Source: Candidatus Bathyarchaeia archaeon
GTDB lineage: Bacteria; Patescibacteriota; Microgenomatia; PFEM01; JAFGMK01
DNA: 64,000 bases
Direction: 5' to 3'
NCBI GenBank assembly: GCA_035529595.1
Contig: DATKWK010000035.1
Location: forward strand, 317,904 to 381,903
Part shown: one piece after another, positions 1 through 64,000 of the stretch
Numbering within the stretch: position 1 is the stretch's first letter
Layout of the letters: each line of letters begins with the position of its first letter
Notes under the pieces: generated by a model
Seen by the model: only the letters and a program-made list of their open reading frames with translations
The model's database searches: none
Told to the model about the DNA's origin: nothing
Made by a program: the position numbers and the translations under genes

Positions 1-562
1 ACAGACTATCCCTTAACCATTTGGCTTTCGTACGCAGATCAGCCTGTAAATCTTGTTCTCTTCCGAATCCTCTTCTGCGAATATCGGCTACGGTTATATC
101 AGCTGTTAGTCGGTAAACGATCTTAAAGGGAGCGTAATAGCAGTCCTGATGTCTTGTTCCTAGCTTAGTCATCAGTTCTGTCAGCCACAGGCACTGAAGA
201 TAGGTAAGCTCACATCGACAAATTCCAGGATCAACCAACCGCTTCAGGCAAACCTCCAAACACGCTTTTTCCAGATCACCTGGTTCAAGGGAAATAATTC
301 TGTTATCAGCAAGCTGTCTTTTATAGACAGCGATATCGGTTAACTCTTGACACTCAGCTTCCCAGTGAACATATTCCGGTTGCTTACGCTCTTGACTAAT
401 AGTCGGATATTTATTCATTTCCGCTCTTAACATTGCCCGTCTCTGTTTCAGATCACCAATCGGAGTAGTTAGAATGACGCGAAGGTAAGTATTAGCATCA
501 CTAATATGCTTCAAGCCTTCGTGGGTAAAATCATTTTCTACAGTTACCGTCTGTTCGTTCAT
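1..562 (-). CDS. Hypothetical protein, partial. Start codon at 560-562 (complement); the frame runs off the window start with no stop.
   Basis: Manual reverse-complement translation gives MNEQTVTVENDFTHEGLKHISDANTYL...KAKWLRDSL with no stop through position 1. The ATG abuts the stop of the downstream gene. No motif recognised. Confidence 0.45.
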   Translation of the reverse strand, partial: MNEQTVTVENDFTHEGLKHISDANTYLRVILTTPIGDLKQRRAMLRAEMNKYPTISQERKQPEYVHWEAECQELTDIAVYKRQLADNRIISLEPGDLEKACLEVCLKRLVDPGICRCELTYLQCLWLTELMTKLGTRHQDCYYAPFKIVYRLTADITVADIRRRGFGREQDLQADLRTKAKWLRDSL

Positions 563-2299
563 TTAAGGATAATAGGTCCCAAGCTCGATTTCCTCTCCGG
601 TGCTTGATAAATAACTCCACTTATAAGGAGGATATCCGATTTTATCATAAGCCAGTTCAAAACCCCTAACTTCACCGGCTTTTAAAACCAAATTGGTAAG
701 TGCCGGTTCCGGTGCCGTTCCCTGAGTTTGGCTTTTTAGCGAAAGCCGAACCGGGAAAATGGCCACTTCATCAGCAGAGACATTGGCAAAAGTTACTTTA
801 ATCTTGATTTTCTCTCCTTCTTTCCAAGCCAAATTAATATTGGCGGCGGCATTTTTTTCAATCATCTTTTGACCGAAGGAGAAGAATTCGTTTGAAGTTA
901 CCGGTTGTTGATTTTGGCTCAAGCCGGGTGTCGGCGTATTTTTCAGCAAAGGAATATTAGGCAGCGAAACTTCCAGCTTGGCAAAAAAAGCTTCCAGCTT
1001 TGGATCATTTTCTTCAACCAATTGATAATAGCGATCGGCTTGCTCATAATCGAGCCATTCTCCACGGGTAATTATTTGCTTCATCTGACTGGCAATTTGG
1101 TAAGATTCAGCTACTGCACTGACCAACTCCCGTAACTGGCTTTGGTCATAACCTGACGCGCCGACAAAGCTCTGTAAAAAATTAAGCAATTCAGCAGAAT
1201 CAGTCGCCTGCTGGTTCCAAAAATCAATTACTTCCTGGCCATAAGTTGGGACACTGGGCCAGCCGATAATCAGGTCAATAATCGGAAAACTACAGTCAAG
1301 ATTGGTTATTTCAACCGTCCCCAGCCCAATTTCGACAAAGTTACTTGAAAGAAAAGCAGACTCGTCTGCCGATGACTCAAGAATTTGTTTAATGATAGTT
1401 TCCTCATCAAGGTAACCGAAGGTAATAAATTCGTGAACCAGATTATACTGATAGCCCTTATCTTGCAGAAGTTTTTCAACTGAAACCGATTGTTCTTTCC
1501 AACTATCAAAATGCTCGTTAATTGAACCAACCCGGCTTTTGGAAACTTCGGAAAGAAGATCGTTAATCATGAGCGGCGAAATTCCATGTTCGCTCCGCAT
1601 AAGATTAATCTTTTCCAGGAGTAATTCAGTTTCAATGTTGGTTCTTAAGATTTGTCTTTGCCGCTGACTGGTAACAAACCTTTCCTTTGTCTGAGATTTA
1701 ATTACACCTTCGATATCACCCTTATCAATAAATCCAACCACCCGTGAGTCAAGACTTACAGTTCGATTATCTCCCAAGACTAAATAGTGGTCTGGAGGAA
1801 CCGTATATCGGTTACACTCCGCCAAAAAGGTGTTGCCAAAAGTCGGCAATTGATTAAGAACATAATCTTCCTCCAAAATATGACCATTAATCGTCACAAA
1901 GCCATTTTTGATCGATATTCTTTCACCGGGCAAGCCGACCACCCGCTTCAGATAGTAAAGATTGGCGGTTTCCAGGTTTTTAAAAGAAACTATGTCGCCT
2001 CGGCTAATCCCGTATTTTTTTACGCTATGAAGCTGAACAGCGTCTCCGTCTTTGATGGCAGGCAGCATTGATTCGCCACTGACATCTACTTCCGACAATC
2101 TATCAGCCAAGCCCAGTTCGAAAAAAGTTAATTTTATCAGACGGATAGCCGCTCGATAGCCTCCGTACCATGAAATTCCAAATAAAACAAAAATCAGCAA
2201 AACATAACCGATCTTCCTTGCCAGCAATCGTGGAGATCGGCAAACATCACCGATAAGTACGAAAGGCAGAAACAGAATGTTTCTAATCAACAACCACAT
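563..2299 (-). CDS. lepB: Signal peptidase I (S26 family) with an unusually long C-terminal extension of about 400 aa.
   Basis: N-terminal TM segment. S26 boxes are present: GESMLPAI (box B, SM.P), YLKRVVGLPGE (box D, KRVIGLPGD-like) and VLGDNRTVSLDSR (box E, GDNRxxSxDSR). The C-terminal 400 aa have no recognised motif. Confidence 0.85.
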   Translation of the reverse strand: MWLLIRNILFLPFVLIGDVCRSPRLLARKIGYVLLIFVLFGISWYGGYRAAIRLIKLTFFELGLADRLSEVDVSGESMLPAIKDGDAVQLHSVKKYGISRGDIVSFKNLETANLYYLKRVVGLPGERISIKNGFVTINGHILEEDYVLNQLPTFGNTFLAECNRYTVPPDHYLVLGDNRTVSLDSRVVGFIDKGDIEGVIKSQTKERFVTSQRQRQILRTNIETELLLEKINLMRSEHGISPLMINDLLSEVSKSRVGSINEHFDSWKEQSVSVEKLLQDKGYQYNLVHEFITFGYLDEETIIKQILESSADESAFLSSNFVEIGLGTVEITNLDCSFPIIDLIIGWPSVPTYGQEVIDFWNQQATDSAELLNFLQSFVGASGYDQSQLRELVSAVAESYQIASQMKQIITRGEWLDYEQADRYYQLVEENDPKLEAFFAKLEVSLPNIPLLKNTPTPGLSQNQQPVTSNEFFSFGQKMIEKNAAANINLAWKEGEKIKIKVTFANVSADEVAIFPVRLSLKSQTQGTAPEPALTNLVLKAGEVRGFELAYDKIGYPPYKWSYLSSTGEEIELGTYYP

Positions 2300-3275
2300 G
2301 ATTTAACCTGTCTTTTAATTGAATTAATAAAGTATAGGCTAAAGCCAAAATGATCATCGTAGAGAAGGTCTCAAACTGAAGAATGAAATTAAACGGAGTA
2401 AAAAAAGACACTAGACTGAAAAATAAAACCGGCAGAAAACTAACCGCTGCGGAAAAGGAATAGATCCGACCAAAGCCGAAAGTCAGGCAATTAATCTTAA
2501 CTAAAATCCAGACTAAAAGACTGGTAAAAAAAATATTTGCCAAATAGATTAGAAAGGTTCCGCCAACGATAATGAATATAACCAGAACTAAACCTATTTT
2601 TAGGAAACTTTCAATACGATTATCTTGATTGTACTCATCAAATTTGGAGAAAAGATAATCCTGGTTAATATTTAAATCCTGAATATTTCTTAATGACTTA
2701 ATATTGATCTTTTCATCACCGTAGTAGACTAAACTGCTTCTTGTCAATAAAGCCAAAGCTTGATATTTCTCAAAATCTTCAGCTTTTCCTCGGGTATCGA
2801 TCGCCAATAGCCTCACCTTGGAATGGGAGCCCGGCTTTTCTTTTTCTTCTGAAACAAAAATATCTACAAAATCTTTGGAAATATTAACGTAATAAGGTTC
2901 GGGAACATTCGTCGAAACATAGCCATTCTTAATCGTTATCGTCAGCTCTGCCGGATAGACAGTCCGGATAATTGACTTTACTTTTTCTTCAAAATCGGTT
3001 ATGAGCGGATAGCCGATACTTATTAGACGATAAGCCGGTTTCAGGCTGACAGAAAAAGCAATCAACAAATAAAGTAAAAAAAACTTAATCCGCCGTTGTC
3101 CCACCAGAATGCCGGTATAATACCCGGAAGAGATAAATGGTACCGGTCTTTTGGGAACAGGCAGAGGAACTTGGCCGGTTTTCTGATCCTCGTTGTAATA
3201 AACGAAATCCTTAACCGGCGGCAATGGTACTTCCTTTAGTAATGAGTTATTAATCACTTTTAATCGCTGCTTCAA
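2283..3275 (-). CDS. Membrane protein, hypothetical. Overlaps lepB by 17 nt.
   Basis: Multiple hydrophobic segments at both termini (LLYLLIAFSVSL; LVLVIFIIVGGTFLIYLANIFFTSLLVWILV). No catalytic motif seen. Confidence 0.5.
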   Translation of the reverse strand: MKQRLKVINNSLLKEVPLPPVKDFVYYNEDQKTGQVPLPVPKRPVPFISSGYYTGILVGQRRIKFFLLYLLIAFSVSLKPAYRLISIGYPLITDFEEKVKSIIRTVYPAELTITIKNGYVSTNVPEPYYVNISKDFVDIFVSEEKEKPGSHSKVRLLAIDTRGKAEDFEKYQALALLTRSSLVYYGDEKINIKSLRNIQDLNINQDYLFSKFDEYNQDNRIESFLKIGLVLVIFIIVGGTFLIYLANIFFTSLLVWILVKINCLTFGFGRIYSFSAAVSFLPVLFFSLVSFFTPFNFILQFETFSTMIILALAYTLLIQLKDRLNHVVVD

Positions 3276-4356
3276 CTCCCCCTTCGGGATAACTGTAAAC
3301 CAAAACCCGGTCGGGACTGATTTTTAATCCCACATGCTCACCCTTTTCCAACGAAGCCCGATGCGAAGAAAGGGCGACCTTCACCCGCACTATTTCCCCT
3401 CCTTTCAGCTTAACCTCAAAAAATACCTGCCCTCCTAAAAAACTGACCGAATCAATTAAACCGGACAATCCACCTTGGTTAGGTTCTTCTTTAAATAGGT
3501 TTATCTCTTCCGGTCTGAAGGCAATCACGACTCGGCTCCCGCTTTTAAACTGATTATCTCGTGTTTCAAAACGTTGGTTATGAGACAAAACCAAACTGCT
3601 GCCTTTTTTTGACCTGTCGGCAATCTTTGCTTCCAGAAAATTTGATTGACCGATAAAATTGGCCACAAAAATAGTGCCGGGGAATTGATATAGTTCCCGC
3701 GGCGTCCCGATTTGCTCTACTTCACCTTTTCTTAGAAGAACAATCCGATCGGAAAGAAACATCGCCTCATCTTGATCGTGAGTGACATGAATGGCAGTAA
3801 AGTGAAGCCTTTTGGCCAATTTCTTCAGTTCAACCTTAATCTCATTTTTAATCTGGGCATCCAAAGAACTTAACGGTTCATCCAAAAGAATCAGTTTGCT
3901 GCCTGATGCAAGAGCCCGAGCCAGTCCAACCCGCTGCTGCATTCCACTTGAAAGCTGGGAAGAATAGGCTTTTCTCCTGGCTGACAACTTAATCATTTTT
4001 AAAAGTTGATTACCTACTTCTTCAATTTTTGCCTTATCGAAACCGCGAATTCTTGGCCCATAAGTGATATTCTGCCAAACATCAAGATGGGGAAAAAGGG
4101 CGAAATTTTGAAAAACGAAACCAATATTCCGCTCTTCAGGCGGTAACCCGTTAACCGGCTGATTGTCGATAATAATTTGACCGTAATCGGAGGTTTCCAG
4201 ACCGGCAATAATCCGTAAAAGAGTTGTCTTACCACACCCTGAAGGCCCCAAGACTGTCACATACTCCTGGTCTTGAACATCAAAAGTAATATCTTTTAAG
4301 GCAACGATTTTGCCGGTGAAAGTTTTTTTAATATTTTTCAGATTAACCTGCGGCAT
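3250..4356 (-). CDS. ABC transporter ATP-binding protein with a C-terminal TOBE-like domain (importer ATPase of the Fe3+/thiamine/polyamine/sulfate type).
   Basis: Walker A GPSGCGKTT, ABC signature LSSGMQQRVGLARAL, Walker B LILLDEPLSSLD, H-loop VTHDQDEA. The C-terminal region of about 120 aa matches the pattern of a transport-associated OB fold. Confidence 0.85.
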   Translation of the reverse strand: MPQVNLKNIKKTFTGKIVALKDITFDVQDQEYVTVLGPSGCGKTTLLRIIAGLETSDYGQIIIDNQPVNGLPPEERNIGFVFQNFALFPHLDVWQNITYGPRIRGFDKAKIEEVGNQLLKMIKLSARRKAYSSQLSSGMQQRVGLARALASGSKLILLDEPLSSLDAQIKNEIKVELKKLAKRLHFTAIHVTHDQDEAMFLSDRIVLLRKGEVEQIGTPRELYQFPGTIFVANFIGQSNFLEAKIADRSKKGSSLVLSHNQRFETRDNQFKSGSRVVIAFRPEEINLFKEEPNQGGLSGLIDSVSFLGGQVFFEVKLKGGEIVRVKVALSSHRASLEKGEHVGLKISPDRVLVYSYPEGGVEAAIKSD

Positions 4357-4363
4357 AGCTTAA

Positions 4364-5935
4364 TTATAAATAGCTTTTGGATTTAATAAACTTTCCGGTT
4401 ACCAAAAAGAAAAGGAAAGAAAAAAGAATCAAGATTACGGAGGCAAAGGCTGCCTGATTAGTCCTTCCGGAGGTAACCAGATTAACGATATAAACCGGGG
4501 CGGTAATTGCTCGGGGCGCGACCGACATCGTCGCTCCGGTTTCCGACAGGCTTCTGGTGAAAGCCATAATCGCACTTGACTCTAAAGTAGGAACAACCAG
4601 AGGAAGAGTAACTGTCTTAAAAACTGTTGCGGGACTGCCACCGAGCATTCTCGCCGCTTCTTCAAAGCTGGACCGAGTATTTCTGAAAGCTACTACCAAT
4701 GGCTTGACAATATAAGGAAAAGTGAACGCCAAATGAGCCAATATAATTAGAACAAATAAGGGAAGATTGGCTGCCACCCCCTGCCAATATAGAGCTAACG
4801 AAAAACCTAAGACCGAGGTGGGAATGATTAACGGAAAATCAACCAGTGTTTCCAAAAAAGCATTAAGGTGTCTAAAGCGACTGCGGGCAATCAGGAAAGC
4901 CAGGAACAGCCCGCTGATTAAATTAATGATTGTTGCCGCTACCGCAATAAGAATCGAAGAAATAAGGCTGTCAATTAAAAGCGAATCCTCATCAAGCGGT
5001 AATAAACGAAATCGAGAAAGAATAAAGAACGAAGGAATGATTATGACAACAGTGAGTAACGAAAAGACCAGTATATTCTTGAAATTACTGGCACTTTTTC
5101 TGCTCAAGAAATGTTCCAACTTTGGTTGATAAAAAAGACAAGGAGCTCCGGTTTTACCTGATAAATGTTTTACCATCAAGAAAAGAAACCAGGAAATAAG
5201 AATCAAAATTGCGCTTATTACAACAGCAACCGCCATAAATTGAGCGGTACCGGAGGTTTGTTTCCATGAAGCAATCAATACCGGCGCCGTCTTGAGGCGG
5301 CTTCCTATTGTCGTTAGAGCGATAATCGTCGCTCCGGTTTCACTCAAACTCCTGGCAAATGTCAAAATGGTACCTAAGGCAATTCTTTCTTTAATTAACG
5401 GCAGGGTGACAGTTCGTGCGGCCGTCAAACTCGAAGCTCCCAAAACCCGAGCCGCTTCTTCAGAAGACAAATTTAATTCTTCAAAAGCAACAACCAGGGA
5501 TCCAATAATATAAGGAGAAGAAAAGGCCAGGTGAACTAAAGCCACCAGTAAAAAGGGCGAGAAAGATAGTCCAGTTTGAAGCCAAAAATAGACGACGGAA
5601 AATCCTAAAGCAGAAGTAGGTACCGACAGGGGTAATTTAATTAAGGCTTTAACTGCTGTTTTCCCCCAAAAATCATAACGTGCTAAAACCCAAGCAGTTA
5701 AAATTCCTAGAAATAAGTCAAATAGAGTCACACAGAAAGCTACTTTAAAAGAAAACGCTAAACTTTGAAGAATCAAACTGAAGGTTGGTCGATTAAAAAT
5801 CACCGACTCAATGCTTTTCCAATCCTTAAGCGGGTACAAAAGCACATAAACACTGGGAATAAGAACAAACAATAAAAAGAAAATTACCCCGATGACTCCC
5901 AGAACTTTTAGCCAGCCCTTGTTTATTGATCCCAT
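4364..5935 (-). CDS. ABC transporter permease with duplicated (fused two-domain) transmembrane regions, FbpB/ThiP-like.
   Basis: 523 aa with about 12 TM segments. Two internal repeats each carry an EAA-like loop (SSEEAARVLGASSLTAARTVTLPL and SFEEAARMLGGSPATVFKTVTLPL). Adjacent to the ABC ATPase. Confidence 0.8.
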   Translation of the reverse strand: MGSINKGWLKVLGVIGVIFFLLFVLIPSVYVLLYPLKDWKSIESVIFNRPTFSLILQSLAFSFKVAFCVTLFDLFLGILTAWVLARYDFWGKTAVKALIKLPLSVPTSALGFSVVYFWLQTGLSFSPFLLVALVHLAFSSPYIIGSLVVAFEELNLSSEEAARVLGASSLTAARTVTLPLIKERIALGTILTFARSLSETGATIIALTTIGSRLKTAPVLIASWKQTSGTAQFMAVAVVISAILILISWFLFLMVKHLSGKTGAPCLFYQPKLEHFLSRKSASNFKNILVFSLLTVVIIIPSFFILSRFRLLPLDEDSLLIDSLISSILIAVAATIINLISGLFLAFLIARSRFRHLNAFLETLVDFPLIIPTSVLGFSLALYWQGVAANLPLFVLIILAHLAFTFPYIVKPLVVAFRNTRSSFEEAARMLGGSPATVFKTVTLPLVVPTLESSAIMAFTRSLSETGATMSVAPRAITAPVYIVNLVTSGRTNQAAFASVILILFSFLFFLVTGKFIKSKSYL

Positions 5936-6063
5936 ACTCTCATCTTTACTTTAACCTCTTAAACCCAATAAACCACCCGCCCTGACGGGATTTAACAAAA
6001 TCCAATTCAGCCACCTTTAATAGTAATCTTCCTCGAAAAACCAAAAATCTATCTTAACGATTC

Positions 6064-6089
6064 AAAAAGGGGTGTTCACTTTAAACCCC
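6064..6089 (-). terminator. Putative intrinsic terminator downstream of the RRM-protein gene.
   Basis: Minus strand reads GGGGTttaaagtgaacACCCC followed by TTTTT, within 50 nt of the stop at 6137. Confidence 0.4.
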
Positions 6090-6136
6090 GGCTTGAACCT
6101 TGCATATATTTCAGATAGGACCAGCGGTAATTATTG

Positions 6137-6544
6137 CTACTCTGAATCAGAAGCTTGATCAGCAGATTCTGCCGCTACTTCTTCGGCTTCAGGTTCGACG
6201 GGTAGTTCTGATGATGGTGCTGGTTCCGGTTCAACGGTAACTTCAACAGCCGGCGCTGGGCTTTCTACTTGAGATTCTTGAGCAGACGGCTCGGTTTCTC
6301 TTGGCTGAGCTTCGGCTACCGACAATTTTCGACTCAGATCTTCCTGACCGTCAAACATTTCGATTGCCTTCTGAGCCTCCTCGACATTGCTCATTTCCAC
6401 AAAACCGAAACCCTTGGAACGACCAGTGCGCTTTCGTGTAATGACCGTTGCGCTGACAACAGTACCTGCTTTCGAAAATAAGTCCTTCAGCTGGTCGCTG
6501 GTCACACCATAATCAAGGTTACCAACATAAAGTCTGGGGTTCAA
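6137..6544 (-). CDS. RRM-type RNA-binding protein with an acidic, Pro/Glu-rich C-terminal tail.
   Basis: RNP-2 LYVGNL and RNP-1 KGFGFVEM motifs. The C-terminal 55 aa are Glu/Pro/Ala/Ser-rich low complexity. Confidence 0.8.
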   Translation of the reverse strand: MNPRLYVGNLDYGVTSDQLKDLFSKAGTVVSATVITRKRTGRSKGFGFVEMSNVEEAQKAIEMFDGQEDLSRKLSVAEAQPRETEPSAQESQVESPAPAVEVTVEPEPAPSSELPVEPEAEEVAAESADQASDSE

Positions 6545-6759
6545 ATTTTCTCACCTCCTTTTTTGAGTTTAATAAGCTTCTAAATAAAGCTTGCCGAAAT
6601 AAATCTAGAACTAGTTTATCAGGAAAGCGAATCAAAATAAATAGATAAATTTACCATGGTCCGATACTGCCCTTGACATGAGGACGGAAATATTATTAAA
6701 TGGTATTCAGAATTGCTTTGTGCCGGTCATTACGAAGCAAATACCGGCGAGAACGGAAA

Positions 6760-7266
6760 ATGAAGATTAAACTGCCTTTTTTTATTATTGTCTTTTTTTT
6801 GGCGACTTTTTACTTTACTTCTCAGGTACGAGCAGCAGATTTTAAATTAACCGCAATCGGTACTCTGGATGTTTCGGAAACACTTTACTCCCATATGTGG
6901 TACACCGGCAATCAACCGAATTTTTCTGGAACCGGGAACAAAGGTGCCGCTGTCAGCATTACCGTTGATGGCAACTCATATTCAACTACTGTCAATGATA
7001 ATGATCAATGGAGCTGGAAACCGCCGGCTCCCTTAGAAAATACGGATCATAGTCTCTCCTTTGTCTCGGAAGAAAAAACTGTCTTATTAACTCTAACTAC
7101 CGGGTCAACCGTACCGGAAAACGTTATCACTACGCCAAGCGCCAGTCCATCAGGTTTACCCCAAGCCGGACTTGTATGGCCTACGATACTCACTCTTGGC
7201 TCAGGCTGTATTTTAATTCTTTATCCGCTTCTGAAAAAACTTGCTTATAAACTAGGTAGCGATTAA
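6760..7266 (+). CDS. Secreted or cell-surface protein with a signal peptide and a C-terminal LPxxG-like sorting signal. The ORF track starts at 6700; the ATG at 6760 is preferred here.
   Basis: MKIKLPFFIIVFFLATFYFTSQVRA is a classic signal peptide. The C-terminus reads LPQAG, then a hydrophobic stretch (LVWPTILTLGSGCILILYPLL), then a basic tail KKLAYK. That is the sortase-substrate architecture. Confidence 0.5.
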   Translation: MKIKLPFFIIVFFLATFYFTSQVRAADFKLTAIGTLDVSETLYSHMWYTGNQPNFSGTGNKGAAVSITVDGNSYSTTVNDNDQWSWKPPAPLENTDHSLSFVSEEKTVLLTLTTGSTVPENVITTPSASPSGLPQAGLVWPTILTLGSGCILILYPLLKKLAYKLGSD

Positions 7267-7314
7267 GAAGTTATCCGCTATCTCGGTAGAAGTCAGTCTT
7301 AAACATATAAAGCC

Positions 7315-9723
7315 TTACTGTTTACTTTCGGCGTCTTTAAGAGCCAGTTTAAAAACTTCATCCACGCTATTAACATAAACAAATTCTATGTCTTTCTTTA
7401 CTTTCTTGGGAACATCAACCAAGTCCTTCCGATTATCCTTTGGTAAGATCACCTTTTTTAAACCAGCGCGGTGGGCAGCAATTACTTTCTCTTTGATCCC
7501 GCCGATTTCCAAAACCTGACCTCTTAAAGTTACCTCGCCTGTCATACCTATTTCTCGATGAATTGGACGTCTGCTGAAGGCCGAATATAAGGCAGAAGCG
7601 ATGGCAATCCCTGCGGAAGGACCATCCTTGGCAATTGCCCCTTCCGGAACATGAATATGAATATCCAGATTTTGATAGAAGTCCTTATCCAGGCCTAATT
7701 TTTCCCAACGGCTGCGAATATAAGAAAAGGCAGCCTTACAAGATTCTTTCATTACTTTTCCCAATTTACCAGTAAGCAGCAAGCTCCCCTTTCCTGGCAT
7801 CAAAGCCACTTCAATGAAAAGAATGTCGCCACCCGTCTGGGTATAAGCAAGACCGGTAGCAATTCCGATTTCGTCACTTTTTTCAGCCAGAACGGGACTA
7901 AATTTAGGCGGGCCCAAAAATCTCTGCAAACGAGCTATTTTTACTACCCGGGGAGCGTTCTTATTCTCAGCTACTCTTCGGGCAAGTTTCCGGCAAATAG
8001 TGGCTAAATTTCTCTCCAGTTCCCTTACTCCCGCCTCCCGAGTGTAACGATTGATTATTTCCCTCAATACCGATCCGTCGATTGAAACATCCTTTTCTCC
8101 CAGGCCGTTAAACCTAAGCTGTTTTTTCCACAAGAATCTTTTAGCAATATAAAACTTTTCATCTTCGGTATAACCTGGAAAACGAATAACTTCCATTCGA
8201 TCCCTCAAGGCTGGCGGAATCGTATCAAGAACATTGGCCGTAGTAATAAACATTACCTTAGAGAGATCAAAGGGGACTTCAAGATAGTGATCGGAAAATT
8301 CAAAATTCTGTTCCGGATCCAAAGCCTCAAGTAAAGCTGCTGAAGGATCACCGCGAAAATCTGTCCCCACCTTATCAATCTCATCGAGCATAAACACCGG
8401 ATTATTGGTCCCGGCGTTTTTAATTCCTTGAATAATCCGCCCGGGCATTGCGCCGACATATGTTCGTCGGTGACCGCGAATTTCTGCTTCATCCCGAATC
8501 CCTCCCAAACTCATGCGAACAAACTCCCGATCCAGAGACCGGGCAATCGATTTTCCTATTGAGGTTTTACCTACCCCCGGAGGACCAACGAAACATAGAA
8601 TAGTCGGCCCACCAGCTTCTTTTCTCTTCTCTTTCTTTCTTTTTTCACCAACCTCCTCAGTTACTGATTTTTCCTTTAACTTCATCACCGCAAGATATTC
8701 GGCAATCCTTTCCTTAATTTTCTCTAAACCATAATGATCGGCATCAAGGATCTTTACTGCCTCAGCTATATCTGCCTGATTGGGGCTGGATTTAGACCAG
8801 GGTAATTCCACCAATAAATCAAGATAAGTCCGAATGTAACCCTTCTCCGGATGATAGGCCGGAAGACGCATTAATCTTGATAATTCTTTTTTTGCCTTCT
8901 TAGTAACTTTAACTGGCATCTTAGCGGCCTTAATTTTTGTCTTCAGCTCCTTAATTTCCTGATCATCCCCGTCCTCTTCGCCTAATTCTTTCTCGATTAT
9001 TTTCTTCCTTTCCCTTAACATCGCTTCTCTAACCGATTTATCGAATTTATCTTTGGTTTTAGAGGAAATGCTCTGTTCAAGCTTAAGAACCTTAATTTCG
9101 TGAGACAGGTATTCGGCCACTTTTTCCATTCGTTTTCTAACCGAGACCAATTCTAGAAGTTCCTGTTTTTCTTTTGTCTCAATCTCAAGAACCGAAGCGA
9201 CCTGGTCAACCAACTCATTCGGGCTAATATCTGCTCCAATCAGTCTCATTACTGCCATTAAATCAACCGATTTACCTAAATTGACTGCACGTTTAAAACT
9301 TCTTTTCAAATACTGAGCCAGCGCTCTAGTATCATCATCTTTAACCACCATTTCCGGCATTGGCTTAATTTTGACTTGAAAAAAAGGCTCATCTTGAACA
9401 AAGGCCTCGATTCTTACACGACCGATTCCTTTTATTAAAGCATTAACTGCCTCTTCTGAAGGAAAAAGACGAATCAGTTTGGCCAATGTTCCGACCTGAT
9501 ATAAGTCATCCTCAGTCGGATTATTTATCTGTGATCTCTTCTGAGTAACCAAACAAATAAGATTATCCTTTTTTGAAGCCGCTTCAACGGCAGTAACTGA
9601 TTTTGCCCGGCCAAAAGTTAAGGCCACTTCGGTATAGGGAAAAACAACTGCACCTCTAACCGGCACCAGCGGTATTATTTGACTTTCAATAATTTTTTTA
9701 CCTTGTTTAAGTAGTAGAGTCAT
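7315..9723 (-). CDS. lon: ATP-dependent Lon protease.
   Basis: 802 aa. N-terminal LON domain, AAA+ Walker A GPPGVGKTS, Walker B FMLDEID, and proteolytic Ser motif DGPSAGIAI with a downstream Lys (catalytic dyad). Confidence 0.95.
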   Translation of the reverse strand: MTLLLKQGKKIIESQIIPLVPVRGAVVFPYTEVALTFGRAKSVTAVEAASKKDNLICLVTQKRSQINNPTEDDLYQVGTLAKLIRLFPSEEAVNALIKGIGRVRIEAFVQDEPFFQVKIKPMPEMVVKDDDTRALAQYLKRSFKRAVNLGKSVDLMAVMRLIGADISPNELVDQVASVLEIETKEKQELLELVSVRKRMEKVAEYLSHEIKVLKLEQSISSKTKDKFDKSVREAMLRERKKIIEKELGEEDGDDQEIKELKTKIKAAKMPVKVTKKAKKELSRLMRLPAYHPEKGYIRTYLDLLVELPWSKSSPNQADIAEAVKILDADHYGLEKIKERIAEYLAVMKLKEKSVTEEVGEKRKKEKRKEAGGPTILCFVGPPGVGKTSIGKSIARSLDREFVRMSLGGIRDEAEIRGHRRTYVGAMPGRIIQGIKNAGTNNPVFMLDEIDKVGTDFRGDPSAALLEALDPEQNFEFSDHYLEVPFDLSKVMFITTANVLDTIPPALRDRMEVIRFPGYTEDEKFYIAKRFLWKKQLRFNGLGEKDVSIDGSVLREIINRYTREAGVRELERNLATICRKLARRVAENKNAPRVVKIARLQRFLGPPKFSPVLAEKSDEIGIATGLAYTQTGGDILFIEVALMPGKGSLLLTGKLGKVMKESCKAAFSYIRSRWEKLGLDKDFYQNLDIHIHVPEGAIAKDGPSAGIAIASALYSAFSRRPIHREIGMTGEVTLRGQVLEIGGIKEKVIAAHRAGLKKVILPKDNRKDLVDVPKKVKKDIEFVYVNSVDEVFKLALKDAESKQ

Positions 9724-9781
9724 ATCCAGAAAATTATTTTTAGCAGTCTAACACGCTAAGTGCTAGTTGTCAACCTCCAGT

Positions 9782-10489
9782 TTATTCATGAATAACCACT
9801 TTTAAACCAGGGTTATCAGCTGTTGCCCGAACCAAACTCTGTCCTTTAGGCAAGACTGGAGAGGCCCAATAGAAAAGTTTTTCAGCATCAGGCGTGGCCA
9901 GATTGATACAACCATGACTCATGGGCTCACCGAAATTTTGATGCCAATAAGTACCGTGCATCCCGTAACCATTATAAAAATACATTACATAAGGGACATT
10001 CGGGAGATAATAATAGGTTCTCTTTTCTTTTGAACCACCGCTCATTTTTGTATATTTAAACTTTGACCAAATACGAAAAGTACCCACTGGCGTAAGTGCC
10101 CACTTGCCACTGGACATTAAGAAATTATAGACGATTCTCTCACCTTCATGCGCTAAAAGTCTTTGATCGCTTAAATCTATCTCAATCCAGCGTTCATCGG
10201 TGGTCGCCCCCAAAATGGCGCCTTCCGCTAATAGTAGATTTTCTGGCTTGGCCGGTCCTTCTTCAAAACCAAAATCAGTCGGCTGATTATTAAAATATGC
10301 AATATTATCATCTTCCTCAAAATCCCCGGTCCCTTGGCCATCAACTGAATAGCAACCGCAAGTTTCTTTATCATTAACAGCCCGAACCGAGATAAAAATA
10401 ATTGCCAATCCTAAAAGAAAAGCCAAAGGTATGAAGAATAAAAAAAACCTTCTTTTACCTGCTATTTTTTTATTATTTTTCAGGGTCAC
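9782..10489 (-). CDS. L,D-transpeptidase (YkuD family) with an N-terminal membrane anchor.
   Basis: N-terminal TM segment. Catalytic signature HGTYWHQNFGEPMSHGCINL (His...Ser-His-Gly-Cys) is typical of YkuD L,D-transpeptidases. Confidence 0.8.
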   Translation of the reverse strand: MTLKNNKKIAGKRRFFLFFIPLAFLLGLAIIFISVRAVNDKETCGCYSVDGQGTGDFEEDDNIAYFNNQPTDFGFEEGPAKPENLLLAEGAILGATTDERWIEIDLSDQRLLAHEGERIVYNFLMSSGKWALTPVGTFRIWSKFKYTKMSGGSKEKRTYYYLPNVPYVMYFYNGYGMHGTYWHQNFGEPMSHGCINLATPDAEKLFYWASPVLPKGQSLVRATADNPGLKVVIHE

Positions 10490-10538
10490 TGACCTATCTT
10501 AGCATATTTTAACTTGGACGAAAAACTGATCACATTCA

Positions 10539-13208
10539 TTATAAGACTAGCCTGACGTTAAACATCTCTCCTTCACGAGTAAATTCAAATCGCCTCTTTC
10601 TGAGAATGTAAGCCATAACCTGGTTGTCCTCTAAAAGGTAAGCGTAAAGCTTCCTAATCCGCCGCTGTCGGGCGATTTTTATGAGGTAATCGGTAAGCAT
10701 ACTTCCCAGGCCCTGTCCCTGCCAAGGATCACCAACAACAAGAGCAAATTCTGCATCCTTATTGTAAGGATCCGCAATCAGGCGGCCGACACCGACTAGT
10801 TTTTTTCCTTCGTGATTTTCGATTTCGGCAACAATGGCCACCTCTCGATCGTAATCAATGTGAGTATAGCGGGTCAGTCTTTCATGGGTCATTTCTTTGA
10901 TGATGCTAAAAAAACGGAATCTTTTAGTTTCATCCGAAAATGTCTGGAAGAGTTCTTTTTCTAAAGGTTCATCCTCAGGCTTTACCGCCCTTAAAAGAAC
11001 TCTCTGGCCACCTTTAAGATTTACCATTTTCTCATACTGCTTCGGGTAAGGAGAAATCGACAAGTGGTCATAGGGCTTGGTACCAACTTTGATAGCGGCT
11101 TGATCCAAAACGATTTCGGCATCCAGAACCACCCCCCCGATCTCATCAATAGCAAAAGGATTAATGTCAATTTCCTTGATTTCGGGAAAATCCATCACTA
11201 AATAAGCAAACTTATAAAGCAAATATGCAACTGAATCTAGATTAACTCCTTTTATCCCCCGGTAACCCCTAAGAAGATTGTAGATTTTGGTTCCCTCAAT
11301 AAGCCTGCGTGCCAACATCATATTTAAAGGAGGCAAACCGACATTGACGTCTTTAAAAACCTCCACCGCCACACCACCCATTCCGAATAAGATAACCGGA
11401 CCGAAAAGAGAATCTTTTTTACTGCCAACGAGCAATTCGTAACGTTTGCTAATCATTGCCTCGACTAATACTCCTTGAATCTCCGTATCGGGAAAACAAG
11501 ACCGGCAGTTATTAATCACTTCCAAGAAACCGGACTGTACCGCTTCAGATGAAATAAGATCCAGTTTCACTCCACCAATCTCAGTTTTGTGAACAATCGC
11601 TGGCGCAGAAATTTTAAGCGCTACCGGATAACCGATTTTTTTTGCCAGATTGACTGCTTCAGAAGCATTTCGAGCCAGACCACCGCGAGGAACAGGGATA
11701 CCATAGTTTGCTAAGACTCTTTTAGTTTCGTACTCAGCCAAAATAAATCTTTTTCCTGTAATTACCCGGCTTATTAGTTTTCGAGCCGATAAAGTATCAG
11801 GGCTAAATTCTTCGGGGATATTTGGCGGCGTTTGGTAAAGAAGCTTCAAATTGGCATAATAACTATACATATGGATAAAGGTCTCGACTGCTTGTTCAGG
11901 AAATGAAAAAACCGGAATTCCCCGACTCTGGAGAACCCTTATTCCCGCTGATACTTTGTCACCCCCCATCCATACGGCTAAGAATGTCTTCTGCTGCTCG
12001 TTTGGTAAGGCGGTAATGTTTTTGGCAATTTTGACCGGATTAGTCATTGCCTGGGGAGTCAAAATCACCAAGATTCCATCGACGTTATGGTCCTTTAAAC
12101 AACAATGGACTGCCTCCCGATACCGCACTTCATTAGCATCACCGAGCAAATCTATCGGATTTTTACAGCGACATGCCGAAGGAAGAGCCTTTTTCAATTC
12201 CTTGACGGTTGAGGCAGAAAGTTTAGCCAGACAACCCCCTCTCTCGACCAAGGTATCGGCAGCGATAACCGCCGCGCCTCCGGCATTAGTTACAATTGCC
12301 AACCGGTTACCCTCGGGCATTTTTTCCACTGCCAAAGCATTAGCGCAATTGAACAGTTCATCTAAACGATCCACTCTTAAAATTCCCGCCCGCTGAAAGG
12401 CAGCATCAAAAACGGTATCATCTCCGGCAAGGTTTCCCGTATGAGAAAGAGCCGCCTGGGCACCTTCCGGACTGATACCGGCCTTTAAAACTATAATCGG
12501 TTTGCTTGAGGCAAATGCCCGAGCCGCACTTAAAAACCGGCGGCTATTAGTTAACGATTCCATATAGAGAAGGATACTGGAAACCGTAGAATCATTGCCT
12601 AAATAATCAATAAGATCGGCGAAGTCAACGTCAATCATCTCGCCGATTGAGATAAAATAACTAAAACCAATCTTTTGTCTGATTGCCCAATCAAGGATAG
12701 CGGCACCTAGTGCCCCGCTTTGGGAAATAAAAGCGATTTTCCCCGGTGACGGATTTTGCGACGCAAAACTGGCATTTAGATCCATAGAAGGCCGGATGAA
12801 GCCCAGGCAGTTAGGACCAACTACCCGGATAGGATATTTTTGGACTATTTGACGTAATTGCCTATCGAGTTGCTTGCCTTTAATACCTGACTCTTTAAAC
12901 CCTGAGGAAGTAATGATAACTCCACCGGCTTTCGCCTTTCCGCATTGCTTCAATATCTCAGGAACCGTCTCGGCCGGAGTTGCGATAAGAACCAAATCTG
13001 TCATCTCGGGAAGCGACGAAACCGAAGGATAAGCTTTTAAACCGATAACCCGACTCCTTTTTTGATTAACCGGATAAACTTTACCTTTGAAACCAGCGTC
13101 AATAATATTTTTGATTAAGGCATAGCCGACCCGGTCCGGTTTGTTGCTGGCACCAACGACGGCAACGCTCCGGGGATTAAATAAACGATAAAGATTTTCT
13201 TCCCGCAC
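10539..13208 (-). CDS. Bifunctional acyl-CoA synthetase (NDP-forming) fused to a GNAT acetyltransferase; Pat/YfiQ-like protein acetyltransferase.
   Basis: N-terminal CoA-binding domain (RSVAVVGASNKPDRVGY), succinyl-CoA-synthetase-like and ATP-grasp segments, and a C-terminal GNAT motif (LVVGDPWQGQGLGSMLTDYLIKIARQRRIRKLYA). This is the same architecture as Pat/YfiQ. Confidence 0.75.
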   Translation of the reverse strand: MREENLYRLFNPRSVAVVGASNKPDRVGYALIKNIIDAGFKGKVYPVNQKRSRVIGLKAYPSVSSLPEMTDLVLIATPAETVPEILKQCGKAKAGGVIITSSGFKESGIKGKQLDRQLRQIVQKYPIRVVGPNCLGFIRPSMDLNASFASQNPSPGKIAFISQSGALGAAILDWAIRQKIGFSYFISIGEMIDVDFADLIDYLGNDSTVSSILLYMESLTNSRRFLSAARAFASSKPIIVLKAGISPEGAQAALSHTGNLAGDDTVFDAAFQRAGILRVDRLDELFNCANALAVEKMPEGNRLAIVTNAGGAAVIAADTLVERGGCLAKLSASTVKELKKALPSACRCKNPIDLLGDANEVRYREAVHCCLKDHNVDGILVILTPQAMTNPVKIAKNITALPNEQQKTFLAVWMGGDKVSAGIRVLQSRGIPVFSFPEQAVETFIHMYSYYANLKLLYQTPPNIPEEFSPDTLSARKLISRVITGKRFILAEYETKRVLANYGIPVPRGGLARNASEAVNLAKKIGYPVALKISAPAIVHKTEIGGVKLDLISSEAVQSGFLEVINNCRSCFPDTEIQGVLVEAMISKRYELLVGSKKDSLFGPVILFGMGGVAVEVFKDVNVGLPPLNMMLARRLIEGTKIYNLLRGYRGIKGVNLDSVAYLLYKFAYLVMDFPEIKEIDINPFAIDEIGGVVLDAEIVLDQAAIKVGTKPYDHLSISPYPKQYEKMVNLKGGQRVLLRAVKPEDEPLEKELFQTFSDETKRFRFFSIIKEMTHERLTRYTHIDYDREVAIVAEIENHEGKKLVGVGRLIADPYNKDAEFALVVGDPWQGQGLGSMLTDYLIKIARQRRIRKLYAYLLEDNQVMAYILRKRRFEFTREGEMFNVRLVL

Positions 13209-13235
13209 CGGTTTCCCTCCGTTTTTTATCTTAAA

Positions 13236-14531
13236 TTATTCACGGGTTTGCTCGCTAAAATACCAATCAGGGCTTGAAGCATTTCCGACAAGCTTTTCTT
13301 TAATTCCGGTCTCCAGATGAAATTTCCATAACTCGTTCTTGCCGGCATTATCTTCAACGCTTAAAATTAGCCAATTTCCATCTGTACACCAATAATCGGT
13401 CCGATTGATCTTCAAACCTGTTTTTATCTTCTGAATCTTTCCTTCAGCCAATCTGACAATGATAATATCCTCCTCTTTTCCAACTTTAACATTTATTAAA
13501 CGGCCTTTTTGGTCGTCCAGTTTGCTGCCTGATAAATTCAGGTTTTCCGGTACCGGTTTTATTTTTTGGATATTGTTGGTACCAATATCCATTTGCCAAA
13601 ATGAATCTTCGGTCCAGAAAAATACTTTTTTTCCGTCATCAAACGGGGTGAGTGAAGAGGTAAAACGAATATCTTTAGTTAAAAAAACCGGGTCTTTCTC
13701 ACCTAAATCGGCCAGTACTGCTGCAGAATTCTCAAGTATCGGTGGTTGATTGACATATTTTACGTATAAAAACTCGTTCTCAGTCAACCAAACGGGTTTT
13801 TCGGGCCATTTTCCGGGTGGGCCAGGATCTTCAAAAACTTGTTCACTACCATCGTCAATATCTATAACGACAATAACAACTTCACTATTTTTTAAACCAA
13901 AAAGGGCGATTTTTTTTGAATCCGGAGACCAGGAAATATCATTCGGAATAAGAATGGCCGTTGTTAAAAGTTCGCGATAACCTGATCCGTCAGCACGCAC
14001 CAGTCTGACCTGGTTTTTAACATCACCATAAAGCAAACAATTCCCTTGGATGATTTGTTTCTTCGTTTTTTCGTCTACCGATAGATAGGCAAGCCATCTT
14101 CCGTCGGGTGAGAAAGTCGGCCGATCATTAGTCCCTTCCGTGGTTAGTTTTTGTTCCCTCGAACCATCGGCGTTAATTATCCAAATATCCCGTTCACCGC
14201 GACAAATATCTCCCCTGACAAAAGTAATCTGACCCTCGATTTCCTCTACCGAAGAAACAACGGAAGGTAAATTAGTGGGAGAAAGAAGCACCCGGGTTTC
14301 CTGGACCGAAGGGGATGGAGATAATAAGTCCTTCCCGGAGATATTTTTTGCGTCATTGGAACCGTATTTGCGTGATCCGACAGCAAAAAAAACGGCAGTT
14401 GACAGAACAAAAAAAACGGCCAAAATTAAAAACAAACTTTTATGCTTATCAAGCTTGCTGAATGACGGACTAGAGGAGGCAACGACGATTGGTTTCTGCT
14501 CTACAAGCTCTTTTTGATTTTGATTTTCCAT
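13236..14531 (-). CDS. TolB-like beta-propeller protein with an N-terminal TM anchor.
   Basis: TM helix LFLILAVFFVLSTAVFFAV. Repeated TolB-type blades (DGSREQKLTTEGTNDRPTFSPDGRWLAYLS; SWSPDSKKIALFG). Confidence 0.7.
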   Translation of the reverse strand: MENQNQKELVEQKPIVVASSSPSFSKLDKHKSLFLILAVFFVLSTAVFFAVGSRKYGSNDAKNISGKDLLSPSPSVQETRVLLSPTNLPSVVSSVEEIEGQITFVRGDICRGERDIWIINADGSREQKLTTEGTNDRPTFSPDGRWLAYLSVDEKTKKQIIQGNCLLYGDVKNQVRLVRADGSGYRELLTTAILIPNDISWSPDSKKIALFGLKNSEVVIVVIDIDDGSEQVFEDPGPPGKWPEKPVWLTENEFLYVKYVNQPPILENSAAVLADLGEKDPVFLTKDIRFTSSLTPFDDGKKVFFWTEDSFWQMDIGTNNIQKIKPVPENLNLSGSKLDDQKGRLINVKVGKEEDIIIVRLAEGKIQKIKTGLKINRTDYWCTDGNWLILSVEDNAGKNELWKFHLETGIKEKLVGNASSPDWYFSEQTRE

Positions 14532-14676
14532 TTCTCTATTTTTTCAGTATAGCATAGAGAACTTAAACCGGCCGAAAGGCGAAAGATTTATCAAGAGCAA
14601 AATAATCAGGTAGACTATTCCCCATACTCTTCACCAACAAATACTGTTTGAGACTGTTGAATATCGTTTTCCGGTT

Positions 14677-14768
14677 TGTCATCCTGAGCGCAGCCGAAGG
14701 ATCTAGCGTTAGCGCAAATACGGTCCGGTTTAATCGGACCTAGATTCTTCACTTCGTTCAGAATAACA
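14677..14768. repeat. Imperfect palindromic element of about 92 bp (family B-pal, copy 1).
   Basis: tgtcatcctgagcgcagccgaaggatctagcg ... ggtccgg/ccggacc centre ... ctagattcttcacttcgttcagaataaca. The arms are imperfect reverse complements. The left arm matches the reverse complement of the right arm of the 38484-38580 element (aaggaatctagcgtaagcgc). Confidence 0.6.
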
Positions 14769-14800
14769 CGGAGTTATTCAACACTCTCACCGTTTACTTA

Positions 14801-14829
14801 TTGACATAATTCAGTAAAACACTAATATT
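14801..14829 (+). promoter_or_regulatory. Candidate sigma70-type promoter for the 14876 gene.
   Basis: TTGACA (14801-14806), 17-nt spacer, TAATAT (14824-14829), about 46 nt upstream of the ATG. Confidence 0.35.
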
Positions 14830-14875
14830 ACTTTATTGATCTTAATTCATAAAGATTTTTTAATTTATCAAATCA

Positions 14876-16402
14876 ATGGCAATTAAAGGGATACCAGAAG
14901 AATCTAAAAAAGAAGATAAACCTCCGGACAGCGGCTCTGAAAAAAAGAATAATAAAACTTTAGACTTCTCGCAAAAGGAGCCTTTTTTAATGCCGGCAAA
15001 CTTCCAAGTAATATCCACAAACGAACTAAACGGTAATAAAAAAAGTGATTTGGTCGTTTATGTGTATAACATAGTCGAAGATGAGTGGTCTTTTTTCAAT
15101 GCCATTTCTGATCTCCGGGAAAGGAAAGAACAGATCGAACGTTGCGAAAGTTACACTGATTGTTTTTTCTTGCGGATGGCTGCCCAGGGAAATTTTGTCT
15201 ATCTTTCTCCTCAAAACATCAGTGCTGATTTCCAGAATTATATCCGGTCTCTTCTCAAATGCAAAGATAGTGAAGTAATTGTTCCCCAAATGAAATCCCA
15301 CCAAATTTGTTTGGATTTTATCAAAGACAAAAAGGCTTTTGGTTTATTTGTTAAAAAAGCCGAAAACTACAAACGGGTAGTTCTTCTAAGTTATGTGGCT
15401 TCTCCCCAGTTTTACCTATTAAAAGAAGCTCTGGTAAGGAAAGGAATCGAAGTTTATACCCCCGAGGCGCCGGAGTTAGATTGCGCTTGGACGGTCAATT
15501 TTTTCGGCAGTAAATCCGGCATCCGCCAACTGGCTCAACAAAGCGTTGCTGCCGAGCCGGATTTTATGATGCCTGACGGCGTCATCTGCGTCGGTAAATT
15601 TGACGCTGCCAAAATTGCCGCCAATAAATACATCAAGCAAAAAGGAGTAGTGGTTAAAACTAACAAAGGCAGTGGCGGAAACGGTGTTTTGATCTTCCGG
15701 GAAAACGATCTGCCTTTTAATTACCTGGAATGCGAGAAGAAAATCAGGGAATATTTAAACCGCGATATCTACTGGGAAAAGTTTCCCATAATCATCGAGG
15801 ACCTGATTAATATCAATTATGCTGTCGGTGGCGGTTTTCCCAATGTCGAGTTCAAAATCCACAAAAACGGCCGGATCGAAATGGTTTTTTACTGTGCCTG
15901 TATGGTAACCGACAAGGGCGCCTATTACGGCTTGGATATTAATGACGAAATCATCAATGACCGAATCGCGACGCGGATTGTGGATACCGGTTATTATATT
16001 GCCGAGCAATACAGCAGCGCCGGCTATCGCGGACATTTTGATGTTGATATGATGGCCGCCAAAAATAACCATATTTACGTTTGTGAGTCAAATACCCGTA
16101 ATACCGGCGGCACCGATATTTATTATCTGGCCAGCAAGCTGGCCGGCAAGGACTTTATGTCCGATGTGTACGTGATCAGCCGTAGCCATTTCCGTTTGTC
16201 GGCCAAAAAAATCTATACTTTTAACCAGATAATTGGACGGTTGGAAACTTTACTTTATTCGTATTCAACCGGAGAAGGGGTGATTGTTAATTCGGAAAAT
16301 ATTCTCAAGGAAAAAGAACTTATCTATACTATTATCGGCCGAGACAAGAAAAGGGCTTATGAGATCGAGGCCAAGATGAGGGAAGCTTTGGCGGTATCCT
16401 GA
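14876..16402 (+). CDS. Hypothetical protein, possibly ATP-grasp-like.
   Basis: 508 aa. Gly-rich VVKTNKGSGGNGVLIF resembles an ATP-grasp nucleotide-binding loop. No other diagnostic motif recognised. Confidence 0.5.
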   Translation: MAIKGIPEESKKEDKPPDSGSEKKNNKTLDFSQKEPFLMPANFQVISTNELNGNKKSDLVVYVYNIVEDEWSFFNAISDLRERKEQIERCESYTDCFFLRMAAQGNFVYLSPQNISADFQNYIRSLLKCKDSEVIVPQMKSHQICLDFIKDKKAFGLFVKKAENYKRVVLLSYVASPQFYLLKEALVRKGIEVYTPEAPELDCAWTVNFFGSKSGIRQLAQQSVAAEPDFMMPDGVICVGKFDAAKIAANKYIKQKGVVVKTNKGSGGNGVLIFRENDLPFNYLECEKKIREYLNRDIYWEKFPIIIEDLININYAVGGGFPNVEFKIHKNGRIEMVFYCACMVTDKGAYYGLDINDEIINDRIATRIVDTGYYIAEQYSSAGYRGHFDVDMMAAKNNHIYVCESNTRNTGGTDIYYLASKLAGKDFMSDVYVISRSHFRLSAKKIYTFNQIIGRLETLLYSYSTGEGVIVNSENILKEKELIYTIIGRDKKRAYEIEAKMREALAVS

Positions 16403-16466
16403 AAACGAAGCAGGCTCCCTGAATAGTCCTCTATTAGAAAGATTGATAACCCGATAAAGGTAATTT

Positions 16467-16922
16467 TCATTTACTTTTTAAGTATTCGGTAATCGTCGGT
16501 GTAAATTGGGGATAACTGTCAATAATCATCCCATGCAAATCAGATATCGCAAACCACCTATAATTAATATGTTCTTGATTATTAACCTTCAGGTCGATTA
16601 AACTTCTGACACAAACTTCAAAAAAAACACAATATTTTGTTTGGTATGGGTCTTTCACTAAAGCAACTGCTACCGGAGAAAATCCAGTTGTTTCTAAACT
16701 AGTTTCTTCTTTAACCTCCCTAATAAACGCTTTTTCCCAATCCTCTCCCTGATTTAATCGGCCCCCTGGGAGAGACCAAAGCTTCGATCTAACTCTCTGG
16801 AGGAGTAAGATTTCCTTCTTCGGATTAAGAATCAAAGCATATTGACCGATGGTTGCCAAAAGGTGATTATTTGTCATTTTATTCCTTATAGCTCTCCGAC
16901 TGAATCCTAAATAGTCTAGCAT
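16467..16922 (-). CDS. NUDIX hydrolase.
   Basis: Perfect Nudix box GGRLNQGEDWEKAFIREVKEETSL (Gx5Ex7REUxEExGU). Confidence 0.85.
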   Translation of the reverse strand: MLDYLGFSRRAIRNKMTNNHLLATIGQYALILNPKKEILLLQRVRSKLWSLPGGRLNQGEDWEKAFIREVKEETSLETTGFSPVAVALVKDPYQTKYCVFFEVCVRSLIDLKVNNQEHINYRWFAISDLHGMIIDSYPQFTPTITEYLKSK

Positions 16923-18681
16923 ATAAACCGTTTTTCTCCATCAGCTCTTTGTGGTTACCTTCTTCAATTACCCGACCGGACTCAAGGACAATAATCCGAT
17001 CCGCTCGTTTAACGGTTGAAAAACGATGAGAAATCAAAAACATCACCCGATTTTTTACGACTCTCACAAGTTTATTAAATACTTCCTCCTCGCTTTCCGG
17101 ATCCATGTTACTGGTCGGTTCATCCAGAATAATCATCTTCGATTTTCTAAATAAAGCCCTTGCTAAAGCAACTTTCTGCCACTGGCCAATCGAAAGATCG
17201 ACTCCTCCCTCAAGCTCTCTGATTAAGGAAGTATCATAGCCTTGCGGTAAACAGGAAAGGTATTTATCTATTCCGGTCAATCTGGCCGCTTTTCTGATAG
17301 CTTTCCTTTTACTAATCCTATCTATATCCCCATAACCGATACTCTCCCAAGCAGAAATACCATAGGTTTCAAAGTCCTGAAAAAGCGCACTGATTAACCG
17401 CCAGTAGGAATAAATATTGAACTTTTCTATATTGATGCCATTAACCAGAATTTGTCCCGATCTGGGAATATAGAAACGGCAAAGAAGTTTCACTAAAGTA
17501 GTCTTACCGGCGCCGTTATGGCCGACGATAGCAATGTTCTCATTGGGATTAACTTTAAAGGAGACATTCTCTAAAACCAATTTCTTAACATTTGGGTATT
17601 GAAAAGAAACATTCTTAAACTCGATTGAATTGATCTTATCAATTAAGGCTTTTTTTCCCCGAGAAGCTTCACCTTGATGATTTAAAACACTAATCAATTT
17701 ATCAATATACACCGAAGATTCTTGCAGTTGTCCCCCCCGATCGATCGCATCTTTCGAGTAATCAACAAATCTTAAACAAGTACTTAAAGCTAATTGCCAA
17801 TCACCAATGGTAAATAGCCCCTTAATTATTCGCCGCAAGAGTAAATAACTGATTGAAAAAACCCCGACCATCGGTAGAACAGCATTAGCTAGTCTCAGTT
17901 TTAAAAGTTCGTGTTCGGTTTTTTCAAACATCCCTATAGTGATCTCCTGAATCTTTTCCAACTGCTTCTTTACCAGAGTTTTTATTCCTAATATTCTTCC
18001 CTCACAACTCCCCCGGCCACTCTCTAAATAGTTAAGATAAATATCTCGTTTCCGACTAAACTTGGCTGAGTTTGAGGCCACGGTTAATGATTTCTTCACA
18101 GCCGGCTTAAGGCCAAGCAAGCGGGGAAAAAGAGTCAACAAAAGAATCAACCAGTAAAAGGGATTGAATTTAATAATCACGGCCGAGGCGATTATCCAAG
18201 AAATTACTGCGGCAATTAAACCGACAGCTTGATCAACGATAGGAGAAATCCTGAACCTGCTTTCTCTCTTTACCAAAACGTATTCATCTTTAAACTGGGA
18301 ATCTTCAACTACCGTTATCGGCAATGAAGCATGTTTATAAGCCAAGTCGATTTCGATGGTGGAAGGCAACTTTTCTCTTAAAATTCTGGTTAAGATTAAG
18401 TGGTGACGAAAAGCAAATTGATCCCAGGAATCAACCAAAAAGTGCAGTAATAAAATTATTGCCACGTATCTGGTTACCAAGGGAACCCCTAAGCTATTAA
18501 TCCTTGTAAGAGCATCAATAATTAATTTGATAAAGTAGGCATTAATAAGAGGATGGATATTCAAATAGATATTATAGAAGGATATTAGCCAGATTTGACC
18601 GCCGACGACTTTCTGGCTATAAGTCCAACAGAACCGGATTACTCGGAAAAGAGATTTTATAAACTGGGCAGTTTTCCTCAT
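16879..18681 (-). CDS. ABC exporter with fused TMD-NBD (MsbA/lipid-multidrug type).
   Basis: N-terminal six-TM domain. Walker A GHNGAGKTTL, signature LSIGQWQKVALARAL, Walker B MIILDEPTSNMD, H-loop ISHR. Overlaps the Nudix gene by 44 nt. Confidence 0.85.
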   Translation of the reverse strand: MRKTAQFIKSLFRVIRFCWTYSQKVVGGQIWLISFYNIYLNIHPLINAYFIKLIIDALTRINSLGVPLVTRYVAIILLLHFLVDSWDQFAFRHHLILTRILREKLPSTIEIDLAYKHASLPITVVEDSQFKDEYVLVKRESRFRISPIVDQAVGLIAAVISWIIASAVIIKFNPFYWLILLLTLFPRLLGLKPAVKKSLTVASNSAKFSRKRDIYLNYLESGRGSCEGRILGIKTLVKKQLEKIQEITIGMFEKTEHELLKLRLANAVLPMVGVFSISYLLLRRIIKGLFTIGDWQLALSTCLRFVDYSKDAIDRGGQLQESSVYIDKLISVLNHQGEASRGKKALIDKINSIEFKNVSFQYPNVKKLVLENVSFKVNPNENIAIVGHNGAGKTTLVKLLCRFYIPRSGQILVNGINIEKFNIYSYWRLISALFQDFETYGISAWESIGYGDIDRISKRKAIRKAARLTGIDKYLSCLPQGYDTSLIRELEGGVDLSIGQWQKVALARALFRKSKMIILDEPTSNMDPESEEEVFNKLVRVVKNRVMFLISHRFSTVKRADRIIVLESGRVIEEGNHKELMEKNGLYARLFRIQSESYKE

Positions 18682-18851
18682 CTGTCATCATTTTACCAGA
18701 AGTTTGTCATTTAGGAAAAGCCAAAATTTATTCTCAAGTTATTCGAGAAAGTGAAATCCGCAGACCACCAAAAGGGAGTGGATTTATCAAAGAATCTGAG
18801 TAGTTACATAATTTTTTCCAGATAGGTATTTTTTTAACATTTTATGATAAG

Positions 18852-19886
18852 ATGTCTAGTATGGGAAAATTACTTATCGCTTTTTTATTCAATGTTCGGC
18901 ATCGTTATCATGACCCGCATGACCCCCGGTTCGAGCTGGAAGTTGATTTTGATGATCCGAAGACAATCAAGGCTATTGAAGATAATTTACAGCAAGCCGG
19001 TTATCAGGTTTTACCCATAGAAGCTAATCGGCAGGCTTATGCAATTCTCAAAAAAAATCGCCGAAGAATCGATCTGGTTTTTAATTACGCGGAAGGTATC
19101 TACGGCCACGACCGCGAAGCTCAACTGCCGGCGATACTTGAGATGCTACAAATTTCTTACACCGGTTCCGGACCCCTGACCCAATGTCTGTGCCTCAATA
19201 AGGCCAAAGCTAAAGAGGTTTTACTGATAAATCAAGTACCGGTTTTACCAAGCCAACTTTTTGAAACGAGCAAAGATAAATTACCAAGAAAGCTGCAGTT
19301 TCCTCTACTGGTTAAACCCTTATCCCAAGGATCTTCGGCCGGAATTACCCAACAAAGCATTGTTAACAACTACGACCAATTAAGAGCCCAGGTAAAAAAG
19401 ATTATCCGTACTTTTAAACAGCCGGCTTTGGTAGAACCGTTTCTTAAAGGCAGGGAGTTTTCTATCGGCATGTGGGGCAATCCGCCGAAACTGCTGCCGA
19501 TCATTGAACCTGATTTTACTAAATTACCCAAGAATTATTTACCCTTGGATTCTTTGGAAGTAAAATGGATTTATGAAGAGGAGGGAAAAGAGAACCATTT
19601 ACAATGTCCGGCCAAAGTCAGCCGTCAATTAAGCCAACTTCTCGAAAAAATTTGTCTTAAAACTTGGGAAGCCTTGGAAATTCAGGATTGGTGCCGGGTA
19701 GATTTACGTTGCGATGAAGCCAACCGGCCATATGTCTTGGAAGTCAACTCGCCGGCGGGGCTGATTCCACCGGAGTTGTCACAAGCCTCTTATTTTCCCC
19801 TGGCAGCACGGGCGGCTGGTATCAAATATCAAGAATTGCTGAAGAAAATCGTCAATACCGCACTAAGAAGATACGGAAAAATCTGA
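18852..19886 (+). CDS. ddl: D-alanine--D-alanine ligase.
   Basis: ATP-grasp with Ddl-typical segments LVKPLSQGSSAGI and LEVNSPAGL (EVNTxPG-like). Length of about 340 aa fits. Confidence 0.8.
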   Translation: MSSMGKLLIAFLFNVRHRYHDPHDPRFELEVDFDDPKTIKAIEDNLQQAGYQVLPIEANRQAYAILKKNRRRIDLVFNYAEGIYGHDREAQLPAILEMLQISYTGSGPLTQCLCLNKAKAKEVLLINQVPVLPSQLFETSKDKLPRKLQFPLLVKPLSQGSSAGITQQSIVNNYDQLRAQVKKIIRTFKQPALVEPFLKGREFSIGMWGNPPKLLPIIEPDFTKLPKNYLPLDSLEVKWIYEEEGKENHLQCPAKVSRQLSQLLEKICLKTWEALEIQDWCRVDLRCDEANRPYVLEVNSPAGLIPPELSQASYFPLAARAAGIKYQELLKKIVNTALRRYGKI

Positions 19887-19919
19887 AACGTTCAAGATAT
19901 GGATAGTAGATTTGCATAA

Positions 19920-20375
19920 TCAATCCTGCTTTTTGATTTTTTCAAGATCATCGACAATTAACCAAGCAGCCATCGCTCCAAAACCGGTCTTATTAATCTC
20001 AAACGGTTTGACCTTCTGAACATTGCCAAAAAAAACCAAAATACAATAGTTCTTGTCATTAAAATAGTCTTGTAAATCTGCCGGTAGATCTTTAGTTACT
20101 CCTAAATCACTTTCACCATACTCATCAAGAATTTCTTTAGTTTTTTGGGGAGTTAAATTCTCAAACTGGAGGACTTTAATCACTTCTGCCTTAACGGTCA
20201 CCGGTTCGCCCGAATCTTTAAAGTAAATCGTATCGCCTGGAAAGATCCGGTCCCAAGGCCTGTATCGGTTCTTATACCAACGGGATTCAACTGCTTTTTC
20301 ACCAGTTAAAATCTTTTGGATTAATCCCCAAGATTTTCTCATTATCGCGATGTGGATTCTTTTCTCCCGGGTCAT
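19920..20375 (-). CDS. ASCH (PUA-like) domain protein.
   Basis: 151 aa. Core beta-barrel pattern IHIAIMRKSWGLIQKILTGEKAVESRW. Weak assignment. Confidence 0.5.
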   Translation of the reverse strand: MTREKRIHIAIMRKSWGLIQKILTGEKAVESRWYKNRYRPWDRIFPGDTIYFKDSGEPVTVKAEVIKVLQFENLTPQKTKEILDEYGESDLGVTKDLPADLQDYFNDKNYCILVFFGNVQKVKPFEINKTGFGAMAAWLIVDDLEKIKKQD

Positions 20376-20462
20376 CTCTTTTCATCGCTCCAAGTCAAAC
20401 GTTTAATCTTTTCCAATTCTCGATGATAATCAACATTTGGCGATACCACCTTGTTTTTTACT

Positions 20463-21614
20463 TTAACCGTTTCCGTCCTTAAGTTGGGGAAGATCTAATC
20501 CCTTCAGCTGAGGAATAGCAGAAGTCCCCGCTAAACCCTGAATACTACCATAAATTCCCGCAGTGGACATTAATAACCTCTGTAGTTGTTTTTCCCTTTG
20601 CTTCCAAGCCTTCTCGAAAGAGGCTTTCTCTTGATTAAGCTGGCCCTGCATTTCTTGGAAAACCTCGACCAACGTTTCAACTTGTTGGCGGAATTCATGA
20701 CCAGTGATAAAATCGTAAATCAAGTCAGCTTTTCGGCCTTGATGTTCAGAAATCGCTTTCTGATAGCCTACATCCAAAATACTTTTTCTAAGAAGTATTG
20801 CCAGCGGAATAATTAATGGATGGCTGCAAATCCACACCCCCTCCTTAAGACCAATACCGGTTTTAGCTTCATCAGGAAGCCTTTGGCTAACAATCGCCGG
20901 AATATCGGCCTTTTCCCGCCGAAGATCGGTTTTCAGTTTACCGAGCCAGCCATCAGACCAAGCCTTGGTTCGCTTTGACTCCCAAAGAATAACTCCCCAA
21001 ACTCTACCTTTCGGACTCTTTACTATCTGACGGATATCTGCTCCCTTAACCCCCTTTTCTACCGGTTCTATTTTATCGTTGGGGAACTGTTTATTGAGAA
21101 TCTCCTCCAAATCAAGCTCTAAAACCTCTCCTTGCAGTTGCTGAGAGCCGACTTGAGCTTTTCTACGAAGTTCATCGACAGATTTTTTCAAGTCTCTAAT
21201 AATCTTTTGACTTTCAAGATCCTTATACCGATATTCCTCTTCCGCTTCCAGGCGAGCTTTTTCTCCGATATTTTTTCTTTCGGCATCTAACTTTCTTTGC
21301 GCTTCAAGCTCCAATTCTCTTTCTTTGTCCTCAAGCCGTCTTTTTTCTACCCGAAGCTGCAGTTCCTGCTCACGAAGTCCCTTGATTTTCTCTCTATCTT
21401 CTTGCACTTGCCTTTTAAGATCAGTAATTTCCAAAACGCCTTTTTCTTCAATTTCTCTTCGGATTTTTTCTTCCGCTTCTTTTTTGGCATTGACTATTTC
21501 CTGCTGATGTTTCGCCAGTACATCAGTCTTCACCTCGACTTCTATTTGCTGCCGAAAAGCCTCGGTTACTTCGACTTCTCTGCCACAATGGGGACATTTG
21601 ATAATATTGGCCAT
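20463..21614 (-). CDS. Coiled-coil protein with an N-terminal zinc ribbon (DUF2130-like).
   Basis: N-terminal CPHCG...(C at the C-terminal side). A long E/K/R-rich heptad region (aa 30-160). Globular C-terminal domain. Confidence 0.55.
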   Translation of the reverse strand: MANIIKCPHCGREVEVTEAFRQQIEVEVKTDVLAKHQQEIVNAKKEAEEKIRREIEEKGVLEITDLKRQVQEDREKIKGLREQELQLRVEKRRLEDKERELELEAQRKLDAERKNIGEKARLEAEEEYRYKDLESQKIIRDLKKSVDELRRKAQVGSQQLQGEVLELDLEEILNKQFPNDKIEPVEKGVKGADIRQIVKSPKGRVWGVILWESKRTKAWSDGWLGKLKTDLRREKADIPAIVSQRLPDEAKTGIGLKEGVWICSHPLIIPLAILLRKSILDVGYQKAISEHQGRKADLIYDFITGHEFRQQVETLVEVFQEMQGQLNQEKASFEKAWKQREKQLQRLLMSTAGIYGSIQGLAGTSAIPQLKGLDLPQLKDGNG

Positions 21615-22047
21615 ATAATCACTCTGGATGGAAAAGCTAAATTTACCAGATTATATTACAGTTTTATTAAATACTTATCAAAGCCGGCTACTTGGTATTT
21701 TTTTTCTCTTTTATGCATGGCATTATAGCAAGGGAAACGCTTTTCCAGTTTTAAAATTTTGGGAAAGTTCTTTCTATTCTCTAACTTTTCTAGCCAAGTT
21801 TTTTTCATAGCCGTAAAACATTTTGGTTATATGACATCATCTCAGTCGCTGTAATTAACATAGTCGCCGATCTGAATCTGGATTTCCAGAAACTAAAAGT
21901 CATCAACCAACTGGTAATAATTATTATTCCGAAAACAGTAATCAGTATTGGAATTTTGTTTTTCTGATGAATTTTCGGATCCAGTTTCATTGTTAAATTC
22001 TCAGATTTTTATTCCATTACGCCTAAGCCAGAATAAGCCGACTGATT

Positions 22048-22428
22048 TCAATTTCGATCTCTCGATTCCAAAGCTGAACTCTTTGGAACCCGGTATTTGG
22101 AATTAAGACTGGCAGCGTAATTAAAAGCATAAAAATAGTTATGCCATAGCTTGTCTGAAGAAGAGAATTGATTTTCGCCGAAAAAATAATCAACCAGAAC
22201 TTCGCGTAACCTGGTTAACTCACGTAATCTGTCTTTATTTTTCGCATCTTCAATCGTCAGGTCCAACAGTTCAAGGGTCCGGAAAAATGCCTTTTGACTG
22301 TATAAATTATTACCTTTCTTCTTCCATGAAATCGTTCTTTCTACTTCACTGCCAATATTGGCCATTTGCTCGATGAAGCTTAAAGTCTTCCAGCGACCGG
22401 AAGAGAGACTTTGGTGCTGATAAGTCAT
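22048..22428 (-). CDS. Hypothetical protein.
   Basis: 126-aa ORF with no overlaps. No motif recognised. Confidence 0.4.
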   Translation of the reverse strand: MTYQHQSLSSGRWKTLSFIEQMANIGSEVERTISWKKKGNNLYSQKAFFRTLELLDLTIEDAKNKDRLRELTRLREVLVDYFFGENQFSSSDKLWHNYFYAFNYAASLNSKYRVPKSSALESRDRN

Positions 22429-22755
22429 TTTTTGACTAAATTATTGATAATTGTGATTATTTTCTCCCGGATTCTCGGATCATCTACCCCCGGCTAAGAT
22501 TTGCTATTTTTTTTGACATCAACAACCGCTTTAATTAAATTTCCAAACATCCGTCCGGACATCTTTTTCAGTTCACTGACAGAAATTTGGCTGCTAATAA
22601 TTTTCATCAGTTAATACCAGACCTTAATTATGCTTCTTTCTGGCTGAGCCTTTCGGTTTAGACTAGTTCTATTCTTAAAATTCGCCTACTCTTAGTTTAT
22701 CACTTCAATAGTAAATGAGACAGTATAAAAAAGGGTACTTGGCTGATGATATAAT

Positions 22756-22941
22756 TTGTTTATGGATATTTTGATCGGAACTAAAAATGAATATAAAGCA
22801 ACGGAAATCGTCTCTCTTTTGAGAAATCTACCCAGGGTAAGAATTCACTTCTGGGAAGAACTTGGTTTAGAGATAAAAGTCGAAGAAAATCAAGCAACTC
22901 TTAGAAAATCAATCAGGTCCTTCTCATTCTCGGCCAAATAA
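22756..22941 (+). pseudogene. N-terminal fragment of a Ham1/RdgB-type non-canonical NTP pyrophosphatase (truncated).
   Basis: MFMDILIGTKNEYKATEIVSLL...EELGLEIKVEENQATL parallels the RdgB N-terminus (VVLATGNVGKVRELASLL...DLGVDSAEETGLTF), then diverges and stops at 61 aa. Its 3' end is overlapped by the convergent 22890-23342 gene. Confidence 0.4.
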
Positions 22942-23342
22942 TCAAAACAGCATCTAATCATTGGGTTTAGTTTTGCATCAAGAAAAGCCGCCCGGATATC
23001 AGTCTGTAAACCAATAATCAGTCTTTTCTTTTTCTGATTGATTTTTTGTTGATAGGCTATTCCCAGCTCAAAACAGGCCCCTTCATCCGGCACTCTGCCA
23101 TCAAGAATGAAAAGAAAAACATCCGACTCTTTAATTTTTTCAAGGTCCAGTTCAAACATTAGCTTTCTTCGTTTTTCCTTTGGCATCTTACTATAGAAAG
23201 TCTTGTTTTTTTCCACCCCATCTCTTTGGGGTAAAAACACTTTAAAACCCAAAGACTCAAGTTTATGGGTAAGATCGAGATTAAATTCTTTTTCCGCCTG
23301 AGAAAATAATAGTCCGGCAAAATAGATTTGTTTCATCGGCAT
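22890..23342 (-). CDS. Nucleoside 2-deoxyribosyltransferase-like protein.
   Basis: IYFAGLLFSQAE (YxAGxxF) and DGRVPDEGACFELGIAY (D.G..FELG.A) match the N-deoxyribosyltransferase/Rcl fold signature. Confidence 0.6.
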   Translation of the reverse strand: MPMKQIYFAGLLFSQAEKEFNLDLTHKLESLGFKVFLPQRDGVEKNKTFYSKMPKEKRRKLMFELDLEKIKESDVFLFILDGRVPDEGACFELGIAYQQKINQKKKRLIIGLQTDIRAAFLDAKLNPMIRCCFDYLAENEKDLIDFLRVA

Positions 23343-23469
23343 AGCTTAATACAGGTTGATTCTTGACCTGATATAGATTAATTTTATCACAGCAAACGAG
23401 TCTTTTTTTACTGCCTGATAAAAGCATAGAGAAATATACCTTAAAGACTGAGAGATTGCGTCGAGCTTT

Positions 23470-23736
23470 TTAACTGTATATTTCTTTTCTATGTCCGATT
23501 CTTAAAATAACAATCCTGCTCTTATCGATATCAAAAACAACACGATACTTTCCTATTCGCCAACGATATGATCCCAAAGAGGGCTTTATTAACTTTCTGG
23601 CATAAAAATAGGGTTTTTGGGAATAAAGCTCGATTTTCTTTTTGATTTTTTTCTTGACCACACGATCAAGTTTTTGAATATCTTTGACAGCGGTTTTTGT
23701 GTAAAGAAGATTAAATTTCGCCGAAAACTTGCTCAT
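23470..23736 (-). CDS. RelE/ParE-family type II toxin.
   Basis: 88 aa. C-terminal YRVVFDIDKSRIVILRIGHRKEIY is the typical RelE/ParE pattern. Overlaps the upstream antitoxin gene by 26 nt. Confidence 0.75.
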   Translation of the reverse strand: MSKFSAKFNLLYTKTAVKDIQKLDRVVKKKIKKKIELYSQKPYFYARKLIKPSLGSYRWRIGKYRVVFDIDKSRIVILRIGHRKEIYS

Positions 23737-23959
23737 GAGTAAATATTTCTCTTTTTTTATATTCTTTCCTTGCCTTTTTAATACTATTTAAATACTTTTT
23801 GTTGGCTAAAGCGAGTAAATCTTCAAACAATTCAATACTTACAAGTGCAGAACTAATTTCACCCCTTTTGGATACGAGTAAATAGTCTCTTTTTTTAGAA
23901 ACCTCATCAATGACATCAGCTAAATTATTTCTTAACGTAGTCGTACTAACAATATTCAT
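23711..23959 (-). CDS. Phd/YefM-family antitoxin.
   Basis: 82 aa. The opening TLRNNLADVIDEVSKKRDYLLVSKRGEISSALVSIELFEDLL is the classic Phd/YefM N-terminus. Confidence 0.8.
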   Translation of the reverse strand: MNIVSTTTLRNNLADVIDEVSKKRDYLLVSKRGEISSALVSIELFEDLLALANKKYLNSIKKARKEYKKREIFTHEQVFGEI

Positions 23960-24077
23960 GTTAGTTTTAACTTAACATTTAAAACGTACATTGTCAATTA
24001 TCAAAAGAATTCCAATCCTTTAATTTGCTATATGGTACAAGAATTAAAGCAACTGGAAAGTGTAAAACATTGAATTT

Positions 24078-24839
24078 TTATGGTTTTAAGAAATTAATCA
24101 AGGCCTGGGCAATCGCTTGGGCAGGGATTTGAGGGTTTTTAATTAGCATTCTCGCTTCAGTCGGATTGGTTAAAAAACCGGTCTCCAAAATCGCTGCCGG
24201 AGTCATCGGGTGGATGGCATGTTCAAATCTTCTCCAGGAAAAAGCGTAATAGCCGCTCATATTCATGGTAATGTTTGGGTCTTCATCAAAACCGGTAATT
24301 TTGGCGTATTCCTGTTTAATAAGGGCGATCAAACCATTTGCTTTTCCGGTCAGATCTCTTCTAGGGGCTGCGACTTTAAAGCCTGATGTTTTCGGACTGG
24401 TGCTGCCGTCAGCATGGATTGATACGAAGGCGTCTGCCCAGTAACTAGTCGGGACAGTTGCCGGTAAAATGTCAACGACAATGTCTTCTTTCTCAAGTAT
24501 TTTTTTGATTTCTTTACAAATCGCCAGATTTACTTCCCACTCGGCAGTATTACCGTTACTCGTCCCGCCACTGGTCTTTCTGAGCTTGACTAGTTCATCA
24601 GGCAATTCACTGTTTTTCCAATGTCCGGCTTGTAGCCCAACTCTTAACGGCCCTTCCGGGCGCACCCACTTTAAAAGATTGCCAAATCTGCCCAAATCCT
24701 GTTCGGTTCCGTCTTCCTCCTCAAAATAGGGAGGCGCACCGTAATTTGGAAAATTATACTGACGCCTTAAAGATAACAAACTTCCGCCAAAAATCACTAA
24801 AGCTACTAAGGTCAGACCTAGTAAAACTATTTTTTTCAT
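24078..24839 (-). CDS. N-acetylmuramoyl-L-alanine amidase (Amidase_3 family), secreted.
   Basis: Signal peptide MKKIVLLGLTLVALVIFG. GHW...EWEVNLAI...FVSIHADGS (sIHaDg) is Amidase_3-like. Confidence 0.7.
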   Translation of the reverse strand: MKKIVLLGLTLVALVIFGGSLLSLRRQYNFPNYGAPPYFEEEDGTEQDLGRFGNLLKWVRPEGPLRVGLQAGHWKNSELPDELVKLRKTSGGTSNGNTAEWEVNLAICKEIKKILEKEDIVVDILPATVPTSYWADAFVSIHADGSTSPKTSGFKVAAPRRDLTGKANGLIALIKQEYAKITGFDEDPNITMNMSGYYAFSWRRFEHAIHPMTPAAILETGFLTNPTEARMLIKNPQIPAQAIAQALINFLKP

Positions 24840-25172
24840 AAACTTTATTCAATAATTGATTAATGGTAAATAAGAATGATGAATAGTATAACAGCCTCCT
24901 GAAAATGAGCTGAGTTTAAATAGTTTATCATGGTTCTTCAACCAATCTTGCTATTCACCATCAATTTCTTTCTGATATCCGGTATCGATATACCCGAGTG
25001 CGCTTAACTCCAAAATTTTCTGAGGTTCTTTGACCGTACCAAGAGAAAGACATCTTGAAGACCTATATTAGGTGTCTGTTAATGTCTCAGCAAAAATTAA
25101 GATTATTTGGGTAATCTTAATATAGAAAGGAGGAGCATATAATGGACTGCCATCATCGCATAAGAGATAAAC

Positions 25173-25463
25173 CTAAGCGTGAGTACTATAACTGTTTCCA
25201 TTCCTGTTTTTCCCTTTTTTAAGAAAATCTACTAATATTTCAAGTCCTACAAGATAACTTTGCTCCTTGAGGCCAGAAATTTTTTGTAAAACAAGGCCGT
25301 CTAAAATATCAATCCGGCGAAATTTTTCTCTTTGATTAATTTTAGATAAATCGATTACACCAGTAATGTTGGTTAAGATATTCTTACCAATAATAATATC
25401 GCAAGCTAATGGCAATCTTGAGACTTCTATGTTTAATCTTTGAAGGTCACCCTTTTTAGCCAT
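25173..25463 (-). CDS. Hypothetical small protein.
   Basis: 96-aa ORF with no motif recognised. Confidence 0.35.
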   Translation of the reverse strand: MAKKGDLQRLNIEVSRLPLACDIIIGKNILTNITGVIDLSKINQREKFRRIDILDGLVLQKISGLKEQSYLVGLEILVDFLKKGKNRNGNSYSTHA

Positions 25464-25610
25464 TGAAAACTCCTTTGGTCCAACTGGTTAATATATAATC
25501 CCAAGTCGCCTACCATCTACACAAACTAACTCTATAAGTTATACTATAAACGGCAATAAATACCAAATAAATCGGTTTTTAAATAGTTCCCCAGCACCGT
25601 TTCGTGAAGT

Positions 25611-26084
25611 TTATTTAATCTGATTAATCTTGAGAAGATCCTTATCCTTGCGATTGAGAGTCCCAAGAATGAAGTAACCAAAATTTCCAAAAAAAGAATC
25701 CTTTAAATATTGAGATAAATCCGAAATTGAATTAAGCCTGATGATGGGAATCAGTTTAAGCGGCCTTTTTTCGGCAATCAAACAAACGACCTCGGAGGCA
25801 TTCTCGATCAGAGTATCTTTATCAATAAACATCAGCGTATAAACTCTCTCCTCAAAGTTACGATCCAGCATTAAAAATCTTACTCTCTCAGGCCGATTCG
25901 TATTGGTGATATTCCGCAACAACTCTTTTGTAGCTTCGACTTCCCGGTAATTCTTCCCAACAAGGCCTTTAATCTTATTTTTGACCGCATCGACCACCTC
26001 GGTTATTCTCTTGAAGCTGCCTAAAATTACTACCCCACTGATAATACTGGCATTATATTTTCTGACGATTTTCATGTTACTCAA
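25611..26084 (-). CDS. Hypothetical protein.
   Basis: 157-aa ORF. The overlapping plus-strand ORF is judged spurious. Confidence 0.45.
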   Translation of the reverse strand: MSNMKIVRKYNASIISGVVILGSFKRITEVVDAVKNKIKGLVGKNYREVEATKELLRNITNTNRPERVRFLMLDRNFEERVYTLMFIDKDTLIENASEVVCLIAEKRPLKLIPIIRLNSISDLSQYLKDSFFGNFGYFILGTLNRKDKDLLKINQIK

Positions 26085-26150
26085 GTATAGCAGATCTTAC
26101 AGCAATTATTTTGATTACAAGGGTGAAACACCTCGAGGGTATAAGTGTGT

Positions 26151-26771
26151 TCAATTAACCAAATCCATTAACGAATCAACTGTCATTTTTGCCCCAACTA
26201 AATCTTTTTTAGAGTGGGTGGTCGTTAAACCCAATGAAAATATTTTTGCTCTATTTAAAGCCTTTATTCCGGAAGGCGTATCTTCAATACCAATGGCATC
26301 ATCGGGTTTAAGTTTCATCCTTGAGAGTGCCGCCCGATAGCACTCCGGGTGAGGTTTACTCTGAACATACTGTTCGGCAGTGATTTGAACGCTAAAATAA
26401 TCTTCTAATCGATGATGCTTCAAAACCTCTTTAATAAGCACTTTTTCAAGTCCGGTCGTACAGGCAAGAATTGGTTTAGCGACTAATTTACCGATTTTAT
26501 TAAGCTGAATTCCACCCTGACTCACTTTGAAGATAAAATCATCCGGATTGGAGGTAAACCTGACTTTGACTTCCGAAAGCAGAGAAAGCATTCCACCTTT
26601 GATCGATTTCCCGCTAAAGTATCGCTTATAGGCGCTTTTGGTAAGATGATAACCGTAAGCTTTTAAAACCTTCCTGAACGCCTTAAAGTGAATCTCTTCT
26701 GTATCGATAATTACCCCATCAACATCGAATATTATCCCTTTAATCATAGATATATTTGTTCCCTGTAACAA
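26151..26771 (-). CDS. HAD-superfamily hydrolase (beta-phosphoglucomutase-like subfamily).
   Basis: Motif I IIFDVDGVIIDTE and downstream HAD motifs (SG at about aa 100; GIEDTPSGIKA motif IV region). Confidence 0.75.
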   Translation of the reverse strand: MLQGTNISMIKGIIFDVDGVIIDTEEIHFKAFRKVLKAYGYHLTKSAYKRYFSGKSIKGGMLSLLSEVKVRFTSNPDDFIFKVSQGGIQLNKIGKLVAKPILACTTGLEKVLIKEVLKHHRLEDYFSVQITAEQYVQSKPHPECYRAALSRMKLKPDDAIGIEDTPSGIKALNRAKIFSLGLTTTHSKKDLVGAKMTVDSLMDLVN

Positions 26772-26883
26772 AACAATGATAACTTCAAAGTGCCTCCGAC
26801 AATCTAAGAATATTATAACAGAGACGATAGAAGGAAAAACTTACACAAGCATCAAGGATAAATCATCTTGAATGTCTTATTTT

Positions 26884-28254
26884 TTAATAGTGAACTATCT
26901 GTCTTAATAATCGTTTGTGAAACTCGGTGATACGCTCATCGATCAAAATATCATTACGCCATATTCTTTTGGTCAAAATTATCCCCTCTAAACTCCGGCA
27001 CCGGCTCAGGGCGACATAAGTTTGGCCATGGGCAAAGGGCGACCGGCTGAAATCAACACAAACTTTATCCAGAGACATGCCCTGGCTTTTATGAACGGTA
27101 ATCGCCCAGGCTAGCCGGAGCGGATATTGTTTCAGTTTGCCGATGACTTTTTCCACGAGCCCTCCGGTTTCCTGATTATATTCGTATTCGATGTTGTCCC
27201 ACTCGTTGATATCGACCGCCACAATTTTTTTGGTTTCATTAATTTTGACCTCGATTAAATCCTCAGCCAACTCGTCAACCTTACCCAATGTCCCGTTTAC
27301 CCACCGTCTACCCGGATCGTTTTTGACAAATAAAACTCTCGCCCCTTTCTTAAGCTTTAATTCCAAATCAACCGGCAAATTCCGGTTCTCGGTCGGAAAG
27401 TCGCCCTCGATCGCCGCCTGGTAAACAAACAACGGCTTTTTTATCTTGTCGAGTTTTCTTTGATTAATTGCCTCGGCGGTTTTATTGACCGTGCATAAAA
27501 CAATATGGCTCCCGGGCGGTTGTTTGGCCGTTACTCTTTGATTAATTAAACTGAAAGTATCAGCAGAGACGTCACCCGATCTAACCTGGTTAAGGAATTC
27601 AATAAAATGAAGTTCCTTTTGCCGGAAAATTGTTTTTAGCTCAATCACATTAAAATCGTCCAGTTCAAAAGAATTGGCGCTGAAAAAATAGGGAGAATCA
27701 TAAAGCTGGCTATAGGTCGAGATATCCTGATAGGTAATCACCGGCGGCAGCTGGTATAAATCGCCGACGATAACTACTTGAATACCCCCAAACGGCAATC
27801 TTTCGTCCCGGCCATTAAGTCTTAAAAAACGGTCAACACCGTCAAACAGATCCGCCCTGACCATGGAGATCTCATCAATCACCAGGCAGTCCAAATCGGC
27901 AAAGATTCGCTTTCCGGTCCTCCTGATGGCTTTCGGTTCAATTAACCGGGGAGGAAAACCGAAAAATGAGTGGATTGTTTGCCCGCGGATATTTAAAGCG
28001 GCAATTCCGGTTGGTGCCAGGACGACCACTTTCTTTTTGGTCTGGTTACGGAAGTATTGGATCAGCATCGACTTGCCGGTCCCGGCTTTACCAATGATAA
28101 AGAGATTTTGGTTGGTATTCTCCAAGATCTCCAAGCACTTTTTATGTTCCTCCGTTAAGACATAGGCATTGTCTCTTTTAAACTTATTCAGAATCTTTTT
28201 AAAGATTTTGGGTTGGCTCATGTTTGTGTTTTCTTCATGTTTTAAAGTATACAC
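26884..28254 (-). CDS. PIF1/RecD-family SF1 DNA helicase. The start may instead be the internal ATG at 28221-28223.
   Basis: Walker A IIGKAGTGKSMLI, Walker B LVIDEISMV, and helicase motifs through the C-terminus (VHKSQGMSLD). The 28254 start is a GTG that overlaps a repeat element. Confidence 0.85.
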   Translation of the reverse strand: MYTLKHEENTNMSQPKIFKKILNKFKRDNAYVLTEEHKKCLEILENTNQNLFIIGKAGTGKSMLIQYFRNQTKKKVVVLAPTGIAALNIRGQTIHSFFGFPPRLIEPKAIRRTGKRIFADLDCLVIDEISMVRADLFDGVDRFLRLNGRDERLPFGGIQVVIVGDLYQLPPVITYQDISTYSQLYDSPYFFSANSFELDDFNVIELKTIFRQKELHFIEFLNQVRSGDVSADTFSLINQRVTAKQPPGSHIVLCTVNKTAEAINQRKLDKIKKPLFVYQAAIEGDFPTENRNLPVDLELKLKKGARVLFVKNDPGRRWVNGTLGKVDELAEDLIEVKINETKKIVAVDINEWDNIEYEYNQETGGLVEKVIGKLKQYPLRLAWAITVHKSQGMSLDKVCVDFSRSPFAHGQTYVALSRCRSLEGIILTKRIWRNDILIDERITEFHKRLLRQIVHY

Positions 28255-28369
28255 CAGAATTATCGGCTGTAGGCTGGATACTTTTTTAAATCAGGAGAAG
28301 GAAAAAGTTAAAAAAGGTAATTGAAGAAAATTTTACCGAGGTGCAATGGAAAAAGTACCTTGAAGGTGG
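28239..28369. repeat. Composite palindromic element, family A-pal (core GTTTTAAAGTATACACCAGAATTATCGGCTGTAGGCTGGATAC ... right end GTACCTTGAAGGTGG).
   Basis: Shares the AAGTATACACC..TCGGC core and the ACCTTGAAGGTGG hairpin end with copies at 32014, 33645, 37291, 38390 and 42316. Confidence 0.6.
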
Positions 28370-28581
28370 TTGCCTTATTTCAATCGGCAGCCCAAATTAC
28401 TAATGTTTTATGGTCACTTTCATTTACGAGTTTGATAATTTGTTTATCCATGCTCGTAACTGCTAATTTTGGACTTTCCATCTTATTTTTTGCCGGCTAA
28501 ACGTACTTTCTATAAAAAATTATATCAGTGTTAATAACTTTGAAGTAAAAAAGGGGATCTCGGGCTTAGATGATTTTAGAA

Positions 28582-29121
28582 CTAACTTTTTATCTTGCTA
28601 AGTTTTTCTTTGGCGATCTCAAATACTGGCTGGTGGTGAAATTTTACTTGTATGTTGTCATCAAGTTTAAGACTGACCATCGGAAACATCGGCTGATTCA
28701 TTTTACTTTTATCCCAAGCTAAGTGAGGGTATTTTTGGGTAAAAGATTCAAAGTCTTCGTCAATAATAAATTCCGCATGTTCTAATGCCGACGGGCAAAC
28801 TTGTTCTTCTTTTGGAGCGATTAATTCTAAGGCAGTAATAGAGTAGTTTTTATAAAACAGGGGTTGTTTGAGCATGAAAAGTCCAACCCGCCGGCCGCCA
28901 ACTAAGTTTTCGTCTAAAAAGTCTCCTTCTTTTTGTAACTCTTGTTTTAACTGGTCATAGTCCTCATTCGAGGAAGCCTGGTAACCAAGATGGTCCATTT
29001 CATACTGAGAAATATCGATACCAACCTCGTTTAGTTTTTGAAAGAAAAAGTTTAAGAAAGTAGTCTGGTCAAGTTTAATCATAGTGATGATTTTAACACC
29101 GGCGTGCCAAGGGTAAAACAA
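28582..29121 (-). CDS. Hypothetical protein. Its N-terminal third is duplicated at 33146-33408.
   Basis: 179 aa. Nucleotides 28836-29100 are near-identical to 33146-33400. Confidence 0.5.
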   Translation of the reverse strand: MFYPWHAGVKIITMIKLDQTTFLNFFFQKLNEVGIDISQYEMDHLGYQASSNEDYDQLKQELQKEGDFLDENLVGGRRVGLFMLKQPLFYKNYSITALELIAPKEEQVCPSALEHAEFIIDEDFESFTQKYPHLAWDKSKMNQPMFPMVSLKLDDNIQVKFHHQPVFEIAKEKLSKIKS

Positions 29122-29144
29122 CTGGGATACGTATTTTTATCGTT

Positions 29145-30152
29145 TCAGATTTTGGAAACTTCTTTATTAATCTCATCCTCGGAAAACTGGCTCAGACTAA
29201 GACCGAGAAAATGTTTTATTTGACCCGAATCCCAAGGATTTTTGAAGGGCAGGCTGGCGCCATGTTTTTCAAGCAGGGTGACTCCCAAAACATCGCCTGC
29301 CAAAACATCCTTGGAGGCCAGATAAACTTTGGTTTCGGCAATCTCCCCTTTAGAGGGACCGCCTCTGATAAGCGCCCGGGTGCCGTCAATGACCACCAGG
29401 CTTGGTTTGATCGCCAGAGAAATCTCGGCGATCATTTCCTCCCGATTTTTGGAGGCATGAAAGACCATCCGGTCGATCGGATCGATTAGACCAACCAGAT
29501 TTTTAATCGCTAAAGAATGGCCGGTAATCGAATGGGTATGTAAAACCGGAACCGAAATAATATGGTCAACCTCTTGCAGCCTTTTGGGGATTCTGAATCC
29601 GTTGGGCCAAAACTTCGCTTTTTCCGGAGAAACTCTGATCCATTCTTCATCTTCAAAGCCGACAATTTCATCCGCACCCGCTTCTTGGGCAGCGCTATAC
29701 ATTCCGGTCGTTTTCATTGCCGGAATCGTTTTCCAGTTGGGATTTGACCGATCACCAACAATCACATAAGCACCCCGGGCTTTGGCCAGCCGGACCACTT
29801 CCGCCAAAGCCTCAGGGTGGGTGGTTCCAGGCGCCGGATCATCACTGTTAACATTGGGTTTTATCAGAACCTTTTGGCCGGGTAAAATAAAATTCAGGTT
29901 GCCGGTTTTTTGGATGACTTCGTCAATTCCTCTAGCAATGTTGTCGGAATAAACGATTGAAGCAACTACCTGCTCTTCTTTTTGAGGAGTAACCGTAACT
30001 ACGTTTTTATCGCCGACAATATACTCATTCTCGGGTAAATTGAGGGCTTTACCGCCGAGGATTTTTTGATAAACATAGCTAAATCCGGCAAAAATCACTC
30101 CGGCAAAAAGGACAAAGATAATCTTCATTTTTTTAGAAATTTGGATAGCCAT
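29145..30152 (-). CDS. Exported or membrane-anchored hypothetical protein (DUF362-like?).
   Basis: N-terminal signal/TM segment MKIIFVLFAGVIFAGFSYV. 335 aa. No catalytic motif identified confidently. Confidence 0.45.
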   Translation of the reverse strand: MAIQISKKMKIIFVLFAGVIFAGFSYVYQKILGGKALNLPENEYIVGDKNVVTVTPQKEEQVVASIVYSDNIARGIDEVIQKTGNLNFILPGQKVLIKPNVNSDDPAPGTTHPEALAEVVRLAKARGAYVIVGDRSNPNWKTIPAMKTTGMYSAAQEAGADEIVGFEDEEWIRVSPEKAKFWPNGFRIPKRLQEVDHIISVPVLHTHSITGHSLAIKNLVGLIDPIDRMVFHASKNREEMIAEISLAIKPSLVVIDGTRALIRGGPSKGEIAETKVYLASKDVLAGDVLGVTLLEKHGASLPFKNPWDSGQIKHFLGLSLSQFSEDEINKEVSKI

Positions 30153-30174
30153 AGATCGAATATCAGCTTGTTAA

Positions 30175-30852
30175 TTAAAAGAGGATATCTTCCTGAGCAC
30201 CCCTTGGCTTTTGAGTACAAATCCGGTAATAACACCATTTGCAACTATCAGGATTTTCAGGCGGGGGAGGGCCGTTTAATAACTTTGAAACTTCGGAAAT
30301 GAAGGCATAAAACCGATCCATATCTTCGGCAATTTCAAACCACTGGGGTTTGGCTTTAAAAATCACGTCTTCAGCCGGAAATGAAATTTCTTCGGGATTA
30401 ATCGCAATGATTCCCATTTTACTGACCTTTTTGGGTTCTCCAAAATCAGGATTTTCTAATGCGAACTTGTAGGCGTGAAGTTGGGCAAAGAATCTCTGAA
30501 TCTTGTCTTCCGTCGGGTCAGTAATTTTAAAATCAATTACGGAATAAGTTCCGTCTTCAAGGCGGGAAATAAAATCAAACCTGCCGCCGATATAACAATC
30601 ATTGGCCGGCGGAATGGGTTTTGATTTTAGGAAACCTTCTTTTACCTCGACCTTTCCGGCCGGAAGAAGCGAATTAATTTCTCTTAAATCCATGCCGATA
30701 ATTGCATTTTGCAAAAGTGAATTCATTTTTGTAAAAACACCGGGCATGCCGATTGAAGGCAATTCTTTAATTAAGCCTTTTGCTTTCTGGTAATAGCAAT
30801 GCTTGCAATCCTCGTATAAATACTTGAAATCCGAAGGAGATAATTTGTACAT
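30175..30852 (-). CDS. Cas4/RecB-like PD-(D/E)xK nuclease-family protein with 4 Cys (putative Fe-S); orphan.
   Basis: N-terminal C-x2-C... (DCKHCYY). Central D...VIDFKITD (D/ExK). C-terminal CKWCYYRIC. This is the Cas4/DUF83 arrangement of Cys around a PD-(D/E)xK core. No CRISPR array or cas1/cas2 nearby. Confidence 0.55.
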   Translation of the reverse strand: MYKLSPSDFKYLYEDCKHCYYQKAKGLIKELPSIGMPGVFTKMNSLLQNAIIGMDLREINSLLPAGKVEVKEGFLKSKPIPPANDCYIGGRFDFISRLEDGTYSVIDFKITDPTEDKIQRFFAQLHAYKFALENPDFGEPKKVSKMGIIAINPEEISFPAEDVIFKAKPQWFEIAEDMDRFYAFISEVSKLLNGPPPPENPDSCKWCYYRICTQKPRGAQEDILF

Positions 30853-30863
30853 ATCTTTATTCT

Positions 30864-30915
30864 ACACCATTTAAGGTGTCTCAGATATCATACTGGGAGC
30901 CAAAGTGTATAATAA
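30864..30915. repeat. A-pal family hairpin end (ACACCATTTAAGGTGTCTCAGATA...).
   Basis: Perfect-arm hairpin ACACC-ATTTA-AGGTGT immediately upstream of the 30852 start codon. Confidence 0.5.
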
Positions 30916-31073
30916 AAAAATGAAGAAAAATTGGCTGCTGGGTTTTTTGGGATTTCTTGGTCTTTTGGGTATTCCGGGAATTTTCAGCCGAGATTGGAAA
31001 GATTTGCTTTGGCTCGTTTGGTTTATTTGGTTTGTCTATTTTATTCCACAAAAAAAGGTATAAAACTCCCAAA

Positions 31074-31220
31074 TTACACGTTAAGGTGTCTTAGATAAAA
31101 AAAGCTTTCTGGTAAAAATCCGTTTAACTTCCTGGGGTGTTTACAACCCTGAGCGAATTATAATCCTGAGTGAAATCGAAGGAGTCGAGGTGTCAAGGAT
31201 AAAACACCTTTAAGGTGTAT
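31074..31220. repeat. A-pal family element with a B-pal-like interior (..CCTGAGCG..ATCCTGAGTG..CGAAGGAG..).
   Basis: Left end ACACGTTAAGGTGTCTTAGATA. Right end GAGGTGTCAAGGATAAAACACCTTTAAGGTGTAT. The interior carries CCTGAGCG/ATCCTGAG/GAAGGAG motifs reminiscent of the 14677 and 38484 palindromes. Confidence 0.5.
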
Positions 31221-31237
31221 GTTGTCAATTGCAGAGA

Positions 31238-31954
31238 CTAGTCAAACAATTCGGCCACTTTTAGCTCAGTAAAATTATGGATCGTCTTAACCACTCCGGG
31301 CAGGCTACCTAATACTTTCAGGCGCTCGTCATTTCCAATAACAATGATATTCCTAACACCAGCGGCAAACGCCGACTGGATTCCCGACTTAGCGTCTTCA
31401 ATTACCAGACATTCTACTGGCTTTAAATTGATTATTTTAGCAGCCAACAAATACGGGTCAGGCGCTGGTTTCCCTTTATGCCTGCCATCGTTATAAAGTA
31501 TTTTCTGCTTGTTAAACCACTGATCAAGACGCAATTTTTTAAAAGAAAAACTAAAAATTCCTACTGCTGAAGAGGTGGCAATCGTCCGGGGAATATTTCT
31601 GTCTTGAACTTGGTTTAAGAATTCTTCCAATCCGATATTGAGATGAAACAACGGACTGGTTCTACATAAATGTTCTGTTATTTGATCTTTCTTTTTGGCT
31701 AACTTTTCGATTTCTTCAGTACTCATTTTGTTACCGGACAACCATTTGATTGTCTCCTTAGAAGGTACTCCTCGGATTCGATGAACCATTTCTCCATCAG
31801 TAACCATTTGTCCTCTTAACTCCCGGGAAATTTGACTCCACGCTTCTTTTTGAATCGGATAATCATCAACCAGCACTCCATTGAAATCAAAAATTATTCC
31901 GATTGGTCTTGGCGTATTTAAGCTTTGTTGATTAATAATCTTTTTCTGGGCCAT
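31238..31954 (-). CDS. HAD-superfamily hydrolase (phosphatase/beta-PGM-like).
   Basis: Motif I IGIIFDFNGVLVDD. Downstream Ser/Thr and Lys motifs. C-terminal IEDAKSGIQSA (motif IV). Confidence 0.75.
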   Translation of the reverse strand: MAQKKIINQQSLNTPRPIGIIFDFNGVLVDDYPIQKEAWSQISRELRGQMVTDGEMVHRIRGVPSKETIKWLSGNKMSTEEIEKLAKKKDQITEHLCRTSPLFHLNIGLEEFLNQVQDRNIPRTIATSSAVGIFSFSFKKLRLDQWFNKQKILYNDGRHKGKPAPDPYLLAAKIINLKPVECLVIEDAKSGIQSAFAAGVRNIIVIGNDERLKVLGSLPGVVKTIHNFTELKVAELFD

Positions 31955-32013
31955 CTTTGAGAAAATAATTTATTGACCACACCTCAAATTATTTCTTCTT
32001 TTTATCTGTTTTT

Positions 32014-32108
32014 CTTATTAATTACACCTTCAAGATGCCTTAGATATGATTCTTCTTGTTTTAAGTATACACCCAAATTATCGGTTGCAAGTTTTAGGGA
32101 AGACACCT
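32014..32108. repeat. A-pal family element, complete copy.
   Basis: ACACCTTCAAGATGCCTTAGATATGATTCTTCTTGTTTTAAGTATACACCCAAATTATCGGTTGCAAGTTTTAGGGAAGACACCTTGAGGGTGTAG. Confidence 0.6.
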
Positions 32109-32178
32109 TGAGGGTGTAGTAGGCTAGCTCCGTAAGAAATGCCCTGCGAGACAGACAACGTTTAGCCTTTTTTAAAAG

Positions 32179-32508
32179 TTATTGAGCCAGCTTTGAAAGA
32201 AACATATTCACAAGCGACAAAACGATAGCTGCAATCAAGGCCGTTCTAAATCCTGCAACACTAAAACCGGGCACAATTTTGCTCATTATCATTAAGAGGA
32301 GTGCGTTAATAACAAAAGTGAACAACCCTAATGTTAAAATATTTATCGGTAGCGTCAATAGTATTACTACGGGTTTAACTAACAAAGTTAACAATCCCCA
32401 TACGACTGAAATAACAAGCAAGGCTTGCCAACCACTAACTATAAAACCTGGCACTAAGTATGCGGTCACGTAGAATGCAAGGGCACTGACCAATAATTGT
32501 ATAAACAT
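32179..32508 (-). CDS. Phage-holin family 4-like small membrane protein (YvlD/PF04020-like).
   Basis: 109 aa with 4 TM segments and the pattern ..YLVPGF.V.GW..LL.....GLL...VKP...LLTLP.N..TLGLFTFVINALLL.....VPGF.V.GF..ALIAAIVLSLVN. Confidence 0.55.
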   Translation of the reverse strand: MFIQLLVSALAFYVTAYLVPGFIVSGWQALLVISVVWGLLTLLVKPVVILLTLPINILTLGLFTFVINALLLMIMSKIVPGFSVAGFRTALIAAIVLSLVNMFLSKLAQ

Positions 32509-32811
32509 ATTATTATTCTAAACCACGAACCCTGTACTGTAAATCACTTACTGAATCATCAATTCTACGCCGATAAACCCAGTCTTCCCCTAGTTAACAA
32601 TAGGTAGTATGCTCGCTTAATCCCTGACCTTTATCAAATGCAAAAGGGGTGATTGTTCCAGTCGGTTTATTAATAATTTCTTTGCTGACAACGGAACCCT
32701 CTTGATAATTTATTGTTTGATTAATATTCTTAGAATTGGTCATAAAATAAGATTTTATCACAGAAAAATATCAGCCTAATCAATTAGCTGTATAATTAAT
32801 TAGGTAAAATT

Positions 32812-33030
32812 ATGAAAATATCGGTAATAGTCCATCCGAATTCAAAAAATCCAAGAATAGAAAAAGACTTAATGAGCGTATTACATATTTATGTAAAGGC
32901 ACCGCCATTGGAAGGAAAGGCTAACAAGGCAGTCATTGAAGCATTGGCAATATTTTTTAAAACCAAAAAGGGAAAGATAATCTTAAAACGGGGAGAGAAA
33001 TCGAGAAATAAAGTATTTGAAATAGGCTGA
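32812..33030 (+). CDS. DUF167/YggU-family protein.
   Basis: 72 aa. VKAPPLEGKANKAVIEALAIFFKTKKGKIILKRGEKSRNKVFEI matches the DUF167 core (P.eGkAN.alI..La..). Confidence 0.7.
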   Translation: MKISVIVHPNSKNPRIEKDLMSVLHIYVKAPPLEGKANKAVIEALAIFFKTKKGKIILKRGEKSRNKVFEIG

Positions 33031-33145
33031 AATTTACCGATATTGATTGCTCCCAGGTGGGGCTCAGACTTCAAAAAAATTAGGTTTATAAAATAAAACA
33101 ATGTCAATCCTTATGGGATTAGATTTTTAGATAGTTGTTGAAGCT

Positions 33146-33408
33146 TAATTCCAAGGCAGTAATAGAGTAGTTTTTATAAAACAGGGGTTGTTTGAGTCTG
33201 AAAAGTCTCCTTCTTTTTGTAACTCTTGTTTTAACTGGTCATAGTCCTCATTCGAGGAAGCCTGGTAACCAAGATGATCCATTTCATACTGAGAAATATC
33301 GATACCAACCTCGTTTAGTTTTTGGAAGAAAGAGTTTAAGAAAGTAGTCTGGTCAAGTTTAATCATAGTGATGATTTTAACACCGGCGGCGCTCCAAAGG
33401 AAAGACAC
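33146..33408 (-). pseudogene. Truncated duplicate of the 5' third of gene 28582-29121.
   Basis: About 250 nt near-identical to 28836-29100, with a 45-nt internal deletion. The ORF ends after 87 aa with unrelated residues. Confidence 0.6.
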
Positions 33409-33644
33409 CTTGAAGGTGGTTAACTACCTATTAAAAATAAGGGTAATCTCTACCAAATACCTTTTACTTCAAGATAGATAATTGAAACAATCATCATCAC
33501 AATCATAAAAAGAAAAATATATATAAATCTGGCCTTTTTATTGCGCGGTAGTTTTAAGTAACCCTCTTTAGTAATCAAAGGCGAAAAAACCTTGTGCAAA
33601 ATTTTAATTAAAAAATTTTCCATGCCGGCAATCCTTTTATGATT

Positions 33645-33722
33645 ACACTTTTAAAGTGTCTCAGATTAGCCACTTCTTGTTAAGTATACACCAAAGTTCT
33701 CGGCCGTAAGCTTGATGTTTTC
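33645..33722. repeat. A-pal family element (left hairpin plus core).
   Basis: ACACTTTTAAAGTGTCTCAGATTAGCCACTTCTTGTTAAGTATACACCAAAGTTCTCGGCCGTAAGCTTGATGTTTTC. A right-end-type hairpin (GACACCTTGAAGGTGG) lies at 33398-33424. Confidence 0.55.
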
Positions 33723-34347
33723 AAAAATATCAGCATTAAAGTATCTATCGAGATTTTAAACAGAGTTCTGATTAAATGATGCAAAGGCACTAAGTTCTGA
33801 TACAAAAATTGATAATAAGCCGTTTCTCTGGTGTCGGGATTGGGAACAACCGCTTCCGCAGTTAACTCAGAATACCGATAAAACTATAAAATTCAAACTT
33901 CCGTTTCCATAAAAATCTACCAGCTGATATAATTTGTTGTAAGATTCAAGGTTATCTTTTCTGAAAGTAGAAAATTCCTTAACCTTGGAATTGAAGAAAG
34001 CACTGACACTAAAATTATTCTAATCGGTAAGAAAGTCTGACTGCATATCTTAATCGATTATGACCGAAGATAGATCAACCCAAGAAACCAAATCAAAACC
34101 CCCGACACCTGAGGATATAAAAGAAGCCTACCATTAGCACCAACTATTTAAAGATGGCTGGCTAACTGCCCATGAATTATCAGAACTAAAACCAGGAGAT
34201 AAACCCGGTTCAACTGGCGAAGTTTTTAAGGTCGAGACCAAAAGTCTTCGGGCAATAAAAGCAATTCTCGACAGAGACTTACCCGATGACGAATTTCGAG
34301 CCGGACTGGAAGAAATAAGATCGTTACTACCCCGGCCCTTTGAGAAA

Positions 34348-35973
34348 ATGAAAGGTATGTTGCAAACCCAACCCCATAAAGACATTGATCCGGTTGATCA
34401 TACTCTTTATGCTCTAAATGAATTAGATACCGAAGCTTTATCAAGAGAGGACCGGCTGATAGCCAGAACAGTCTTGATATTTCATGATATTGGGAAAGTT
34501 CACGATGCTTTCAGTCGGGAGCACCCAAGAAGATCAGTTGATATTAGCAGAGACTACTTAGTAAAAACGGGTTATTCTGCCAATCAAGTTAAACGGGTTA
34601 TTCATCATATTTGCTGGCATGACGCGCTTGGTGATGTTGCCAGAATTGATGGAAGAAATATATTTGATGAAAGGGACGTGCTTACCTTTTTTCCAGACGA
34701 AACCGAACTGCGCCTTCATCGGGAGATTGTTATCGCTGACGTTGCCTCGATACCGGATCTGGCAAGATATGTTTCCAATATTCAAATAACCTATCAACGA
34801 CTACTGGAAAAACTGGCTGACCATAGAGGTAAAAAAGCCATTGAACCCGAAAAAGAGCTTCCTTTTGAAACAATCGGCGTTTATCAGTACCATCAAATAT
34901 ATAAAAGCTTAGACCGAACTACGGAATTTGATGATGTCGATATCGTCACCGAGATGGCCTCAAGAAGAGCTGATTTCGAAGCCTTATCAGCCAAGGATCA
35001 GGAAATCGTTGAAAAAACTATTATCCAAGGAATTACCAGCGGCTCCCCCCGAGCCCTGAACGCACTTAAACTGACAGGAAGAGAGACCGATACTACTTTT
35101 ATTGATCAACTAGAAGAAAAATATGACCTAGATTTAGAACCACTCCGAGCCTTAACCTATTTATTTGGCTTCACCTATTTATTATGGGAGTTAAATTGGA
35201 ATGTTCAGGATCGCTATTTACCGAATACCCCAGGATTAATGACCCAAATCAGAGGCAAATTAATCAGGGTACGCACTCTTGCTCAAAAACTTGGTCAATA
35301 CGAACTAGTCGCTACCCATGCAACCACCGAAGAAGGAAAAGTGATGATTGATCAAAGCATGGCCTTATTAAAATCGACCGATTTTAGTTCCCACTATGAA
35401 GGCGAAGGGGTTTACACCGGAATTTTTGGCTGTTTCAGAACCTGGGCCACCGGCGGTTGTTACGAAATGGTCATTGCCTTAGCAGATACACTGCCAATTA
35501 TTTCGAATTATAGAAATCCTGGAGCGATGACTAATAATCTGTGCGAAATGTTGGATATCGAATACGACGGTAGAGCGATCGCCCATGGCCTGGTTCAATG
35601 GTATAAAATGGACTCCGATTATGATGAGATTCCAGAATGGAAAGTTGCTTTACTTGAAAACTTACTAGGATCTCCGGCCGAAATCATAACCGATGAATAC
35701 GATCGTCCTTGCATAACTATGGATACTCAAGAAAATCCGATCATTTGGGCAAGTCTCTGCCGTGGTCTAAGAATAAGACGTTTTATCCCCAAAAAATTCC
35801 TCCACCTTGCCGAGTTTGCTACCAGACAAAAAAGGGATAAATTACCCCAACCAGAAAGACCGGCAACCGAAAGATTAGCAATTAAATATCCCTATGAAGA
35901 AAAGCCAATTCCTATCTTGAGGATTCACGGACTTAGTCCAATGGAACTGGAACGAATGATGGCCGAGGCTTAA
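34348..35973 (+). CDS. HD-domain (metal-dependent phosphohydrolase) protein, 541 aa.
   Basis: N-terminal H...HD motif (VDHTLYAL ... IFHDIGKVHD). The remainder is unassigned. The same frame is open upstream to 34060, apart from a single TAG at 34135-34137. Confidence 0.65.
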   Translation: MKGMLQTQPHKDIDPVDHTLYALNELDTEALSREDRLIARTVLIFHDIGKVHDAFSREHPRRSVDISRDYLVKTGYSANQVKRVIHHICWHDALGDVARIDGRNIFDERDVLTFFPDETELRLHREIVIADVASIPDLARYVSNIQITYQRLLEKLADHRGKKAIEPEKELPFETIGVYQYHQIYKSLDRTTEFDDVDIVTEMASRRADFEALSAKDQEIVEKTIIQGITSGSPRALNALKLTGRETDTTFIDQLEEKYDLDLEPLRALTYLFGFTYLLWELNWNVQDRYLPNTPGLMTQIRGKLIRVRTLAQKLGQYELVATHATTEEGKVMIDQSMALLKSTDFSSHYEGEGVYTGIFGCFRTWATGGCYEMVIALADTLPIISNYRNPGAMTNNLCEMLDIEYDGRAIAHGLVQWYKMDSDYDEIPEWKVALLENLLGSPAEIITDEYDRPCITMDTQENPIIWASLCRGLRIRRFIPKKFLHLAEFATRQKRDKLPQPERPATERLAIKYPYEEKPIPILRIHGLSPMELERMMAEA

Positions 35974-36029
35974 AATCCCCAAAAAATCCATGCAGAAAGT
36001 GCTTTCAAGATGCCTCAGGCCTATCTTTT

Positions 36030-37190
36030 TTATTTAGTCTTTAAGCAGTTCTTATAATAGATTAATAAGGCACCTAAACCGGTTAAAGTAACCAAAATAG
36101 ATAAAAAGAAACCCAAAAACGGAATTTTCATTATTATATAAGTTGCCAGTAACCCGATGGTAAACTTGCCGTACGATGACATTTCTTTCCAGCCAAATCT
36201 GTCGCTGATGATTACCCCGGCACTAATTCCGATTGCCAGTTTGGAAAAATAAACATTTAACATAAGAAAGGTAAAAGCGATTCCGGCTAGGGGCAGGCCG
36301 ATTAAGGTTAGCGCCGCTAAGACCAAAGTCGGCACCGCCAGCACCATAACCAATAGACCAATTCCCAGACTTTTAAAAAATGAATTTTTAACCTGTTCGG
36401 AAACTGCCAAGACCGGTTTTGGAAAAAGTTTTATTAAAATAAAACCGACAATTAAGGCACCCAAAAAGGAAATTAGCTTGAAAACATTTTTTGTCACAGA
36501 AGCGACCCGGGAAAGGTCTTTGTTTATTTTTTTAGGAGATATCGGCTTAGCTTCATATTTTTTAATTTCTCCGGCAACAGTTGCCTTGGAAGACAGGCTA
36601 AAATCTTCATTATCTTCAATTAAGTAAGACAGGTTTTTGCCGATTATGGTCTTTGAGCCGATATCAATCTTACCGCCGCCCAGTCTCGCTTCTCCGCCGA
36701 TTTTTGAATCCAAAATAATCATTCCTGCGCCGATAAAAACATTTCTTCCAACCGGCGCCTGGTTATTTAATGTCCCGCAGCCGGAGATTAATGACCCGCC
36801 GATGCTGCTTTCAGAATCAATATTCAAAATTCCGCTGCCTGAAATGACTGAACCGCGAACCTCTGCCTTGTTTAAATTAATTGAGCCTCCTCCTAGATAA
36901 AGATTTCCGGAAACTAAACCGCCGACGGTCATATTAGCGGCGCCGATATGTAAATTACCGTTAACTACTCCTGATTCTCTGACTGACGCGGCGCCGATAA
37001 AAACATCGCCGTTTACGGTTCCTTCAAGATTCACAGTTTCCGCACCGATAAAAAGATCGTCATTGATTACTTCGTCTTTGGCAATCTCGACAGTGCCTTT
37101 TTCCTGGACAATTACTTTGGCAAGAGTCTTATCGGCAAAAATAAAACAGAATAAAGAAAAGAAAGGCAGAATATAAAATATTTTCTTCAT
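36030..37190 (-). CDS. Bactofilin-like (CcmA/DUF583-type beta-helical repeat) protein with a signal peptide and a C-terminal polytopic membrane anchor.
   Basis: Signal peptide. Repeats of the type VNGDVFIGAASV / VNGNLHIGAANMTV / VSGNLYLGGGSINL. C-terminal 130 aa contain about 4 TM helices. Confidence 0.6.
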   Translation of the reverse strand: MKKIFYILPFFSLFCFIFADKTLAKVIVQEKGTVEIAKDEVINDDLFIGAETVNLEGTVNGDVFIGAASVRESGVVNGNLHIGAANMTVGGLVSGNLYLGGGSINLNKAEVRGSVISGSGILNIDSESSIGGSLISGCGTLNNQAPVGRNVFIGAGMIILDSKIGGEARLGGGKIDIGSKTIIGKNLSYLIEDNEDFSLSSKATVAGEIKKYEAKPISPKKINKDLSRVASVTKNVFKLISFLGALIVGFILIKLFPKPVLAVSEQVKNSFFKSLGIGLLVMVLAVPTLVLAALTLIGLPLAGIAFTFLMLNVYFSKLAIGISAGVIISDRFGWKEMSSYGKFTIGLLATYIIMKIPFLGFFLSILVTLTGLGALLIYYKNCLKTK

Positions 37191-37290
37191 GATTTATATT
37201 ATATTTTAAAAATAATTTTTGAGCAATATTGAATATTTTTTATCTGGCTTTATCAGTAATTTTCTTCATATTCAATAAATCTATAGAATT

Positions 37291-37384
37291 ACACCTTCAG
37301 GGTGTCTCAGATATGGCACTTCTTGTTAAGTATACACCAAAATTACCGGCCGTAAGCTTGAGGGAAGACACTTTGAAGGTACAG
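37291..37384. repeat. A-pal family element, complete copy.
   Basis: ACACCTTCAGGGTGTCTCAGATATGGCACTTCTTGTTAAGTATACACCAAAATTACCGGCCGTAAGCTTGAGGGAAGACACTTTGAAGGT. Confidence 0.6.
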
Positions 37385-37400
37385 TTAGCCGGTTTTATTT

Positions 37401-38366
37401 TCACCTTTGCTGGTTAACAGCTGAAAGAAAATCATATAACTGTCGTTCTGCTGCAATTGACTCCTGATCCCATATTCGATTTTCTCTTCTAATTGGTTCT
37501 TCAAATTTTCTGGAAAGTTCTACAAATTTTTTAATTCCCCCTTGTTCTCTAAATGCTGATGCCATTAATTTAAATGGTAACGAATAATACTCAGCAGAAA
37601 AATATCCTGACTGTAATATTGCTAAAATATCTTCCTCGGTAACCCCGTTTTCAGTAATTTCTTTGTCAATAATTCCTGCTCTTCTAGCTGTATCAATAAC
37701 ATCCCTTGCTCCCCCCTTGGCACAATAGTCAGTTAAGCACATAATCAAGGATCCAAGCATTCGCGTTTCCGTCATATAGCCAGAACCAATCGAAAAACTG
37801 ATTCGATTTACTGAGCCAGGGTCCTTATTGATTAACTGAGATTGTTGTACCAGCCCTGATTCTATTAGGACTTGTCTTGTCGTGACTTCGGTTATAGCCT
37901 CCTTGAACCATAATAAACTCCATTCTTTCGATTTTTGACTATATACTTCACCCATTTTAACTGGAACATTATCTTGAACGGCTCTTAGTCCAGCATCATG
38001 TACCTTCTCGTGAGCATACTCTTCTGCAAAATCGCTATCCACGGCAATCTGAATCACTCCATCGTAGTCGCAGAACCCTGCACTCCCAATCCATCGTACA
38101 TATCCTAAGACAATTTGATCCTCATTAAACTGACCAACCGAGACCCCAAACTTTCGAAATATTCTATTCATACCCTCATTGATTATTATTCCTTGCCTAC
38201 ATTGTTCTTTAGTTAACTTTAATTTATTGGGATCTCCATTTTCGGCCAGGGCTCTATTAGAATATTCAGCCCTTTTTTGTTGTGCAGAATAGATACCACG
38301 TTGAGAAAATACATGTACTCGAAGATCAATGTCTTGGTGCGTTGGCTCTTCTGCTATATTATCCAT
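37401..38366 (-). CDS. Hypothetical protein.
   Basis: 321-aa ORF flanked on both sides by A-pal elements. No motif recognised. Confidence 0.45.
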   Translation of the reverse strand: MDNIAEEPTHQDIDLRVHVFSQRGIYSAQQKRAEYSNRALAENGDPNKLKLTKEQCRQGIIINEGMNRIFRKFGVSVGQFNEDQIVLGYVRWIGSAGFCDYDGVIQIAVDSDFAEEYAHEKVHDAGLRAVQDNVPVKMGEVYSQKSKEWSLLWFKEAITEVTTRQVLIESGLVQQSQLINKDPGSVNRISFSIGSGYMTETRMLGSLIMCLTDYCAKGGARDVIDTARRAGIIDKEITENGVTEEDILAILQSGYFSAEYYSLPFKLMASAFREQGGIKKFVELSRKFEEPIRRENRIWDQESIAAERQLYDFLSAVNQQR

Positions 38367-38389
38367 GCTCTGGTAATTTATATATTTGG

Positions 38390-38663
38390 TACACCTTCAA
38401 AATGTCTCAGATTAGACACTTCTTTTATAAGTATACACCAAAATTCTCGGCCGAAAGCTTGATATTTTCACAAATTTTGCATCCTTGTCATCCTAATCCC
38501 GACTTTAGGTCGTGGAGAAGGATCCAGCGAAGCCAAGTCTGACTTGGCGAAGCGCTTACGCTAGATTCCTTGGAATGACAATAGAGTCTTGAAATAGGTT
38601 CTGATTTTTTTAAATCAGTAGAAAAAGTACCAAGGTGTCAAGGGAAAGACACCTTGAAGGTGT
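38390..38663. repeat. A-pal family element carrying a nested B-pal palindrome.
   Basis: Left ACACCTTCAAAATGTCTCAGATTAGACACTTCTTTTATAAGTATACACCAAAATTCTCGGCCGAAAGCTTGA. Right ...AAAAAGTACCAAGGTGTCAAGGGAAAGACACCTTGAAGGTGTT. Interior 38484-38580 is the second B-pal palindrome. Confidence 0.6.
38484..38580. repeat. Imperfect palindromic element, family B-pal, copy 2 (TTGTCATCC...GGAATGACAA), nested in an A-pal element.
   Basis: Terminal arms ttgtcatcc / ggaatgacaa are exact reverse complements. The interior gaaggatccagcgaagccaagtc-tgac-ttggcgaagcgcttacgctagattcc is palindromic. Its right arm matches copy 1 (14677-14768) in reverse orientation. Confidence 0.6.
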
Positions 38664-38747
38664 TAAATGGGGCGCTAAATGACAGTTTGATAATTAAATC
38701 TCGAAAGCTAAGGACTTCGAATAGTTACCTATGATATTATAAATATT

Positions 38748-41700
38748 GTGAATGAAAAAATTTTAAGCAAGAAACGTTTTCTTAAATTTCTTTTTTTTGC
38801 TTGGTTGTTCTTTGCTTTTTTAATCCGTCGCAATGGTTCCTGGCTAAAAATAGGAACTACAGAAACCACCCAGGCTAAATCTCCAGCTAATTCTTTTCCT
38901 ATTTCTTCTTATCGTTACCTGCCAGGAGAAATAATCGTCAAATTTAAAAAAGAACCTCTTTTAAAATCACAAGGGCTGGAGCTTAGTGAAGCAACTCAGT
39001 TTTCTTCGGTTAACTCAATTCTCGAAAAATCTCCCGTTAGGAATATTCAACCGCTTTTCGATACTAAACAAGGTGAACTAAAAAAAATAGTCAAAATAAA
39101 ATTAGAATCTGACCAGAAGGCAATTAATCGTCCCTTTGGTATCGAGAGCAATTTTTTTATCGGGGAACCCTCGGAAGAAAAGCGGCTAATTTCAAAATTA
39201 AAAGAAGACCCTAATGTTGAATATGCTGAGCCGAACTATCTTTATCAAACCAGCCTAACTCCTGATGATCCTTTTTTGGATCAGCAATGGGGCTTAACTC
39301 AAATCCAGTCTCAGGAAGGTTGGGATATTAATACCGGAAGCATAGACATGGCTATCGCTATTATTGACACTGGTATTGATTATTCTCACGAGGATCTAGG
39401 AGACCGAATCTGGCAGAATATTGATGAGATCCCAGGCAATGGGATAGATGATGATTTAAACGGATTCACCGATGATATTGCCGGTTGGGATTTTGTTAAT
39501 ACTGAAAATGCTCTTTGCTCGACTGACGAGGACTGTCAAATAGAAGACAATGACCCCAGTGATAAATTAGGTCACGGAACCCATGTTGCCGGTATTGTTA
39601 ATGCAACTACTAATAACAGTACAGGGATAGCCGGCATCTGTTGGACTGGAAAAATCATGAACATTAGAGCCGGCTGGAAAGGAAATGATGGAAGCGGGTA
39701 TTTGGATACGGAAGCAATTAGTAAAGCGATTGTATACGCTGTCGACAACAAGGCCGACCTTATTAATATGAGCTTTGGCTCAGACGACTTTTCAGAGACA
39801 ATAGCAAACAGTTTAAGCTATGCTAATGATAATCATGTCTTAATGATTGCCTCAGCCGGAAACTCAGGTCTTGAAATCAGCAGTTTTCCCGCTAGCTCAC
39901 CTCATGTTTTTTCAATTGGGGCTACTGATAAATCAGATCAAAAAACCTTTTTTTCTAATTATGGCACTACAATAGATTTAGCCGCACCCGGAATAGATAT
40001 CTTGTCTCTTCGTGCTGAGGGAACGGATATGTACGGAGACGGCCAGCATATCGTTGAGGAAAAGTACTATCTCGCTTCGGGAACATCAATGTCTGCTCCT
40101 TTTGTCAGCGGAGTCTTCGGTTTAGTAAAAGCACTTCATCCCTCTTGGGATAAAAAGGAGTTTGAAAAAATGACTAAACTTGCCGTCGATCCTTTAAGCT
40201 CAAACTTTTATGTTGGCCATGGAAGGATTAACCTTTATAAAGCCCTTTCAATCACCCTCCCCGAAGCAGAAGCTTTTCTGAGATATCCCTACGAAAAAAG
40301 TTATTTCCTTTTATCAATCGGTGAACCCCTGGAAATCAGGGGGGTGGTTGTCGGCGAAAGTTTCAAAATTGAATACGAAGAGGGTTATTACCCCGATCAA
40401 TGGGTTGAAATACACCGTCAAGACGCTCCTATTGATACCGGACCAAACGGCGCCAGTTTGACAACCTGGAACACGACTAATTTAAAAGAGAAAATTTATA
40501 CTCTTAAATTAACCGCTTATGATGTGCAAGGACTATCCATTTACTCTTATGCTTTTGTTGAATTCTACGACCCCAGTTTAGGCTGGTTTAAAAGGCTGAG
40601 CAATGATTATTCTTCTGCCCCAAATGTCGCGGACCTCCATAATAATGGCCAAAAAGAGATTATTGTCACTAGTGCCCAAGAGACATTTGAAAATGGTTTA
40701 AATCTTTATATTTTTGGTCCGGAGGGCAACAACTTCCTTCCGGCGAACCCAATTATTTTAGAGGGCGGTTACGGGGCTTCTTCTTCTCCTGCCGTCGGGG
40801 ACATGGACAGCGATGGCAATTTGGAGATTGTCGTCGCGGGAGAAAACGTATACGATACCCCCTTCAGTAGCGAAGGAATTATCTATATTATCAGAAATAA
40901 TGGCAATCCCCTGACTGGCTGGAATCCAAAAAAAGTATCAGACGAAATCTCTCTCGAATCACGTTGGTGTCAAGGTTGGGGAAATGACCGACCTTGCGGC
41001 GGGTTCCCTTCTTCGCCGGTTCTAGCGGATTTAAACAACGACGGCAATCTGGAGATCATTCTTCTCAGCCGATATGGTAAACTTTATGTCTTCGAGATTA
41101 ACGGCAATAGTCTTCCCGGTTTTCCTCTGCTTCTAGGTGAAGGCTTCTGGTTTGGAAATACGTTTAACACTCCGGCAGTTGGCGACCTTGATAATGACGG
41201 TCGTCCTGAAATCGTTGTCGCTCTTGGAGAAAATAATCAACCTGAGGAAGGTACTTTTATTTACGTTGTCGAAAGTGATGGCACTATTGCCCCAGGCTGG
41301 CCTAAGAAAATTATCGGTGATAATACCTCTTACACTTATTACAGTTCTCTTTTTTCTTCACCAGTAATAGGCGATATAAACAAAGATCGACAAATGGAAA
41401 TCTTTATTAGTTCATGGAACGAAGAAGGCGGCAGAATTAACGGCTGGAACTACAACGGTGAGCCAGTCAACAATTGGCCTGTCTCTGCTCCTGGTGTTAT
41501 ATGGAATGTCTCACTCGGAAGTATTCAGGCTGAAACCGACACTCTGATTTTAGCCGGGGCTTACGATATGCAACATCAAGCGGCCTACGCTATCTCTTCC
41601 CAAGGAAATCTCCTTCCCGGTTGGCCGCCTCAAAATTCTCCCCGAAGCATCAGCGCCCAACCTTTAATAGTTGATATTGACCAGGAAGACGATCAAGAAT

Positions 41701-42146
41701 TAATCTTTGTTTCTGCTTACGATTCCTCCGCCTATGCTTATAAGTCCTCGGGCCAAAATGTAGAAAACTGGCCGATTCAAATCCGTCAGCCAACTTATCG
41801 TACCCCGACGATCGAAGACATCGACTCAAACGGTACCCTGGAAATAGTCACTGTCAGTATCGAGGGTAACCTTTACCTTAAAAGACTGATCGGAACTGCT
41901 CCGAAAGCCTACTCATGGAACACTTTTCATCATGACAGGCAACATACCGGTGCCTATACTTTCGAAGGTTGTTCCCCCGGCGATTCTAACCAAGATAAAA
42001 AAATCGATCTTTTAGACTTCATGTGTATTTTTCAAAATTATCGAGAGGCTAGTGAAAGTAGCTGCCCTTGCTCTGACAGCAACCTGGATTCGGTCGTTAA
42101 CTCTATCGATCTTGGTTTTGTCCTAAATAAATATCGACTTCAATAA
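38748..42146 (+). CDS. Secreted subtilisin-like serine protease (S8) with I9-like propeptide, FG-GAP/VCBS beta-propeller repeats and a C-terminal dockerin-like module.
   Basis: N-terminal TM/signal. Catalytic triad motifs AIIDTGID (Asp), HGTHVAG (His), GTSMSAPFVSG (Ser). At least 6 repeats of the type DMDSDGNLEIVV / DLNNDGNLEIIL / DLDNDGRPEIVV (FG-GAP). C-terminal paired Ca-binding segments GDSNQDKKIDLLDF and SDSNLDSVVNSIDLGF (dockerin type I pattern). Confidence 0.85.
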   Translation: MNEKILSKKRFLKFLFFAWLFFAFLIRRNGSWLKIGTTETTQAKSPANSFPISSYRYLPGEIIVKFKKEPLLKSQGLELSEATQFSSVNSILEKSPVRNIQPLFDTKQGELKKIVKIKLESDQKAINRPFGIESNFFIGEPSEEKRLISKLKEDPNVEYAEPNYLYQTSLTPDDPFLDQQWGLTQIQSQEGWDINTGSIDMAIAIIDTGIDYSHEDLGDRIWQNIDEIPGNGIDDDLNGFTDDIAGWDFVNTENALCSTDEDCQIEDNDPSDKLGHGTHVAGIVNATTNNSTGIAGICWTGKIMNIRAGWKGNDGSGYLDTEAISKAIVYAVDNKADLINMSFGSDDFSETIANSLSYANDNHVLMIASAGNSGLEISSFPASSPHVFSIGATDKSDQKTFFSNYGTTIDLAAPGIDILSLRAEGTDMYGDGQHIVEEKYYLASGTSMSAPFVSGVFGLVKALHPSWDKKEFEKMTKLAVDPLSSNFYVGHGRINLYKALSITLPEAEAFLRYPYEKSYFLLSIGEPLEIRGVVVGESFKIEYEEGYYPDQWVEIHRQDAPIDTGPNGASLTTWNTTNLKEKIYTLKLTAYDVQGLSIYSYAFVEFYDPSLGWFKRLSNDYSSAPNVADLHNNGQKEIIVTSAQETFENGLNLYIFGPEGNNFLPANPIILEGGYGASSSPAVGDMDSDGNLEIVVAGENVYDTPFSSEGIIYIIRNNGNPLTGWNPKKVSDEISLESRWCQGWGNDRPCGGFPSSPVLADLNNDGNLEIILLSRYGKLYVFEINGNSLPGFPLLLGEGFWFGNTFNTPAVGDLDNDGRPEIVVALGENNQPEEGTFIYVVESDGTIAPGWPKKIIGDNTSYTYYSSLFSSPVIGDINKDRQMEIFISSWNEEGGRINGWNYNGEPVNNWPVSAPGVIWNVSLGSIQAETDTLILAGAYDMQHQAAYAISSQGNLLPGWPPQNSPRSISAQPLIVDIDQEDDQELIFVSAYDSSAYAYKSSGQNVENWPIQIRQPTYRTPTIEDIDSNGTLEIVTVSIEGNLYLKRLIGTAPKAYSWNTFHHDRQHTGAYTFEGCSPGDSNQDKKIDLLDFMCIFQNYREASESSCPCSDSNLDSVVNSIDLGFVLNKYRLQ

Positions 42147-42315
42147 ACTTCCCCTCTGACTTCCATCTTATTGGATATTGCGAATATTACTAAGTGATAC
42201 TTTTACCTTATTCTTGATGATTTTTTTCCCGGATATTGCCTTTTTAGCTCTTTGATTACTTTATCAACATATATATTAAAAAAATAGGACTTTAAAAAAA
42301 TATTCTATTTGCTGT

Positions 42316-42403
42316 TTAAATCAAAAACAGTGAAAAGGCAAAAAGGGCAATTGGAGAAAAAAAATTCACCGAGGTTCAATGGGAAAAGTACCTTGAAGGT
42401 GGT
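42316..42403. repeat. A-pal family right-end element (TTTAAATCAA..GAAAAGGCAA..TTCACCGAGGTTCAATGGGAAAAGTACCTTGAAGGTGG).
   Basis: About 75% identical over about 80 nt to 28290-28369. Directly abuts the stop of the 42413 gene. Confidence 0.55.
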
Positions 42404-42412
42404 TACCTTTAT

Positions 42413-45259
42413 TCATAGGTTGTATTTGTCTTTTCTTTTTTCAAATGCCGCCTCACCGCCATCAAGAATGTCGCAAGCGTGTTCTCTAATTCCACAAGAC
42501 AGCAAAACAATTTCTTGAGTTTTATCCCTTTCTTTCGTGTACTCTAATGAGCCACTTAGATAATCAAACTTCTGGTTATCTTTATTTTTTCGGTCGTCGC
42601 CGTGCTGATTAGCAACCATGACTTGCTCCGAGTCAGCACCAACGACTAAATTTGCATTATGGCTAACCATAATAATTTGTCGCCTTTTCTTTTGCTCTTT
42701 CAAATAGGGAACAATCGAAAAATACATTGACCGGCTATCAAGGTCGTCCTCTGGCTGGTCAATCAAAAGAGGCCATGTGTCCGATTCTTTGGTTAACAGA
42801 AGGGTAAGCGCAAATAATGCCTGCTTTCCTTCTGTCATCGAACTACTACTGAAACCACCAATTGTGTCGTTTTCCATAGTTGAGTTGAACCGAATATCTT
42901 CAACGAAGGTTAAAACTTCCTTAGCGCAAAGTTGCGAATCTTCATCAAACAACACCTTTTGTTTTTTGGCAAACACGGCATCAAGAAAATTGTGAGGGTC
43001 ACTTCTTATTAAGTCGATTTTTAATAAATCTTTCTCTCTGTCAATAAAATCACTGCTCTCTTTTCTATTAAAGCGTGCGGATAGCTCTTCAAATTTTTGG
43101 GGATGGAATTGAATTTCAACCCCGAAACGGATTTTGCTATCTGACTGCTCAAGTGCAGCAAATTTCGTCTTTAGGGTATCTAGGGCTGAAGTTCTGTCGC
43201 TAACACTTTTTTTAATTAGTTCAGACAAATCTCTTAACTCGGTGTTTTTATCGGCGATTTCCTGTGTCAACTTTTCTATTGCCGATTTTCTTTCCTTCTG
43301 CTTGTCTAACTTCTCGATCAAATCCTGCAATTGCTCGTTTTTCTTACACTTTTCGATTAAATCCTTATTTGAATCGTATAGGGTTTTAATTTCAGACTGA
43401 ACTCGTGACTTCTCCTTATCCAAATCAGATTTATAGGCAAGAATTCTTTTTTGTACCAGCCCGCTAACGGTACTTGACCATTGAGTAACATCTTGGGTAA
43501 TCTTCTTCTGTAAATTTAACGGCAACGACTCGATTGCGGGCATAAAAGAAACTTTCGTAGTAATAGAGATAACCTTATCTTTCCTGTCGCTATCGTCTCG
43601 GTAAATAAATCCTTCAAGTTCGCCAAGCTCTTCATCAATCTTTTTTAATCTTGCTTCCTTGTTATGGATATCCTGACTTAGTTCCTTGTATTTTTTGACG
43701 TCTTCGTCGCTAAGGGAAGCAATTTTCTTAAGCTCATCGATCTTTTTTTCAAAATCCGCAATAACCTTTTCAATAGCTGTTTTGTCACCTTGCTCTTTAA
43801 TCTCTAGTTCTAGAGATCTAACTTCCTCTTTCGTGACAAACCACTTTGTAACTGATTCGGTAATGCTTTTGTTGTAAGTGTCTCTAATATCAATCTGGAG
43901 TCGCTCATAAACTTGTTTAATTTCCGGATAATTCTCAAACAACACAGGTTTAATCATGGCTGTAATATCATCCGGACGACTGCTTAATTCAGCCAGATAA
44001 TTTTGTGGAATATAAACAACTTTTCCGTGTTGCGTTAGTCCGTTACCCCACTCAACGGCAACCTCAAAGTTCACATCTTCCCAACTAACTTTTGCCGCGG
44101 GACCTTCGGGCTTGATCCCCTTTGCGCTTTCAGGGTCAACTGAACAAGCGAGATAGGCCAAAAGCGCTGATTTACCAGACGATCTACTTCCAATAATTGA
44201 GCTAAGGTTATCGTTAAACAGAATTTCATTCGGAAAATCAGAAGTGTTTTTAAAAATTATTTTACGAATAACACGGTCGGGCAACTTTCCACCCGGAGGA
44301 ATCGAGCCCATAAATACTCTTTCGCCGCTAATTGGCTCATAGACAATTTGTTTTAAGCCTTCATAAGTCAAATCGGCCTTTATCCAAGTAATCTCTTTCT
44401 CTACCTCACCTTTAGCATTTACAACTTTTTTGCCTAGGAAGTTGTCAACATCCTCGAAAGAATGCGCATCGCTACCAGACAATACCGGTTTTGGTGCTGT
44501 TTCTTCACCGTTATCTAGGCGTTCTTTATCCGAGAAGTGATCAACATTAGTTGAGCTTCCAAAAAACCCGTGACTAAACTTGTCTATCTCATCAGTAATT
44601 ACCGCCTTTCTCTGTTTGCCTCTAACTTTTCCAGCCACTTTTTCAGTATCCGTTCTAATGCCATCATTGTTTGCGGCGGCAATAATAAGCATATAATCAG
44701 TAAGATCAATCTTACTTCCAAAGGTTGCCTTAATTGCATCCTCTATGAACTGCCTTGTTGTTGTAGCTTTCTCAAAATCTTTGGTTGACGAAAGTTCAGA
44801 AGCCTTTATGTTTTTGCCTGAAAGGTTGTTGGTTTCATTTGTTTTGAGACTACTTAAAAACTCCCCAAGTCTGCTTTTGATATTCGGCATATCAGAATTA
44901 ACAATAAGGTGCAGATTTACTTCCTCCCCAGCTTTATTAACTACATCATTAGTACATACTTCAATATTTGGGAAAAACACTTTTGAGGAGTCGGGGTATT
45001 TATTTTTAAATTTATCTATAAAGGTAAAATAATTATCAACCGAAAAATAATCAGTGATACCAATTGCTACGACATCAGATTCCTCAATCTTCTTACAAAA
45101 TATATCCCAGGGATCACCGTCCTTTAATTTATATTGGTCATTCTTTTTGGTTCCAGGTGTATGAACTTGCAAATCCCATTTTCTCCATAGAGAACCCCGC
45201 GGATCGTTGATTCGTGTGTCTCGATCGTTCTGGTTATTGTTGCCACTACGTTTAGTCAT
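42413..45259 (-). CDS. PHP-domain phosphoesterase fused to an SMC/OLD-like ABC ATPase with a long coiled-coil insert; Ppl-like candidate antiviral defence protein.
   Basis: N-terminal PHP motifs WDLQVHTPGT (DLHVHT-like), GITDYFS, NIEVCTN, NLHLIV. Walker A GSRSSGKSALLAYLA at about aa 370. About 250 aa of E/K-rich coiled coil. C-terminal signature-like SMTEGKQALFAL, Walker B LLIDQPEDDLD, H-loop MVSHNANLV. This architecture (PHP plus ABC ATPase) matches the single-gene 'Ppl' defence system described among recently catalogued anti-phage genes. Confidence 0.65.
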   Translation of the reverse strand: MTKRSGNNNQNDRDTRINDPRGSLWRKWDLQVHTPGTKKNDQYKLKDGDPWDIFCKKIEESDVVAIGITDYFSVDNYFTFIDKFKNKYPDSSKVFFPNIEVCTNDVVNKAGEEVNLHLIVNSDMPNIKSRLGEFLSSLKTNETNNLSGKNIKASELSSTKDFEKATTTRQFIEDAIKATFGSKIDLTDYMLIIAAANNDGIRTDTEKVAGKVRGKQRKAVITDEIDKFSHGFFGSSTNVDHFSDKERLDNGEETAPKPVLSGSDAHSFEDVDNFLGKKVVNAKGEVEKEITWIKADLTYEGLKQIVYEPISGERVFMGSIPPGGKLPDRVIRKIIFKNTSDFPNEILFNDNLSSIIGSRSSGKSALLAYLACSVDPESAKGIKPEGPAAKVSWEDVNFEVAVEWGNGLTQHGKVVYIPQNYLAELSSRPDDITAMIKPVLFENYPEIKQVYERLQIDIRDTYNKSITESVTKWFVTKEEVRSLELEIKEQGDKTAIEKVIADFEKKIDELKKIASLSDEDVKKYKELSQDIHNKEARLKKIDEELGELEGFIYRDDSDRKDKVISITTKVSFMPAIESLPLNLQKKITQDVTQWSSTVSGLVQKRILAYKSDLDKEKSRVQSEIKTLYDSNKDLIEKCKKNEQLQDLIEKLDKQKERKSAIEKLTQEIADKNTELRDLSELIKKSVSDRTSALDTLKTKFAALEQSDSKIRFGVEIQFHPQKFEELSARFNRKESSDFIDREKDLLKIDLIRSDPHNFLDAVFAKKQKVLFDEDSQLCAKEVLTFVEDIRFNSTMENDTIGGFSSSSMTEGKQALFALTLLLTKESDTWPLLIDQPEDDLDSRSMYFSIVPYLKEQKKRRQIIMVSHNANLVVGADSEQVMVANQHGDDRKNKDNQKFDYLSGSLEYTKERDKTQEIVLLSCGIREHACDILDGGEAAFEKRKDKYNL

Positions 45260-45355
45260 TGTTTTTCTCCACCACTTTTATTTCGTCATCTGTAAGTCCG
45301 CAGAGCTTATAAACCATTTGATCAATTTATTTTTCGTATTCGCGGACTTTCGTCC

Positions 45356-47209
45356 TTATATTTCCGGTAAATGACTTTTAAGATATTTTTCTGTATCTTT
45401 ATCAATAAAATAAACATATACTCCCTTATGGGCCCGAGAAAGAAGTACGCGATAAACGTTTTTTAAGTGATTCGTGAGATTTGGATTATTACGTTTTACT
45501 TGCGTATCATGAGAATTTTCCGGAATCGCTCGCCACTTACTTTCAACCGGATCAAAAACCAAATCATTTCCAAAAATAACTGCAATATAGTCAAATTCAA
45601 ACCCTTGAGCTGTATAAACAGTTCCCACCTGTTCCATCCCCGAATCATCGGTAGCCCATTTCCAAAACTGGTCTTTTTTTTCCCATGGCATTTCGAAGTT
45701 TCCTATTTTTACGTCGTTAACTAAAGAATTATCTGGGATTGGTTTACTCCACGACCAACAAAATCCTGCAGTAATCCTCGCGGAATTAGGTTTCTCATGA
45801 TTTCTCTTCCGAATTTCTTCCATCATCTCTTGCGGGCTTTTAAAAATTTTAAATTCCATTTTAGGATCATATTCCGAAAATTCACTATCACCAATTCTTA
45901 AAACAAAATCTAACCATTGAAGGTAAGCATCGGAACCTGAACATCTAAATTGTGTTTTAAGCTCAAATTCAGAGATATCAGATTTTTTAATTCCCAAACG
46001 TTGCACTGCTTTTTTTATCATCTCGACGCTTCCTATTTCGTTCGGTCTCACGATCTGATTTTCGTCAATAAAGAAAATGCTTAATTTCGCTACATTTAAC
46101 AATTCGTCTATTTGGGGCAAATCTGTTCTTTGAACTTTCGGTGTATATCTATCTATGCTTGATTCTCTTATACGATGTGCCTCGTCGCAAATAAGCACAT
46201 CAAAAGAACCTGACTTCGTTGCAATAAAGCTGTTGAAAAATTTGAACAGGTTTTTTGCCCGAACACCAACTATATTTCTTAATGTATTTGTAAACGCGGA
46301 CGATCCCGTGGCATGTACGACCTTTCTCCCTTGCCTCAAAAGCTCCCCCATAACTTCTAATGCTATTACAGACTTCCCTGTGCCGGGACCACCCTTTACT
46401 ATCACTACTGATTTTTGCTTTGTTTTTGCGAACTGCTTAACTTTGTGCCTTATTGCATTGTAGGCAACAATTTGTTCATCAATTAAATTAAAAATTTGCC
46501 GTTTATTTATCATCTCCGATGTATGATCAAGTAGTTTTCTAGACGGTTCGATTGGGCTTCTTGCAAATCGTTCGTAAATCAATTTACCCTTACCACCCTG
46601 AAGGCGCTTTTTTAGATATCTTCCCAATTCAATAGCGTCTTCTTTTGCAAACAATGGAAAGGTTTTGATTAATTTAGAAAATTCCGAAGAAAAAAGTATG
46701 GCATCTTTATTCTTTGAATAATTATGTAGATATACAGATGCGCTTAATTCTGGCGAGTTCTTTTCTTGAAAAATCCTAAGAAAATCCTTTAGGCCGAAAT
46801 AGTATCCTTGCACTTGTAGCACGGGGTGTGGTTGTTCCCTCTTAAATTGCCCATAATCGACGACTACATTACCTTCACTTTCGGCGTCTTGCACGTGTTG
46901 ATTTGACCATTGTTTGAGTTCCATCATTACAACATTTTCTTCTCCATCCACGTCATGCCCAAAAAGCAAAACATCAATTCTTCGCGACGAAAAAGGAAGT
47001 TCGTATTCGACAATTATATGGTTGTCTTTAAGGCCGGCGTAATGAAAACTATTATTTAGGATTGCAAGCGAAATTGCCCATGATCTATATTCACGATCAG
47101 CTGGATCCTTTTTGTAGTAAGCTCGATATTTTTCGGCCGCACGATCCGCAATGCAGTTTTGCATTACATCTTCGTTAAATCGCTCGATTGTGCCTTCATA
47201 AAGAATCAT
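45356..47209 (-). CDS. DUF2075-like protein: N-terminal PD-(D/E)xK-type nuclease fused to an SF1/RecD-like P-loop helicase-like ATPase.
   Basis: N-terminal IDVLLFGHD...VVMMELKQW (D...ExK). Walker A VIVKGGPGTGKSVIALEVM. Walker B VLICDEAHRI. C-terminal TVYTAQGFEFDYIAVIFGNDLVFD, characteristic of DUF2075/UvrD_C_2-type domains. Confidence 0.7.
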   Translation of the reverse strand: MILYEGTIERFNEDVMQNCIADRAAEKYRAYYKKDPADREYRSWAISLAILNNSFHYAGLKDNHIIVEYELPFSSRRIDVLLFGHDVDGEENVVMMELKQWSNQHVQDAESEGNVVVDYGQFKREQPHPVLQVQGYYFGLKDFLRIFQEKNSPELSASVYLHNYSKNKDAILFSSEFSKLIKTFPLFAKEDAIELGRYLKKRLQGGKGKLIYERFARSPIEPSRKLLDHTSEMINKRQIFNLIDEQIVAYNAIRHKVKQFAKTKQKSVVIVKGGPGTGKSVIALEVMGELLRQGRKVVHATGSSAFTNTLRNIVGVRAKNLFKFFNSFIATKSGSFDVLICDEAHRIRESSIDRYTPKVQRTDLPQIDELLNVAKLSIFFIDENQIVRPNEIGSVEMIKKAVQRLGIKKSDISEFELKTQFRCSGSDAYLQWLDFVLRIGDSEFSEYDPKMEFKIFKSPQEMMEEIRKRNHEKPNSARITAGFCWSWSKPIPDNSLVNDVKIGNFEMPWEKKDQFWKWATDDSGMEQVGTVYTAQGFEFDYIAVIFGNDLVFDPVESKWRAIPENSHDTQVKRNNPNLTNHLKNVYRVLLSRAHKGVYVYFIDKDTEKYLKSHLPEI

Positions 47210-47323
47210 AATTGAAGTTTATTGTTTTAGTATGATTACCTTTTTGCTTTACCTAATGATTATAAATTTATTTCCGATCTCACTCACCTCTAAATTTAAT
47301 AATTTCTTTAATCAGACATGAAC

Positions 47324-48016
47324 TTATATTAAGTTTTGTTCCTTTAAACTGTAAAATTTGTTTTTAGTAACGATAATGTGATCGAGAAGTTCAATACCAA
47401 AAATTTTAGCTGCTTCTTCCAAGCGTCTCGTTAGCGCAACGTCTTCCGGTGAGGCTTCAGGATTTTCCGATGGATGGTTATGGGCAATTATTATTTGTGC
47501 AGCAAAGGACTGAATCGCTTCTTTAAAAACTTCCCGGGGGTGTACAATACTTGAATTAAGCGAACCTACTGAAATATTACTGATTTTTATTAAACAATTA
47601 TGTGCATCAAGAGACAGCACAACAAAATGCTCTTTCTTTTCCCGTCCGATAGATTTTTGCAAAAAGTTAGCTACTGCCCTTGATGAATTAAGTGTAATTT
47701 TCTCTGGTAGGTGCTCTCTTGCGAGGCGCTCAGCTACTGCCTGAAAAAGTTTTATACCAAATGCATTAGATGGTCCAATACCTTTAATCTTTTGTAAATC
47801 TTCCAGCGAAGCATCAAGTACTCCTCGTAAACCACTAAGCTCTTTAATAGCTTGTTTTGCCATTTGCTTACAATCTTTCCGAGGGGTACCCAACGTTAAA
47901 AGTAATTCCACAATTTCATAATCAAGAAAACCGTCAAATCCACTTTTCAAGAAACGTATTCTTAATCTTTTCCTGTGGCCTTCCATTTTTTGTGGATCCT
48001 TAAGGGAAATTGTCAT
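47324..48016 (-). CDS. radC: RadC-like JAB/MPN-domain protein.
   Basis: N-terminal HhH region (IKGIGPSNAF). JAMM motif IIIAHNHPSENPEASPEDVALTRRL. Confidence 0.85.
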   Translation of the reverse strand: MTISLKDPQKMEGHRKRLRIRFLKSGFDGFLDYEIVELLLTLGTPRKDCKQMAKQAIKELSGLRGVLDASLEDLQKIKGIGPSNAFGIKLFQAVAERLAREHLPEKITLNSSRAVANFLQKSIGREKKEHFVVLSLDAHNCLIKISNISVGSLNSSIVHPREVFKEAIQSFAAQIIIAHNHPSENPEASPEDVALTRRLEEAAKIFGIELLDHIIVTKNKFYSLKEQNLI

Positions 48017-48022
48017 TATTAC

Positions 48023-48370
48023 CTACAATTTGTCGTATTTAGCATGACGTCCCTTCGCTTTCTCGATAGGATATTTTTCTTCGTTTTTGTCCATCTTTTT
48101 GCTTAAAGCATCGACAATATCTATCTCCAAATCATGGCTCATCAATAATATCCAATAAAGAACATCGGCCAACTCTTCTCCGATATGTTCCTTGTGAGCT
48201 GAAATGTATTCCTCCAATTCTTTTCCGTTTTTCCATTGAAAATGCTCAACAACCTCTGAGGCTTCCAATGTAAGGGAAAGGGCTACATCTTTTGGGTTAT
48301 GAAATTGTTTCCAATCACGAGCGTCTCGGAAGGCAATTATTCGTTTTATTAATTTGTCAAGATTTTTCAT
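48023..48370 (-). CDS. MazG-like nucleoside triphosphate pyrophosphohydrolase (small all-alpha NTP-PPase).
   Basis: 115 aa. EASEVVEHF...EELADVLYWILLMS is the MazG/HisE EExxD/E metal-binding helix pair. Confidence 0.7.
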   Translation of the reverse strand: MKNLDKLIKRIIAFRDARDWKQFHNPKDVALSLTLEASEVVEHFQWKNGKELEEYISAHKEHIGEELADVLYWILLMSHDLEIDIVDALSKKMDKNEEKYPIEKAKGRHAKYDKL

Positions 48371-48443
48371 AATACTTTGTCAGAAAATCAACATCAATCC
48401 TAAAAGCCTTGACGATCCCTGCCTATTGGCAGAAGAAGGGGAT

Positions 48444-48484
48444 AGTTTAAATTTGGCCACTTTAAGCTGATTCTACCACTTTTT
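48444..48484. repeat. 41-bp direct repeat, copy 1 (AGTTTAAATTTGGCCACTTTAAGCTGATTCTACCACTTT).
   Basis: About 38/41 identical to 49441-49479. The two copies bracket the PIG-L gene. Confidence 0.6.
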
Positions 48485-48554
48485 ACCTAGCAGGTCATAC
48501 TGGTTGGCTAATATGACAGATCATCATACGATAACCACTCCGGCAATTGTTATT

Positions 48555-49277
48555 TCACAGAAAATATTCCCTGGAAAGCATCTTGTTCTTGAGAAAGAAT
48601 AAAAAAGACTGCCAGTGAAGCATGTCAAACCTGAACTGCGACTGATGGGACTTTAACGCCAGCAGTTTTTTTATACTGGCGGCAAGGCCCAGTTTCATAA
48701 TAAATTGAGGCTTACTAGGCTTGACTACCTTTTCGGCCAACTTTATGGCTTGTCGAGGTAAAATATAATTAATAGAAACTGTCGCGTATAGAGTTTTGAC
48801 TGGCGGGTCTGAAACCTCAGAGACAAACTTGCTCAGAGAGATATGGTCAGGGTGTCCGTAAATTCCGTTTGGCTCAAGGGTAATTATGTGCGAGGGTCGG
48901 TATAGGGATATTTCTTTTCTTAAACATGACAGTATTTCTTCTCCCCGATTCTTCAAATTTCCATCGCCGAAATCAAATATTTTCAGATCTTTTATCCCCA
49001 ATATCTTCAAAGCATTTTTCAGCTCGATCGATCTTACTTTACCAAGATCCGCAGACTTATCCAGTCTATAGCGAAGAGAACTTCTTTCACCCCGGCTGAA
49101 AGTCAAAACCCGGGTGGGTATTTTACCTAAAAATAGCTTATATAAAGTACCGCCAATAAAAACTGCTTCGTCATCCGGGTGAGGCATACAAACCAAAATC
49201 CGGCTATTTAAAGAAATACCTAATGAGTAAACATCCTTGACAATCTGCATAAAAAAATTTGTCACAGACACCTTCAA
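48555..49277 (-). CDS. PIG-L/LmbE-family N-acetylglucosaminyl deacetylase.
   Basis: N-terminal VCMPHPDDEAVFIGGT (HPDDE motif). Downstream HPDH pair (GIYGHPDHISL). Confidence 0.75.
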   Translation of the reverse strand: MKVSVTNFFMQIVKDVYSLGISLNSRILVCMPHPDDEAVFIGGTLYKLFLGKIPTRVLTFSRGERSSLRYRLDKSADLGKVRSIELKNALKILGIKDLKIFDFGDGNLKNRGEEILSCLRKEISLYRPSHIITLEPNGIYGHPDHISLSKFVSEVSDPPVKTLYATVSINYILPRQAIKLAEKVVKPSKPQFIMKLGLAASIKKLLALKSHQSQFRFDMLHWQSFLFFLKNKMLSREYFL

Positions 49278-49282
49278 AGTGC
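49266..49282. repeat. A-pal family hairpin (GACACCTTCAAAGTGCC) overlapping the PIG-L start.
   Basis: Same hairpin class as the other A-pal ends. Lies at the 5' end of the gene. Confidence 0.45.
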
Positions 49283-49440
49283 CTTAGGTTTCCTGACGTT
49301 TTTTAAAGTTTTAAACTAGGACTAACAATTTTTAGAATATCTTTCTTTTAATTTTCATAAGCAAAAAGATTTTTGGTAAAAATCACAAGAACCAGGGAAA
49401 GCAGGAAAACCAAGCCGGTTTTTTTGACAGAAAGAGAGAG

Positions 49441-49479
49441 AGTTTTAATTTGGCCACTTTAAGCTGATTTTACCACTTT
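49441..49479. repeat. 41-bp direct repeat, copy 2 (AGTTTTAATTTGGCCACTTTAAGCTGATTTTACCACTTT).
   Basis: See copy 1 at 48444-48484. Confidence 0.6.
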
Positions 49480-49551
49480 GTGGCTTAAAGGGGTATTAAT
49501 TAGGTTTAAAAAATCTTTTTTCTCTCGGACGCTAGGTCTCCTACGCTAAAA

Positions 49552-49863
49552 CTACTGCTTATCCTTCAGGTGATAGGCTTGGCTTAACCACCGAATAAGT
49601 TCTTCATTAATTTCTTCTATTGCCTTTAGATCGATACAGTTCTTAAAGACTTTTGCAGACATGGGCACACAGATTTTTAACCTTGGACTATCTAATTTTT
49701 GATCCAGGGCAAATCTGATTTCCAGCTTATCTTTCTTTGGCAAAGCCGCTAAGAAATCATAGTTACCAAACAAATGGATACAACAGGGAATAGAAATTTT
49801 GTGACAGCTATGAGGCTGTTTTGCTTTTTCAAAAACTCTTCCGCACTTGGAACAGGTCCACAT
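49552..49863 (-). CDS. Hypothetical protein with an N-terminal Cys/His zinc-ribbon-like motif.
   Basis: MWTCSKCGRVFEKAKQPHSCH. Confidence 0.4.
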   Translation of the reverse strand: MWTCSKCGRVFEKAKQPHSCHKISIPCCIHLFGNYDFLAALPKKDKLEIRFALDQKLDSPRLKICVPMSAKVFKNCIDLKAIEEINEELIRWLSQAYHLKDKQ

Positions 49864-49989
49864 ACAGCTATTTTACTTCAAATAATAAAATATTTTTTAT
49901 AGTGCATCTTGAGGGCGCATTACATTAATTAGGTTGAGAAAATCCTTTTCGTGTCACTTACTGGGACAATTCTAGAACCAATTTCTTCA

Positions 49990-50445
49990 TTAGTGAATAC
50001 TTCTCAACCACAAGTTTGCGAAATATATCGTAGCTATTATTGATACCACCGTTACACACTGCCAATAAATCTGGTAAATAAACCAAATCGAATCATTCTT
50101 GAATAATCGATAACCCCTTAATCTTTCTGGGGGATTCCGATTAATTGTCGAGAACTGCTGATTAAACCAATAGCTAGTTTCACCCATACTTCTTACCACC
50201 CAAAAAACAGATAGTATTAAAAGAAATAAGATCCAATCTTTTACTAATAAACAGACGAGAGAAGATAAAAACCAAAAAAGTCCGATAATTACCGCATCAC
50301 CCCAAACAAAGATCCCCAGCCAAGAGAGAAAAGCTGTTTCTCCGAATGAATTTTTCTTTTTAACTGACTCATATAATCCTTTGATAAAAAATATAAAAGA
50401 CAATGCCCCGTAAATCACTATTATTCCCGTTTGTAACATGCTCAC
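49990..50445 (-). CDS. Hypothetical integral membrane protein.
   Basis: 151 aa with about 4 TM helices, Trp/Phe rich. Confidence 0.45.
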   Translation of the reverse strand: MSMLQTGIIVIYGALSFIFFIKGLYESVKKKNSFGETAFLSWLGIFVWGDAVIIGLFWFLSSLVCLLVKDWILFLLILSVFWVVRSMGETSYWFNQQFSTINRNPPERLRGYRLFKNDSIWFIYQIYWQCVTVVSIIATIYFANLWLRSIH

Positions 50446-50569
50446 AAGGTAATTATATCAAAGGTTTGAAAAAATGAATGAGCAGGGTACCTAGATGGAA
50501 TGATTTTAGAATCTGCTCTACTTGACGGACAACGCTCAAATCTATTTTAATTTTTTTACGATACCACCT

Positions 50570-51301
50570 TTAACAACTAATTCCCAATTTCGCGAATGTC
50601 GAGGAAAGTGTCCGTCCCATCAGGTCAAAAAAATCATCGGTCATTTTGTCATCCAGACCGTACTTCCGATACACCCAATCGGCATAGTGATAGTTCATCC
50701 GGTCAACTATTACATAGTCAACCTTTCCCTCAAGGATTTCCGCAAGACCTTCTGCCCCGGGAAGCATCGGTGCGATCATGACATATGTCCTTATCCCAGC
50801 CCGGTGTAATTCATCAAGTGCTCTCACTCTAGCCCTGATTGTAGGAACATCCGGTTCAAATAGTTTCCTGATACTATCATCAGCCGTGGCAATACTAAAA
50901 CCGACTTCAAAATCTTTTCCTTTTTTTAGAATATCGATATCTCGTAGAACTAAAGGAGATTTGGTTTGGATTATGACCGACCAGTTGTTTTGTGCCAGTA
51001 TTTCCAGACATTGGCGCGTAAGTTTATATTTTACCTCTAGCGGCTGGTATGGATCACATACTCCACTGATCCAAACCTTCCCTGGCTTTTTCTTAGTGAT
51101 TTCCAGCCTTAATAGATCGGGGGCATTAACCTTGACATCGACAAATTGACCCCAGGGCTCCCGGTGCCCGGTAAATCTTTTCATAAAACGGGCGTAGCAG
51201 TACGAACAACCATGTTGACAACCCGTATAAGGATTAAGGTCATACTGATAGACCTTCGATACGGATAGAATAGTTTTTGACTGTATTTCTTTTACAATCA
51301 T
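50570..51301 (-). CDS. Radical SAM protein of the SplB/'DNA repair photolyase' (COG1533-like) type.
   Basis: CQHGCSYCYARF (CxxxCxxC embedded in the COG1533-typical ...GC.HGC.YCYAR context) near the N-terminus. Confidence 0.7.
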   Translation of the reverse strand: MIVKEIQSKTILSVSKVYQYDLNPYTGCQHGCSYCYARFMKRFTGHREPWGQFVDVKVNAPDLLRLEITKKKPGKVWISGVCDPYQPLEVKYKLTRQCLEILAQNNWSVIIQTKSPLVLRDIDILKKGKDFEVGFSIATADDSIRKLFEPDVPTIRARVRALDELHRAGIRTYVMIAPMLPGAEGLAEILEGKVDYVIVDRMNYHYADWVYRKYGLDDKMTDDFFDLMGRTLSSTFAKLGISC

Positions 51302-51387
51302 GGCTATATTCTACCAGAAAAGATATTACCCAACAGTCTCTTAATTTTTTGGTGGGGAAAAAACTAAAAGAAATTCTTTTGCTAACT

Positions 51388-52290
51388 TTAACGAAACATT
51401 TCAATCGCTAGGACTGTATCTTTCACATCAAGGTAGGCTATCATACAACCACATCGGCTACAGTCAATTGTTACTTTCTTTTGATCGGGGCTTCCCATCT
51501 GGCAAGGATAAAGCTTTTTACCCTCGAAATTTAAATTTAATCGCGTTTTAAATTTAGCACTGCATTTTTTGATCCATTTGCCGGCCTGTCTTGAACTCAT
51601 CTTTTGCAAAATTCTTTCGCTATTCCAGGGCATAAACTTAGGTCTTTTTAATCTAAGAGTTTTTAATTTGTCAATCACTCTGTCTCTCTCGCTGAAGGTG
51701 AGGCACAAAGTGTCATCTTCACCTTTTTGGGGAGTATAAAAGTCATAGATTACACCCGCTACTTCAGTTTCAGACCATTCCTTATAAAAGTCTTCAATGT
51801 TATCTTTGTTTTCTTTGCTAATAGTCATAAGTATGTATATTTTTAAACCCTTGGCGGCCCCATCCAGGATGTTTTTTTTGATTAAATCATACTGTTTGCC
51901 GTTGAAACCATTGCCTCTGATTTTTTCGTGGTATTTTTTGGTTCCGTCAACTGAAACACCAAAGGTGACATCTTTCCAATCCGGCAAAGGAATGGTTCCG
52001 TTTGTAATTATCATGTTTACAGGAAAGTATTTTTTTCCAATTTTAATTAGATCTTGTCTAAGTAATGGCTCGCCTCCCACATAGGCCATTGATATGGTCC
52101 CTTGTTTAATCAAACTTCTGAACACTTTTATCCATTTGTCTTCTGGCAAGTCTTGGCTTTTAGAGTTTTTCCTGAAGCAATGTAGGCAATTCAGGTTGCA
52201 CTTATTAGTTACTTCCATTCCCACGGATTTTATTTTTCCAAAAGACAAGACAGATAACTTAATAATCTTTAAAAAACTTTTTACTCTCAT
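51388..52290 (-). CDS. Radical SAM enzyme with a C-terminal Cys-rich (SPASM/twitch-like) region.
   Basis: EVTNKCNLNCLHCF (CxxxCxxC). GGEPLL glycine-rich SAM motif. C-terminal C..C..CSRCGC cysteines. Confidence 0.7.
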   Translation of the reverse strand: MRVKSFLKIIKLSVLSFGKIKSVGMEVTNKCNLNCLHCFRKNSKSQDLPEDKWIKVFRSLIKQGTISMAYVGGEPLLRQDLIKIGKKYFPVNMIITNGTIPLPDWKDVTFGVSVDGTKKYHEKIRGNGFNGKQYDLIKKNILDGAAKGLKIYILMTISKENKDNIEDFYKEWSETEVAGVIYDFYTPQKGEDDTLCLTFSERDRVIDKLKTLRLKRPKFMPWNSERILQKMSSRQAGKWIKKCSAKFKTRLNLNFEGKKLYPCQMGSPDQKKVTIDCSRCGCMIAYLDVKDTVLAIEMFR

Positions 52291-52416
52291 ATTTCTAAAA
52301 TATACTAAATTAACTTCAATTGTAATATTAAACTGACTTTTCCAGTGCCGTTTTATTTCTTACCTAGCCTTCGATACTAAATATACCTCAAACCAATCTG
52401 AAGGAAACTCTGATTA

Positions 52417-52452
52417 CCAAGGTGTCAAGGGTGAGACACCTTAAAGGTGTAT
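52417..52452. repeat. A-pal family right-end hairpin (CCAAGGTGTCAAGGGTGAGACACCTTAAAGGTGTAT).
   Basis: Near-identical in form to 38627-38663 (CCAAGGTGTCAAGGGAAAGACACCTTGAAGGTGTT). Confidence 0.55.
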
Positions 52453-52454
52453 TT

Positions 52455-53288
52455 TTAACCAACCCTAAAGCTTTCTAGAAAGTAGTACCACTGAGCAGTT
52501 TCTTGAACATAGGCATCAATCTGCCGCCAATCGGGGCCGATTCCTTTACCTTGGCTTTGATCAACTATCATTCCCATTTGGCTAAATCTTCTTGGATCAG
52601 GAGCAAAAACAGCCTGGCTGATCCCCAATTCATTTTGGTTCCAAGGTTGGGCCGGTAAAATTTTTATCATTAAACAATCAGCAACAAAATCTCTCATCGT
52701 TGACGGCCGGTCATCAATAAAAACCTGCAGATTAAATCGAGTTATCATGCCGAGTTTAAAATCTAAGTCGGTTACCCCCGGAGAGCGAATAATCAGTCTG
52801 TTTTCGTCGACTACCCAATCCAGGCCGAGATTCTTAAACCAGTCTTGAGTTGCCTGGCCAATTCCATATTGGTCGACTCTACCGCTGATAAAGAAAACTT
52901 CATATCCCTGATTTCGCCAGTCGCAAATTACTTCCAGAGCACCCGGGTAAACGACCGCGTTTTGAAAAACATCAGTTCTCTCATAGTAAAGCTGCTTGAG
53001 AAATTCTTTGGCTCCCGGAGTATCGGCAACTAAAGGATGTTTGGCCAGATCCCAATCAAGAGTATCCTCAACCCGAAGATGAACCTCCTCTCCCCTTATT
53101 TGGCTTAGATATTGACTCATAACTGCAAGTGCGTAAGGATGACTATCGGCAAATGTCCCATCCAGGTCAACACCGATTCCTAACCTTCTGATATCCCACT
53201 CCGGAGTCGACCGGCCAGTTCTTTCTATAGCCATAAAAATGAAGTGGTATATCTTCCACTTTTTCCCACTGTAAGACGATTTTACCAC
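52455..53288 (-). CDS. HAD-like 5'(3')-deoxyribonucleotidase-family protein (putative nucleotidase).
   Basis: IGVDLDGTFADSHPY resembles the NT5C-family motif I (DMDGVLAD). 277 aa. Weak overall. Confidence 0.5.
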   Translation of the reverse strand: MVKSSYSGKKWKIYHFIFMAIERTGRSTPEWDIRRLGIGVDLDGTFADSHPYALAVMSQYLSQIRGEEVHLRVEDTLDWDLAKHPLVADTPGAKEFLKQLYYERTDVFQNAVVYPGALEVICDWRNQGYEVFFISGRVDQYGIGQATQDWFKNLGLDWVVDENRLIIRSPGVTDLDFKLGMITRFNLQVFIDDRPSTMRDFVADCLMIKILPAQPWNQNELGISQAVFAPDPRRFSQMGMIVDQSQGKGIGPDWRQIDAYVQETAQWYYFLESFRVG

Positions 53289-54108
53289 TTCCTGTAAAAA
53301 GTACCTCTTGAAGCTATTGAGTAACTCCGCATCATTCTCTGTAAAGGTTTTTGAAACGATAATGAGACTCTTCTTCTATTTCTCTTGCCCGAGAAGAAAA
53401 ACTCTCCCCTCTTTTTTCAAGTAAACCATCTACTTCCTGCTGCGTATATAGCTTTTCCGGCCAAACAGTCACGTTCCCCTTTTGATCATTTAATTTAATA
53501 TCCATATTTATTTTCACCCCTTTTAATTCTCTGAACGAAACCGAAAACTTTATATCATTCGACTAATAAAGAGCGCAAGCAGCGCGCTACCACAAATTAA
53601 GAAGCTTGTTGTTCACGAGAAAGGACTTGCACCAGTTTAACAATTCTCCAAGCCAAAAAAGCGTACACAATAATTGCTACCGTCATTATTATTTCATCCC
53701 CTTTTGTTTTTTTAAATTATCACAGATTTTTTCTTTATTCTCTGCGTTTGTTAATTTGATAACGTGAGTTTAAGGATCAAGCCACTTTAATATCAGGCTT
53801 CTTAATTATTGTTTCTTTGGGTAAATACTTCATTAAAGCCCTTTCTACTAGAAAGGTTAAGCTGCGTCCCTCAACCACAGCTTGTGCTCTGGCGTGTCTT
53901 AATAGGTCCGGATTAAGAAAAAGAGTTACCCGTTGTTTATTGTTATTTATTGTCATAGTTCACATGGTACCACTAGTTAAAGTTATTATCAAGTATCAGT
54001 TTGGAGCTAGCCCACGAGGTCTATAAAAAGATTAATTGGAAAACCGAGTCCATATTTATCGAAACCCAAGAGTTGGATTGTAAAGAATGGGGGAGAAATC
54101 AAGCTTTC

Positions 54109-54450
54109 TTATTTTTCTGTCGGAGTAGCTATCTGTTCTGACTGGAGTATAAACTGCGTAGATAGATCTTTCATTTGGGCAAGTTTGTCTCCATAGCCAA
54201 GAGAAGCCGGACTTATACCTTGTCCTCCTAAAACTGACTCTGCCATTACCGTCGAAACTCCATCTAAATAAGCCATAATAGCCGCTTCGCCGTAGCCTCT
54301 GCTCCGCAGGTCCTGTAAAGATCCGACTATGCCCCCAACATATCCGAATTCAGTTGCATCTCTTTTGCCTTGTTCTCTAAGAGTTATACGAGCTTTTTCA
54401 TCTCGTGTAGCCTGTGAAGTAGAATAGTTATCTTCCCCATTTGTTGCCAT
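54109..54450 (-). CDS. Hypothetical protein.
   Basis: 113-aa ORF with no motif recognised. Confidence 0.4.
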   Translation of the reverse strand: MATNGEDNYSTSQATRDEKARITLREQGKRDATEFGYVGGIVGSLQDLRSRGYGEAAIMAYLDGVSTVMAESVLGGQGISPASLGYGDKLAQMKDLSTQFILQSEQIATPTEK

Positions 54451-54642
54451 TGGATTGATTATATGGTAATTTGTAATCCATTACAAATTTCTTTTATACG
54501 AGGAAAAAACGTAGATTAGCTCAAATTAAAGACCTTTATTTCTATTGACCACCACCTGGTCCATGTTAATGGAATCCGGTCTTTCCAGCATAAAAACAAT
54601 GATTTTGGCAATTTCTGCCGGCTTCCCCAAAAAGGCCAAGCT

Positions 54643-55521
54643 TCAGTCTACCAGTCCTTCAGATTTAAAAATTTCAGGATATACTTGATAAAGCTTGGCA
54701 ATCAGCTCATCAAAATCGCGACAACTCATTATCATCCTGACTACCTGCCGGTTACTCCGGTTCCTGGTTATGTCTTTAACAAATTGGCACATGGAGCTTA
54801 CTAGCTCATCGATCGGATACTCCGTTTTCTTGCCGGTGGCTAAAATTTTCATCAATGAAGGAGAAAAACGGCTGACATCCCGAAAAACCTGTCTCCAAAA
54901 TCCGGGTATCGAATCAACCGTCAATAAATCACCTTCAGGATCAGTCACTTCTCCGATGACTGCGATTAATTCATTCAAAGCCGGGGCATCAGATGTTTTC
55001 CTCTCATATATCAGTGGGTCTGTAGCATGGATTTTTTCATGCCTTTTTATCTGCCTGGGCTCTAAATGACCTCTAATATACTCTGCACAAACGAAAACAA
55101 TTGAAAGCGGCCTCATATCCTCTTCGACATCTAATGCCAGCGTCGTACCTTGAACCAAAGACAGATCAGTCCGACGCAAAAAAGATTGATAATGTCTCTG
55201 CCGGCGAAATTCAAAGACCGGAACTAAAAGACCGCCGTCAGTAATCTGTGAGACCGGCTCGAGGGCAAATTTAGCACCTGCCAGTGATCTTCCAGGAAGA
55301 GCGTATTGTTCACAGAACCGGCTTCTCAACCAACCTTCAAAATTTGGCCGCTGGCTTTCCTGCATCATAAATTCATACCAGCGGCTTGCTCTTGGACTCA
55401 TTTTAACTATTTCTGCGTACGGCGGGGCAATTTCCTGGGGAATTGGTTGCTCGGTTTTCTCTATATCCTCTGCTGCCCCAAAGATTATTCTAGGCCCTAA
55501 CATCTTTATCTCCTTTATCAA
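54643..55521 (-). CDS. Hypothetical protein.
   Basis: 292-aa ORF. Overlaps the upstream NTPase gene by 32 nt (probably co-transcribed). Confidence 0.45.
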   Translation of the reverse strand: MIKEIKMLGPRIIFGAAEDIEKTEQPIPQEIAPPYAEIVKMSPRASRWYEFMMQESQRPNFEGWLRSRFCEQYALPGRSLAGAKFALEPVSQITDGGLLVPVFEFRRQRHYQSFLRRTDLSLVQGTTLALDVEEDMRPLSIVFVCAEYIRGHLEPRQIKRHEKIHATDPLIYERKTSDAPALNELIAVIGEVTDPEGDLLTVDSIPGFWRQVFRDVSRFSPSLMKILATGKKTEYPIDELVSSMCQFVKDITRNRSNRQVVRMIMSCRDFDELIAKLYQVYPEIFKSEGLVD

Positions 55522-56368
55522 TTAAATCTAAAATCACCGACTGGATATGGGAACATTCTCCGACTTTCCCGGCATAATCTTTTCTGCCTTTAAACAGATC
55601 GCAATCACAGTAGAAATTATTATTAACCAAACTTAGTCTGACCAAGTGACTGTCATGCTTTCCAATCACCCGATAGATTTCTTCGTTGGCAGTCTCTTTT
55701 TCAAGAGCGATTTTTTTGTTGATCACATAAAAAAGAGCGTTATTAAACAGCTTCCTGATTTGGATAAATTGGTTTTGAGAAAAATATTGCCTGGTAAGTT
55801 GTAAAAACTTATCTCTCTGAGATAAAGATAATCGGTTTATTTGACTGATACTACGATAAATAAGAAGCAGCAGTTCAGGTAATATTTCCCTATTAGTCTC
55901 GTCAACCTCAATCAAAACCGCCCCAGGGTGTTTTTTAAATTCAATTGACCAAGGCTCGGGATCAAAAACAATCGTTGCCAAGATATTACATTCACTATTA
56001 AGAGTTTCACGAATCGCTTGCATAAATAATTTTGAGAACGACTGCATCCGGCCAATTTCATCAATCAAAATCACTGAATCCGGATCCTGAATGCCTCGTT
56101 TAATTTCCGGAACAACAAAATCATCAATCGCCTTAATGTCAACATGATATTTTCCACCGACTATAAATTCGGATTTAATTTTGTATTTATGGGCAAAGAC
56201 TTTTTCTTTTTTGGCCGAGTTTTCCGCTGAAAAACCAACCCGGTTGTTATCCTCATCCCTTAATTCCCTGGCAACTATTCCATAGATTTTTCCGGTAAAA
56301 CCGCCCCTGAATTTTTGAAGGATAGTGCTTTTGCCGATACCCGGCCGGCCGGTAAGTAAAATTTTCAT
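55490..56368 (-). CDS. THEP1/COG1618-like P-loop NTPase fused to a C-terminal SWIM-type zinc finger.
   Basis: MKILLTGRPGIGKSTIL (Walker A at the extreme N-terminus, as in THEP1 NTPases). Walker B ILIDEIG. C-terminal CDCDLFKGRKDYAGKVGECSHIQS (CxCxnCxH). Confidence 0.65.
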   Translation of the reverse strand: MKILLTGRPGIGKSTILQKFRGGFTGKIYGIVARELRDEDNNRVGFSAENSAKKEKVFAHKYKIKSEFIVGGKYHVDIKAIDDFVVPEIKRGIQDPDSVILIDEIGRMQSFSKLFMQAIRETLNSECNILATIVFDPEPWSIEFKKHPGAVLIEVDETNREILPELLLLIYRSISQINRLSLSQRDKFLQLTRQYFSQNQFIQIRKLFNNALFYVINKKIALEKETANEEIYRVIGKHDSHLVRLSLVNNNFYCDCDLFKGRKDYAGKVGECSHIQSVILDLIDKGDKDVRA

Positions 56369-56416
56369 AATAGGCTGTTGATTGAAGTATGGAAACAGTG
56401 TACAAAAAACTACCGA

Positions 56417-57721
56417 TTAAATCAAACCAACTACCGCCGCTACCTGATAGATTAGATCGTAAACTAAAGCGGAATATTCTGGAGCGTCTACGTCTCCCAG
56501 CATTCCCCCAAGGCCACACTGAGGACTAACCATTAGGCCTCTCATAACTTCTTCAAGAGTCATTCTGGAATCAGGTGGCAGTTTTTCGTTGGTTAAAATT
56601 TTGATAACCTTTTCGACTCTTGCAGCACAAGCTTGAACGAAAGCAGTTCTTAACTCATTATCTTTAAATAAAGTTTTTATTTGGCCATCTCCGCCTATCT
56701 GCTTGATTAGTTCTCTCGTATCGTCAGGATTAGTCGGAACAACTCCAGTCACCAATCTTCCGCCTCTTAAAATGAATGCCTTAAGCGCTGGCTCATTTCC
56801 GGCTGCCAGTTCGGCATTTTTATAAACATCCCAATTCAAAAGGTCAACATATTCCAGAAATTCAGGTACAATAACGTCGCAGACATGAATCATCCGCGAA
56901 TAAGGAAGATAATCGGGATTTGCCCAAAGTAACTCATAAGTATCCAAAGCTGTCCTTAATCTTGGTCCACCCCGTTCTTGGTCTAAATATTTAAAGCAAG
57001 GTTCATCAAAGGAGCAGACAACATTGCAGCCGTATTTCTCAAGAGCTTTAGCCCAAAGTATGGAACGGGCTAAAATTAATAGTGAATGAGTAGCCAAAGC
57101 TTCGTAGCTTCTGACGATTAATTTATCTTCGAATTCGCCCGATTCGTTTTGGACTTTAGAATAGTAAGCAGTATTAATCGGACCGGCTATCTGAATCTTA
57201 ACCGTCCTATTTGTTAAATCAATCCTACCTTGTTCAGCCGCTTCGATTATTATTTGTATCCCTACTGGTAATTCGGCCATTCCAGGACATAAACTGACTA
57301 AAGTGCTTAAGGCTTCATCTCGCATCCTAATACCTTCACTAGGATTACGGGCATATCCACCACCGGCTAGACTAATGCAAGCAGCGTGGATCTGATCGAA
57401 TAATTCTCTTTTTGAATCTGGCACAATGAAGTCGCCTAACCTTGCGCCATCATCCAGGGTAACTTGAAGATCATAACAAGGATCAGCAGGGCTTTCAGAA
57501 TGAAAAGATACAAACGGTAAACCAGCCATTGCTTCAGAATTCATATAATATCGAGGTCCAAGTTGAGGCAGTTGAGGTGCAACGATCATTTGCCCTTTTT
57601 CCATCTGCTTATGGACTGACAGATCAAAGGCTACCCCAAGAATTTCTCCTTGCGTCCCTGGAGGGACAAACAGACTACCAATAAAAGTAACTTTATCTCG
57701 CGCTTCAATACGAGGAGTCAT
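56417..57721 (-). CDS. MetE C-terminal domain/URO-D-superfamily protein (cobalamin-independent methionine-synthase-like Zn methyltransferase).
   Basis: IHVCDV (His-x-Cys Zn ligands) and C-terminal SPQCGLGGM (the PDCGL Cys-ligand motif of MetE-like enzymes). Confidence 0.5.
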   Translation of the reverse strand: MTPRIEARDKVTFIGSLFVPPGTQGEILGVAFDLSVHKQMEKGQMIVAPQLPQLGPRYYMNSEAMAGLPFVSFHSESPADPCYDLQVTLDDGARLGDFIVPDSKRELFDQIHAACISLAGGGYARNPSEGIRMRDEALSTLVSLCPGMAELPVGIQIIIEAAEQGRIDLTNRTVKIQIAGPINTAYYSKVQNESGEFEDKLIVRSYEALATHSLLILARSILWAKALEKYGCNVVCSFDEPCFKYLDQERGGPRLRTALDTYELLWANPDYLPYSRMIHVCDVIVPEFLEYVDLLNWDVYKNAELAAGNEPALKAFILRGGRLVTGVVPTNPDDTRELIKQIGGDGQIKTLFKDNELRTAFVQACAARVEKVIKILTNEKLPPDSRMTLEEVMRGLMVSPQCGLGGMLGDVDAPEYSALVYDLIYQVAAVVGLI

Positions 57722-57856
57722 AAAAACTCAAAAAAACTTAACAAGAATATTATAAGATATTTGTCAAGAAGATATCGGGTAAGTAGAAAATATAAAAAGA
57801 CTACCGGTAAACATGACAAAGATAAAGCACCTGAGAAGTGAAATTACTGCCAACAA

Positions 57857-58105
57857 TTAATCTTTAAAAGCTGGTAAGCTAGATTTCTTTTTAAATTTAA
57901 TCTCATAATACTTTTCCCTTTCAGCTAACAATCTTTCGGCTTCTTTTTTTGAAAAACTGTTGATAAACCTTGGCAACTTTACTTTTCTTATTCCTTGAAG
58001 CCATTTTTTATTCGAATCGTAATCAAAAGTCGGCCTGATTAAGCTAATATCTGTTCCTCCCAGAACATCAGCTTCCATTAAAACCAGCTCATCAACATCT
58101 TTCAA
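57857..58105 (-). CDS. Hypothetical small protein.
   Basis: 82-aa ORF with no motif recognised. Confidence 0.35.
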   Translation of the reverse strand: MKDVDELVLMEADVLGGTDISLIRPTFDYDSNKKWLQGIRKVKLPRFINSFSKKEAERLLAEREKYYEIKFKKKSSLPAFKD

Positions 58106-58118
58106 TGCTTCGAATTCG

Positions 58119-58499
58119 TCATGTATATAAACTAAATGAATCGCCCTCTTTTTTTTGTTCCCTAGTTAAGAAATTGAAAAATTTATTTCTTAATAACCCT
58201 GCTAGTTTTTTGGCTCCAATCTCTCGATGGTCGTTTTTAGCATCATTAACCTCTTTAAGTTGAACCGGCATTCCGTCTTGGAAAAGACCGGCATAACCCC
58301 AATCATGGCTATAGGCAGCAATAATTAAAACTATCTTATCGAGTTTCAAAGCCGGAGAGTTTTTTAAAATTTCTTTTAATTTTTTAACCACAGCTACAGT
58401 ATGCGGTTTATCAAAATCAGGCCGGCCTTTTTCAAGTTCAGGAAAAATCTTCTTTTGTAAATAGTCTTCTAATTGACTTAATTTCATTTTAACAATCAA
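58119..58499 (-). CDS. HD-domain phosphohydrolase (small).
   Basis: H...(VAVVKKL) and LIIAAYSHDWGY HD motif. Confidence 0.6.
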   Translation of the reverse strand: MIVKMKLSQLEDYLQKKIFPELEKGRPDFDKPHTVAVVKKLKEILKNSPALKLDKIVLIIAAYSHDWGYAGLFQDGMPVQLKEVNDAKNDHREIGAKKLAGLLRNKFFNFLTREQKKEGDSFSLYT

Positions 58500-58617
58500 C
58501 CTTGATAGCCTAATTAACTTTTCTAACTAAGGTATATTTCTTTTTTCCGTCAAAGATCTTCTCAAATCAAAAAGCAGATCATGTCGAATAATTCTTCTAT
58601 TAGACTTATGGATAAAC

Positions 58618-59421
58618 TTAGTCTTTAAGGCTAAATCCCTTACTTTTTAAGAACTTGACTATCAGTTTATGTGTTGCCCGTTCATTGGCAGCAATAATTC
58701 CACGCTCTCGATGCTTAAAACTTTTGGTATGATAAAAATTACTGCAGTAACCCCCTGCTTCTTGAAGAATCAGCGCTCCGGCCGAATGGTCTTCGACGTA
58801 GGTAATGTTACAAACCAGTGCATGTATTCTTCCCTCAGCGATCCGGCATAAGCCTAAGGCAGGTGCAAACTGGGGAACCACCCTTCTGGCAAACATTTCC
58901 GGAAGAAAGAAATGTTTAAGATATGAAAGACCTTCTTTCCTTTCTTCTTTCTTGTTTCCCCAGTCCACCACCACAAACATTTCCTTTAGAGGAATATTCT
59001 TAACCGGTTTAATCGGCTTGCTGTTTCTCGTGGCGCCCCGGTTTTTCTCAGCATAGAAAAACTCTTTCATTACCGGGTCGTAGACTGCCCCGACAACAAT
59101 TTGTCCCTTATCTTCTAGCGCAACTGAGATTGAAAAACCAGAATTTCCCCAAACCCAAGGTGTAGTCCCGTCTAACGGATCTACAATCCATCTTGTCCGG
59201 CATTGACTTTTATCTTTAGTTCCTTCTTCAGAGAAAATCGGAATTTCAGGGTACTTTTTTGATAGTTGTTCAGTAATGTATTCATTGGCGGCAATATCCG
59301 CCGGCGTGACAATTTCGTTTTTTTTCTTTTCTTCTGTTTTTCCGATTTTAGCCCGATAAGAAAGTATTAGCCTACCAGTTTGGCAAAGAACCGAATGTAA
59401 GGTTAGTTTATAATCTTTCAT
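58618..59421 (-). CDS. Inositol-monophosphatase/CysQ-family phosphatase.
   Basis: EE motif (FSEEG). WIVDPLDGTTPW (DPxDGT). GFSISVAL and WD..AG motifs of the IMPase fold. Confidence 0.8.
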   Translation of the reverse strand: MKDYKLTLHSVLCQTGRLILSYRAKIGKTEEKKKNEIVTPADIAANEYITEQLSKKYPEIPIFSEEGTKDKSQCRTRWIVDPLDGTTPWVWGNSGFSISVALEDKGQIVVGAVYDPVMKEFFYAEKNRGATRNSKPIKPVKNIPLKEMFVVVDWGNKKEERKEGLSYLKHFFLPEMFARRVVPQFAPALGLCRIAEGRIHALVCNITYVEDHSAGALILQEAGGYCSNFYHTKSFKHRERGIIAANERATHKLIVKFLKSKGFSLKD

Positions 59422-59514
59422 TTTTTCATCAGCTCCTGCCAGTTTTTAGAGCTAATGCCTTCCGTTAATTTTTGACGCTTTAAAGTTTATATCCTTTTTT
59501 TAATTGGATAATGA

Positions 59515-60021
59515 TTAGATTACTTTTTCAAAAATATAAGATTTGAGGTATTTACCTGGAGCAACTTCCCAGCTGGTCTCACCGGTAATTTGGTAAGCAT
59601 TCTTTTCCCAAAAGTGAAGCACACCTTCTTTAAGATAGGGATGCAGTTTGTTAACCGGACAATAAATTCTTTGGCCGCCAGAGCTATCTGCTAACTTGTC
59701 GATGGCTTTTAAAAGCATAGACCCGATTCCTTTGCTTCTAAATTTCTTGCTTATCGTAATCACTGAAAGATAGAATAACTTTCCTTTGTCAGAGTGGGTA
59801 CGACCGACATCATGAACATAAGGAGGAAACAGTCTTTTCTGATGCTGCTCGCAGAAAGCAACCCCAACGACTTTCTTACCTTGAACCGCGACAAAGGCAC
59901 CGTCGGGAAAAACATTAAGTTGGGACCTGATCATCGTTTGAGTTATCCCGCCTTTACCGAAAGCTTCTCGATCAATTTTTTCTATTTCAAAAGCATCCTT
60001 CTCAGTCGCCTGCCTAATCAT
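59515..60021 (-). CDS. GNAT-family N-acetyltransferase.
   Basis: Motif A RSKGIGSMLLKAIDKLA (R/Q-x-x-G-x-G/A). Confidence 0.8.
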   Translation of the reverse strand: MIRQATEKDAFEIEKIDREAFGKGGITQTMIRSQLNVFPDGAFVAVQGKKVVGVAFCEQHQKRLFPPYVHDVGRTHSDKGKLFYLSVITISKKFRSKGIGSMLLKAIDKLADSSGGQRIYCPVNKLHPYLKEGVLHFWEKNAYQITGETSWEVAPGKYLKSYIFEKVI

Positions 60022-60566
60022 TTTAATTTATTGATTATCTTAAGTAATTCCGGAAAGGTGGTGTAACCGGTATCGGTATTCAGATGACCACCACTCGCGA
60101 AAACCTGAGGTTTTACTCCCAGCCTATCGGCCAGAGATTTTAAGATTTCTTGGGGAACATAGGGATCGTTATCGCCGTAAGAAACAAACGCCTTTTTCAA
60201 ATTTCGGTTTATTTGATCAAAATCAATCTCTTTTTCTTTCAAAAAGTAACTGTTTAACTCTGCCCCGTAGTCTTGGCTGAAACCGGAAACGGAGATCAGG
60301 GCTTTTACCGGACAATTTAATTCTTCAATTACATCCAGGGCCGTAACCACCCCCAACGAATGGCCGATAATCACCAAATCTTTTAAATCAACACCCTTGA
60401 TTACCTTCCGGACGACTTTTGTCCATTTAGTCCGATCCGGGTGATCGGGATTGGGTAAACCAGGCATAATCACTTGGTAACCTTTTTCAATCAACCGATC
60501 ATACAACCATTGCTGCCAGTGAATACCGGCATAACCGCCGATACCGTGAAGAATCAAGATAGTCAT
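60018..60566 (-). CDS. Alpha/beta-fold serine hydrolase (RBBP9/YdeN-like).
   Basis: 182 aa. Nucleophile elbow IIGHSLG. The N-terminal ILILHG loop is typical of this small hydrolase family. Confidence 0.65.
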   Translation of the reverse strand: MTILILHGIGGYAGIHWQQWLYDRLIEKGYQVIMPGLPNPDHPDRTKWTKVVRKVIKGVDLKDLVIIGHSLGVVTALDVIEELNCPVKALISVSGFSQDYGAELNSYFLKEKEIDFDQINRNLKKAFVSYGDNDPYVPQEILKSLADRLGVKPQVFASGGHLNTDTGYTTFPELLKIINKLK

Positions 60567-60595
60567 GATGATATTTTACCAGAAATAACTACTTT

Positions 60596-61510
60596 TTATA
60601 AAAGCCTCTCCTGGGGATATTTTTGAAAAGCATAAGAATAAATCAGATAAAAAGCGGCCTTACCCTGGTACTTTCCAAACGGCTTAAGTAATTTTCTGAC
60701 TTCTTTTTCAGATACTCTTTCTTTTTTACCTAAATATTTAGTCACCGCTGCTCTTAATCCCATATCACCGGCCGGCAGCGCATCGTATCTGCCCATTCCC
60801 CGGCACATCATATATTCAACGGTCCAGGGACCGATGCCTTTAATCCTGGTCAGAACATCAAGAACTTTTTCAACCGGCCAATTTTTCATCGCTTCCAAAT
60901 CGATCTCACCGGCGGCAACTTTTCGAGAAACGTTAATGAGATAATCGGCTTTCCGGGAACTGAATTTTAATTGTCTGACTTCCTCGGACTGGGCTTTGGC
61001 TAATTGTTCCGGGGTCGGGAAAGCAAAGTAGTCTTTATGGTTTGTTTTTATTGAATTACCATATTTTTCAACCAGCCTTTTTCTTAAAGCGATCGCCACC
61101 GGTAAGGCAATCTGCTGTTCGGTAATGGCGATAATCAGAGCTTCAAAAACGGTCGCGGTTTTGGGAGCTCTCAACCCGTAAAGCTCGTCGATCAGCCGCT
61201 TAAAATTCTTTTTCCCGGATGCCAGCCAATAGAATTTTAAAACATCCTCATCTGCCCCGACTAGCCATTTCACTTTTTCTTTTATGAATCTTTCTTTGCC
61301 AACAGGAGGCGAAACTTTTACCGCCAGCTTTGGCAGTTTAACCGAACCGACGGAGGTAACTTCAATCAGGCAATATTTACCATCAACCGCTAACACCCGC
61401 CGGTAGGTTCCTTTTTCATACAAATCGACACACTGGACGGGAAACCTTGAATACAGGCTGGCCACCAGATCAAAATCAAAAGGGGATTTAGGTTTAATAA
61501 AAAACTTCAT
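60596..61510 (-). CDS. HhH-GPD DNA glycosylase (AlkA/3-methyladenine glycosylase II-like).
   Basis: Helix-hairpin-helix LTRIKGIGPWTVEYMM followed by a Gly/Pro-rich loop and catalytic Asp (RYDALPAGDMGLR). Confidence 0.75.
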   Translation of the reverse strand: MKFFIKPKSPFDFDLVASLYSRFPVQCVDLYEKGTYRRVLAVDGKYCLIEVTSVGSVKLPKLAVKVSPPVGKERFIKEKVKWLVGADEDVLKFYWLASGKKNFKRLIDELYGLRAPKTATVFEALIIAITEQQIALPVAIALRKRLVEKYGNSIKTNHKDYFAFPTPEQLAKAQSEEVRQLKFSSRKADYLINVSRKVAAGEIDLEAMKNWPVEKVLDVLTRIKGIGPWTVEYMMCRGMGRYDALPAGDMGLRAAVTKYLGKKERVSEKEVRKLLKPFGKYQGKAAFYLIYSYAFQKYPQERLL

Positions 61511-61533
61511 TTTGACGACTTAAACTGAGCGGT

Positions 61534-61947
61534 TTAGATTTCGTTAATAATTCTCAAGAAAAAATCTTTATCCTTTGGGTGCGTTAGTAATTTAGCCACT
61601 TTTTCCTTTTTCACCCATTTTACTTCTGGAGTTCGAGGATCGTTCGGCTTTAATTCAGTCTGATTAGTTCTGAAAAGAAACATAAAAATTGTTTTTAATT
61701 CCGTTTTATCTTCGCCCTTACCGCTAGGACCGATCTTGTAGCGTTGGTAATAGCCTAAATCTTTGACCAACTCCAATTTTGTGATTCCTGACTCCTCATA
61801 AACTTCTCTTTTTGCAGTTTCAAGCGGAGTTTCTTCCTCTTTAATATGCCCTTTTGGCAAGGACCAAGAATTACCGTCTTGGTTAACTGCCAGAACTAAA
61901 CCTTCACGATTAATAACCACTCCGCCAACGCTTTTTGATTGCTTCAT
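61534..61947 (-). CDS. NUDIX hydrolase.
   Basis: Nudix box GHIKEEETPLETAKREVYEESGI. Confidence 0.8.
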   Translation of the reverse strand: MKQSKSVGGVVINREGLVLAVNQDGNSWSLPKGHIKEEETPLETAKREVYEESGITKLELVKDLGYYQRYKIGPSGKGEDKTELKTIFMFLFRTNQTELKPNDPRTPEVKWVKKEKVAKLLTHPKDKDFFLRIINEI

Positions 61948-61998
61948 CTCAAGAATTTCGGATTTGCTTTTCTGACATTATAATTTCTTTCTTACCCC

Positions 61999-62376
61999 TC
62001 ATTTTCCCTCTTTCAAAATATGGTCCTCTAATACCCAACCAGGTTCGGAATAACACTCGATCCAAGTTTCGTGACCTTCAGCCCAGTGAACTTCGCCAGG
62101 ATTAATAGTTAATTCTTCGCCTGCTTTTAAAAGATAACCTTGGCCATCTTTGAAGATTTTCAGCTTTCCTTTAATGACCTTATACCTTTCGGTTGCCTTC
62201 CAGTGGACGTGAGGGAAACTTCTATCCAAAACGCTGACGGCTAAACTGTATTGCGGGTGATTTCCAGATGGATCAACTTCACAAAGAATTTCAGTTGGAT
62301 TCGTACCATTATTTTTAATAATTTTCTTTCCCGGATATCTTCTTTCTAATTTTTTTTGAATTTTAACTGGATTCAT
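61999..62376 (-). CDS. Cupin-domain protein.
   Basis: 125 aa. Two-motif cupin pattern (PHVHWKATE...; PGEVHWAEGHE). Confidence 0.55.
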   Translation of the reverse strand: MNPVKIQKKLERRYPGKKIIKNNGTNPTEILCEVDPSGNHPQYSLAVSVLDRSFPHVHWKATERYKVIKGKLKIFKDGQGYLLKAGEELTINPGEVHWAEGHETWIECYSEPGWVLEDHILKEGK

Positions 62377-62443
62377 AATTGAGACTAAGCCAGTCGATCA
62401 AGAACCTGATCTTATTATTACCAAAATATTTTAGTATTCCTGA

Positions 62444-63175
62444 TTATACTAATTGAGAAAGCAGCTTCAGCCGGCTATATCTGGTCATTCTGCCTTCAAA
62501 ACCCAAGTCTAAGTTGACGTTGATTCCTGACACAATCCCCAACCTCGCTCTGACTAAAACGATAAATTTGTCATTCGCAATGATCCGATACGGTTTTACT
62601 TTCCCCTGAAAAGTATCCGTTACCAGCTTTTCGATCTCATCTCCATTTAAGTAGGTGTCAATATCGATTTGAAAATGAGGCAGCCAGTAGTTTTTCCATT
62701 TATCTTGGATATTTTCATTAAAAATTAGCTCAACTAAAGGATCCGGCCAAAGATTTCTCTCGCCAATAAACAGCCAAGCAGAATTATCATTTGAACTCTC
62801 CTGGTATAAATGCCAGTTGGCGCTTTTGGCTTCTTTGATCAATCTTTCCCTTTCGGCTTTAACCGACTCAACCGGGTAACAAAATCCCAGGTGGTTTAAT
62901 CTTTGAAAAAGGTTATTTAAAGTCAAAATTTCAAAAAGTCTTTCTATTTGAGACTGGGAAACAAAATTATCCGCTAATGGGCTGGGCTTTTGATAAAAAC
63001 CGTTGGCGATAGAGATACCCGGTATTTGGATATCGGACGCAGAAATTTTTAATAAAACTCGGCCGTTAGACAAAGCCACATTGGCGCTTTTTTCGCCATT
63101 ATCAGTGAAAGTTATCCCTTCGGGAAGTAACCTCAAAATCTTAAATATTTTGTTGGTAAACTTGGGTTTAATCAT
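62444..63175 (-). CDS. Hypothetical protein.
   Basis: 243-aa ORF with no motif recognised. Confidence 0.45.
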   Translation of the reverse strand: MIKPKFTNKIFKILRLLPEGITFTDNGEKSANVALSNGRVLLKISASDIQIPGISIANGFYQKPSPLADNFVSQSQIERLFEILTLNNLFQRLNHLGFCYPVESVKAERERLIKEAKSANWHLYQESSNDNSAWLFIGERNLWPDPLVELIFNENIQDKWKNYWLPHFQIDIDTYLNGDEIEKLVTDTFQGKVKPYRIIANDKFIVLVRARLGIVSGINVNLDLGFEGRMTRYSRLKLLSQLV

Positions 63176-63193
63176 AGACTCAGGATTTGTAAA

Positions 63194-63574
63194 TTATTTT
63201 ATTTCTTCGAATTTTTTTTCGTAGTAAGCGACCCAGTCATCATCGTCTTCTAAATCTACCGTCTCGATATAAATTTGTTGGTCAAAAGCGCCGGCTTCTT
63301 TGATTCTCTTTTTTTGAATCGCCAGTAGCTCTTTTTTGGAGATCTGAAGAATTTTTAACAGGCAATCAACGACTAATTGGATGTCAGCTAATTCATGCTT
63401 GGCATTTTCAAGATCATGAGGGTTGAGTTCATCGGCCTCTTCTTTTAGCTTTTTGGTTAATTCGTCCAAAAATTCGTCGTTTTCGATCCTTCTGGAAACG
63501 ACTTTTGATTTTCTTTTTAAAATATTTTCTTCAATCTTATCCCGAACCAATTTCCGGACTTTAAACCGTCTCAT
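63194..63574 (-). CDS. MazG-like nucleotide pyrophosphohydrolase domain protein.
   Basis: KLVRDKIEE N-terminus and ELADIQLVVDCL EExxD-type helix, as in MazG/YpjD-type NTP-PPases. Confidence 0.6.
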   Translation of the reverse strand: MRRFKVRKLVRDKIEENILKRKSKVVSRRIENDEFLDELTKKLKEEADELNPHDLENAKHELADIQLVVDCLLKILQISKKELLAIQKKRIKEAGAFDQQIYIETVDLEDDDDWVAYYEKKFEEIK

Positions 63575-63618
63575 AAGGAAATGATATCATAATCAACATC
63601 GGTTTTTGGTGATGTTTT

Positions 63619-63942
63619 TTAGCCATTTAAAGAGGTAATCGTAATCTGTAAAACCGTGGCAAACGAAACCCAGAGCAGATAGGGGATGTTGATCAAAGCA
63701 ATCCAACGGATATGGGGCCAAATAGCACTCAGCACCCAGATAAGGGTAATCAGAACCAAAACAATATCGACGGCAGCCAGCAAATTATTCTTTAATCCAA
63801 ACTGCAACGGTGTAAAGGCAAAATTAAAAATCAGATTAAGGATAAAGGGAAGCAGAACGACAAAAGAAATCTTGCCCTTGAAAAAAAAATAACCTGCATA
63901 ACCAAAAGAAACGGCAATAACCACATATAACACCGTCCACAC
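63619..63942 (-). CDS. TspO/MBR-like tryptophan-rich membrane protein (possibly N-terminally incomplete at the window edge).
   Basis: Hydrophobic segments containing the pattern NFAFTPLQFGL..NLLAAVDIVLVL...W, which resembles the TspO C-terminal half. The frame is still open toward 64000. Confidence 0.45.
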   Translation of the reverse strand: MWTVLYVVIAVSFGYAGYFFFKGKISFVVLLPFILNLIFNFAFTPLQFGLKNNLLAAVDIVLVLITLIWVLSAIWPHIRWIALINIPYLLWVSFATVLQITITSLNG

Positions 63943-64000
63943 CGGCCCAAATAGCCAGTTCGGCGGCGCCCAGGAGGGTTTGACTAATTGCTGGTACCAG

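Follow-up and report, generated by a model that had tools for sequence, protein, structure and literature searches.

Position and anatomy of the B-pal copies

The window (the whole 64,000-nt stretch of DNA that was analysed) contains two copies of a repeat, B-pal, which the initial annotation described as imperfect palindromes of about 95 nt. Both copies were recovered, copy 1 at 14677-14768 and copy 2 at 38484-38580. Copy 1 lies, as had been reported, in the gap between a PD40/Tricorn-like gene (13236-14531, minus strand) and the gene at 14876, a distance of 344 nt. Copy 2 occupies a 381-nt gap between genes at 37401-38366 (minus strand) and 38748-42146 (plus strand). This copy was said to be nested in an element of another family, A-pal, and its position is indeed within the variable inner part of an A-pal unit, although "inserted" is only a description here because the other A-pal copies are too diverged to define boundaries. 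An arm is indeed common to both B-pal copies in opposite orientation, with 18 of 20 positions identical, and the linked pattern GTCATYC-N(0-30)-GRATCTAGCGTWAGCGC is found at exactly two places in the window and in none of 100 shuffles. The long-hairpin folding claimed for both copies also holds: they fold far better than shuffled sequence, both as RNA (z = -3.2 to -5.1) and as DNA (z = -2.4 to -4.7 for stretches of 104-107 nt, -4.6 for copy 2 at 38485-38581, and -5.3 for a 141-nt copy 1).

The copies are palindromic, but neither is a single plain palindrome. Each is a head-to-head pair of ~25-nt hairpin modules, (T/C)GTC-AT..stem..AT-C, placed around a variable centre. The length of about 95 nt does not hold for copy 1, which spans 141 nt (14649-14789) because an additional outer inverted repeat of 15 nt, TGAGA[C/G]TGTTGAATA, is present, which also occurs in a third copy found outside the window. 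In copy 1, the left arm of this repeat (TGAGACTGTTGAATA; 14649-14663, plus strand) is an exact match and the right arm (TGAGAGTGTTGAATA on the minus strand; 14775-14789) has one mismatch; both arms also border copy 3.

The modules were scored with a covariance model, R1, built from 63 unique modules and from sequences of other organisms only. The left module of copy 1, 1L (TGTCATCCTGAGCGCAGCcGAAGGATCT; 14677-14704, plus strand; 37.9 bits, E 1.5e-7), consists of a TGTC tag, the stem ATCCT/AGGAT, a tandem GA/GA step, a GC-GCA-GC mini-hairpin with one extra C, and a 3' C-T; except for a 1-nt insertion, it is identical to a 25-mer that is found across bacteria. It is followed by a spacer arm (CTAGCGTTAGCGC; 14703-14715, plus strand), whose inverted counterpart lies in copy 2, and by a central hairpin (GGTCCGGTTTAATCGGACC; 14722-14740), which folds and is homologous by alignment to GTCCGATTAAATCGGAC of copy 3. 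The right module, 1R (TGTTATTCTGAACGAAGTGAAGAATCT; 14743-14768, minus strand; 38.8 bits, E 8.6e-8), has a tag mutated from GTC to GTT (TGTTAT) and carries a compensatory G-C to A-T change in an inner pair, and a 24-nt stretch of it has an exact match in a Chloroflexota locus (L077).

In copy 2, module 2L (TGTCATCCT-[23-nt own hairpin]-AAGGATCC; 38486-38525, plus strand) keeps the TGTC tag, the stem ATCCT/AGGAT, and the 3' C, with its inner loop swapped for the 23-nt hairpin insert; a module with a similarly expanded loop is present in a Patescibacteria locus (L117). Because 2L scores only 7.9 bits (E 9), it is assigned to the family by its tag, stem, and tail together with the link to copy 1. 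A central hairpin that folds (GCCAAGTCTGACTTGGC; 38532-38548) and a spacer arm (CTAGCGTAAGCGC; 38552-38564, minus strand), the counterpart of 14703-14715, lead to module 2R (TGTCATTCC-AA-GGAATCT; 38564-38580, minus strand; 16.5 bits, E 0.053), in which the tag, outer stem, and 3' C are retained and the inner hairpin is deleted. Overall, R1 detects copy 1 through both of its modules, copy 2 through a single one (E 0.05), and also copy 3; the modules of copy 2 are weak by this model (E 0.05 and E 9), and copy 2 is tied to the family mainly via copy 1. The "degenerate fragments" of B-pal reported near 31.1 kb did not hold up, as the best match there, a possible decayed module in another A-pal unit (TCCTGAGTGAAATCGAAGGA; 31164-31183, plus strand) that lacks the GTC tag, is indistinguishable from chance (9.0 bits, E 4.7).

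A search for more copies yielded the third one 0.7-0.9 kb past the window (locus L284; R1, 25 bits, E 2e-4); the tag of its left module, 3L, is CGTCAT. Three copies, all head-to-head dimers, are thus present across ~82.6 kb (the window and ~9 kb on each side), and three Logan contigs from independent assemblies terminate within copies, which hints at further copies. Loops have been replaced or deleted in modules of copies 2 and 3. The modules in the window keep the tag and the 3' C while their loops are replaced or deleted, and these kept positions are the ones shown to be critical in a characterised relative (Chenal et al., 2025; PMC11893778). The copies seen here, in a genome of the Patescibacteria (Microgenomates group), are old and have decayed in part, and the unit that has been copied is a composite of ~140 nt that includes the extra 15-nt outer inverted repeat.

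Distribution and conservation of the hairpin module

The exact 25-mer GTCATCCTGAGCGNAGCGAAGGATC occurs in 64 stretches of viral contigs, and GTDB genomes add at least 120 stretches. Among the matches listed, more than 12 phyla are represented, including Acidobacteriota, Chloroflexota, Bacteroidota, Bacillota, Planctomycetota, Verrucomicrobiota, Gemmatimonadota, Nitrospirota, Omnitrophota, Pseudomonadota, Saccharibacteria, and Patescibacteria. A search of plasmids with the canonical element gave one weak match. Modules also form convergent pairs elsewhere, with 76 unique pairs of 61-476 nt (median ~83 nt). The base before GTCAT is T in ~85% of modules, and the 3' C column (C29) is invariant in the 63-module alignment. 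The hairpin itself is conserved as a structure in these external sequences: 97% of cells are paired, double changes are seen in six of the seven pairs, and compensated cells number 53 against 11 expected, a value that was reached in none of 500 shuffles.

When whole elements and spacers were compared with sequences outside this genome, the modules alone found matches and the spacers had no relatives. The spacer arm is lineage-specific, since the only viral-contig matches, to a 17-mer of the arm, are due to chance.

The outer repeat raises the question of a classical MITE, that is, a ~140-nt composite moved with its 15-nt outer repeat by a DDE-type or other transposase encoded elsewhere, in which the inner Ssn-type hairpins (discussed below) would be passengers or an earlier insertion. 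Copies 1 and 3 do have the outer inverted repeat and the internal order in common, GTAA stands on both sides of copy 3, and palindromic extensions past the modules are also found in other lineages (L128, L170, L072, and L068). However, copy 1 has no target-site duplication, copy 2 has no outer repeat, and matches to the outer repeat elsewhere in the window do not exceed chance. Moreover, no transposase was found in the ~82.6 kb, and the inner modules are the only parts with relatives outside this genome. We therefore regard a classical MITE as unlikely. The outer repeat of copies 1 and 3 could be the sign of a different mobilising activity.

Association with Ssn-family GIY-YIG genes and interpretation

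The two longest module pairs, in loci L128 and L157, each enclose an ORF encoding a GIY-YIG domain (PF01541). Across 1.3 Mb of module-centred loci, all four GIY-YIG ORFs lie within 50 nt of a module, and no other cargo recurs between the more distant module pairs. The association is also seen from the side of the protein: in 80 metagenomic loci picked by GIY-YIG protein similarity alone, R1 finds matches at E <= 0.01 in 79, and by a simple hairpin rule a tagged hairpin lies within 200 nt in 56, on both sides in 25. Lineage-specific GTC-tagged hairpins bracket such genes on plasmids or chromosomes of Planktothrix, Spirosoma, Rhizobium, Azospirillum, Novosphingobium, and Neisseria. The protein of N. 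gonorrhoeae, with 94 aa, residues Y6, Y17, and E64, and NTS repeats on its flanks, shares 46.6% identity with the L128 protein (E 2e-25). Judged by sequence, the module-associated GIY-YIG proteins are homologues of the Neisseria SsnA orthologue, and the solved structures closest to them are UPF0213 proteins. In Azospirillum lipoferum 4B, a dimer-ssn-dimer block lies between sufB and sufC and is missing in relatives with 90-97% identical flanks, which speaks for mobility of this composite.

No ssn/GIY-YIG gene is present in the window by tblastn, and no ssn, transposase, or RAYT was found among the called genes of the window and ~9 kb on each side. Signs of mobility were likewise sought for B-pal itself, and neither an empty site nor a clear target-site duplication was seen. 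Near the viral-contig modules, a Pfam enrichment over 129 ORFs recovered ordinary phage structural genes only and no mobility enzymes, and the viral contigs contain no GIY-YIG relatives.

These enzymes and their targets have been characterised in Neisseria. Chenal et al. (Nat Commun 2025; PMC11893778) described Ssn-related motifs (SRMs), which include the Neisseria NTS/dRS3 repeats and whose enzymes are Ssn-family GIY-YIG proteins (cd10448). SsnA recognises and cleaves the NTS hairpin solely in its ssDNA form, with no binding or cutting of RNA or dsDNA; cleavage depends on the 3 nt upstream of the palindrome, and the C after the palindrome matters for binding and is the most critical base (PMC11893778). 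SRMs flank 71% of ssn homologues, and the spreading of the repeats by Ssn was put forward as a hypothesis (PMC11893778). The link between CGTC-type REPs and GIY-YIG genes is not novel, as it is already contained in the same paper.

B-pal is probably, then, a gene-less head-to-head dimer of Ssn-related hairpin motifs, i.e., of CGTC/TGTC-tagged REPs, with an Ssn nuclease as its partner. Known biology mostly explains the finding, because this class of repeats occurs across bacteria and has recently been identified as the ssDNA target of Ssn. In this reading, the module is an orientation-specific ssDNA hairpin with an unpaired 5' (T/C)GTC tag, a stem opening with A-T and then T-A, and a C directly 3', to which the canonical module adds a tandem G.A/G.A step and a GC-GNA-GC mini-hairpin. 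Since the two modules are inverted, each DNA strand presents one "sense" site, and the whole element can extrude as a long hairpin or cruciform. In the mechanism that we propose, which is taken from the Neisseria system, a single-domain Ssn-family GIY-YIG nuclease of ~95 aa would bind the folded module in DNA that is single-stranded, for example during replication, repair, or DNA uptake, and would nick it several nucleotides to the 5' side of the tag. The repeats would probably derive from, or be spread by, the gene-carrying module-ssn-module arrangement, and B-pal would be its non-autonomous relative. The analysis demonstrates that B-pal belongs to the repeat class, that it has the hairpin structure, and that modules of this type accompany Ssn genes elsewhere; an action of Ssn on the copies described here, and their spreading by it, we infer by analogy with the characterised system. 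The initial description of B-pal as "MITE-like" therefore fits in part: it is a short, gene-less, inverted-repeat element whose family also has gene-carrying members, but the classical transposase with matching terminal repeats does not stand, the partner being, in the reading preferred here, Ssn.

The other suggestion made at the outset was a structured small RNA gene, and more broadly B-pal could be a cis-regulatory RNA or a terminator hairpin. Strong folds are predicted on both strands, and transcription of REPs is common in other bacteria, where they can make mRNA 3' ends more stable (Di Nocera et al., 2013; PMC3733652). However, equal folding of both strands is the expectation for a DNA palindrome, no Rfam family matches at gathering thresholds anywhere in the window, and relaxed Rfam scans of copy 1 and the canonical element return chance-level or generic microRNA-hairpin matches. 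A tRNA/tmRNA scan found no genes, a T-run terminator is present at neither copy, and a single good promoter-like site was found, downstream of copy 1 and aimed at the next gene. The neighbours of all three copies are divergent genes, so that the elements lie upstream of promoters and not behind genes. In addition, the conserved tandem G.A step and GNA triloop fit the ultra-stable DNA mini-hairpin d(GCGNAGC). Considering also that SsnA does not bind the RNA form of its motif (PMC11893778), an RNA function for B-pal is very improbable, even though the elements may be transcribed.

The location of the copies invites a further alternative, namely that the host keeps B-pal as cruciform-forming or protein-binding sites at divergent promoters, independent of any nuclease, for example as sinks for the negative supercoils from divergent transcription or as nucleoid-protein sites. 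All three copies fall in divergent regions, which make up 6 of ~74 gaps and ~25% of intergenic bases (p ~0.016 by length), and three of the six sampled divergent gaps hold a copy. Moreover, E. coli REP/BIME elements bind gyrase and IHF. Yet these are three observations only, and long AT-rich divergent gaps are also the most permissive for insertions. The divergence and partial decay of the copies, with the tag of 1R mutated and loops lost in copy 2, argue against strong selection on the whole structure. We consider retention by the host for such a role improbable as an explanation of B-pal; it is compatible with the Ssn-motif reading and offers no alternative for the origin of the element.

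Comparison with known repeat classes

B-pal modules share with SRMs an orientation-specific hairpin, an HGTC-W-Y tag on its 5' side, and a C next to the palindrome on the 3' side. The tag is TGTCAT in 1L, 2L, and 2R and CGTCAT in 3L, and 1R has TGTTAT; the C immediately follows the palindrome in 1L, 1R, 2L, 2R, and 3L. The modules are imperfect palindromes within the 20-50 nt of SRM hairpins, both kinds often occur as inverted pairs, and the subtype flanks cd10448-type genes in other organisms, where it brackets a single-domain GIY-YIG gene of ~95 aa as module-ssn-module. Nevertheless, the published SRM pattern, HGTCWYN(0-2)YYVSBRHN(0-5)WNVSBRGN(0-2)RNCYNB, matches none of the five B-pal modules and nothing else in the window. 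The canonical 25-mer and the whole CCTGAGCGNAGCGAAGG subtype also fail to match it, whereas modules of NTS, Azospirillum, and Rhizobium do match. The stem of the B-pal subtype has a tandem G.A interruption and a GNA triloop, in contrast to the continuous 8-9 bp stem and 4-5 nt loop of SRMs. B-pal differs from SRM systems as well in that an ssn gene was not found near the copies (~82.6 kb), that its host is a small-genome Patescibacterium, and that the elements lie at divergent promoter regions.

A bolder reading, possible but doubtful in our view, is that this hairpin subtype (GTC tag, tandem G.A, GC-GNA-GC) is a distinct, horizontally spreading lineage of Ssn motifs that the published pattern misses and that reaches ultra-small Patescibacteria and phage genomes, with orphan copies used in trans or co-opted. 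Such orphan copies may persist at divergent promoters through an Ssn encoded elsewhere in the genome, in a partner, or in a phage, and could mark ssDNA during uptake or replication; bacteria of the CPR have tiny genomes and depend on DNA uptake. Another possibility is their co-option as cruciform or supercoil elements.

On the preferred reading, as gene-less dimers of Ssn-related motifs, two unexplained palindromes can be assigned to a class of repeats whose partner enzyme is known. Of the modules that we found, the one with the widest distribution escapes the published SRM pattern, so current censuses probably undercount the system, and every pairing of a module with its enzyme may represent a new specificity for cutting ssDNA. 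Hairpins of the B-pal type also have practical consequences, in that they give spurious ORFs and break assemblies, as in the three Logan contigs. The picture of how such repeats work is unchanged.

The second related class is that of CGTC-tagged REPs (Di Nocera, De Gregorio and Rocco, BMC Genomics 2013; PMC3733652), whose families include Rickettsia RPE-4/-6 and Neisseria dRS3 and have tens to thousands of copies per genome. CGTC/TGTC-tagged REPs are mostly head-to-head dimers without a dedicated transposase, and their spacers of 20-100 bp often have complementary ends or small stem-loops (PMC3733652). B-pal has in common with them the unpaired CGTC/TGTC tag, a stem opening with A-T and then T-A, a short 3' tail, the head-to-head dimers with spacers of 20-100 bp, the intergenic position, and the lack of an associated transposase. 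It departs from them in its stem and loop: the published repeats have an uninterrupted stem of 8-9 bp, a loop of 4-5 nt, and a CCA tail, whereas B-pal has 5 bp, GA/GA, and 2 bp, a loop that is 3 nt long or replaced, and a CTA/CCA tail. The published CGTC-tagged REPs are known from five phyla, mostly from Alphaproteobacteria, and the B-pal subtype from more than 12 phyla among the matches listed and from viral contigs. Published copies also lie mostly between convergent or co-directional genes (PMC3733652), in contrast to the B-pal copies between divergent genes.

The third class, REPINs of the GTAG-REP/RAYT type, is moved by Y1 (IS200-like) REP-associated transposases. REPINs (Bertels and Rainey, 2011; PMC3116915) resemble B-pal in general design, in which a spacer separates two inverted REP hairpins and the whole forms a long hairpin of ~100 nt. 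Both classes are non-autonomous, have a partner enzyme whose gene is flanked by the repeats, and are recognised by that enzyme as a folded single strand. That B-pal is itself such a REPIN is nevertheless extremely unlikely: CGTC-type REPs have been found to flank no RAYT genes (PMC3733652), no Y1 transposase (Y1_Tnp) is present among the annotated genes of the ~82.6 kb, and the sole recurrent cargo between module pairs is GIY-YIG. The tag is GTAG in REPINs and (T/C)GTC in B-pal, and the enzyme fold is HUH/Y1 in one class and GIY-YIG in the other. RAYT-REPIN systems are lineage-specific and vertically inherited, in contrast to the B-pal 25-mer, which is near-identical across phyla and also present in phage contigs. 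Among these classes, B-pal is a variant of the known Ssn-related, CGTC/TGTC-tagged repeats in a Patescibacteria genome.

Structure and setting of the B-pal copies

Both B-pal copies were found where the initial annotation had placed them. The 344 nt that separate a PD40/Tricorn-like gene (13236-14531, minus strand) from a gene starting at 14876 hold copy 1, and copy 2 (38484-38580) lies in the 381-nt gap between genes at 37401-38366 (minus) and 38748-42146 (plus), nested, as had been reported, within the interior of one A-pal unit. The arm common to both copies in inverted orientation (GGATCTAGCGTTAGCGC versus GAATCTAGCGTAAGCGC) was likewise recovered, and the linked pattern GTCATYC-N(0-30)-GRATCTAGCGTWAGCGC has two matches in the window and none in 100 shuffles. 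Both copies also fold into the hairpins described for them, and do so far better than their shuffled counterparts in RNA and DNA folding alike and for each of the two strands; this equal folding of the two strands is expected of a DNA palindrome. The observation of B-pal is sound and beyond chance. A role as RNA, whether as a gene or as a terminator, has no support, and this includes the structured small RNA gene that had been proposed.

The copies are palindromic, although neither is the one plain imperfect palindrome originally described: each consists of two inverted modules round a centre, and the four that result (1L, 1R, 2L, and 2R, the left and right modules of copies 1 and 2) are the only modules in the window. 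Module 1L reads TGTC-ATCCT-GA-GC-GCA-GC(c)-GA-AGGAT-CT on the plus strand, and 1R reads TGTT-ATTCT-GA-AC-GAA-GT-GA-AGAAT-CT on the minus strand. In copy 2 both modules retain the outer stem flanked by the tag and the 3' C, but not the inner part: 2R has lost it, and in 2L a 23-nt insert that forms a hairpin itself stands in its place.

The window, which is part of JGI contig Ga0307378_10000010 (394,681 bp), was extended along its source contig by ~9 kb per side and searched with R1, a covariance model made from external modules only. A third copy was identified 0.7-0.9 kb past the right end of the window (8291-8437 of the right-hand extension, L284). Its left module has a CGTC tag and an enlarged inner hairpin within a conserved GA..GA frame, its right module is degenerate, and its central hairpin is that of copy 1. 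Across the five readable B-pal modules, the tag and 3' C persist while the loops decay. Copies 1 and 3 have in common a 15-nt outer inverted repeat, TGAGA[C/G]TGTTGAATA, and the unit copied here is therefore ~140 nt long, copy 1 spanning 14649-14789. A classical MITE bounded by this outer repeat is improbable. The earlier reading of B-pal as a MITE-like repeat was right in outline. Neither an ssn gene nor a transposase, RAYT or other, is present in the window and its ~9-kb extensions.

All three copies are located between divergently transcribed gene pairs, although divergent gaps make up only 6 of ~74 gaps and ~1/4 of intergenic bases (chance of 3/3 ~0.016). B-pal occupies three of the six divergent intergenic regions in the window and extensions. 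This setting might point to a host function at divergent promoters, which we consider unlikely and which, in any case, is compatible with a nuclease-linked repeat, discussed later, rather than a competitor to it. In Logan data for this organism, three independent assemblies stop within copy 1 or copy 3 (position 1 of L002 at window ~14735, and position 1 of both L285 and L286 at L284 8343), as would fit an assembly graph broken by repeats or hairpins.

The A-pal family extends over 25029-52450, with at least 10 copies that have a common hairpin end, GGTGTCAAGGGAAAGACACCTTGAAGGTGT, an interior of 0 to ~150 nt, and, in several copies, a left arm of ACACCTTCAA..TGTCTCAGAT..AAGTATACACCAAAATT..CGGCCGTAAGCTTGA (e.g., 28196-28390, 32015-32130, 33635-33800, 37280-37395, 38380-38675, 42230-42420, and 52290-52460). 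This A-pal-rich stretch also holds a PIF1-like helicase and a PD-(D/E)XK nuclease-family protein (26884-28254 and 30175-30852), as well as a ~250-280 nt duplication 4.3 kb apart (28821-29104 and 33145-33388; 95-97% identity; families D2 and D7), at the second copy of which one Logan contig ends. A ParE/Phd toxin-antitoxin pair is present at ~23470-23960 (18595-19084 of the retrieved locus L001). The Lon protease at 7315-9723 (L001 2440-4848, minus) has its nearest relatives, at 61-73% identity, in Pacebacteria, Shapirobacteria, Beckwithbacteria, and other Microgenomates-group Patescibacteria. An identical Lon is encoded on an 846,852-nt NCBI contig labelled 'Candidatus Bathyarchaeia archaeon'; because its close homologues are all from Patescibacteria, this label looks wrong, and the contig may be a near-complete CPR genome.

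A hairpin module family in bacteria and viruses

The 25-mer GTCATCCTGAGCGNAGCGAAGGATC has exact matches in at least 120 stretches of GTDB species genomes and in 64 stretches of IMG/VR viral contigs (L003-L066), where it sits amid ordinary phage genes (capsid, portal, terminase), often as inverted pairs. Hosts among the matches listed include Acidobacteriota, Chloroflexota, Bacteroidota, Bacillota, Planctomycetota, Verrucomicrobiota, Gemmatimonadota, Nitrospirota, Omnitrophota, Pseudomonadota, Saccharibacteria, and other Patescibacteria. Among these listed matches, T precedes GTCAT in ~85% of modules, and about half of the modules form convergent inverted pairs (76 unique pairs of 61-476 nt, median ~83 nt), which is the architecture of B-pal.

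Across 63 distinct external modules, pairing in the proposed hairpin reaches 97%, with compensatory double changes in six of seven pairs and 53 compensated cells against 11 expected, a count reached in none of 500 shuffles. The unpaired GTC tag, tandem GA/GA step, triloop G..A, and 3' C are near-invariant, while the loop's middle base varies freely. In sequence, the inner GC-GNA-GC unit is the d(GCGNAGC) mini-hairpin, a DNA structure of unusual stability. The B-pal modules are homologous to this structurally constrained family. R1, built on these 63 modules, recovered 1R (14739-14771, minus; 38.8 bits, E 8.6e-8), 1L (14674-14707, plus; 37.9 bits, E 1.5e-7), and copy 3 (L284 8309-8350; 25 bits, E 2e-4), with lower scores for 2R (38560-38583, minus; 16.5 bits, E 0.053) and 2L (38486-38528, plus; 7.9 bits, E 9). 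Therefore, copy 1 is a firm family member, and copy 2 is a decayed relative tied to the family chiefly via copy 1. The degenerate fragments previously noted in an A-pal copy near 31.1 kb are indistinguishable from chance (31164-31183, plus; 9.0 bits, E 4.7).

Several lineages have a palindrome that reaches 7-18 nt past the modules, e.g., ..CCCCACCCT|TGTCAT..ATGACA|AGGGTGGGG.. Extended or nested palindromes were seen in five Chloroflexota loci (L128, L170, L072, L156, and L083, the last with one module pair nested within another) and in Saccharibacteria (L068), and such composites are thus recurrent and not peculiar to the window.

GIY-YIG nuclease genes beside the modules

The longest module pairs, in loci L128 (398 nt) and L157 (476 nt), each enclose a ~95-aa ORF consisting of a GIY-YIG domain alone (PF01541). 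The 1.3 Mb of module-centred loci hold four such ORFs, each within 50 nt of a module, and no other recurrent cargo was found between module pairs. Conversely, when loci were picked from the GIY-YIG protein alone, the gene was bracketed by GTC-tagged hairpins in all six records (Planktothrix, Spirosoma, Rhizobium, Azospirillum, Novosphingobium, and Neisseria; plasmid or chromosome), with stem and loop varying by lineage. Among 80 metagenomic loci, a tagged hairpin lies ≤200 nt from the gene in 56 and on both sides in 25, and the structure-aware R1 matches 79 at E ≤ 0.01. Members of the hairpin family flank Ssn genes. A RAYT-type REPIN, in which palindromic repeats go with a Y1 transposase, is contradicted, as both the tag and the cargo speak against it.

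In Azospirillum lipoferum 4B (L191), a dimer-ssn gene-dimer block of ~530 nt lies between sufB and sufC; it is missing in A. ramasamyi, Azospirillum sp. B510, and A. argentinense (L274-L276), whose flanks are 90-97% identical, and the composite is therefore a presence/absence polymorphism. The recovered GIY-YIG proteins are homologues of Neisseria SsnA: the N. gonorrhoeae orthologue (L272; Y6, Y17, E64) is 46.6% identical to the L128 protein, and the nearest solved structures are UPF0213 proteins.

By analogy with Neisseria, the module would fold on single-stranded DNA, and Ssn would bind it via the stem and 3' C and then nick just 5' of the tag. Since the modules are inverted, each B-pal strand would offer one site, with predicted nicks just outside the element on both sides. 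No ssn homologue was found in the viral contigs; if host Ssn cuts such ssDNA sites, phages with the 25-mer may be exposed, or may be mimicking the host.

Relation to published repeat systems

The overall picture of modules with a GIY-YIG partner has already been published, in two steps. 'CGTC-tagged REPs' were defined by Di Nocera et al. (2013; PMC3733652), who found them in five phyla and counted Neisseria dRS3 and Rickettsia RPE-4/-6 among them. These repeats have an unpaired tag, CGTC or TGTC, on stems of 8-9 bp that open A-T, T-A, with loops of 4-5 nt and a tail of 3 nt, and are chiefly head-to-head dimers with 20-100 bp spacers; the authors concluded that they 'apparently lack a dedicated transposase'. 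In the second step, Chenal et al. (2025; PMC11893778) reported that N. meningitidis SsnA, a 94-aa GIY-YIG protein, binds the NTS hairpin CGTCATTCCCGCGMAVGCGGGAATCYRG as ssDNA only, with neither RNA nor dsDNA as substrate, and cuts a few nucleotides upstream of it; the three bases before the palindrome count for cutting and the C after it counts most for binding. In Neisseria the pair restrains natural transformation, and 71% of cd10448 homologues across bacteria are flanked by Ssn-related motifs (SRMs). The authors likened NTS-ssnA-NTS to an insertion sequence and hypothesized that it drives repeat expansion.

B-pal belongs to a known, recently characterised class, and so the surprise is modest. 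What it adds is a very widespread module subtype that escapes the published SRM search pattern and is present in phage contigs as well as in a Patescibacteria genome, the local form being the ~140-nt composite of the divergent regions. B-pal resembles SRMs and CGTC-tagged REPs in its tag, A-T/T-A opening, hairpin, 3' C, and head-to-head dimer. However, its modules and the pan-bacterial 25-mer fail the published degenerate SRM search sequence, and it misses the CGTC-REP stem and loop dimensions because the tandem G.A step interrupts the stem and the loop is a triloop. In addition, its location in divergent gaps is opposite to the published trend. Since the layout is shared but the search pattern, dimensions, nearby ssn, and gap type differ, we file B-pal as a variant that works like an SRM/CGTC-REP dimer, rather than as a textbook member.

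Follow-up and report, generated by a model that had tools for sequence, protein, structure and literature searches.

Extragenic palindromic repeats in a Patescibacteria genome region resemble the inverted ends of RAYT-like transposase genes

Distribution and modular structure of the repeats

The window, a stretch of 64,000 nucleotides from one contig, contains a region of heterogeneous gene content (by Pfam) in which a family of palindromic repeats, A-pal, recurs between the genes. The family was detected by mechanical repeat finding (families D1, D3, D4, D5, D8 and D9) together with module HMMs. It is real – every coordinate range at which the first-pass annotation had placed a repeat contains a true copy or half-copy. 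There are 11 strong repeat-bearing intergenic gaps, spanning 28.2–52.5 kb, and beyond them two weak remnants (26118–26142 and 25036–25060) and one further copy 4.2 kb past the end of the window. In the 82.6 kb that were covered (the window and 9 kb on either side) of a source contig of at least 394 kb, the palindrome ACACCTT-N(0–3)-AAGGTGT occurs 13 times with at least 12 of 14 matches and 9 times with at least 13 of 14, compared to means of 0.98 and 0.05 in 40 dinucleotide-preserving shuffles.

The copies are made of three modules, L, C (the core) and R, in varying combinations. L modules start at 30859, 31072, 32019, 33639, 37285 and 38386, with a weaker one at 49266; cores start at 28241, 32059, 33677, 37323 and 38425; and R modules start at 28328, 31178, 32091, 33377, 37356, 38622, 42361 and 52411. 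R and L are also called the 5'-flank and 3'-flank types here, after the transposase genes described below. A single orientation, with the modules read on the minus strand, is common to 12 of 12 loci (binomial p = 5e-4), and the minus strand is the sense strand for most of the genes.

Two copies are compact L+C+R doublets of about 100 nt. The first (32019–32117) lies between a holin-like gene and a HAD gene, and an outer stem is formed by pairing of its terminal 15–18 nt (−8.3 and −11.3 kcal/mol when folded as DNA). The second (37285–37385; 3'-flank model E = 2.2e-5) has its R 15 nt past the stop of a 321-aa gene and its L 94 nt before the ATG of a 386-aa gene. A long copy in a divergent intergenic region (38386–38666) consists of L+C (38386–38468), a unique, highly structured insert of ca. 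150 nt (38470–38620) and a full R (38622–38666); on the minus strand its R is the best terminator-like match of 26–43 kb, with a 10-bp stem and a T run.

The other copies lack one or two modules. At 28241–28375, a core (28241–28283) is followed after a 44-nt spacer by R (28328–28375), with no L, and the ATG of a PIF1-like gene (28221) is 19 nt beyond the core. This R is a degenerate GTACC variant of the 5'-flank type, with 87% identity over 60 nt to the copy at 42.3 kb (family D8). A solo L (30859–30901; 3'-flank type, module HMM E = 6e-8) lies 6 nt upstream of the ATG of a PD-(D/E)XK gene (30852). At 31072–31222, L (31072–31111) and R (31178–31222) are separated by 66 nt without a core, and R begins 15 nt past the stop of a HAD gene; a small plus-strand membrane ORF (30905–31063) is bracketed by the L modules at 30859 and 31072. 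A partial R (33377–33424; module HMM E = 1.5e-10) lies at the junction where the 5' part of YecM is duplicated at 97% identity, and in an L+C copy without R (33639–33721) the L ends 15 nt ahead of a 57-aa ORF with its ATG at 33623. An extended R (42316–42408; family D8, module HMM E = 3e-11) occupies a convergent gap, 4 nt past the stop of a 948-aa SMC/AAA_21-like gene, and a full R (52411–52453), the best 5'-flank match (E = 1.5e-9), is 1 nt past the stop of a HAD-like gene. The degenerate L-type palindrome at 49266–49291 (12/14; module HMM E = 0.003) is 13 nt upstream of the ATG of a PIG-L gene (49252). The R-like remnant at 26118–26142 (family D1, 64%; module HMM E = 0.018) matches at 11 of 14 positions, a score also attained by chance.

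That the repeats punctuate nearly every intergenic gap, as had been proposed, is an overstatement. Between 25 and 53.3 kb, repeats occupy 11 of the 25 gaps that measure 40 nt or more (44%), or 52% with the two weak remnants; in the core of the region, 28.2–38.7 kb, the count is 9 of 14. Elsewhere in the window 0 of 25 gaps are occupied (Fisher p = 2.4e-4). All module copies but one are extragenic: the R at 33377 overlaps a GTG that was called mechanically as the start of a truncated YecM fragment. R starts 1–25 nt past a stop codon in 6 of 8 cases. L ends 6–19 nt ahead of four start codons, and 9 nt before an ATG in the copy outside the window; in two copies the distance is 64–94 nt, and one L faces the stop of an ORF on the opposite strand. 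Most genes of the region appear to be leaderless.

On the minus strand, R, the 5'-flank repeat, consists of the hairpin NCACCT-NNN-AGGTGN, an 8-nt spacer TTTCCCTT and the box GACACCTTGGTA, while L, the 3'-flank repeat, consists of a degenerate AAGGTGTC box, a spacer ATATCTGA and then the same hairpin. The compact copies have the order R, core, L, with a core of ca. 45 nt where a gene would be, and they fold into one long hairpin with paired ends. Copies with L or R alone, with L+C or with C+R are fragments left by decay or rearrangement. The core had been described as three palindromic hexamers; GTATAC is present in all five copies, but CGGCCG and AAGCTT are in three of five each. A 34-nt core is 80–97% identical between copies, the conserved span around the palindrome is 100–180 nt, and the 15-bp palindrome ACACCTT-N-AAGGTGT is perfect (7-1-7) in three copies.

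Across 34 copies the hairpin covaries. Column pair 24/38 is A-U in 16 copies and C-G in 10, and there are 17 double-change cells compared to 10.1 in shuffles; the observed number was reached in 0 of 500 shuffles. Inspection of the list of palindromes showed that G-T/G-U changes preserve arm pairing on the minus strand only. The GC skew of the plus strand is negative throughout, so the strand that keeps its pairing is the G-rich one. This fits a single-strand mechanism, and equally well a hairpin at the mRNA level.

Transposase genes with matching flanks

A search pattern derived from the R modules of the window (AAGGTGTC N6-10 GACACCT N1-3 AAGGTG) matched ca. 18 low-GC contigs, including a Gottesmanbacteria MAG and a Patescibacteria MAG. 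These share a three-part motif – TACC-AAGGTGTC, 8 nt, NCACCT-NNN-AGGTGN – which in nine contigs directly adjoins an ORF of 220–230 aa, the gene for a 225-aa Y1/HUH transposase. The motif is found on both sides of the ORF in inverted orientation in L016, L017, L023/L036, L029, L035 and L041, and at its 3' side in L046 and L047. Most flanks were retrieved with this window-derived pattern; those independent of it are L050 (a complete Levyibacteriota genome), L051 and L056, which were retrieved by protein homology alone and have the motif on both sides of the gene. One related transposase (L052–L055) has no flanks of this type, which counts against the explanation preferred below.

The flanked protein is a Y1 transposase (Pfam Y1_Tnp, 35 bits, cut-off 23) in which the H-F-H motif and the tyrosine of RYIHLNP are invariant. 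Its sole NCBIfam match is NF047646, REP-associated tyrosine transposase (E = 5e-13), at 49 bits, under the equivalog cut-off of 80 bits. Its sole match in PDB is 4ER8, the TnpA-REP of E. coli (E = 5.6e-4); the TnpA structures of IS608 and ISDra2 gave no match at E ≤ 0.01. Three Y1_Tnp genes lie within 20 kb in L051, a Patescibacteria locus, and two are adjacent in L056. The transposase has an identical position between holB and gyrB in L051 and L056–L059, and many homologues are on contigs of 1–3 kb.

HMMs trained solely on the foreign transposase flanks found the window's repeats at the sites listed in the first-pass annotation, and assigned the R sites to the 5' flank type and the L sites to the 3' flank type. 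The 5'-flank model matched the minus strand at 52454–52414 (E = 1.5e-9), 38663–38623 (2.9e-8) and 31219–31188 (4.4e-5), and the 3'-flank model at 68243–68210 (3.7e-10; the copy past the end of the window), 37319–37287 (2.2e-5) and 38419–38390 (3.9e-4). The window's arrangement on one strand, 5' flank–core–3' flank, matches that of 5' flank–gene–3' flank elsewhere. As judged by these matches, the end modules of A-pal are homologous to the transposase flanks.

The window itself encodes no transposase and, as had been noted, no integrase (Pfam on 30 ORFs); an integrase is also absent within 9 kb, as is any Y1 transposase gene or remnant (tblastn and six-frame HMM search of the window and 9 kb on either side). 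None of the 120 transposase homologues listed, of at least 7,993 matches, is from the source contig. The cognate enzyme is thus putative here.

Origin of the repeats

The end modules match repeats that flank RAYT-like transposase genes, which makes A-pal an ordinary bacterial class of repeat. Very probably, A-pal elements are extragenic palindromes of the REP/BIME/REPIN type, and the class constitutes the inverted ends of RAYT-like (TIRYT-like) Y1/HUH transposase genes in Patescibacteria; we found no description of this repeat type in Patescibacteria in the literature. Of the three readings offered without commitment in the first-pass annotation – an attC-like cassette array, a MITE family that had colonized the region, and an operator – the MITE family comes closest, its modules being the inverted repeats at either end of a RAYT/TIRYT-type Y1 transposase unit. 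The compact copies are non-autonomous doublets without a transposase, similar to REPINs and BIMEs. By analogy with E. coli REP/RAYT and IS200/IS605, they would be mobilized in trans: a Y1 transposase whose gene lies, or once lay, elsewhere in the genome would recognize the hairpin on single-stranded DNA and copy the doublets into intergenic DNA strand-specifically, which would account for their uniform orientation.

Several observations count against this explanation. The window and the 9 kb on either side have no Y1 transposase gene, and most of the foreign flanks came from a pattern derived from the window itself. The core has 0 matches in genome, metagenome and viral collections. The copies are clustered, with the occupied gaps within 28 kb. 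Window copies are 60–92% alike and often incomplete, which gives no sign of recent activity.

An origin purely at the RNA level, with R an intrinsic terminator, L a 5'-UTR switch and the likeness of copies due to selection for function rather than transposition, is unlikely. In the switch, the anti-SD-like ACACCT would pair with the upstream AAGGTGTC or the downstream SD-like AAGGTG. The terminator-like R of the long copy, the placement of R after stops and of L before starts, and the G-U pairing kept on the sense strand all suit this reading. However, a two-state switch is made less likely by the lack of covariation between the first box and the middle segment; the outer positions are unpaired in 13–17 of 34 copies. 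Several R copies have no T run, the distance from L to the ATG is not constant, the one L facing a stop and the apparent lack of leaders in most genes do not fit, Rfam gave no match even at E ≤ 1, and the flanking of a transposase gene is left unexplained. An RNA-level role is compatible with REP-type repeats as a secondary, co-opted function. Following stop codons and with its T-rich tail, R may act as a terminator or 3' stabilizer, and L likely has the secondary consequence of placing a hairpin with an SD-like AAGGTG 6–19 nt before several start codons; copies may in this way affect gene expression.

It is more doubtful still that the copies are scars of a multi-copy IS200-like element, inserted repeatedly at full length and later deprived of its gene by deletion, rather than doublets that one domesticated RAYT copied in trans. 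The neighboring Y1_Tnp genes of L051 and L056, the short contigs typical of multi-copy genes and the partial, diverged window copies would agree with scars. But the 34-nt core recurs in five copies with the same junctions, as expected if the doublet is the unit that is copied and improbable had the gene been deleted independently each time; nowhere between an L and an R is there a trace of transposase coding sequence; and the constant holB–gyrB position resembles that of vertically inherited RAYTs (PMC5581495).

An operator, a 15-bp site for a dimeric transcription factor co-regulating the genes of the region, is very unlikely. Perfect palindromes, symmetric covariation and positions upstream of several start codons would suit one, but the conserved unit far exceeds a binding palindrome, half of the copies (R) directly follow stops or lie between convergent genes – downstream of genes as often as upstream – pairing changes confined to one strand are not expected of a duplex site, and other genomes carry the motif as the inverted terminus of a transposase gene.

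The first and most detailed reading, attC-type sites (CALIN) folded single-stranded and recombined by an IntI-type integrase encoded elsewhere, with the bracketed genes as mobile cassettes, can practically be dismissed: although the repeats are co-oriented and foldable with paired ends, at the boundaries of heterogeneous genes, an integron-like system fails the defining box test, with 0 RYYYAAC...GTTRRRY (R''/R') pairs at 55–145 nt spacing on both strands of 25–53.5 kb, and the motifs elsewhere adjoin a Y1 transposase rather than an integrase in at least 10 contigs. The proposed R' box, GTTAAGT, does match GTTRRRY but is in only two of five cores, where it lies centrally in the element. No bulged bases interrupt the stems, which are near-perfect palindromes, sequence is conserved and not structure alone, the window and the 9 kb on either side have no integrase, and more than half of the gaps have no site. 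Where further assemblies of the organism overlap, they show 100% identity, so no cassette-level variation was seen.

Relation to known repeat families

Pneumococcal BOX and neisserial Correia elements are likewise modular and intergenic, with possible terminator and UTR effects; neither is known to have a dedicated flanked transposase gene, and no likeness to A-pal in sequence is expected. IS200/IS605 elements and their gene-less derivatives (PATEs) use Y1/HUH chemistry and subterminal hairpins recognized on single-stranded DNA, and their strand-specific, replication-coupled insertion would explain the uniform orientation of A-pal on a strand of constant GC skew. The two ends of an IS200/IS605 element are not known to repeat one another in inverted form, as A-pal-type flanks do.

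Extragenic, co-oriented, modular copies and paired-end doublets, which support the REP-type explanation of A-pal, are features of the REP/BIME/REPIN and TIRtron families (PMC2817692, PMC3733652, PMC3337134). TIRtrons are tyrosine-transposase genes with long terminal inverted repeats unrelated to GTAG REPs, in moderately abundant families (Di Nocera 2013, PMC3733652). As in A-pal, the gene lies between inverted repeats of ca. 40 nt that are partly self-complementary ("double palindromic") and are also present at other places in the genome, singly, as dimers or in groups. The TIR families described there share GGGGWSAS or are mutually unrelated; none has the A-pal sequence, and none is reported from Patescibacteria. 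Like REPINs, the doublets at 32019–32117 and 37285–37385 each consist of two palindromic units, inverted on either side of a conserved spacer, and form one long hairpin. Their units are non-identical, however, with 8-nt spacers TTTCCCTT and ATATCTGA and one unit without the outer box, and these two are the only intact doublets seen, with no identical "master" population shown.

Compared to the REP/BIME and RAYT systems of Gammaproteobacteria ("REPtrons"; Nunvar 2010, PMC2817692), A-pal lacks the GT(A/G)G head of classical REPs – its conserved flank is TACC/GGTA – which counts against the preferred explanation. A further conserved box (AAGGTGTC) stands 8 nt away from the hairpin, the transposases with flanks of this type are ca. 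60 aa longer than E. coli RayT, and the hosts are Patescibacteria. Classical REPs are dispersed in hundreds of copies, while A-pal is locally clustered, as counted in 82.6 kb only. Both are short extragenic palindromes, often clustered or mosaic, and both have a Y1/HUH transposase gene between two inverted copies, the sole NCBIfam and PDB matches of the A-pal-type enzyme being REP-associated (4ER8, PMC3479197). In both, the hairpin covaries and copies are mostly downstream of genes and between convergent genes.

Palindromic repeats in the window

The repeat family reported by the first-pass annotation is real – mechanical repeat finding and HMMs of its three modules both recovered it at every position reported. 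Two of the modules, L and R, resemble the flanks of a transposase gene (3' and 5', respectively), and the third is a core (C). Module L (ATTACACCTTCAGGGTGTCTCAGATATGGCACTTCTTGTT on the plus strand) begins at 30859, 31072, 32019, 33639, 37285 and 38386, with a weak copy at 49266; the core (AAGTATACACCAAAATTCTCGGCCGTAAGCTTGA) is at 28241, 32059, 33677, 37323 and 38425; and module R (TACCAAGGTGTCAAGGGAAAGACACCTTGAAGGTGT) is at 28328, 31178, 32091, 33377, 37356, 38622, 42361 and 52411. Two copies are compact, with L, C and R in ca. 100 nt (32019–32117 and 37285–37385), and composite copies are found at 28.2, 31.1 and 38.4 kb, so that the doublet and mosaic-cluster arrangement of BIMEs and REPINs is present. 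Sequence identity among copies is 60–97%. The palindrome ACACCTT-N-AAGGTGT occurs 13 times with at least 12 of 14 positions matching, versus approximately one occurrence expected from dinucleotide shuffles.

All module copies are extragenic, and their orientation is identical at 12 of 12 loci. The family does sit in the gaps between genes, but the claim that it occupies nearly every gap was overstated: between 25 and 53.3 kb, a copy is present in 11 of the 25 gaps, as opposed to 0 of 25 elsewhere in the window. The 9-kb flanks on each side added one copy, at a window-equivalent position of 68.2 kb, 9 nt upstream of the ATG of an acetyltransferase gene. Nor are the palindromic hexamers CGGCCG and AAGCTT, said to be among the building blocks of the core, or the heptamer GTTAAGT, said to lie within it, constant features. 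A degenerate core pattern that fits five of five window cores had no matches in collections of genomes, metagenomes and viral contigs (the source contig is not among these), so the core looks lineage-specific and, by this search, is without a relative outside this organism. There were no Rfam matches at the gathering threshold in the whole window, none at E ≤ 1 in 28–39 kb, and no tRNA genes were found.

Along the minus strand, a stop codon is followed by R, the core and L, and then by the next start codon. Of eight R copies, six start 1–25 nt past a stop codon (for one of these, the stop belongs to a 23-codon Imm5-like gene fragment), and L ends 6–19 nt ahead of four start codons and 64 and 94 nt ahead of two others. 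The full R at 38622 was the top terminator-like match in a scan of 26–43 kb. By inspection, diverged arms (e.g. at 32024, 38391 and 49268) stay paired through G-T/G-U on the minus strand only; as this strand is G-rich and is also the sense strand of the mRNAs, the asymmetry is equally compatible with a role at the DNA level and at the RNA level.

A transposase flanked by the same motif

A search pattern derived from R (AAGGTGTC N6-10 GACACCT N1-3 AAGGTG) matched 12 genome and 25 metagenome stretches and no viral contigs. Approximately 18 low-GC matches, including one Gottesmanbacteria MAG and one Patescibacteria MAG, are strikingly conserved – TACC(A/C)AAGGTGTC, then (C/G)TATCTGG, then GACACCTCTAAGGTG. 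The high-GC matches (Dyella, Rhodanobacter, Actinomycetes) had no module-HMM matches, and the same sequence context recurred across several contigs, so these were read as coding or chance. The low-GC contigs often have several copies, as in the 2.7-kb contig L041, which has six clusters. A 220-aa ORF between two of these clusters encodes the HUH (PNHFHFL) and tyrosine (RYIHLNPV) motifs of Y1 transposases, and a tblastn search with it found homologues adjoining the motif in L016, L017, L023/L036, L029, L035, L046 and L047.

In every complete case, the flanks of the transposase gene are two inverted copies of the repeat, ca. 40 nt each: [NCACCT-NNN-AGGTGN], 8–9 nt and GACACCTT(G/T)GGTA on the 5' side, and TACC(A/C)AAGGTGTC, 8 nt and [NCACCT-NNN-AGGTGN] on the 3' side. 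Both flanks have the repeat in L016, L017, L023/L036, L029, L035, L041, L050, L051 and L056. The last three were fetched by protein alone; of the four distinct gene contexts obtained in this way, these three have the motif on both flanks and one (L052–L055) has it on neither. Repeats were also found away from the transposase gene in L018, L020, L024, L032, L035 and L041, as in the window. The consensus (TACC-AAGGTGTC, 8 nt, CACCT-NNN-AGGTG) is almost unchanged across lineages whose transposases are only 40–56% identical.

The flanked protein passes the Pfam Y1_Tnp model. Its only NCBIfam match is NF047646, the REP-associated tyrosine transposase (RAYT), with a score of 49 against an equivalog cut-off of 80 bits, which makes it a distant relative and not an equivalog. 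Its only match among all PDB chains is 4ER8, TnpA-REP, the REP-associated transposase of E. coli bound to a REP (PMC3479197). The HUH motif and catalytic tyrosine are present (H89-F90-H91 and R148-Y149-I150-H151 are invariant), and the protein is closer to RAYTs than to the TnpA of IS200. A profile search returned at least 7,993 homologues at 90% clustering, named only "transposase", from Gottesmanbacteria, Levybacteria and other Patescibacteria. No transposase was found in the window and the 9 kb on either side, and none from the source genome was among the 120 homologues listed of the at least 7,993. Two proteins with similar source labels, P0156 and P0204, are from other samples.

The foreign sequences lead back to the window. 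HMMs trained solely on the foreign 5' or 3' flanks of Y1 transposase genes were run on the window and its flanks. The 5'-flank model matched R on the minus strand at 52454–52414 (E = 1.5e-9), 38663–38623 (E = 2.9e-8) and 31219–31188 (E = 4.4e-5). The 3'-flank model matched the external copy, which is L-type, at 68243–68210 (E = 3.7e-10) and L at 37319–37287 (E = 2.2e-5) and 38419–38390 (E = 3.9e-4), all on the minus strand, with weaker matches to L at 33673, 32049, 30887 and 31097. Every match with E < 0.5 was at a previously reported site or the external 68.2-kb copy, and there was one marginal match elsewhere (59151–59163, E = 0.67). The spacers agree as well – that of R (TTTCCCTT) resembles the 5'-flank spacer of L023 (ATTACCCTT), and that of L (ATATCTGA) resembles the 3'-flank spacers CTATCTGA or CTATCTGG. 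The compact elements thus correspond to a 5' flank, core and 3' flank, all on one strand, and are read as the transposase-unit arrangement with ca. 45 nt replacing the gene.

When 34 copies (window and 15 other loci) were aligned without gaps, the tight palindrome, with a hairpin stem of 5–7 bp, was seen to covary. At column pair 24/38, 16 copies have A-U and 10 have C-G, and there are 17 double-change cells versus 10.1 in shuffles, with 0 of 500 shuffles reaching the observed value. In the same alignment there is no covariation between the AAGGTGTC box and the middle segment. The element is therefore one hairpin with a sequence-conserved box 8 nt away and a conserved TACC beyond, a layout that appears to resemble the hairpin and guide/cleavage sequences of Y1 transposase substrates.

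Some of the foreign loci have further features. A repeat-flanked Y1 transposase gene lies between the gene for DNA polymerase III delta' and gyrB in L051 (9251–12764), L056 (2700–8570) and also L057–L059, contigs of Patescibacteria from separate samples. L051 has three Y1_Tnp genes in 20 kb, only one of them with this repeat type. In L050, from the complete Levyibacteriota genome CP066685.1, one repeat copy (1012–1049) is inside a called EPSP synthase ORF (447–1604); either this repeat is intragenic or the gene call is at fault.

Relation to known repeat systems and alternative explanations

Judged by sequence, the repeats are a REP/BIME/REPIN-like family of the TIRtron type, linked to RAYT-like Y1 transposases of a lineage widespread among the Patescibacteria. 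As in REP-RAYT systems, there is a Y1/HUH gene between two inverted repeat copies (observed in the related contigs) and a short palindromic repeat, extragenic in all window copies, that forms doublets and mosaic clusters. The compact elements, as flank-core-flank doublets, are like the REPINs and BIME-type doublets of Proteobacteria (PMC3116915, PMC3337134, PMC2817692). In REPs a GT(A/G)G head adjoins the palindrome (PMC2817692, PMC3733652), whereas the 34-copy alignment has no GTAG, GTGG or CGTC tag; TACC(A/C) stands before the AAGGTGTC box, and the spacers are YTATCTGR, AATAG or AAGGG. The flanks of TIRtrons, the variant with long terminal inverted repeats, are partly self-complementary and without a GTAG head (PMC3733652), and the ca. 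40-nt inverted flanks and further copies away from the gene are likewise as in the TIRtrons/TIRYTs of Di Nocera 2013. As regards the hallmarks of classical DDE-type MITEs, there are terminal inverted repeats of 15–18 nt, and no consistent target-site duplication was readable at the two intact copies; Y1 elements are not known to make one. REPs are generally of high copy number, typically more than 100, and dispersed over the chromosome. In the 82.6 kb of the source genome seen here there are 12 loci, 11 of them within 28 kb.

REP and RAYT biology has been worked out almost wholly in Proteobacteria (PMC2817692, PMC5581495), and a full-text literature search found no paper linking RAYTs or REPs to Patescibacteria beyond incidental mention. 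REPIN research would gain a distant system in streamlined genomes of ca. 1 Mb. Recognizing such repeats also aids the annotation of small genomes, where they disrupt assemblies, look like regulatory motifs and mark the borders of genes.

One rival is that the repeats are what is left of ordinary multi-copy IS200-like elements that have decayed. Loci with two or three Y1 genes favor this, whereas the core junctions, identical in five copies, and the lack of any coding remnant speak against it. A role in RNA only, as terminator and leader switch, is compatible with the REP-like reading as a secondary function; by itself it leaves the transposase flanks unexplained, and the proposed switch, which would sequester the Shine-Dalgarno (SD) sequence, was rejected because the first box and the middle segment show no covariation. 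As to transcription starts, the core has only a –10-like hexamer, TATACT, with no –35 box or proper TGn extension, and is not flagged by a sigma-70 consensus scan; a promoter role for TATACT could be argued either way.

A wider proposal, which seems improbable as a whole, is that a RAYT-REP partnership has been inherited vertically throughout the Patescibacteria and that its repeats were co-opted here as gene-boundary punctuation of an accessory region. In that case R would act as a terminator and L as a leader hairpin with an SD-like AAGGTG, in a host whose other genes would be mostly leaderless. The transposase is often at a fixed position between holB and gyrB, and a conserved genomic position has been reported for vertically inherited RAYTs (PMC5581495).

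Operator sites for a global regulator, also suggested initially, leave it unexplained that conservation extends over 100–180 nt, that copies follow stop codons and that the motif is associated with a transposase. The reading as attC-type recombination sites of an integron or CALIN array fails its defining test, as there are 0 RYYYAAC...GTTRRRY (R''/R') pairs at 55–145 nt on either strand of 25–53.5 kb, the stems are near-perfect palindromes without the bulged, extrahelical bases of attC, and sequence is conserved, not structure alone. In line with the first-pass annotation, which saw no integrase in the window, Pfam searches of 30 ORFs in 22–56 kb found no integrase, tyrosine recombinase or transposase, and the Pfam labels of the flanks include no tyrosine recombinase. 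Other assemblies of the same organism (L002, L004–L006) are 100% identical where they overlap, with no presence/absence variation. The family had been well described, but its most exciting interpretation did not hold; the tempting idea of a cassette or integron system in a bacterium of the candidate phyla that lacks an integrase is a false lead, and an ordinary, testable mechanism takes its place.

Gene content of the region and its source

The genes between the repeats are heterogeneous by Pfam (30 ORFs, 22–56 kb). They encode HAD hydrolases, a PIF1-like helicase, YecM, DUF362, PD-(D/E)XK and holin-like proteins, an S8 subtilase with FG-GAP and dockerin domains, an SMC/AAA_21-like ATPase, a DUF2075/Schlafen-type helicase, RadC, MazG, PIG-L and two radical SAM proteins. 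Models of defense systems gave partial matches only. The ATPase (948 aa) and the DUF2075/Schlafen-type helicase (617 aa) adjoin each other at 42413–47209 on the minus strand and may be a defense pair; they partially match the models Ppl, AriA, Nhi, AbiO and PDC-S41, and no defined system. A PhdYeFM antitoxin/ParE toxin pair (Pfam labels) is just left of the repeat-rich region, at 23470–23959 on the minus strand. In a homologue search, the 321-aa gene that lies between the two best repeat copies returned only itself, and relatives of the DUF362 gene with 71–75% identity (L008–L012) are in unrelated neighborhoods with no repeat copies.

The window corresponds, in reverse complement, to bases 12,793–76,792 of the JGI metagenome contig Ga0307378_10000010 (394,681 bp). 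Its GC content is ca. 40%, GC skew on the plus strand is negative in essentially every 2-kb bin, and most genes are on the minus strand. Because the encoded functions are bacterial (D-Ala-D-Ala ligase, amidase_3, YkuD, LonA, FtsX, signal peptidase I) and the named DUF362 homologues, with 61–72% identity, are from Patescibacteria-group bacteria, the organism was treated as a CPR/Patescibacteria bacterium. Identical proteins are found on an 846,852-bp contig of an NCBI MAG labeled Candidatus Bathyarchaeia archaeon, and the contig encodes peptidoglycan enzymes; that record is probably mis-binned or mislabeled.

Several smaller features are near the repeats. The 5' part of yecM is duplicated with 97% identity (28821–29104 and 33145–33388), and the second copy has a 40-bp deletion; the duplication leaves an 87-aa fragment ORF. 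An R-type repeat precedes both copies and is better preserved at the fragment, and short-read contigs of the same organism break at the duplicates (L002 spans 29075–33182). The 23-codon ORF at 28383–28454 (minus strand; MDKQIIKLVNESDHKTLVIWAAD) resembles the N-terminus of an Imm5-like immunity protein in L011 (…LIKNSKHKTLAIWAIDCA…); its stop is 4 nt before an R repeat, so a gene seems to have been cut short at this repeat. A small hydrophobic ORF at 30905–31063 on the plus strand, opposite to its neighbors (52 aa from a GTG start, with an ATG at 30920), is bracketed by the L modules at 30859 and 31072; nowhere else does a gene seem to lie between two copies of one module in the same orientation. 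The long repeat copy contains a unique insert of ca. 150 nt (38470–38620), which matched nothing in Rfam at E ≤ 1 and does not recur in any of the loci fetched; it would fold very stably, at about –45 kcal/mol as RNA from either strand, with a long imperfect hairpin (TTGTCATTCC...GGATGACAA). Short GTCATCC/GGATGAC motifs also adjoin repeats in L024 and L047.

Many genes in the window have an extended –10-like box, TGnTAnAAT (e.g. TGGTAAAAT, TGGTAGAAT and TGCTATACT), ending 6–12 nt before the start codon. These genes have no SD sequence, which suggests that leaderless mRNAs are widespread across the window; a minority of genes have an SD of the GGAGG type. A second small repeat family is found upstream of the MazG, PIG-L and HAD-like genes (48441–48482, 49438–49479 and 53250–53291; the first two copies are 93% identical). 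On the minus strand it contains AAGTGGTAAAATC, an extended –10-like TGGTAAAAT, and may be a shared promoter.

Follow-up and report, generated by a model that had tools for sequence, protein, structure and literature searches.

Does a gene fragment that occurs on both sides of a 4.3-kb block of genes mark the edges of a mobile cassette, or is it the scar of an ordinary gene duplication? This question is raised by a locus in a window of 64,000 nt (the whole stretch of DNA that was analyzed) from a metagenome-derived genome of the Patescibacteria (CPR). The original prediction interpreted the repeated fragment as the footprint of recombination between cassettes bounded by short palindromes (A-pal elements).

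The Repeat Pair and Its Boundaries

We aligned the two copies of the fragment and found a direct repeat with both copies on the minus strand:

28821–29104, minus strand: repeat copy A (284 nt), 22 nt of leader and the first 262 nt of an intact yecM-family gene
33145–33388, minus strand: repeat copy B (244 nt), apparent 5′ relic of another yecM gene
28872–28912, minus strand: 40-nt stretch present in A and absent from B, with a placement ambiguous by 1–2 nt

The alignment bore out the predicted same-strand duplication and its high identity (239 of 244 aligned bases; BLAST, E = 1.4e-94), with the coordinates corrected to those listed here. The copies are separated by 4040 nt (29105–33144), and the start-to-start distance is 4284 nt for the 5′ part and 4324 nt for the 3′ part. 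They differ by five substitutions and a single gap, and the longest run without a mismatch is 76 nt. The internal deletion that had been predicted is real, but it measures 40 nt by alignment rather than 45 nt. The missing stretch is bracketed by a direct repeat on the gene strand (GACTTTT, 7 nt), and its loss shifts the reading frame in copy B because 40 is not a multiple of three. At the 3′ edge of the duplication (33145|33144), the homology breaks abruptly within the coding sequence, at a site devoid of any palindrome. At the 5′ edge, 22 nt upstream of the ATG, the identity between the copies falls from 98% to about 65%. A tblastn search of the window detected only two yecM loci, at copies A and B, and no yecM 3′ remnant elsewhere in the window. 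No further paralogous fragments were found around the block, where only shared motifs of the D1 family (described below) were matched.

The block and its flanks contain the following genes:

28582–29082, minus strand: intact YecM/VOC-family gene, 166 aa from ATG (NCBI HUW22196.1, 166 aa)
29145–30152, minus strand: DUF362 protein, membrane-anchored at its N-terminus (Pfam PF04015, E = 1e-44)
30175–30852, minus strand: stand-alone PD-(D/E)XK nuclease, weakly Cas4-like (Pfam PF12705, E = 1.2e-8; PADLOC Cas4, E ~ 1e-5)
30905–31063, plus strand: DUF3796-like small membrane ORF (opposite strand)
31238–31954, minus strand: HAD-family hydrolase, HAD1 (Pfam PF13419, E = 3e-22)
32179–32508, minus strand: Phage_holin_4_2-family membrane protein (Pfam PF04020, E = 5.8e-30)
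32594–32743, minus strand: 49-aa ORF, putative cupin_2 stump (PDB 3rns_A, E = 1.4e-9; residues 18–57 of 1yhf_A, 115 aa)
32812–33030, plus strand: YggU/DUF167 gene, convergent with copy B (Pfam PF02594, E = 1.6e-19)
33145–33408, minus strand: pseudo-ORF of copy B, 87 aa from GTG or 73 aa from the ATG at 33366
33450–33623, minus strand: membrane ORF of 57 aa, located upstream of copy B; own promoter module at 33642–33728

Strand use in the block is mixed, with two genes on the opposite strand, and several genes carry their own promoter module. The DUF362 gene is co-oriented with the intact yecM and lies 23 nt upstream of its ORF, which stays open up to the TTG at 29121 (179 aa); the two genes are probably co-transcribed. 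The 49-aa ORF matches a cupin_2 barrel protein over the latter's N-terminal ~42 residues, and we interpret this partial match as a likely second truncated gene relic within the block. A 33-aa ORF located 3′ of yecM (about 28390–28491) was considered as a further relic and rejected, as it found no Pfam or PDB support.

Both Copies in Independent Assemblies

The original prediction regarded misassembly as the main alternative, a reading favored by the fact that the source is a metagenome assembly, judged from contigs rather than from reads. However, the exact products of both copies and the gene order were recovered in at least four long contigs: three from JGI (up to 847 kb) and one of 394,090 nt from ENA/NCBI. 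All four unique flanks were matched at 100% identity by Logan contigs of SRR8554643. Three Logan contigs have ends at 33359, at 33182 plus 29075, and at 28858; all of these positions are exactly 30 nt beyond the last copy-specific base, the expected branch point of a k = 31 graph that contains both copies. The two copies also differ at five sites and by the 40-nt indel. Assuming a typical read length above 76 nt, single reads could distinguish them, since the longest identical run is shorter than such reads. That copy B is a product of misjoining or repeat collapse is thus extremely improbable, and we consider misassembly to be effectively excluded.

Copy B as a Probable Relic of yecM

The product of the intact gene presents a clear match to the YecM family (Pfam PF06185, E = 1.4e-25; 90.5 bits for a cut-off of 25; profile positions 8–142) and to E. 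coli YecM (PDB 1K4N, E = 4e-9), with which it shares an EH.E segment in the conserved C-terminal half. This half is absent from copy B, whose homology stops at about codon 87 of 166. The truncated 87-aa pseudo-ORF that had been predicted does exist, and its product matches PF06185 only partially (31.5 bits; only profile positions 8–59 of 180). Read from its ATG, it encodes 59 native YecM residues followed by 14 out-of-frame residues and a stop. Copy B has an intact paralogous source of high nucleotide identity in the same genome, and it carries disabling lesions (the 40-nt frameshift deletion, the truncation and the partial Pfam profile). On this comparison of sequences, copy B appears to be a non-functional remnant of the 5′ part of a second yecM gene.

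The 73-aa ORF has been called as a gene by the JGI, ENA and NCBI annotations, and its public entry (HUW22203.1) is named "VOC family protein". Together with the retention of the ATG and of a TGTTAAAAT −10-like element, which lies within the repeat, these annotations could point to a functional short paralogue, or to a regulatory transcript such as an antisense to the convergent yggU. The remnant of 59 native residues is, however, too small for the multi-module VOC fold of YecM, which we take to be established for 1K4N, the structure used for the alignment made here. In addition, no homologues of the short form (73/87 aa) were found other than itself. We consider a function of this ORF very improbable.

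Palindromes as Probable Gene-Boundary Signals

Four elements are relevant to the edges of the duplication and to the block:

33384–33419, minus strand: D1-family motif by copy B (36 nt), with a palindrome at 33406–33418
29097–29132, minus strand: degenerate D1-family relic by copy A (64% to the reference; z = −0.03, no hairpin)
28334–28369, minus strand: D1-family motif, 213 nt past the stop codon of the intact yecM
32020–32120, minus strand: putative terminator and promoter module at the holin-like/HAD1 junction, with palindromes P1 (32104–32116) and P2 (32025–32037)

The original prediction placed an A-pal hairpin at the end of both copies. This holds for copy B, which lies 18 nt from the palindrome at 33406–33418, but not for copy A: the hairpin proposed for it (28357–28369) lies 213 nt past the stop and 452 nt from the repeat, and the equivalent element at 29097–29132 does not fold. 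The motif by copy B starts 32 nt past the stop of the 57-aa gene, directly upstream of copy B, and the high-identity homology terminates within it. The relic by copy A lies in the same register, with a 3-nt indel, so the 5′ edge of the duplication sits within D1-family motifs in both copies. The motif at 28334–28369 lies just upstream of the promoter module of PIF1 (28240–28291).

Palindromes had also been predicted between all genes of the block. We found them at some boundaries (30866, 31081, 31205, 32025 and 32104), but none between the DUF362 and PD-(D/E)XK genes (30153–30174) and none in 32509–33144. The motif is over-represented (15 matches in the window versus 2.2 expected) and its matches are scattered over 28–52 kb; D1 and promoter modules span 25 to 53 kb and are not restricted to the block. 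The placement of the palindromes is fixed, either 6–63 nt after stops or in the promoter module 23–102 nt before an ATG, which suggests that they act as transcription signals. For the best D1 copies, which have T-rich tails and lie 6–32 nt after stops, the folding energy is −14 to −15.5 kcal/mol (z = −2.4 to −4.4); others are degenerate, with z near 0. The module at 32020–32120 carries a conserved GGTGTATACTT −10 region. An Rfam scan of the window yielded no known RNA family, indicating that the palindromes do not correspond to a described RNA. The A-pal elements thus behave as generic gene-boundary signals of the lineage, comprising the 36-nt terminator-like D1 motif and a promoter module of ~100 nt.

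Two further observations concern these elements. A terminator-like region of ~100 nt at 28285–28382 is paralogous to 42315–42415. A palindrome upstream of yecM in two distant relatives (L001 and L006) was discarded, as it falls within a coding region and probably occurs by chance.

Relatives and Direction of Change

A comparison with related genomes had been proposed to evaluate the recombination footprint. In GTDB genomes and JGI metagenomes, we found one close relative (L003, 88% identical, on a 1.3-kb contig), but the ancestral order was not recovered. The other yecM relatives (61–63% identity, and one at 38%) have no neighbors in common with the window. Synteny was also searched through PIF1 and DUF362 homologues; relatives at 70–79% have entirely different neighbors and therefore carry no information on the ancestral arrangement. 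The literature yielded nothing relevant.

In L003, yecM lies directly upstream of HAD1 rather than of PIF1, and the HAD gene contains an internal deletion of ~360 nt. Synteny of L003 with the window breaks at HAD1, ~16 nt or less from palindrome P2. Using L003 as an outgroup, three changes appear derived in copy A (two synonymous, one not) and two, plus the deletion, in copy B. Divergence is 2.0% between A and B versus 11.3% between A and L003, suggesting that both copies have been evolving since a moderately old duplication. With just five substitutions, these sequence-based arguments on polarity and age are weak.

Origin of the Repeat

We favor, with a probability of roughly 60%, a duplication of yecM followed by deletional decay, the block being ordinary DNA of a variable, decay-prone region rather than a mobile cassette array. 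From the boundaries and lesions, we infer the following order of events and a role for D1 in the duplication. An intrachromosomal duplication would have copied a segment that begins 22 nt before the ATG, with the upstream breakpoint inside the 36-nt D1 motif, which probably provided short homology. Copy A (28582–29082) would have remained intact. Copy B would have lost everything 3′ of codon ~87 by a deletion fusing the stump to DNA downstream of yggU, and a 40-nt slippage between the GACTTTT repeats would have shifted its frame. Deletional decay seems to be a local theme, given the cupin stump in the block and the internal deletion in the HAD gene of L003. This reading has its costs: relatives at 62–79% amino-acid identity show no synteny from which the ancestral arrangement could be recovered, at least three events are needed (one duplication and two deletions), and the yecM–HAD1 order of L003 fits neither copy's present neighborhood simply.

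A single recombination would suffice if a 4.3-kb circle (yggU through DUF362, plus a yecM fragment from −22 to +262) had integrated in Campbell fashion, by one crossover with a chromosomal yecM located between the 57-aa gene and PIF1, the 40-nt deletion occurring later. The observed order of 5′ fragment, insert and full gene, all direct (g1-X-g1g2), is the exact product of a single crossover with a 5′-truncated homology arm, and the inner junctions alone (Logan contig L008) also fit a circle. Donor and recipient strains could account for the 2% by which the copies diverge. Moreover, the DUF362 genes of relatives are not followed by yecM, so that this adjacency is lineage-specific. On the other hand, no replication, mobilization or recombinase gene was found within the block, and searches yielded no viral or phage match and no extrachromosomal counterpart of it. 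An empty-site allele with a single uninterrupted yecM was seen in 0 of 6 contigs carrying the 57-aa gene and 0 of 5 contigs carrying PIF1, a small sample. The yecM of L003 is followed by HAD1 and not by PIF1, a prior illegitimate excision would be required to make the circle, and the same-register D1 upstream of both copies suggests an intragenomic event. We regard such an insertion as a somewhat unlikely origin. Palindrome-bounded cassettes, with the duplicate produced by integron-like or repeat-mediated capture at such sites, appear distinctly unlikely. The 5′ edge within the D1/A-pal motif in both copies, the L003 breakpoint within ~16 nt of P2 and the strong over-representation of the motif all speak for them; the 3′ edge in coding sequence, the block junctions lacking palindromes and the placement of the palindromes like transcription signals speak against them. 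The Pfam annotations of 19–53 kb include neither an integrase nor a transposase nor any further recombinase, and the genes are mixed in orientation with their own promoters. The general category of a recombination footprint is retained from the original prediction, but not the repeat-bounded cassettes, as only one edge lies in a motif, the motifs are generic and 19–53 kb is free of annotated recombinases. An IS or composite transposon is not indicated either, in view of the missing transposase and of direct repeats of 244–284 nt, far above the size of a target-site duplication. It is quite improbable, finally, that the D1/A-pal and promoter modules are integrase-independent recombination hot spots shuffling gene blocks, with the yecM repeats making the 4.3-kb block excisable or amplifiable; if so, a RecA-mediated crossover between the repeats would free an X+R circle, leaving just one yecM behind.

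A yecM duplication with later deletional decay would leave an ordinary scar, unsurprising to the specialist, and its practical value is mainly one of annotation. HUW22203.1 (the 73/87-aa "VOC family protein") deserves a pseudogene flag and the 49-aa ORF at 32594–32743 a truncated-cupin flag. The locus would also document duplication and deletional decay at work in the ultra-small genome of a CPR bacterium. Through its direct repeats, the five intervening genes could potentially be deleted or amplified, and transcription signals of this uncultured lineage may become easier to define with the help of the conserved promoter and terminator-like modules.

Comparison with Known Systems

As in integron cassette arrays, short imperfect palindromes separate several small, functionally unrelated genes. 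In contrast to these arrays, there is no IntI among the Pfam-annotated genes of 19–53 kb, the palindromes are 13–15 nt cores in terminator/promoter modules rather than attC sites and are missing at some junctions, the genes lie on mixed strands with promoter modules inside the block, and the 3′ edge of the duplication is not at a palindrome. The D1 motif resembles intrinsic terminators and REP/BIME-type palindromes in its hairpin of 8–10 bp followed by a T-rich tract, 6–63 nt after stops, and in its many repetitions in intergenic DNA. It differs from them by a weak U-tract, by many degenerate copies and by the presence of its palindrome in the 5′ UTR of the conserved ~100-nt promoter module as well. 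Campbell-type products share with this locus a block enclosed by direct repeats of the 5′ part of a gene, one full copy being kept, but here the block carries no replicon or mobility genes, empty sites were not seen and the circle would need an origin of its own.

E. coli YecM (1K4N), a predicted metalloenzyme of the VOC superfamily, resembles the product of the intact gene through the PF06185 and 1K4N matches, whereas copy B keeps just the first third of the protein. Pseudogene relics of duplicated genes and a deletional bias have been described for Rickettsia, Mycobacterium leprae and insect symbionts. The yecM locus is similar to such relics of reduced genomes in having a fragment beside an intact paralogue, a truncation and a slippage deletion between direct repeats, and further truncated genes nearby. 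It differs in that its host is a patescibacterial metagenome genome, in which the relic is publicly called a "VOC family protein".

The duplicated fragment

Repeat finding and pairwise alignment bore out the duplication of a gene fragment: positions 28821-29104 (284 nt; copy A) reappear in direct orientation at 33145-33388 (244 nt; copy B), with a BLAST E-value of 1.4e-94. Five substitutions and a single gap of 40 nt (28872-28912 of copy A is missing in copy B) distinguish the two copies, and the longest stretch identical in both measures 76 nt. The original prediction was right about the repeat itself, but its coordinates need shifting by a few bases, and the deletion measures 40 nt rather than 45 nt. 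Read along the minus strand, which carries the gene, the repeat comprises 22 nt of leader before the ATG (29082 in copy A, 33366 in copy B) and the first 262 nt of the coding sequence. Copy A belongs to the following gene, which matches Pfam PF06185 (E = 1.4e-25) and YecM of E. coli (PDB 1K4N; E = 4e-9):

28582-29082 (-): intact yecM gene, 166 aa from the ATG; YecM family, VOC superfamily

The direct repeat GACTTTT stands on either side of the 40-nt gap. As 40 is not divisible by three, the gap shifts the reading frame: from its ATG, copy B encodes 59 native residues, followed by 14 out-of-frame residues and a stop. The resulting ORF covers only positions 8-59 of the 180 in the Pfam YecM profile and does not include the conserved C-terminal half, with its EH.E segment (aligned between copy A and 1K4N). 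No further yecM-like DNA was found in the window by tblastn, and no remnant of the 3' half lies beside copy B or elsewhere. The partial profile match, the lost C-terminal half and the missing 3' remnant together indicate that copy B is a dead 5' relic of yecM; that it encodes a functional short paralogue is very unlikely.

Misassembly had been named as the alternative, the second copy being an artefact. This now appears extremely improbable. The JGI contig Ga0307378_10000010 equals the window at 100% identity, and both copies have their exact products on contigs of JGI (three, the longest 847 kb) and of ENA/NCBI (one, 394,090 nt; HUW22196.1 and HUW22203.1). In an independent Logan assembly of SRR8554643, three contigs match the window at 100%: the first ends at 33359, the second covers 33182 to 29075 and the third begins at 28858. 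All these ends fall exactly 30 nt beyond the last base distinguishing the copies, as expected of a k=31 de Bruijn graph when both copies exist. The 76-nt identical run is shorter than the typical read length, as assumed here, so single reads could separate the copies.

Genomic context

The copies are separated by 4040 nt (29105-33144), which contain the following genes:

29145-30152 (-): membrane-anchored DUF362 protein
30175-30852 (-): stand-alone PD-(D/E)XK nuclease, weakly Cas4-like
30905-31063 (+): small DUF3796-like ORF
31238-31954 (-): HAD hydrolase (HAD1)
32179-32508 (-): Phage_holin_4_2-family membrane protein
32594-32743 (-): 49-aa ORF, listed as a gene in public databases
32812-33030 (+): YggU/DUF167

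The similarity of the 49-aa ORF to cupin_2 barrel proteins (3rns_A, E = 1.4e-9; 1yhf_A, a 115-aa protein) is limited to their N-terminal ~42 residues; the ORF is probably another truncated gene, the second relic within the block. Between 19 and 53 kb, the annotation contains no gene for an integrase, a transposase, replication or mobilisation, and phage/viral collections gave no match to the DNA of the region or to the two proteins tested (the nuclease and YecM). A run of defence-like and accessory genes occupies 42413-53288, and a toxin-antitoxin pair lies on the other side of the repeats:

near 23.5-24.0 kb: PhdYeFM/ParE toxin-antitoxin pair
within 42413-53288: 948-aa SMC_N/AAA_21 ATPase, Ppl/AriA-like by PADLOC
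within 42413-53288: Schlafen-group-3-like helicase, Nhi/AbiO-like
within 42413-53288: RadC, MazG-like protein and two radical SAM proteins

The yecM repeats are therefore situated in a variable, island-like region. The 394,090-nt contig is labelled 'Candidatus Bathyarchaeia archaeon' at NCBI. Patescibacteria/CPR bacteria are the source of every named close homologue of YecM or DUF362 with a phylum label, and the named homologues of PIF1 (the gene downstream of the intact yecM) include Saccharimonadales and Levybacteria. The MAG is probably mis-binned or mislabelled.

Palindromic elements

The core of the palindromic hairpins, CACCTTNAAGGTG, occurs 15 times in the window relative to 2.2 expected (at most two mismatches), and 12 of these occurrences are intergenic, at 28-52 kb. 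They fall into two recurrent structures: a 36-nt motif (D1) and a promoter module of ~100 nt. D1 (gene-strand consensus ACACCTTCAAGGTGTCTTTCCCTTGACACCTTGGTA) has 10 copies within 25-52 kb (25029-52450 overall; e.g., 31183-31218, 38628-38663 and 52415-52450), most of which lie 6-63 nt past the stop codons of minus-strand genes. In the best copies, a hairpin of 8-10 bp precedes a T-rich tract, with folding energies of -14 to -15.5 kcal/mol (z = -2.4 to -4.4); a terminator scan also detected these copies. Other copies are degenerate. D1 holds the half-site ACACCTT three times in alternating orientation, and could therefore form two mutually exclusive hairpins. The copy at 38628-38663 is located in a divergent intergenic region without an upstream minus-strand gene. 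The promoter module has the core CAAGCTTACGGCCG-N-TTTTGGTGTATACTT...GAGACACCTTGAAGGTGTAAT; some copies carry a second palindrome (P1) upstream of this core:

Copies of the promoter module, upstream of minus-strand genes
32020-32120: 81-88% identity among the four full copies
33642-33728: full copy
37287-37385: full copy
38387-38475: full copy
28240-28291: partial fifth copy

In this promoter-like module GGTGTATACTT is invariant, the palindrome lies in the predicted 5' UTR, and the copies precede five unrelated minus-strand genes within 10 kb. The module is conserved far beyond the needs of promoter function alone and could be an operator shared by a regulon, or an intergenic element that is spreading.

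The motif also comes after a stop codon in the closest relative (L003; 1.3-kb contig Ga0315291_10413761), and it is essentially absent at the more distant Patescibacteria loci examined. The Rfam scan returned no family matching the palindromic elements. These elements look like lineage-specific gene-boundary signals, most likely serving transcription termination and initiation. They had been described as separating each of the intervening genes, which does not hold: some junctions between the copies have no element, and elements also occur outside the cluster.

Other intergenic sequences are repeated. The ~100 nt downstream of the intact yecM (28285-28382) are 79-87% identical to 42315-42415, downstream of the 948-aa SMC_N/AAA_21 gene, apparently a second kind of module repeated in terminator regions. 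A 42-nt repeat, GATAGTTTAAATTTGGCCACTTTAAGCTGATTCTACCACTTT, is found on both sides of a PIG-L deacetylase gene (48441-48482 and 49438-49479; 93% identity), with a weaker copy at 53250-53291.

Boundaries and age of the duplication

At the 5' boundary, identity drops from 98% to ~65% at position -22, inside a D1-family motif in both copies and in equal register but for a 3-nt indel. The motif of copy B (33384-33419), downstream of the stop codon of a 57-aa membrane ORF, retains its palindrome, whereas that of copy A (29097-29132) is degenerate and forms no hairpin (z = -0.03), which suggests that the intact yecM is probably co-transcribed with the DUF362 gene. The claim that both copies end next to hairpins is correct for copy B but not for copy A. 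At the 3' boundary, copy B stops abruptly at 33145/33144, within the coding sequence and with no palindrome; 114 nt of unique DNA follow, then the convergent yggU. Therefore, only one boundary fits a role for the motif: the 5' boundary is consistent with participation of the repeated motif in the rearrangement, and the 3' boundary is an ordinary illegitimate breakpoint.

Using the 88%-identical yecM of L003 as outgroup, three of the five differences were derived in copy A (two synonymous, one non-synonymous), and the other two, together with the deletion, in copy B. Divergence is 2.0% between the copies and 11.3% between copy A and L003. Since their last common sequence, both copies have acquired changes, and the duplication is not very recent; if rates are comparable, the split from L003 would be the older event. 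L003 has a full-length yecM with the 5' UTR of its HAD1 orthologue directly behind it (window 32004-31927). This order resembles the copy B side, HAD1 lying further downstream of copy B, and weakly suggests that copy B marks the older locus. The HAD gene of L003 has lost ~360 nt internally (window 31927 joined to 31564; segment 31564-31507), showing that deletions occur commonly in this lineage. At 1143-1278 of that contig, neither a promoter nor a terminator module separates the HAD1 orthologue from the yecM stop codon, which it directly adjoins. Other relatives are uninformative on the history of the locus: the yecM homologues (61-63% identity; 38% in one) have no neighbouring genes in common with the window, the neighbours of PIF1 homologues (70-79%) differ from the window's, and DUF362 homologues (75-78%) are followed by a convergent glycosyltransferase, not yecM.

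Origin of the repeat

The best-supported reading, to which we assign a probability of about 0.6, is an intrachromosomal duplication of yecM followed by deletional decay of one copy. The gene would have been duplicated within the chromosome, the upstream break falling in a D1 motif, after which one copy would have lost its 3' part by truncation and, presumably by slippage, a further 40 nt. The setting would be a variable region that holds the truncated cupin and adjoins defence-like genes. The main rival, in which a 4.3-kb circle with a 5' fragment of yecM was inserted by a Campbell-type single crossover, would reach the same layout in one step; however, we found no mobility gene, no extrachromosomal counterpart and, in the contigs carrying the 57-aa gene or PIF1, no empty-site allele, and we regard it as unlikely. 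Recombination between cassettes bounded by the palindromes, as originally proposed, is more doubtful still. Palindromic modules do lie at the 5' boundary and where L003 breaks off at HAD1, but the tests for an integron-type array were negative, the 3' boundary has no palindrome and no integrase is annotated within 19-53 kb.

The direct repeats could in principle drive loss or amplification of the genes between them. The feature is real but unremarkable: a duplicated yecM has left a pseudogene relic in a Patescibacteria genome. Its main worth is as an annotation correction and as an example of duplication and decay in a reduced genome.
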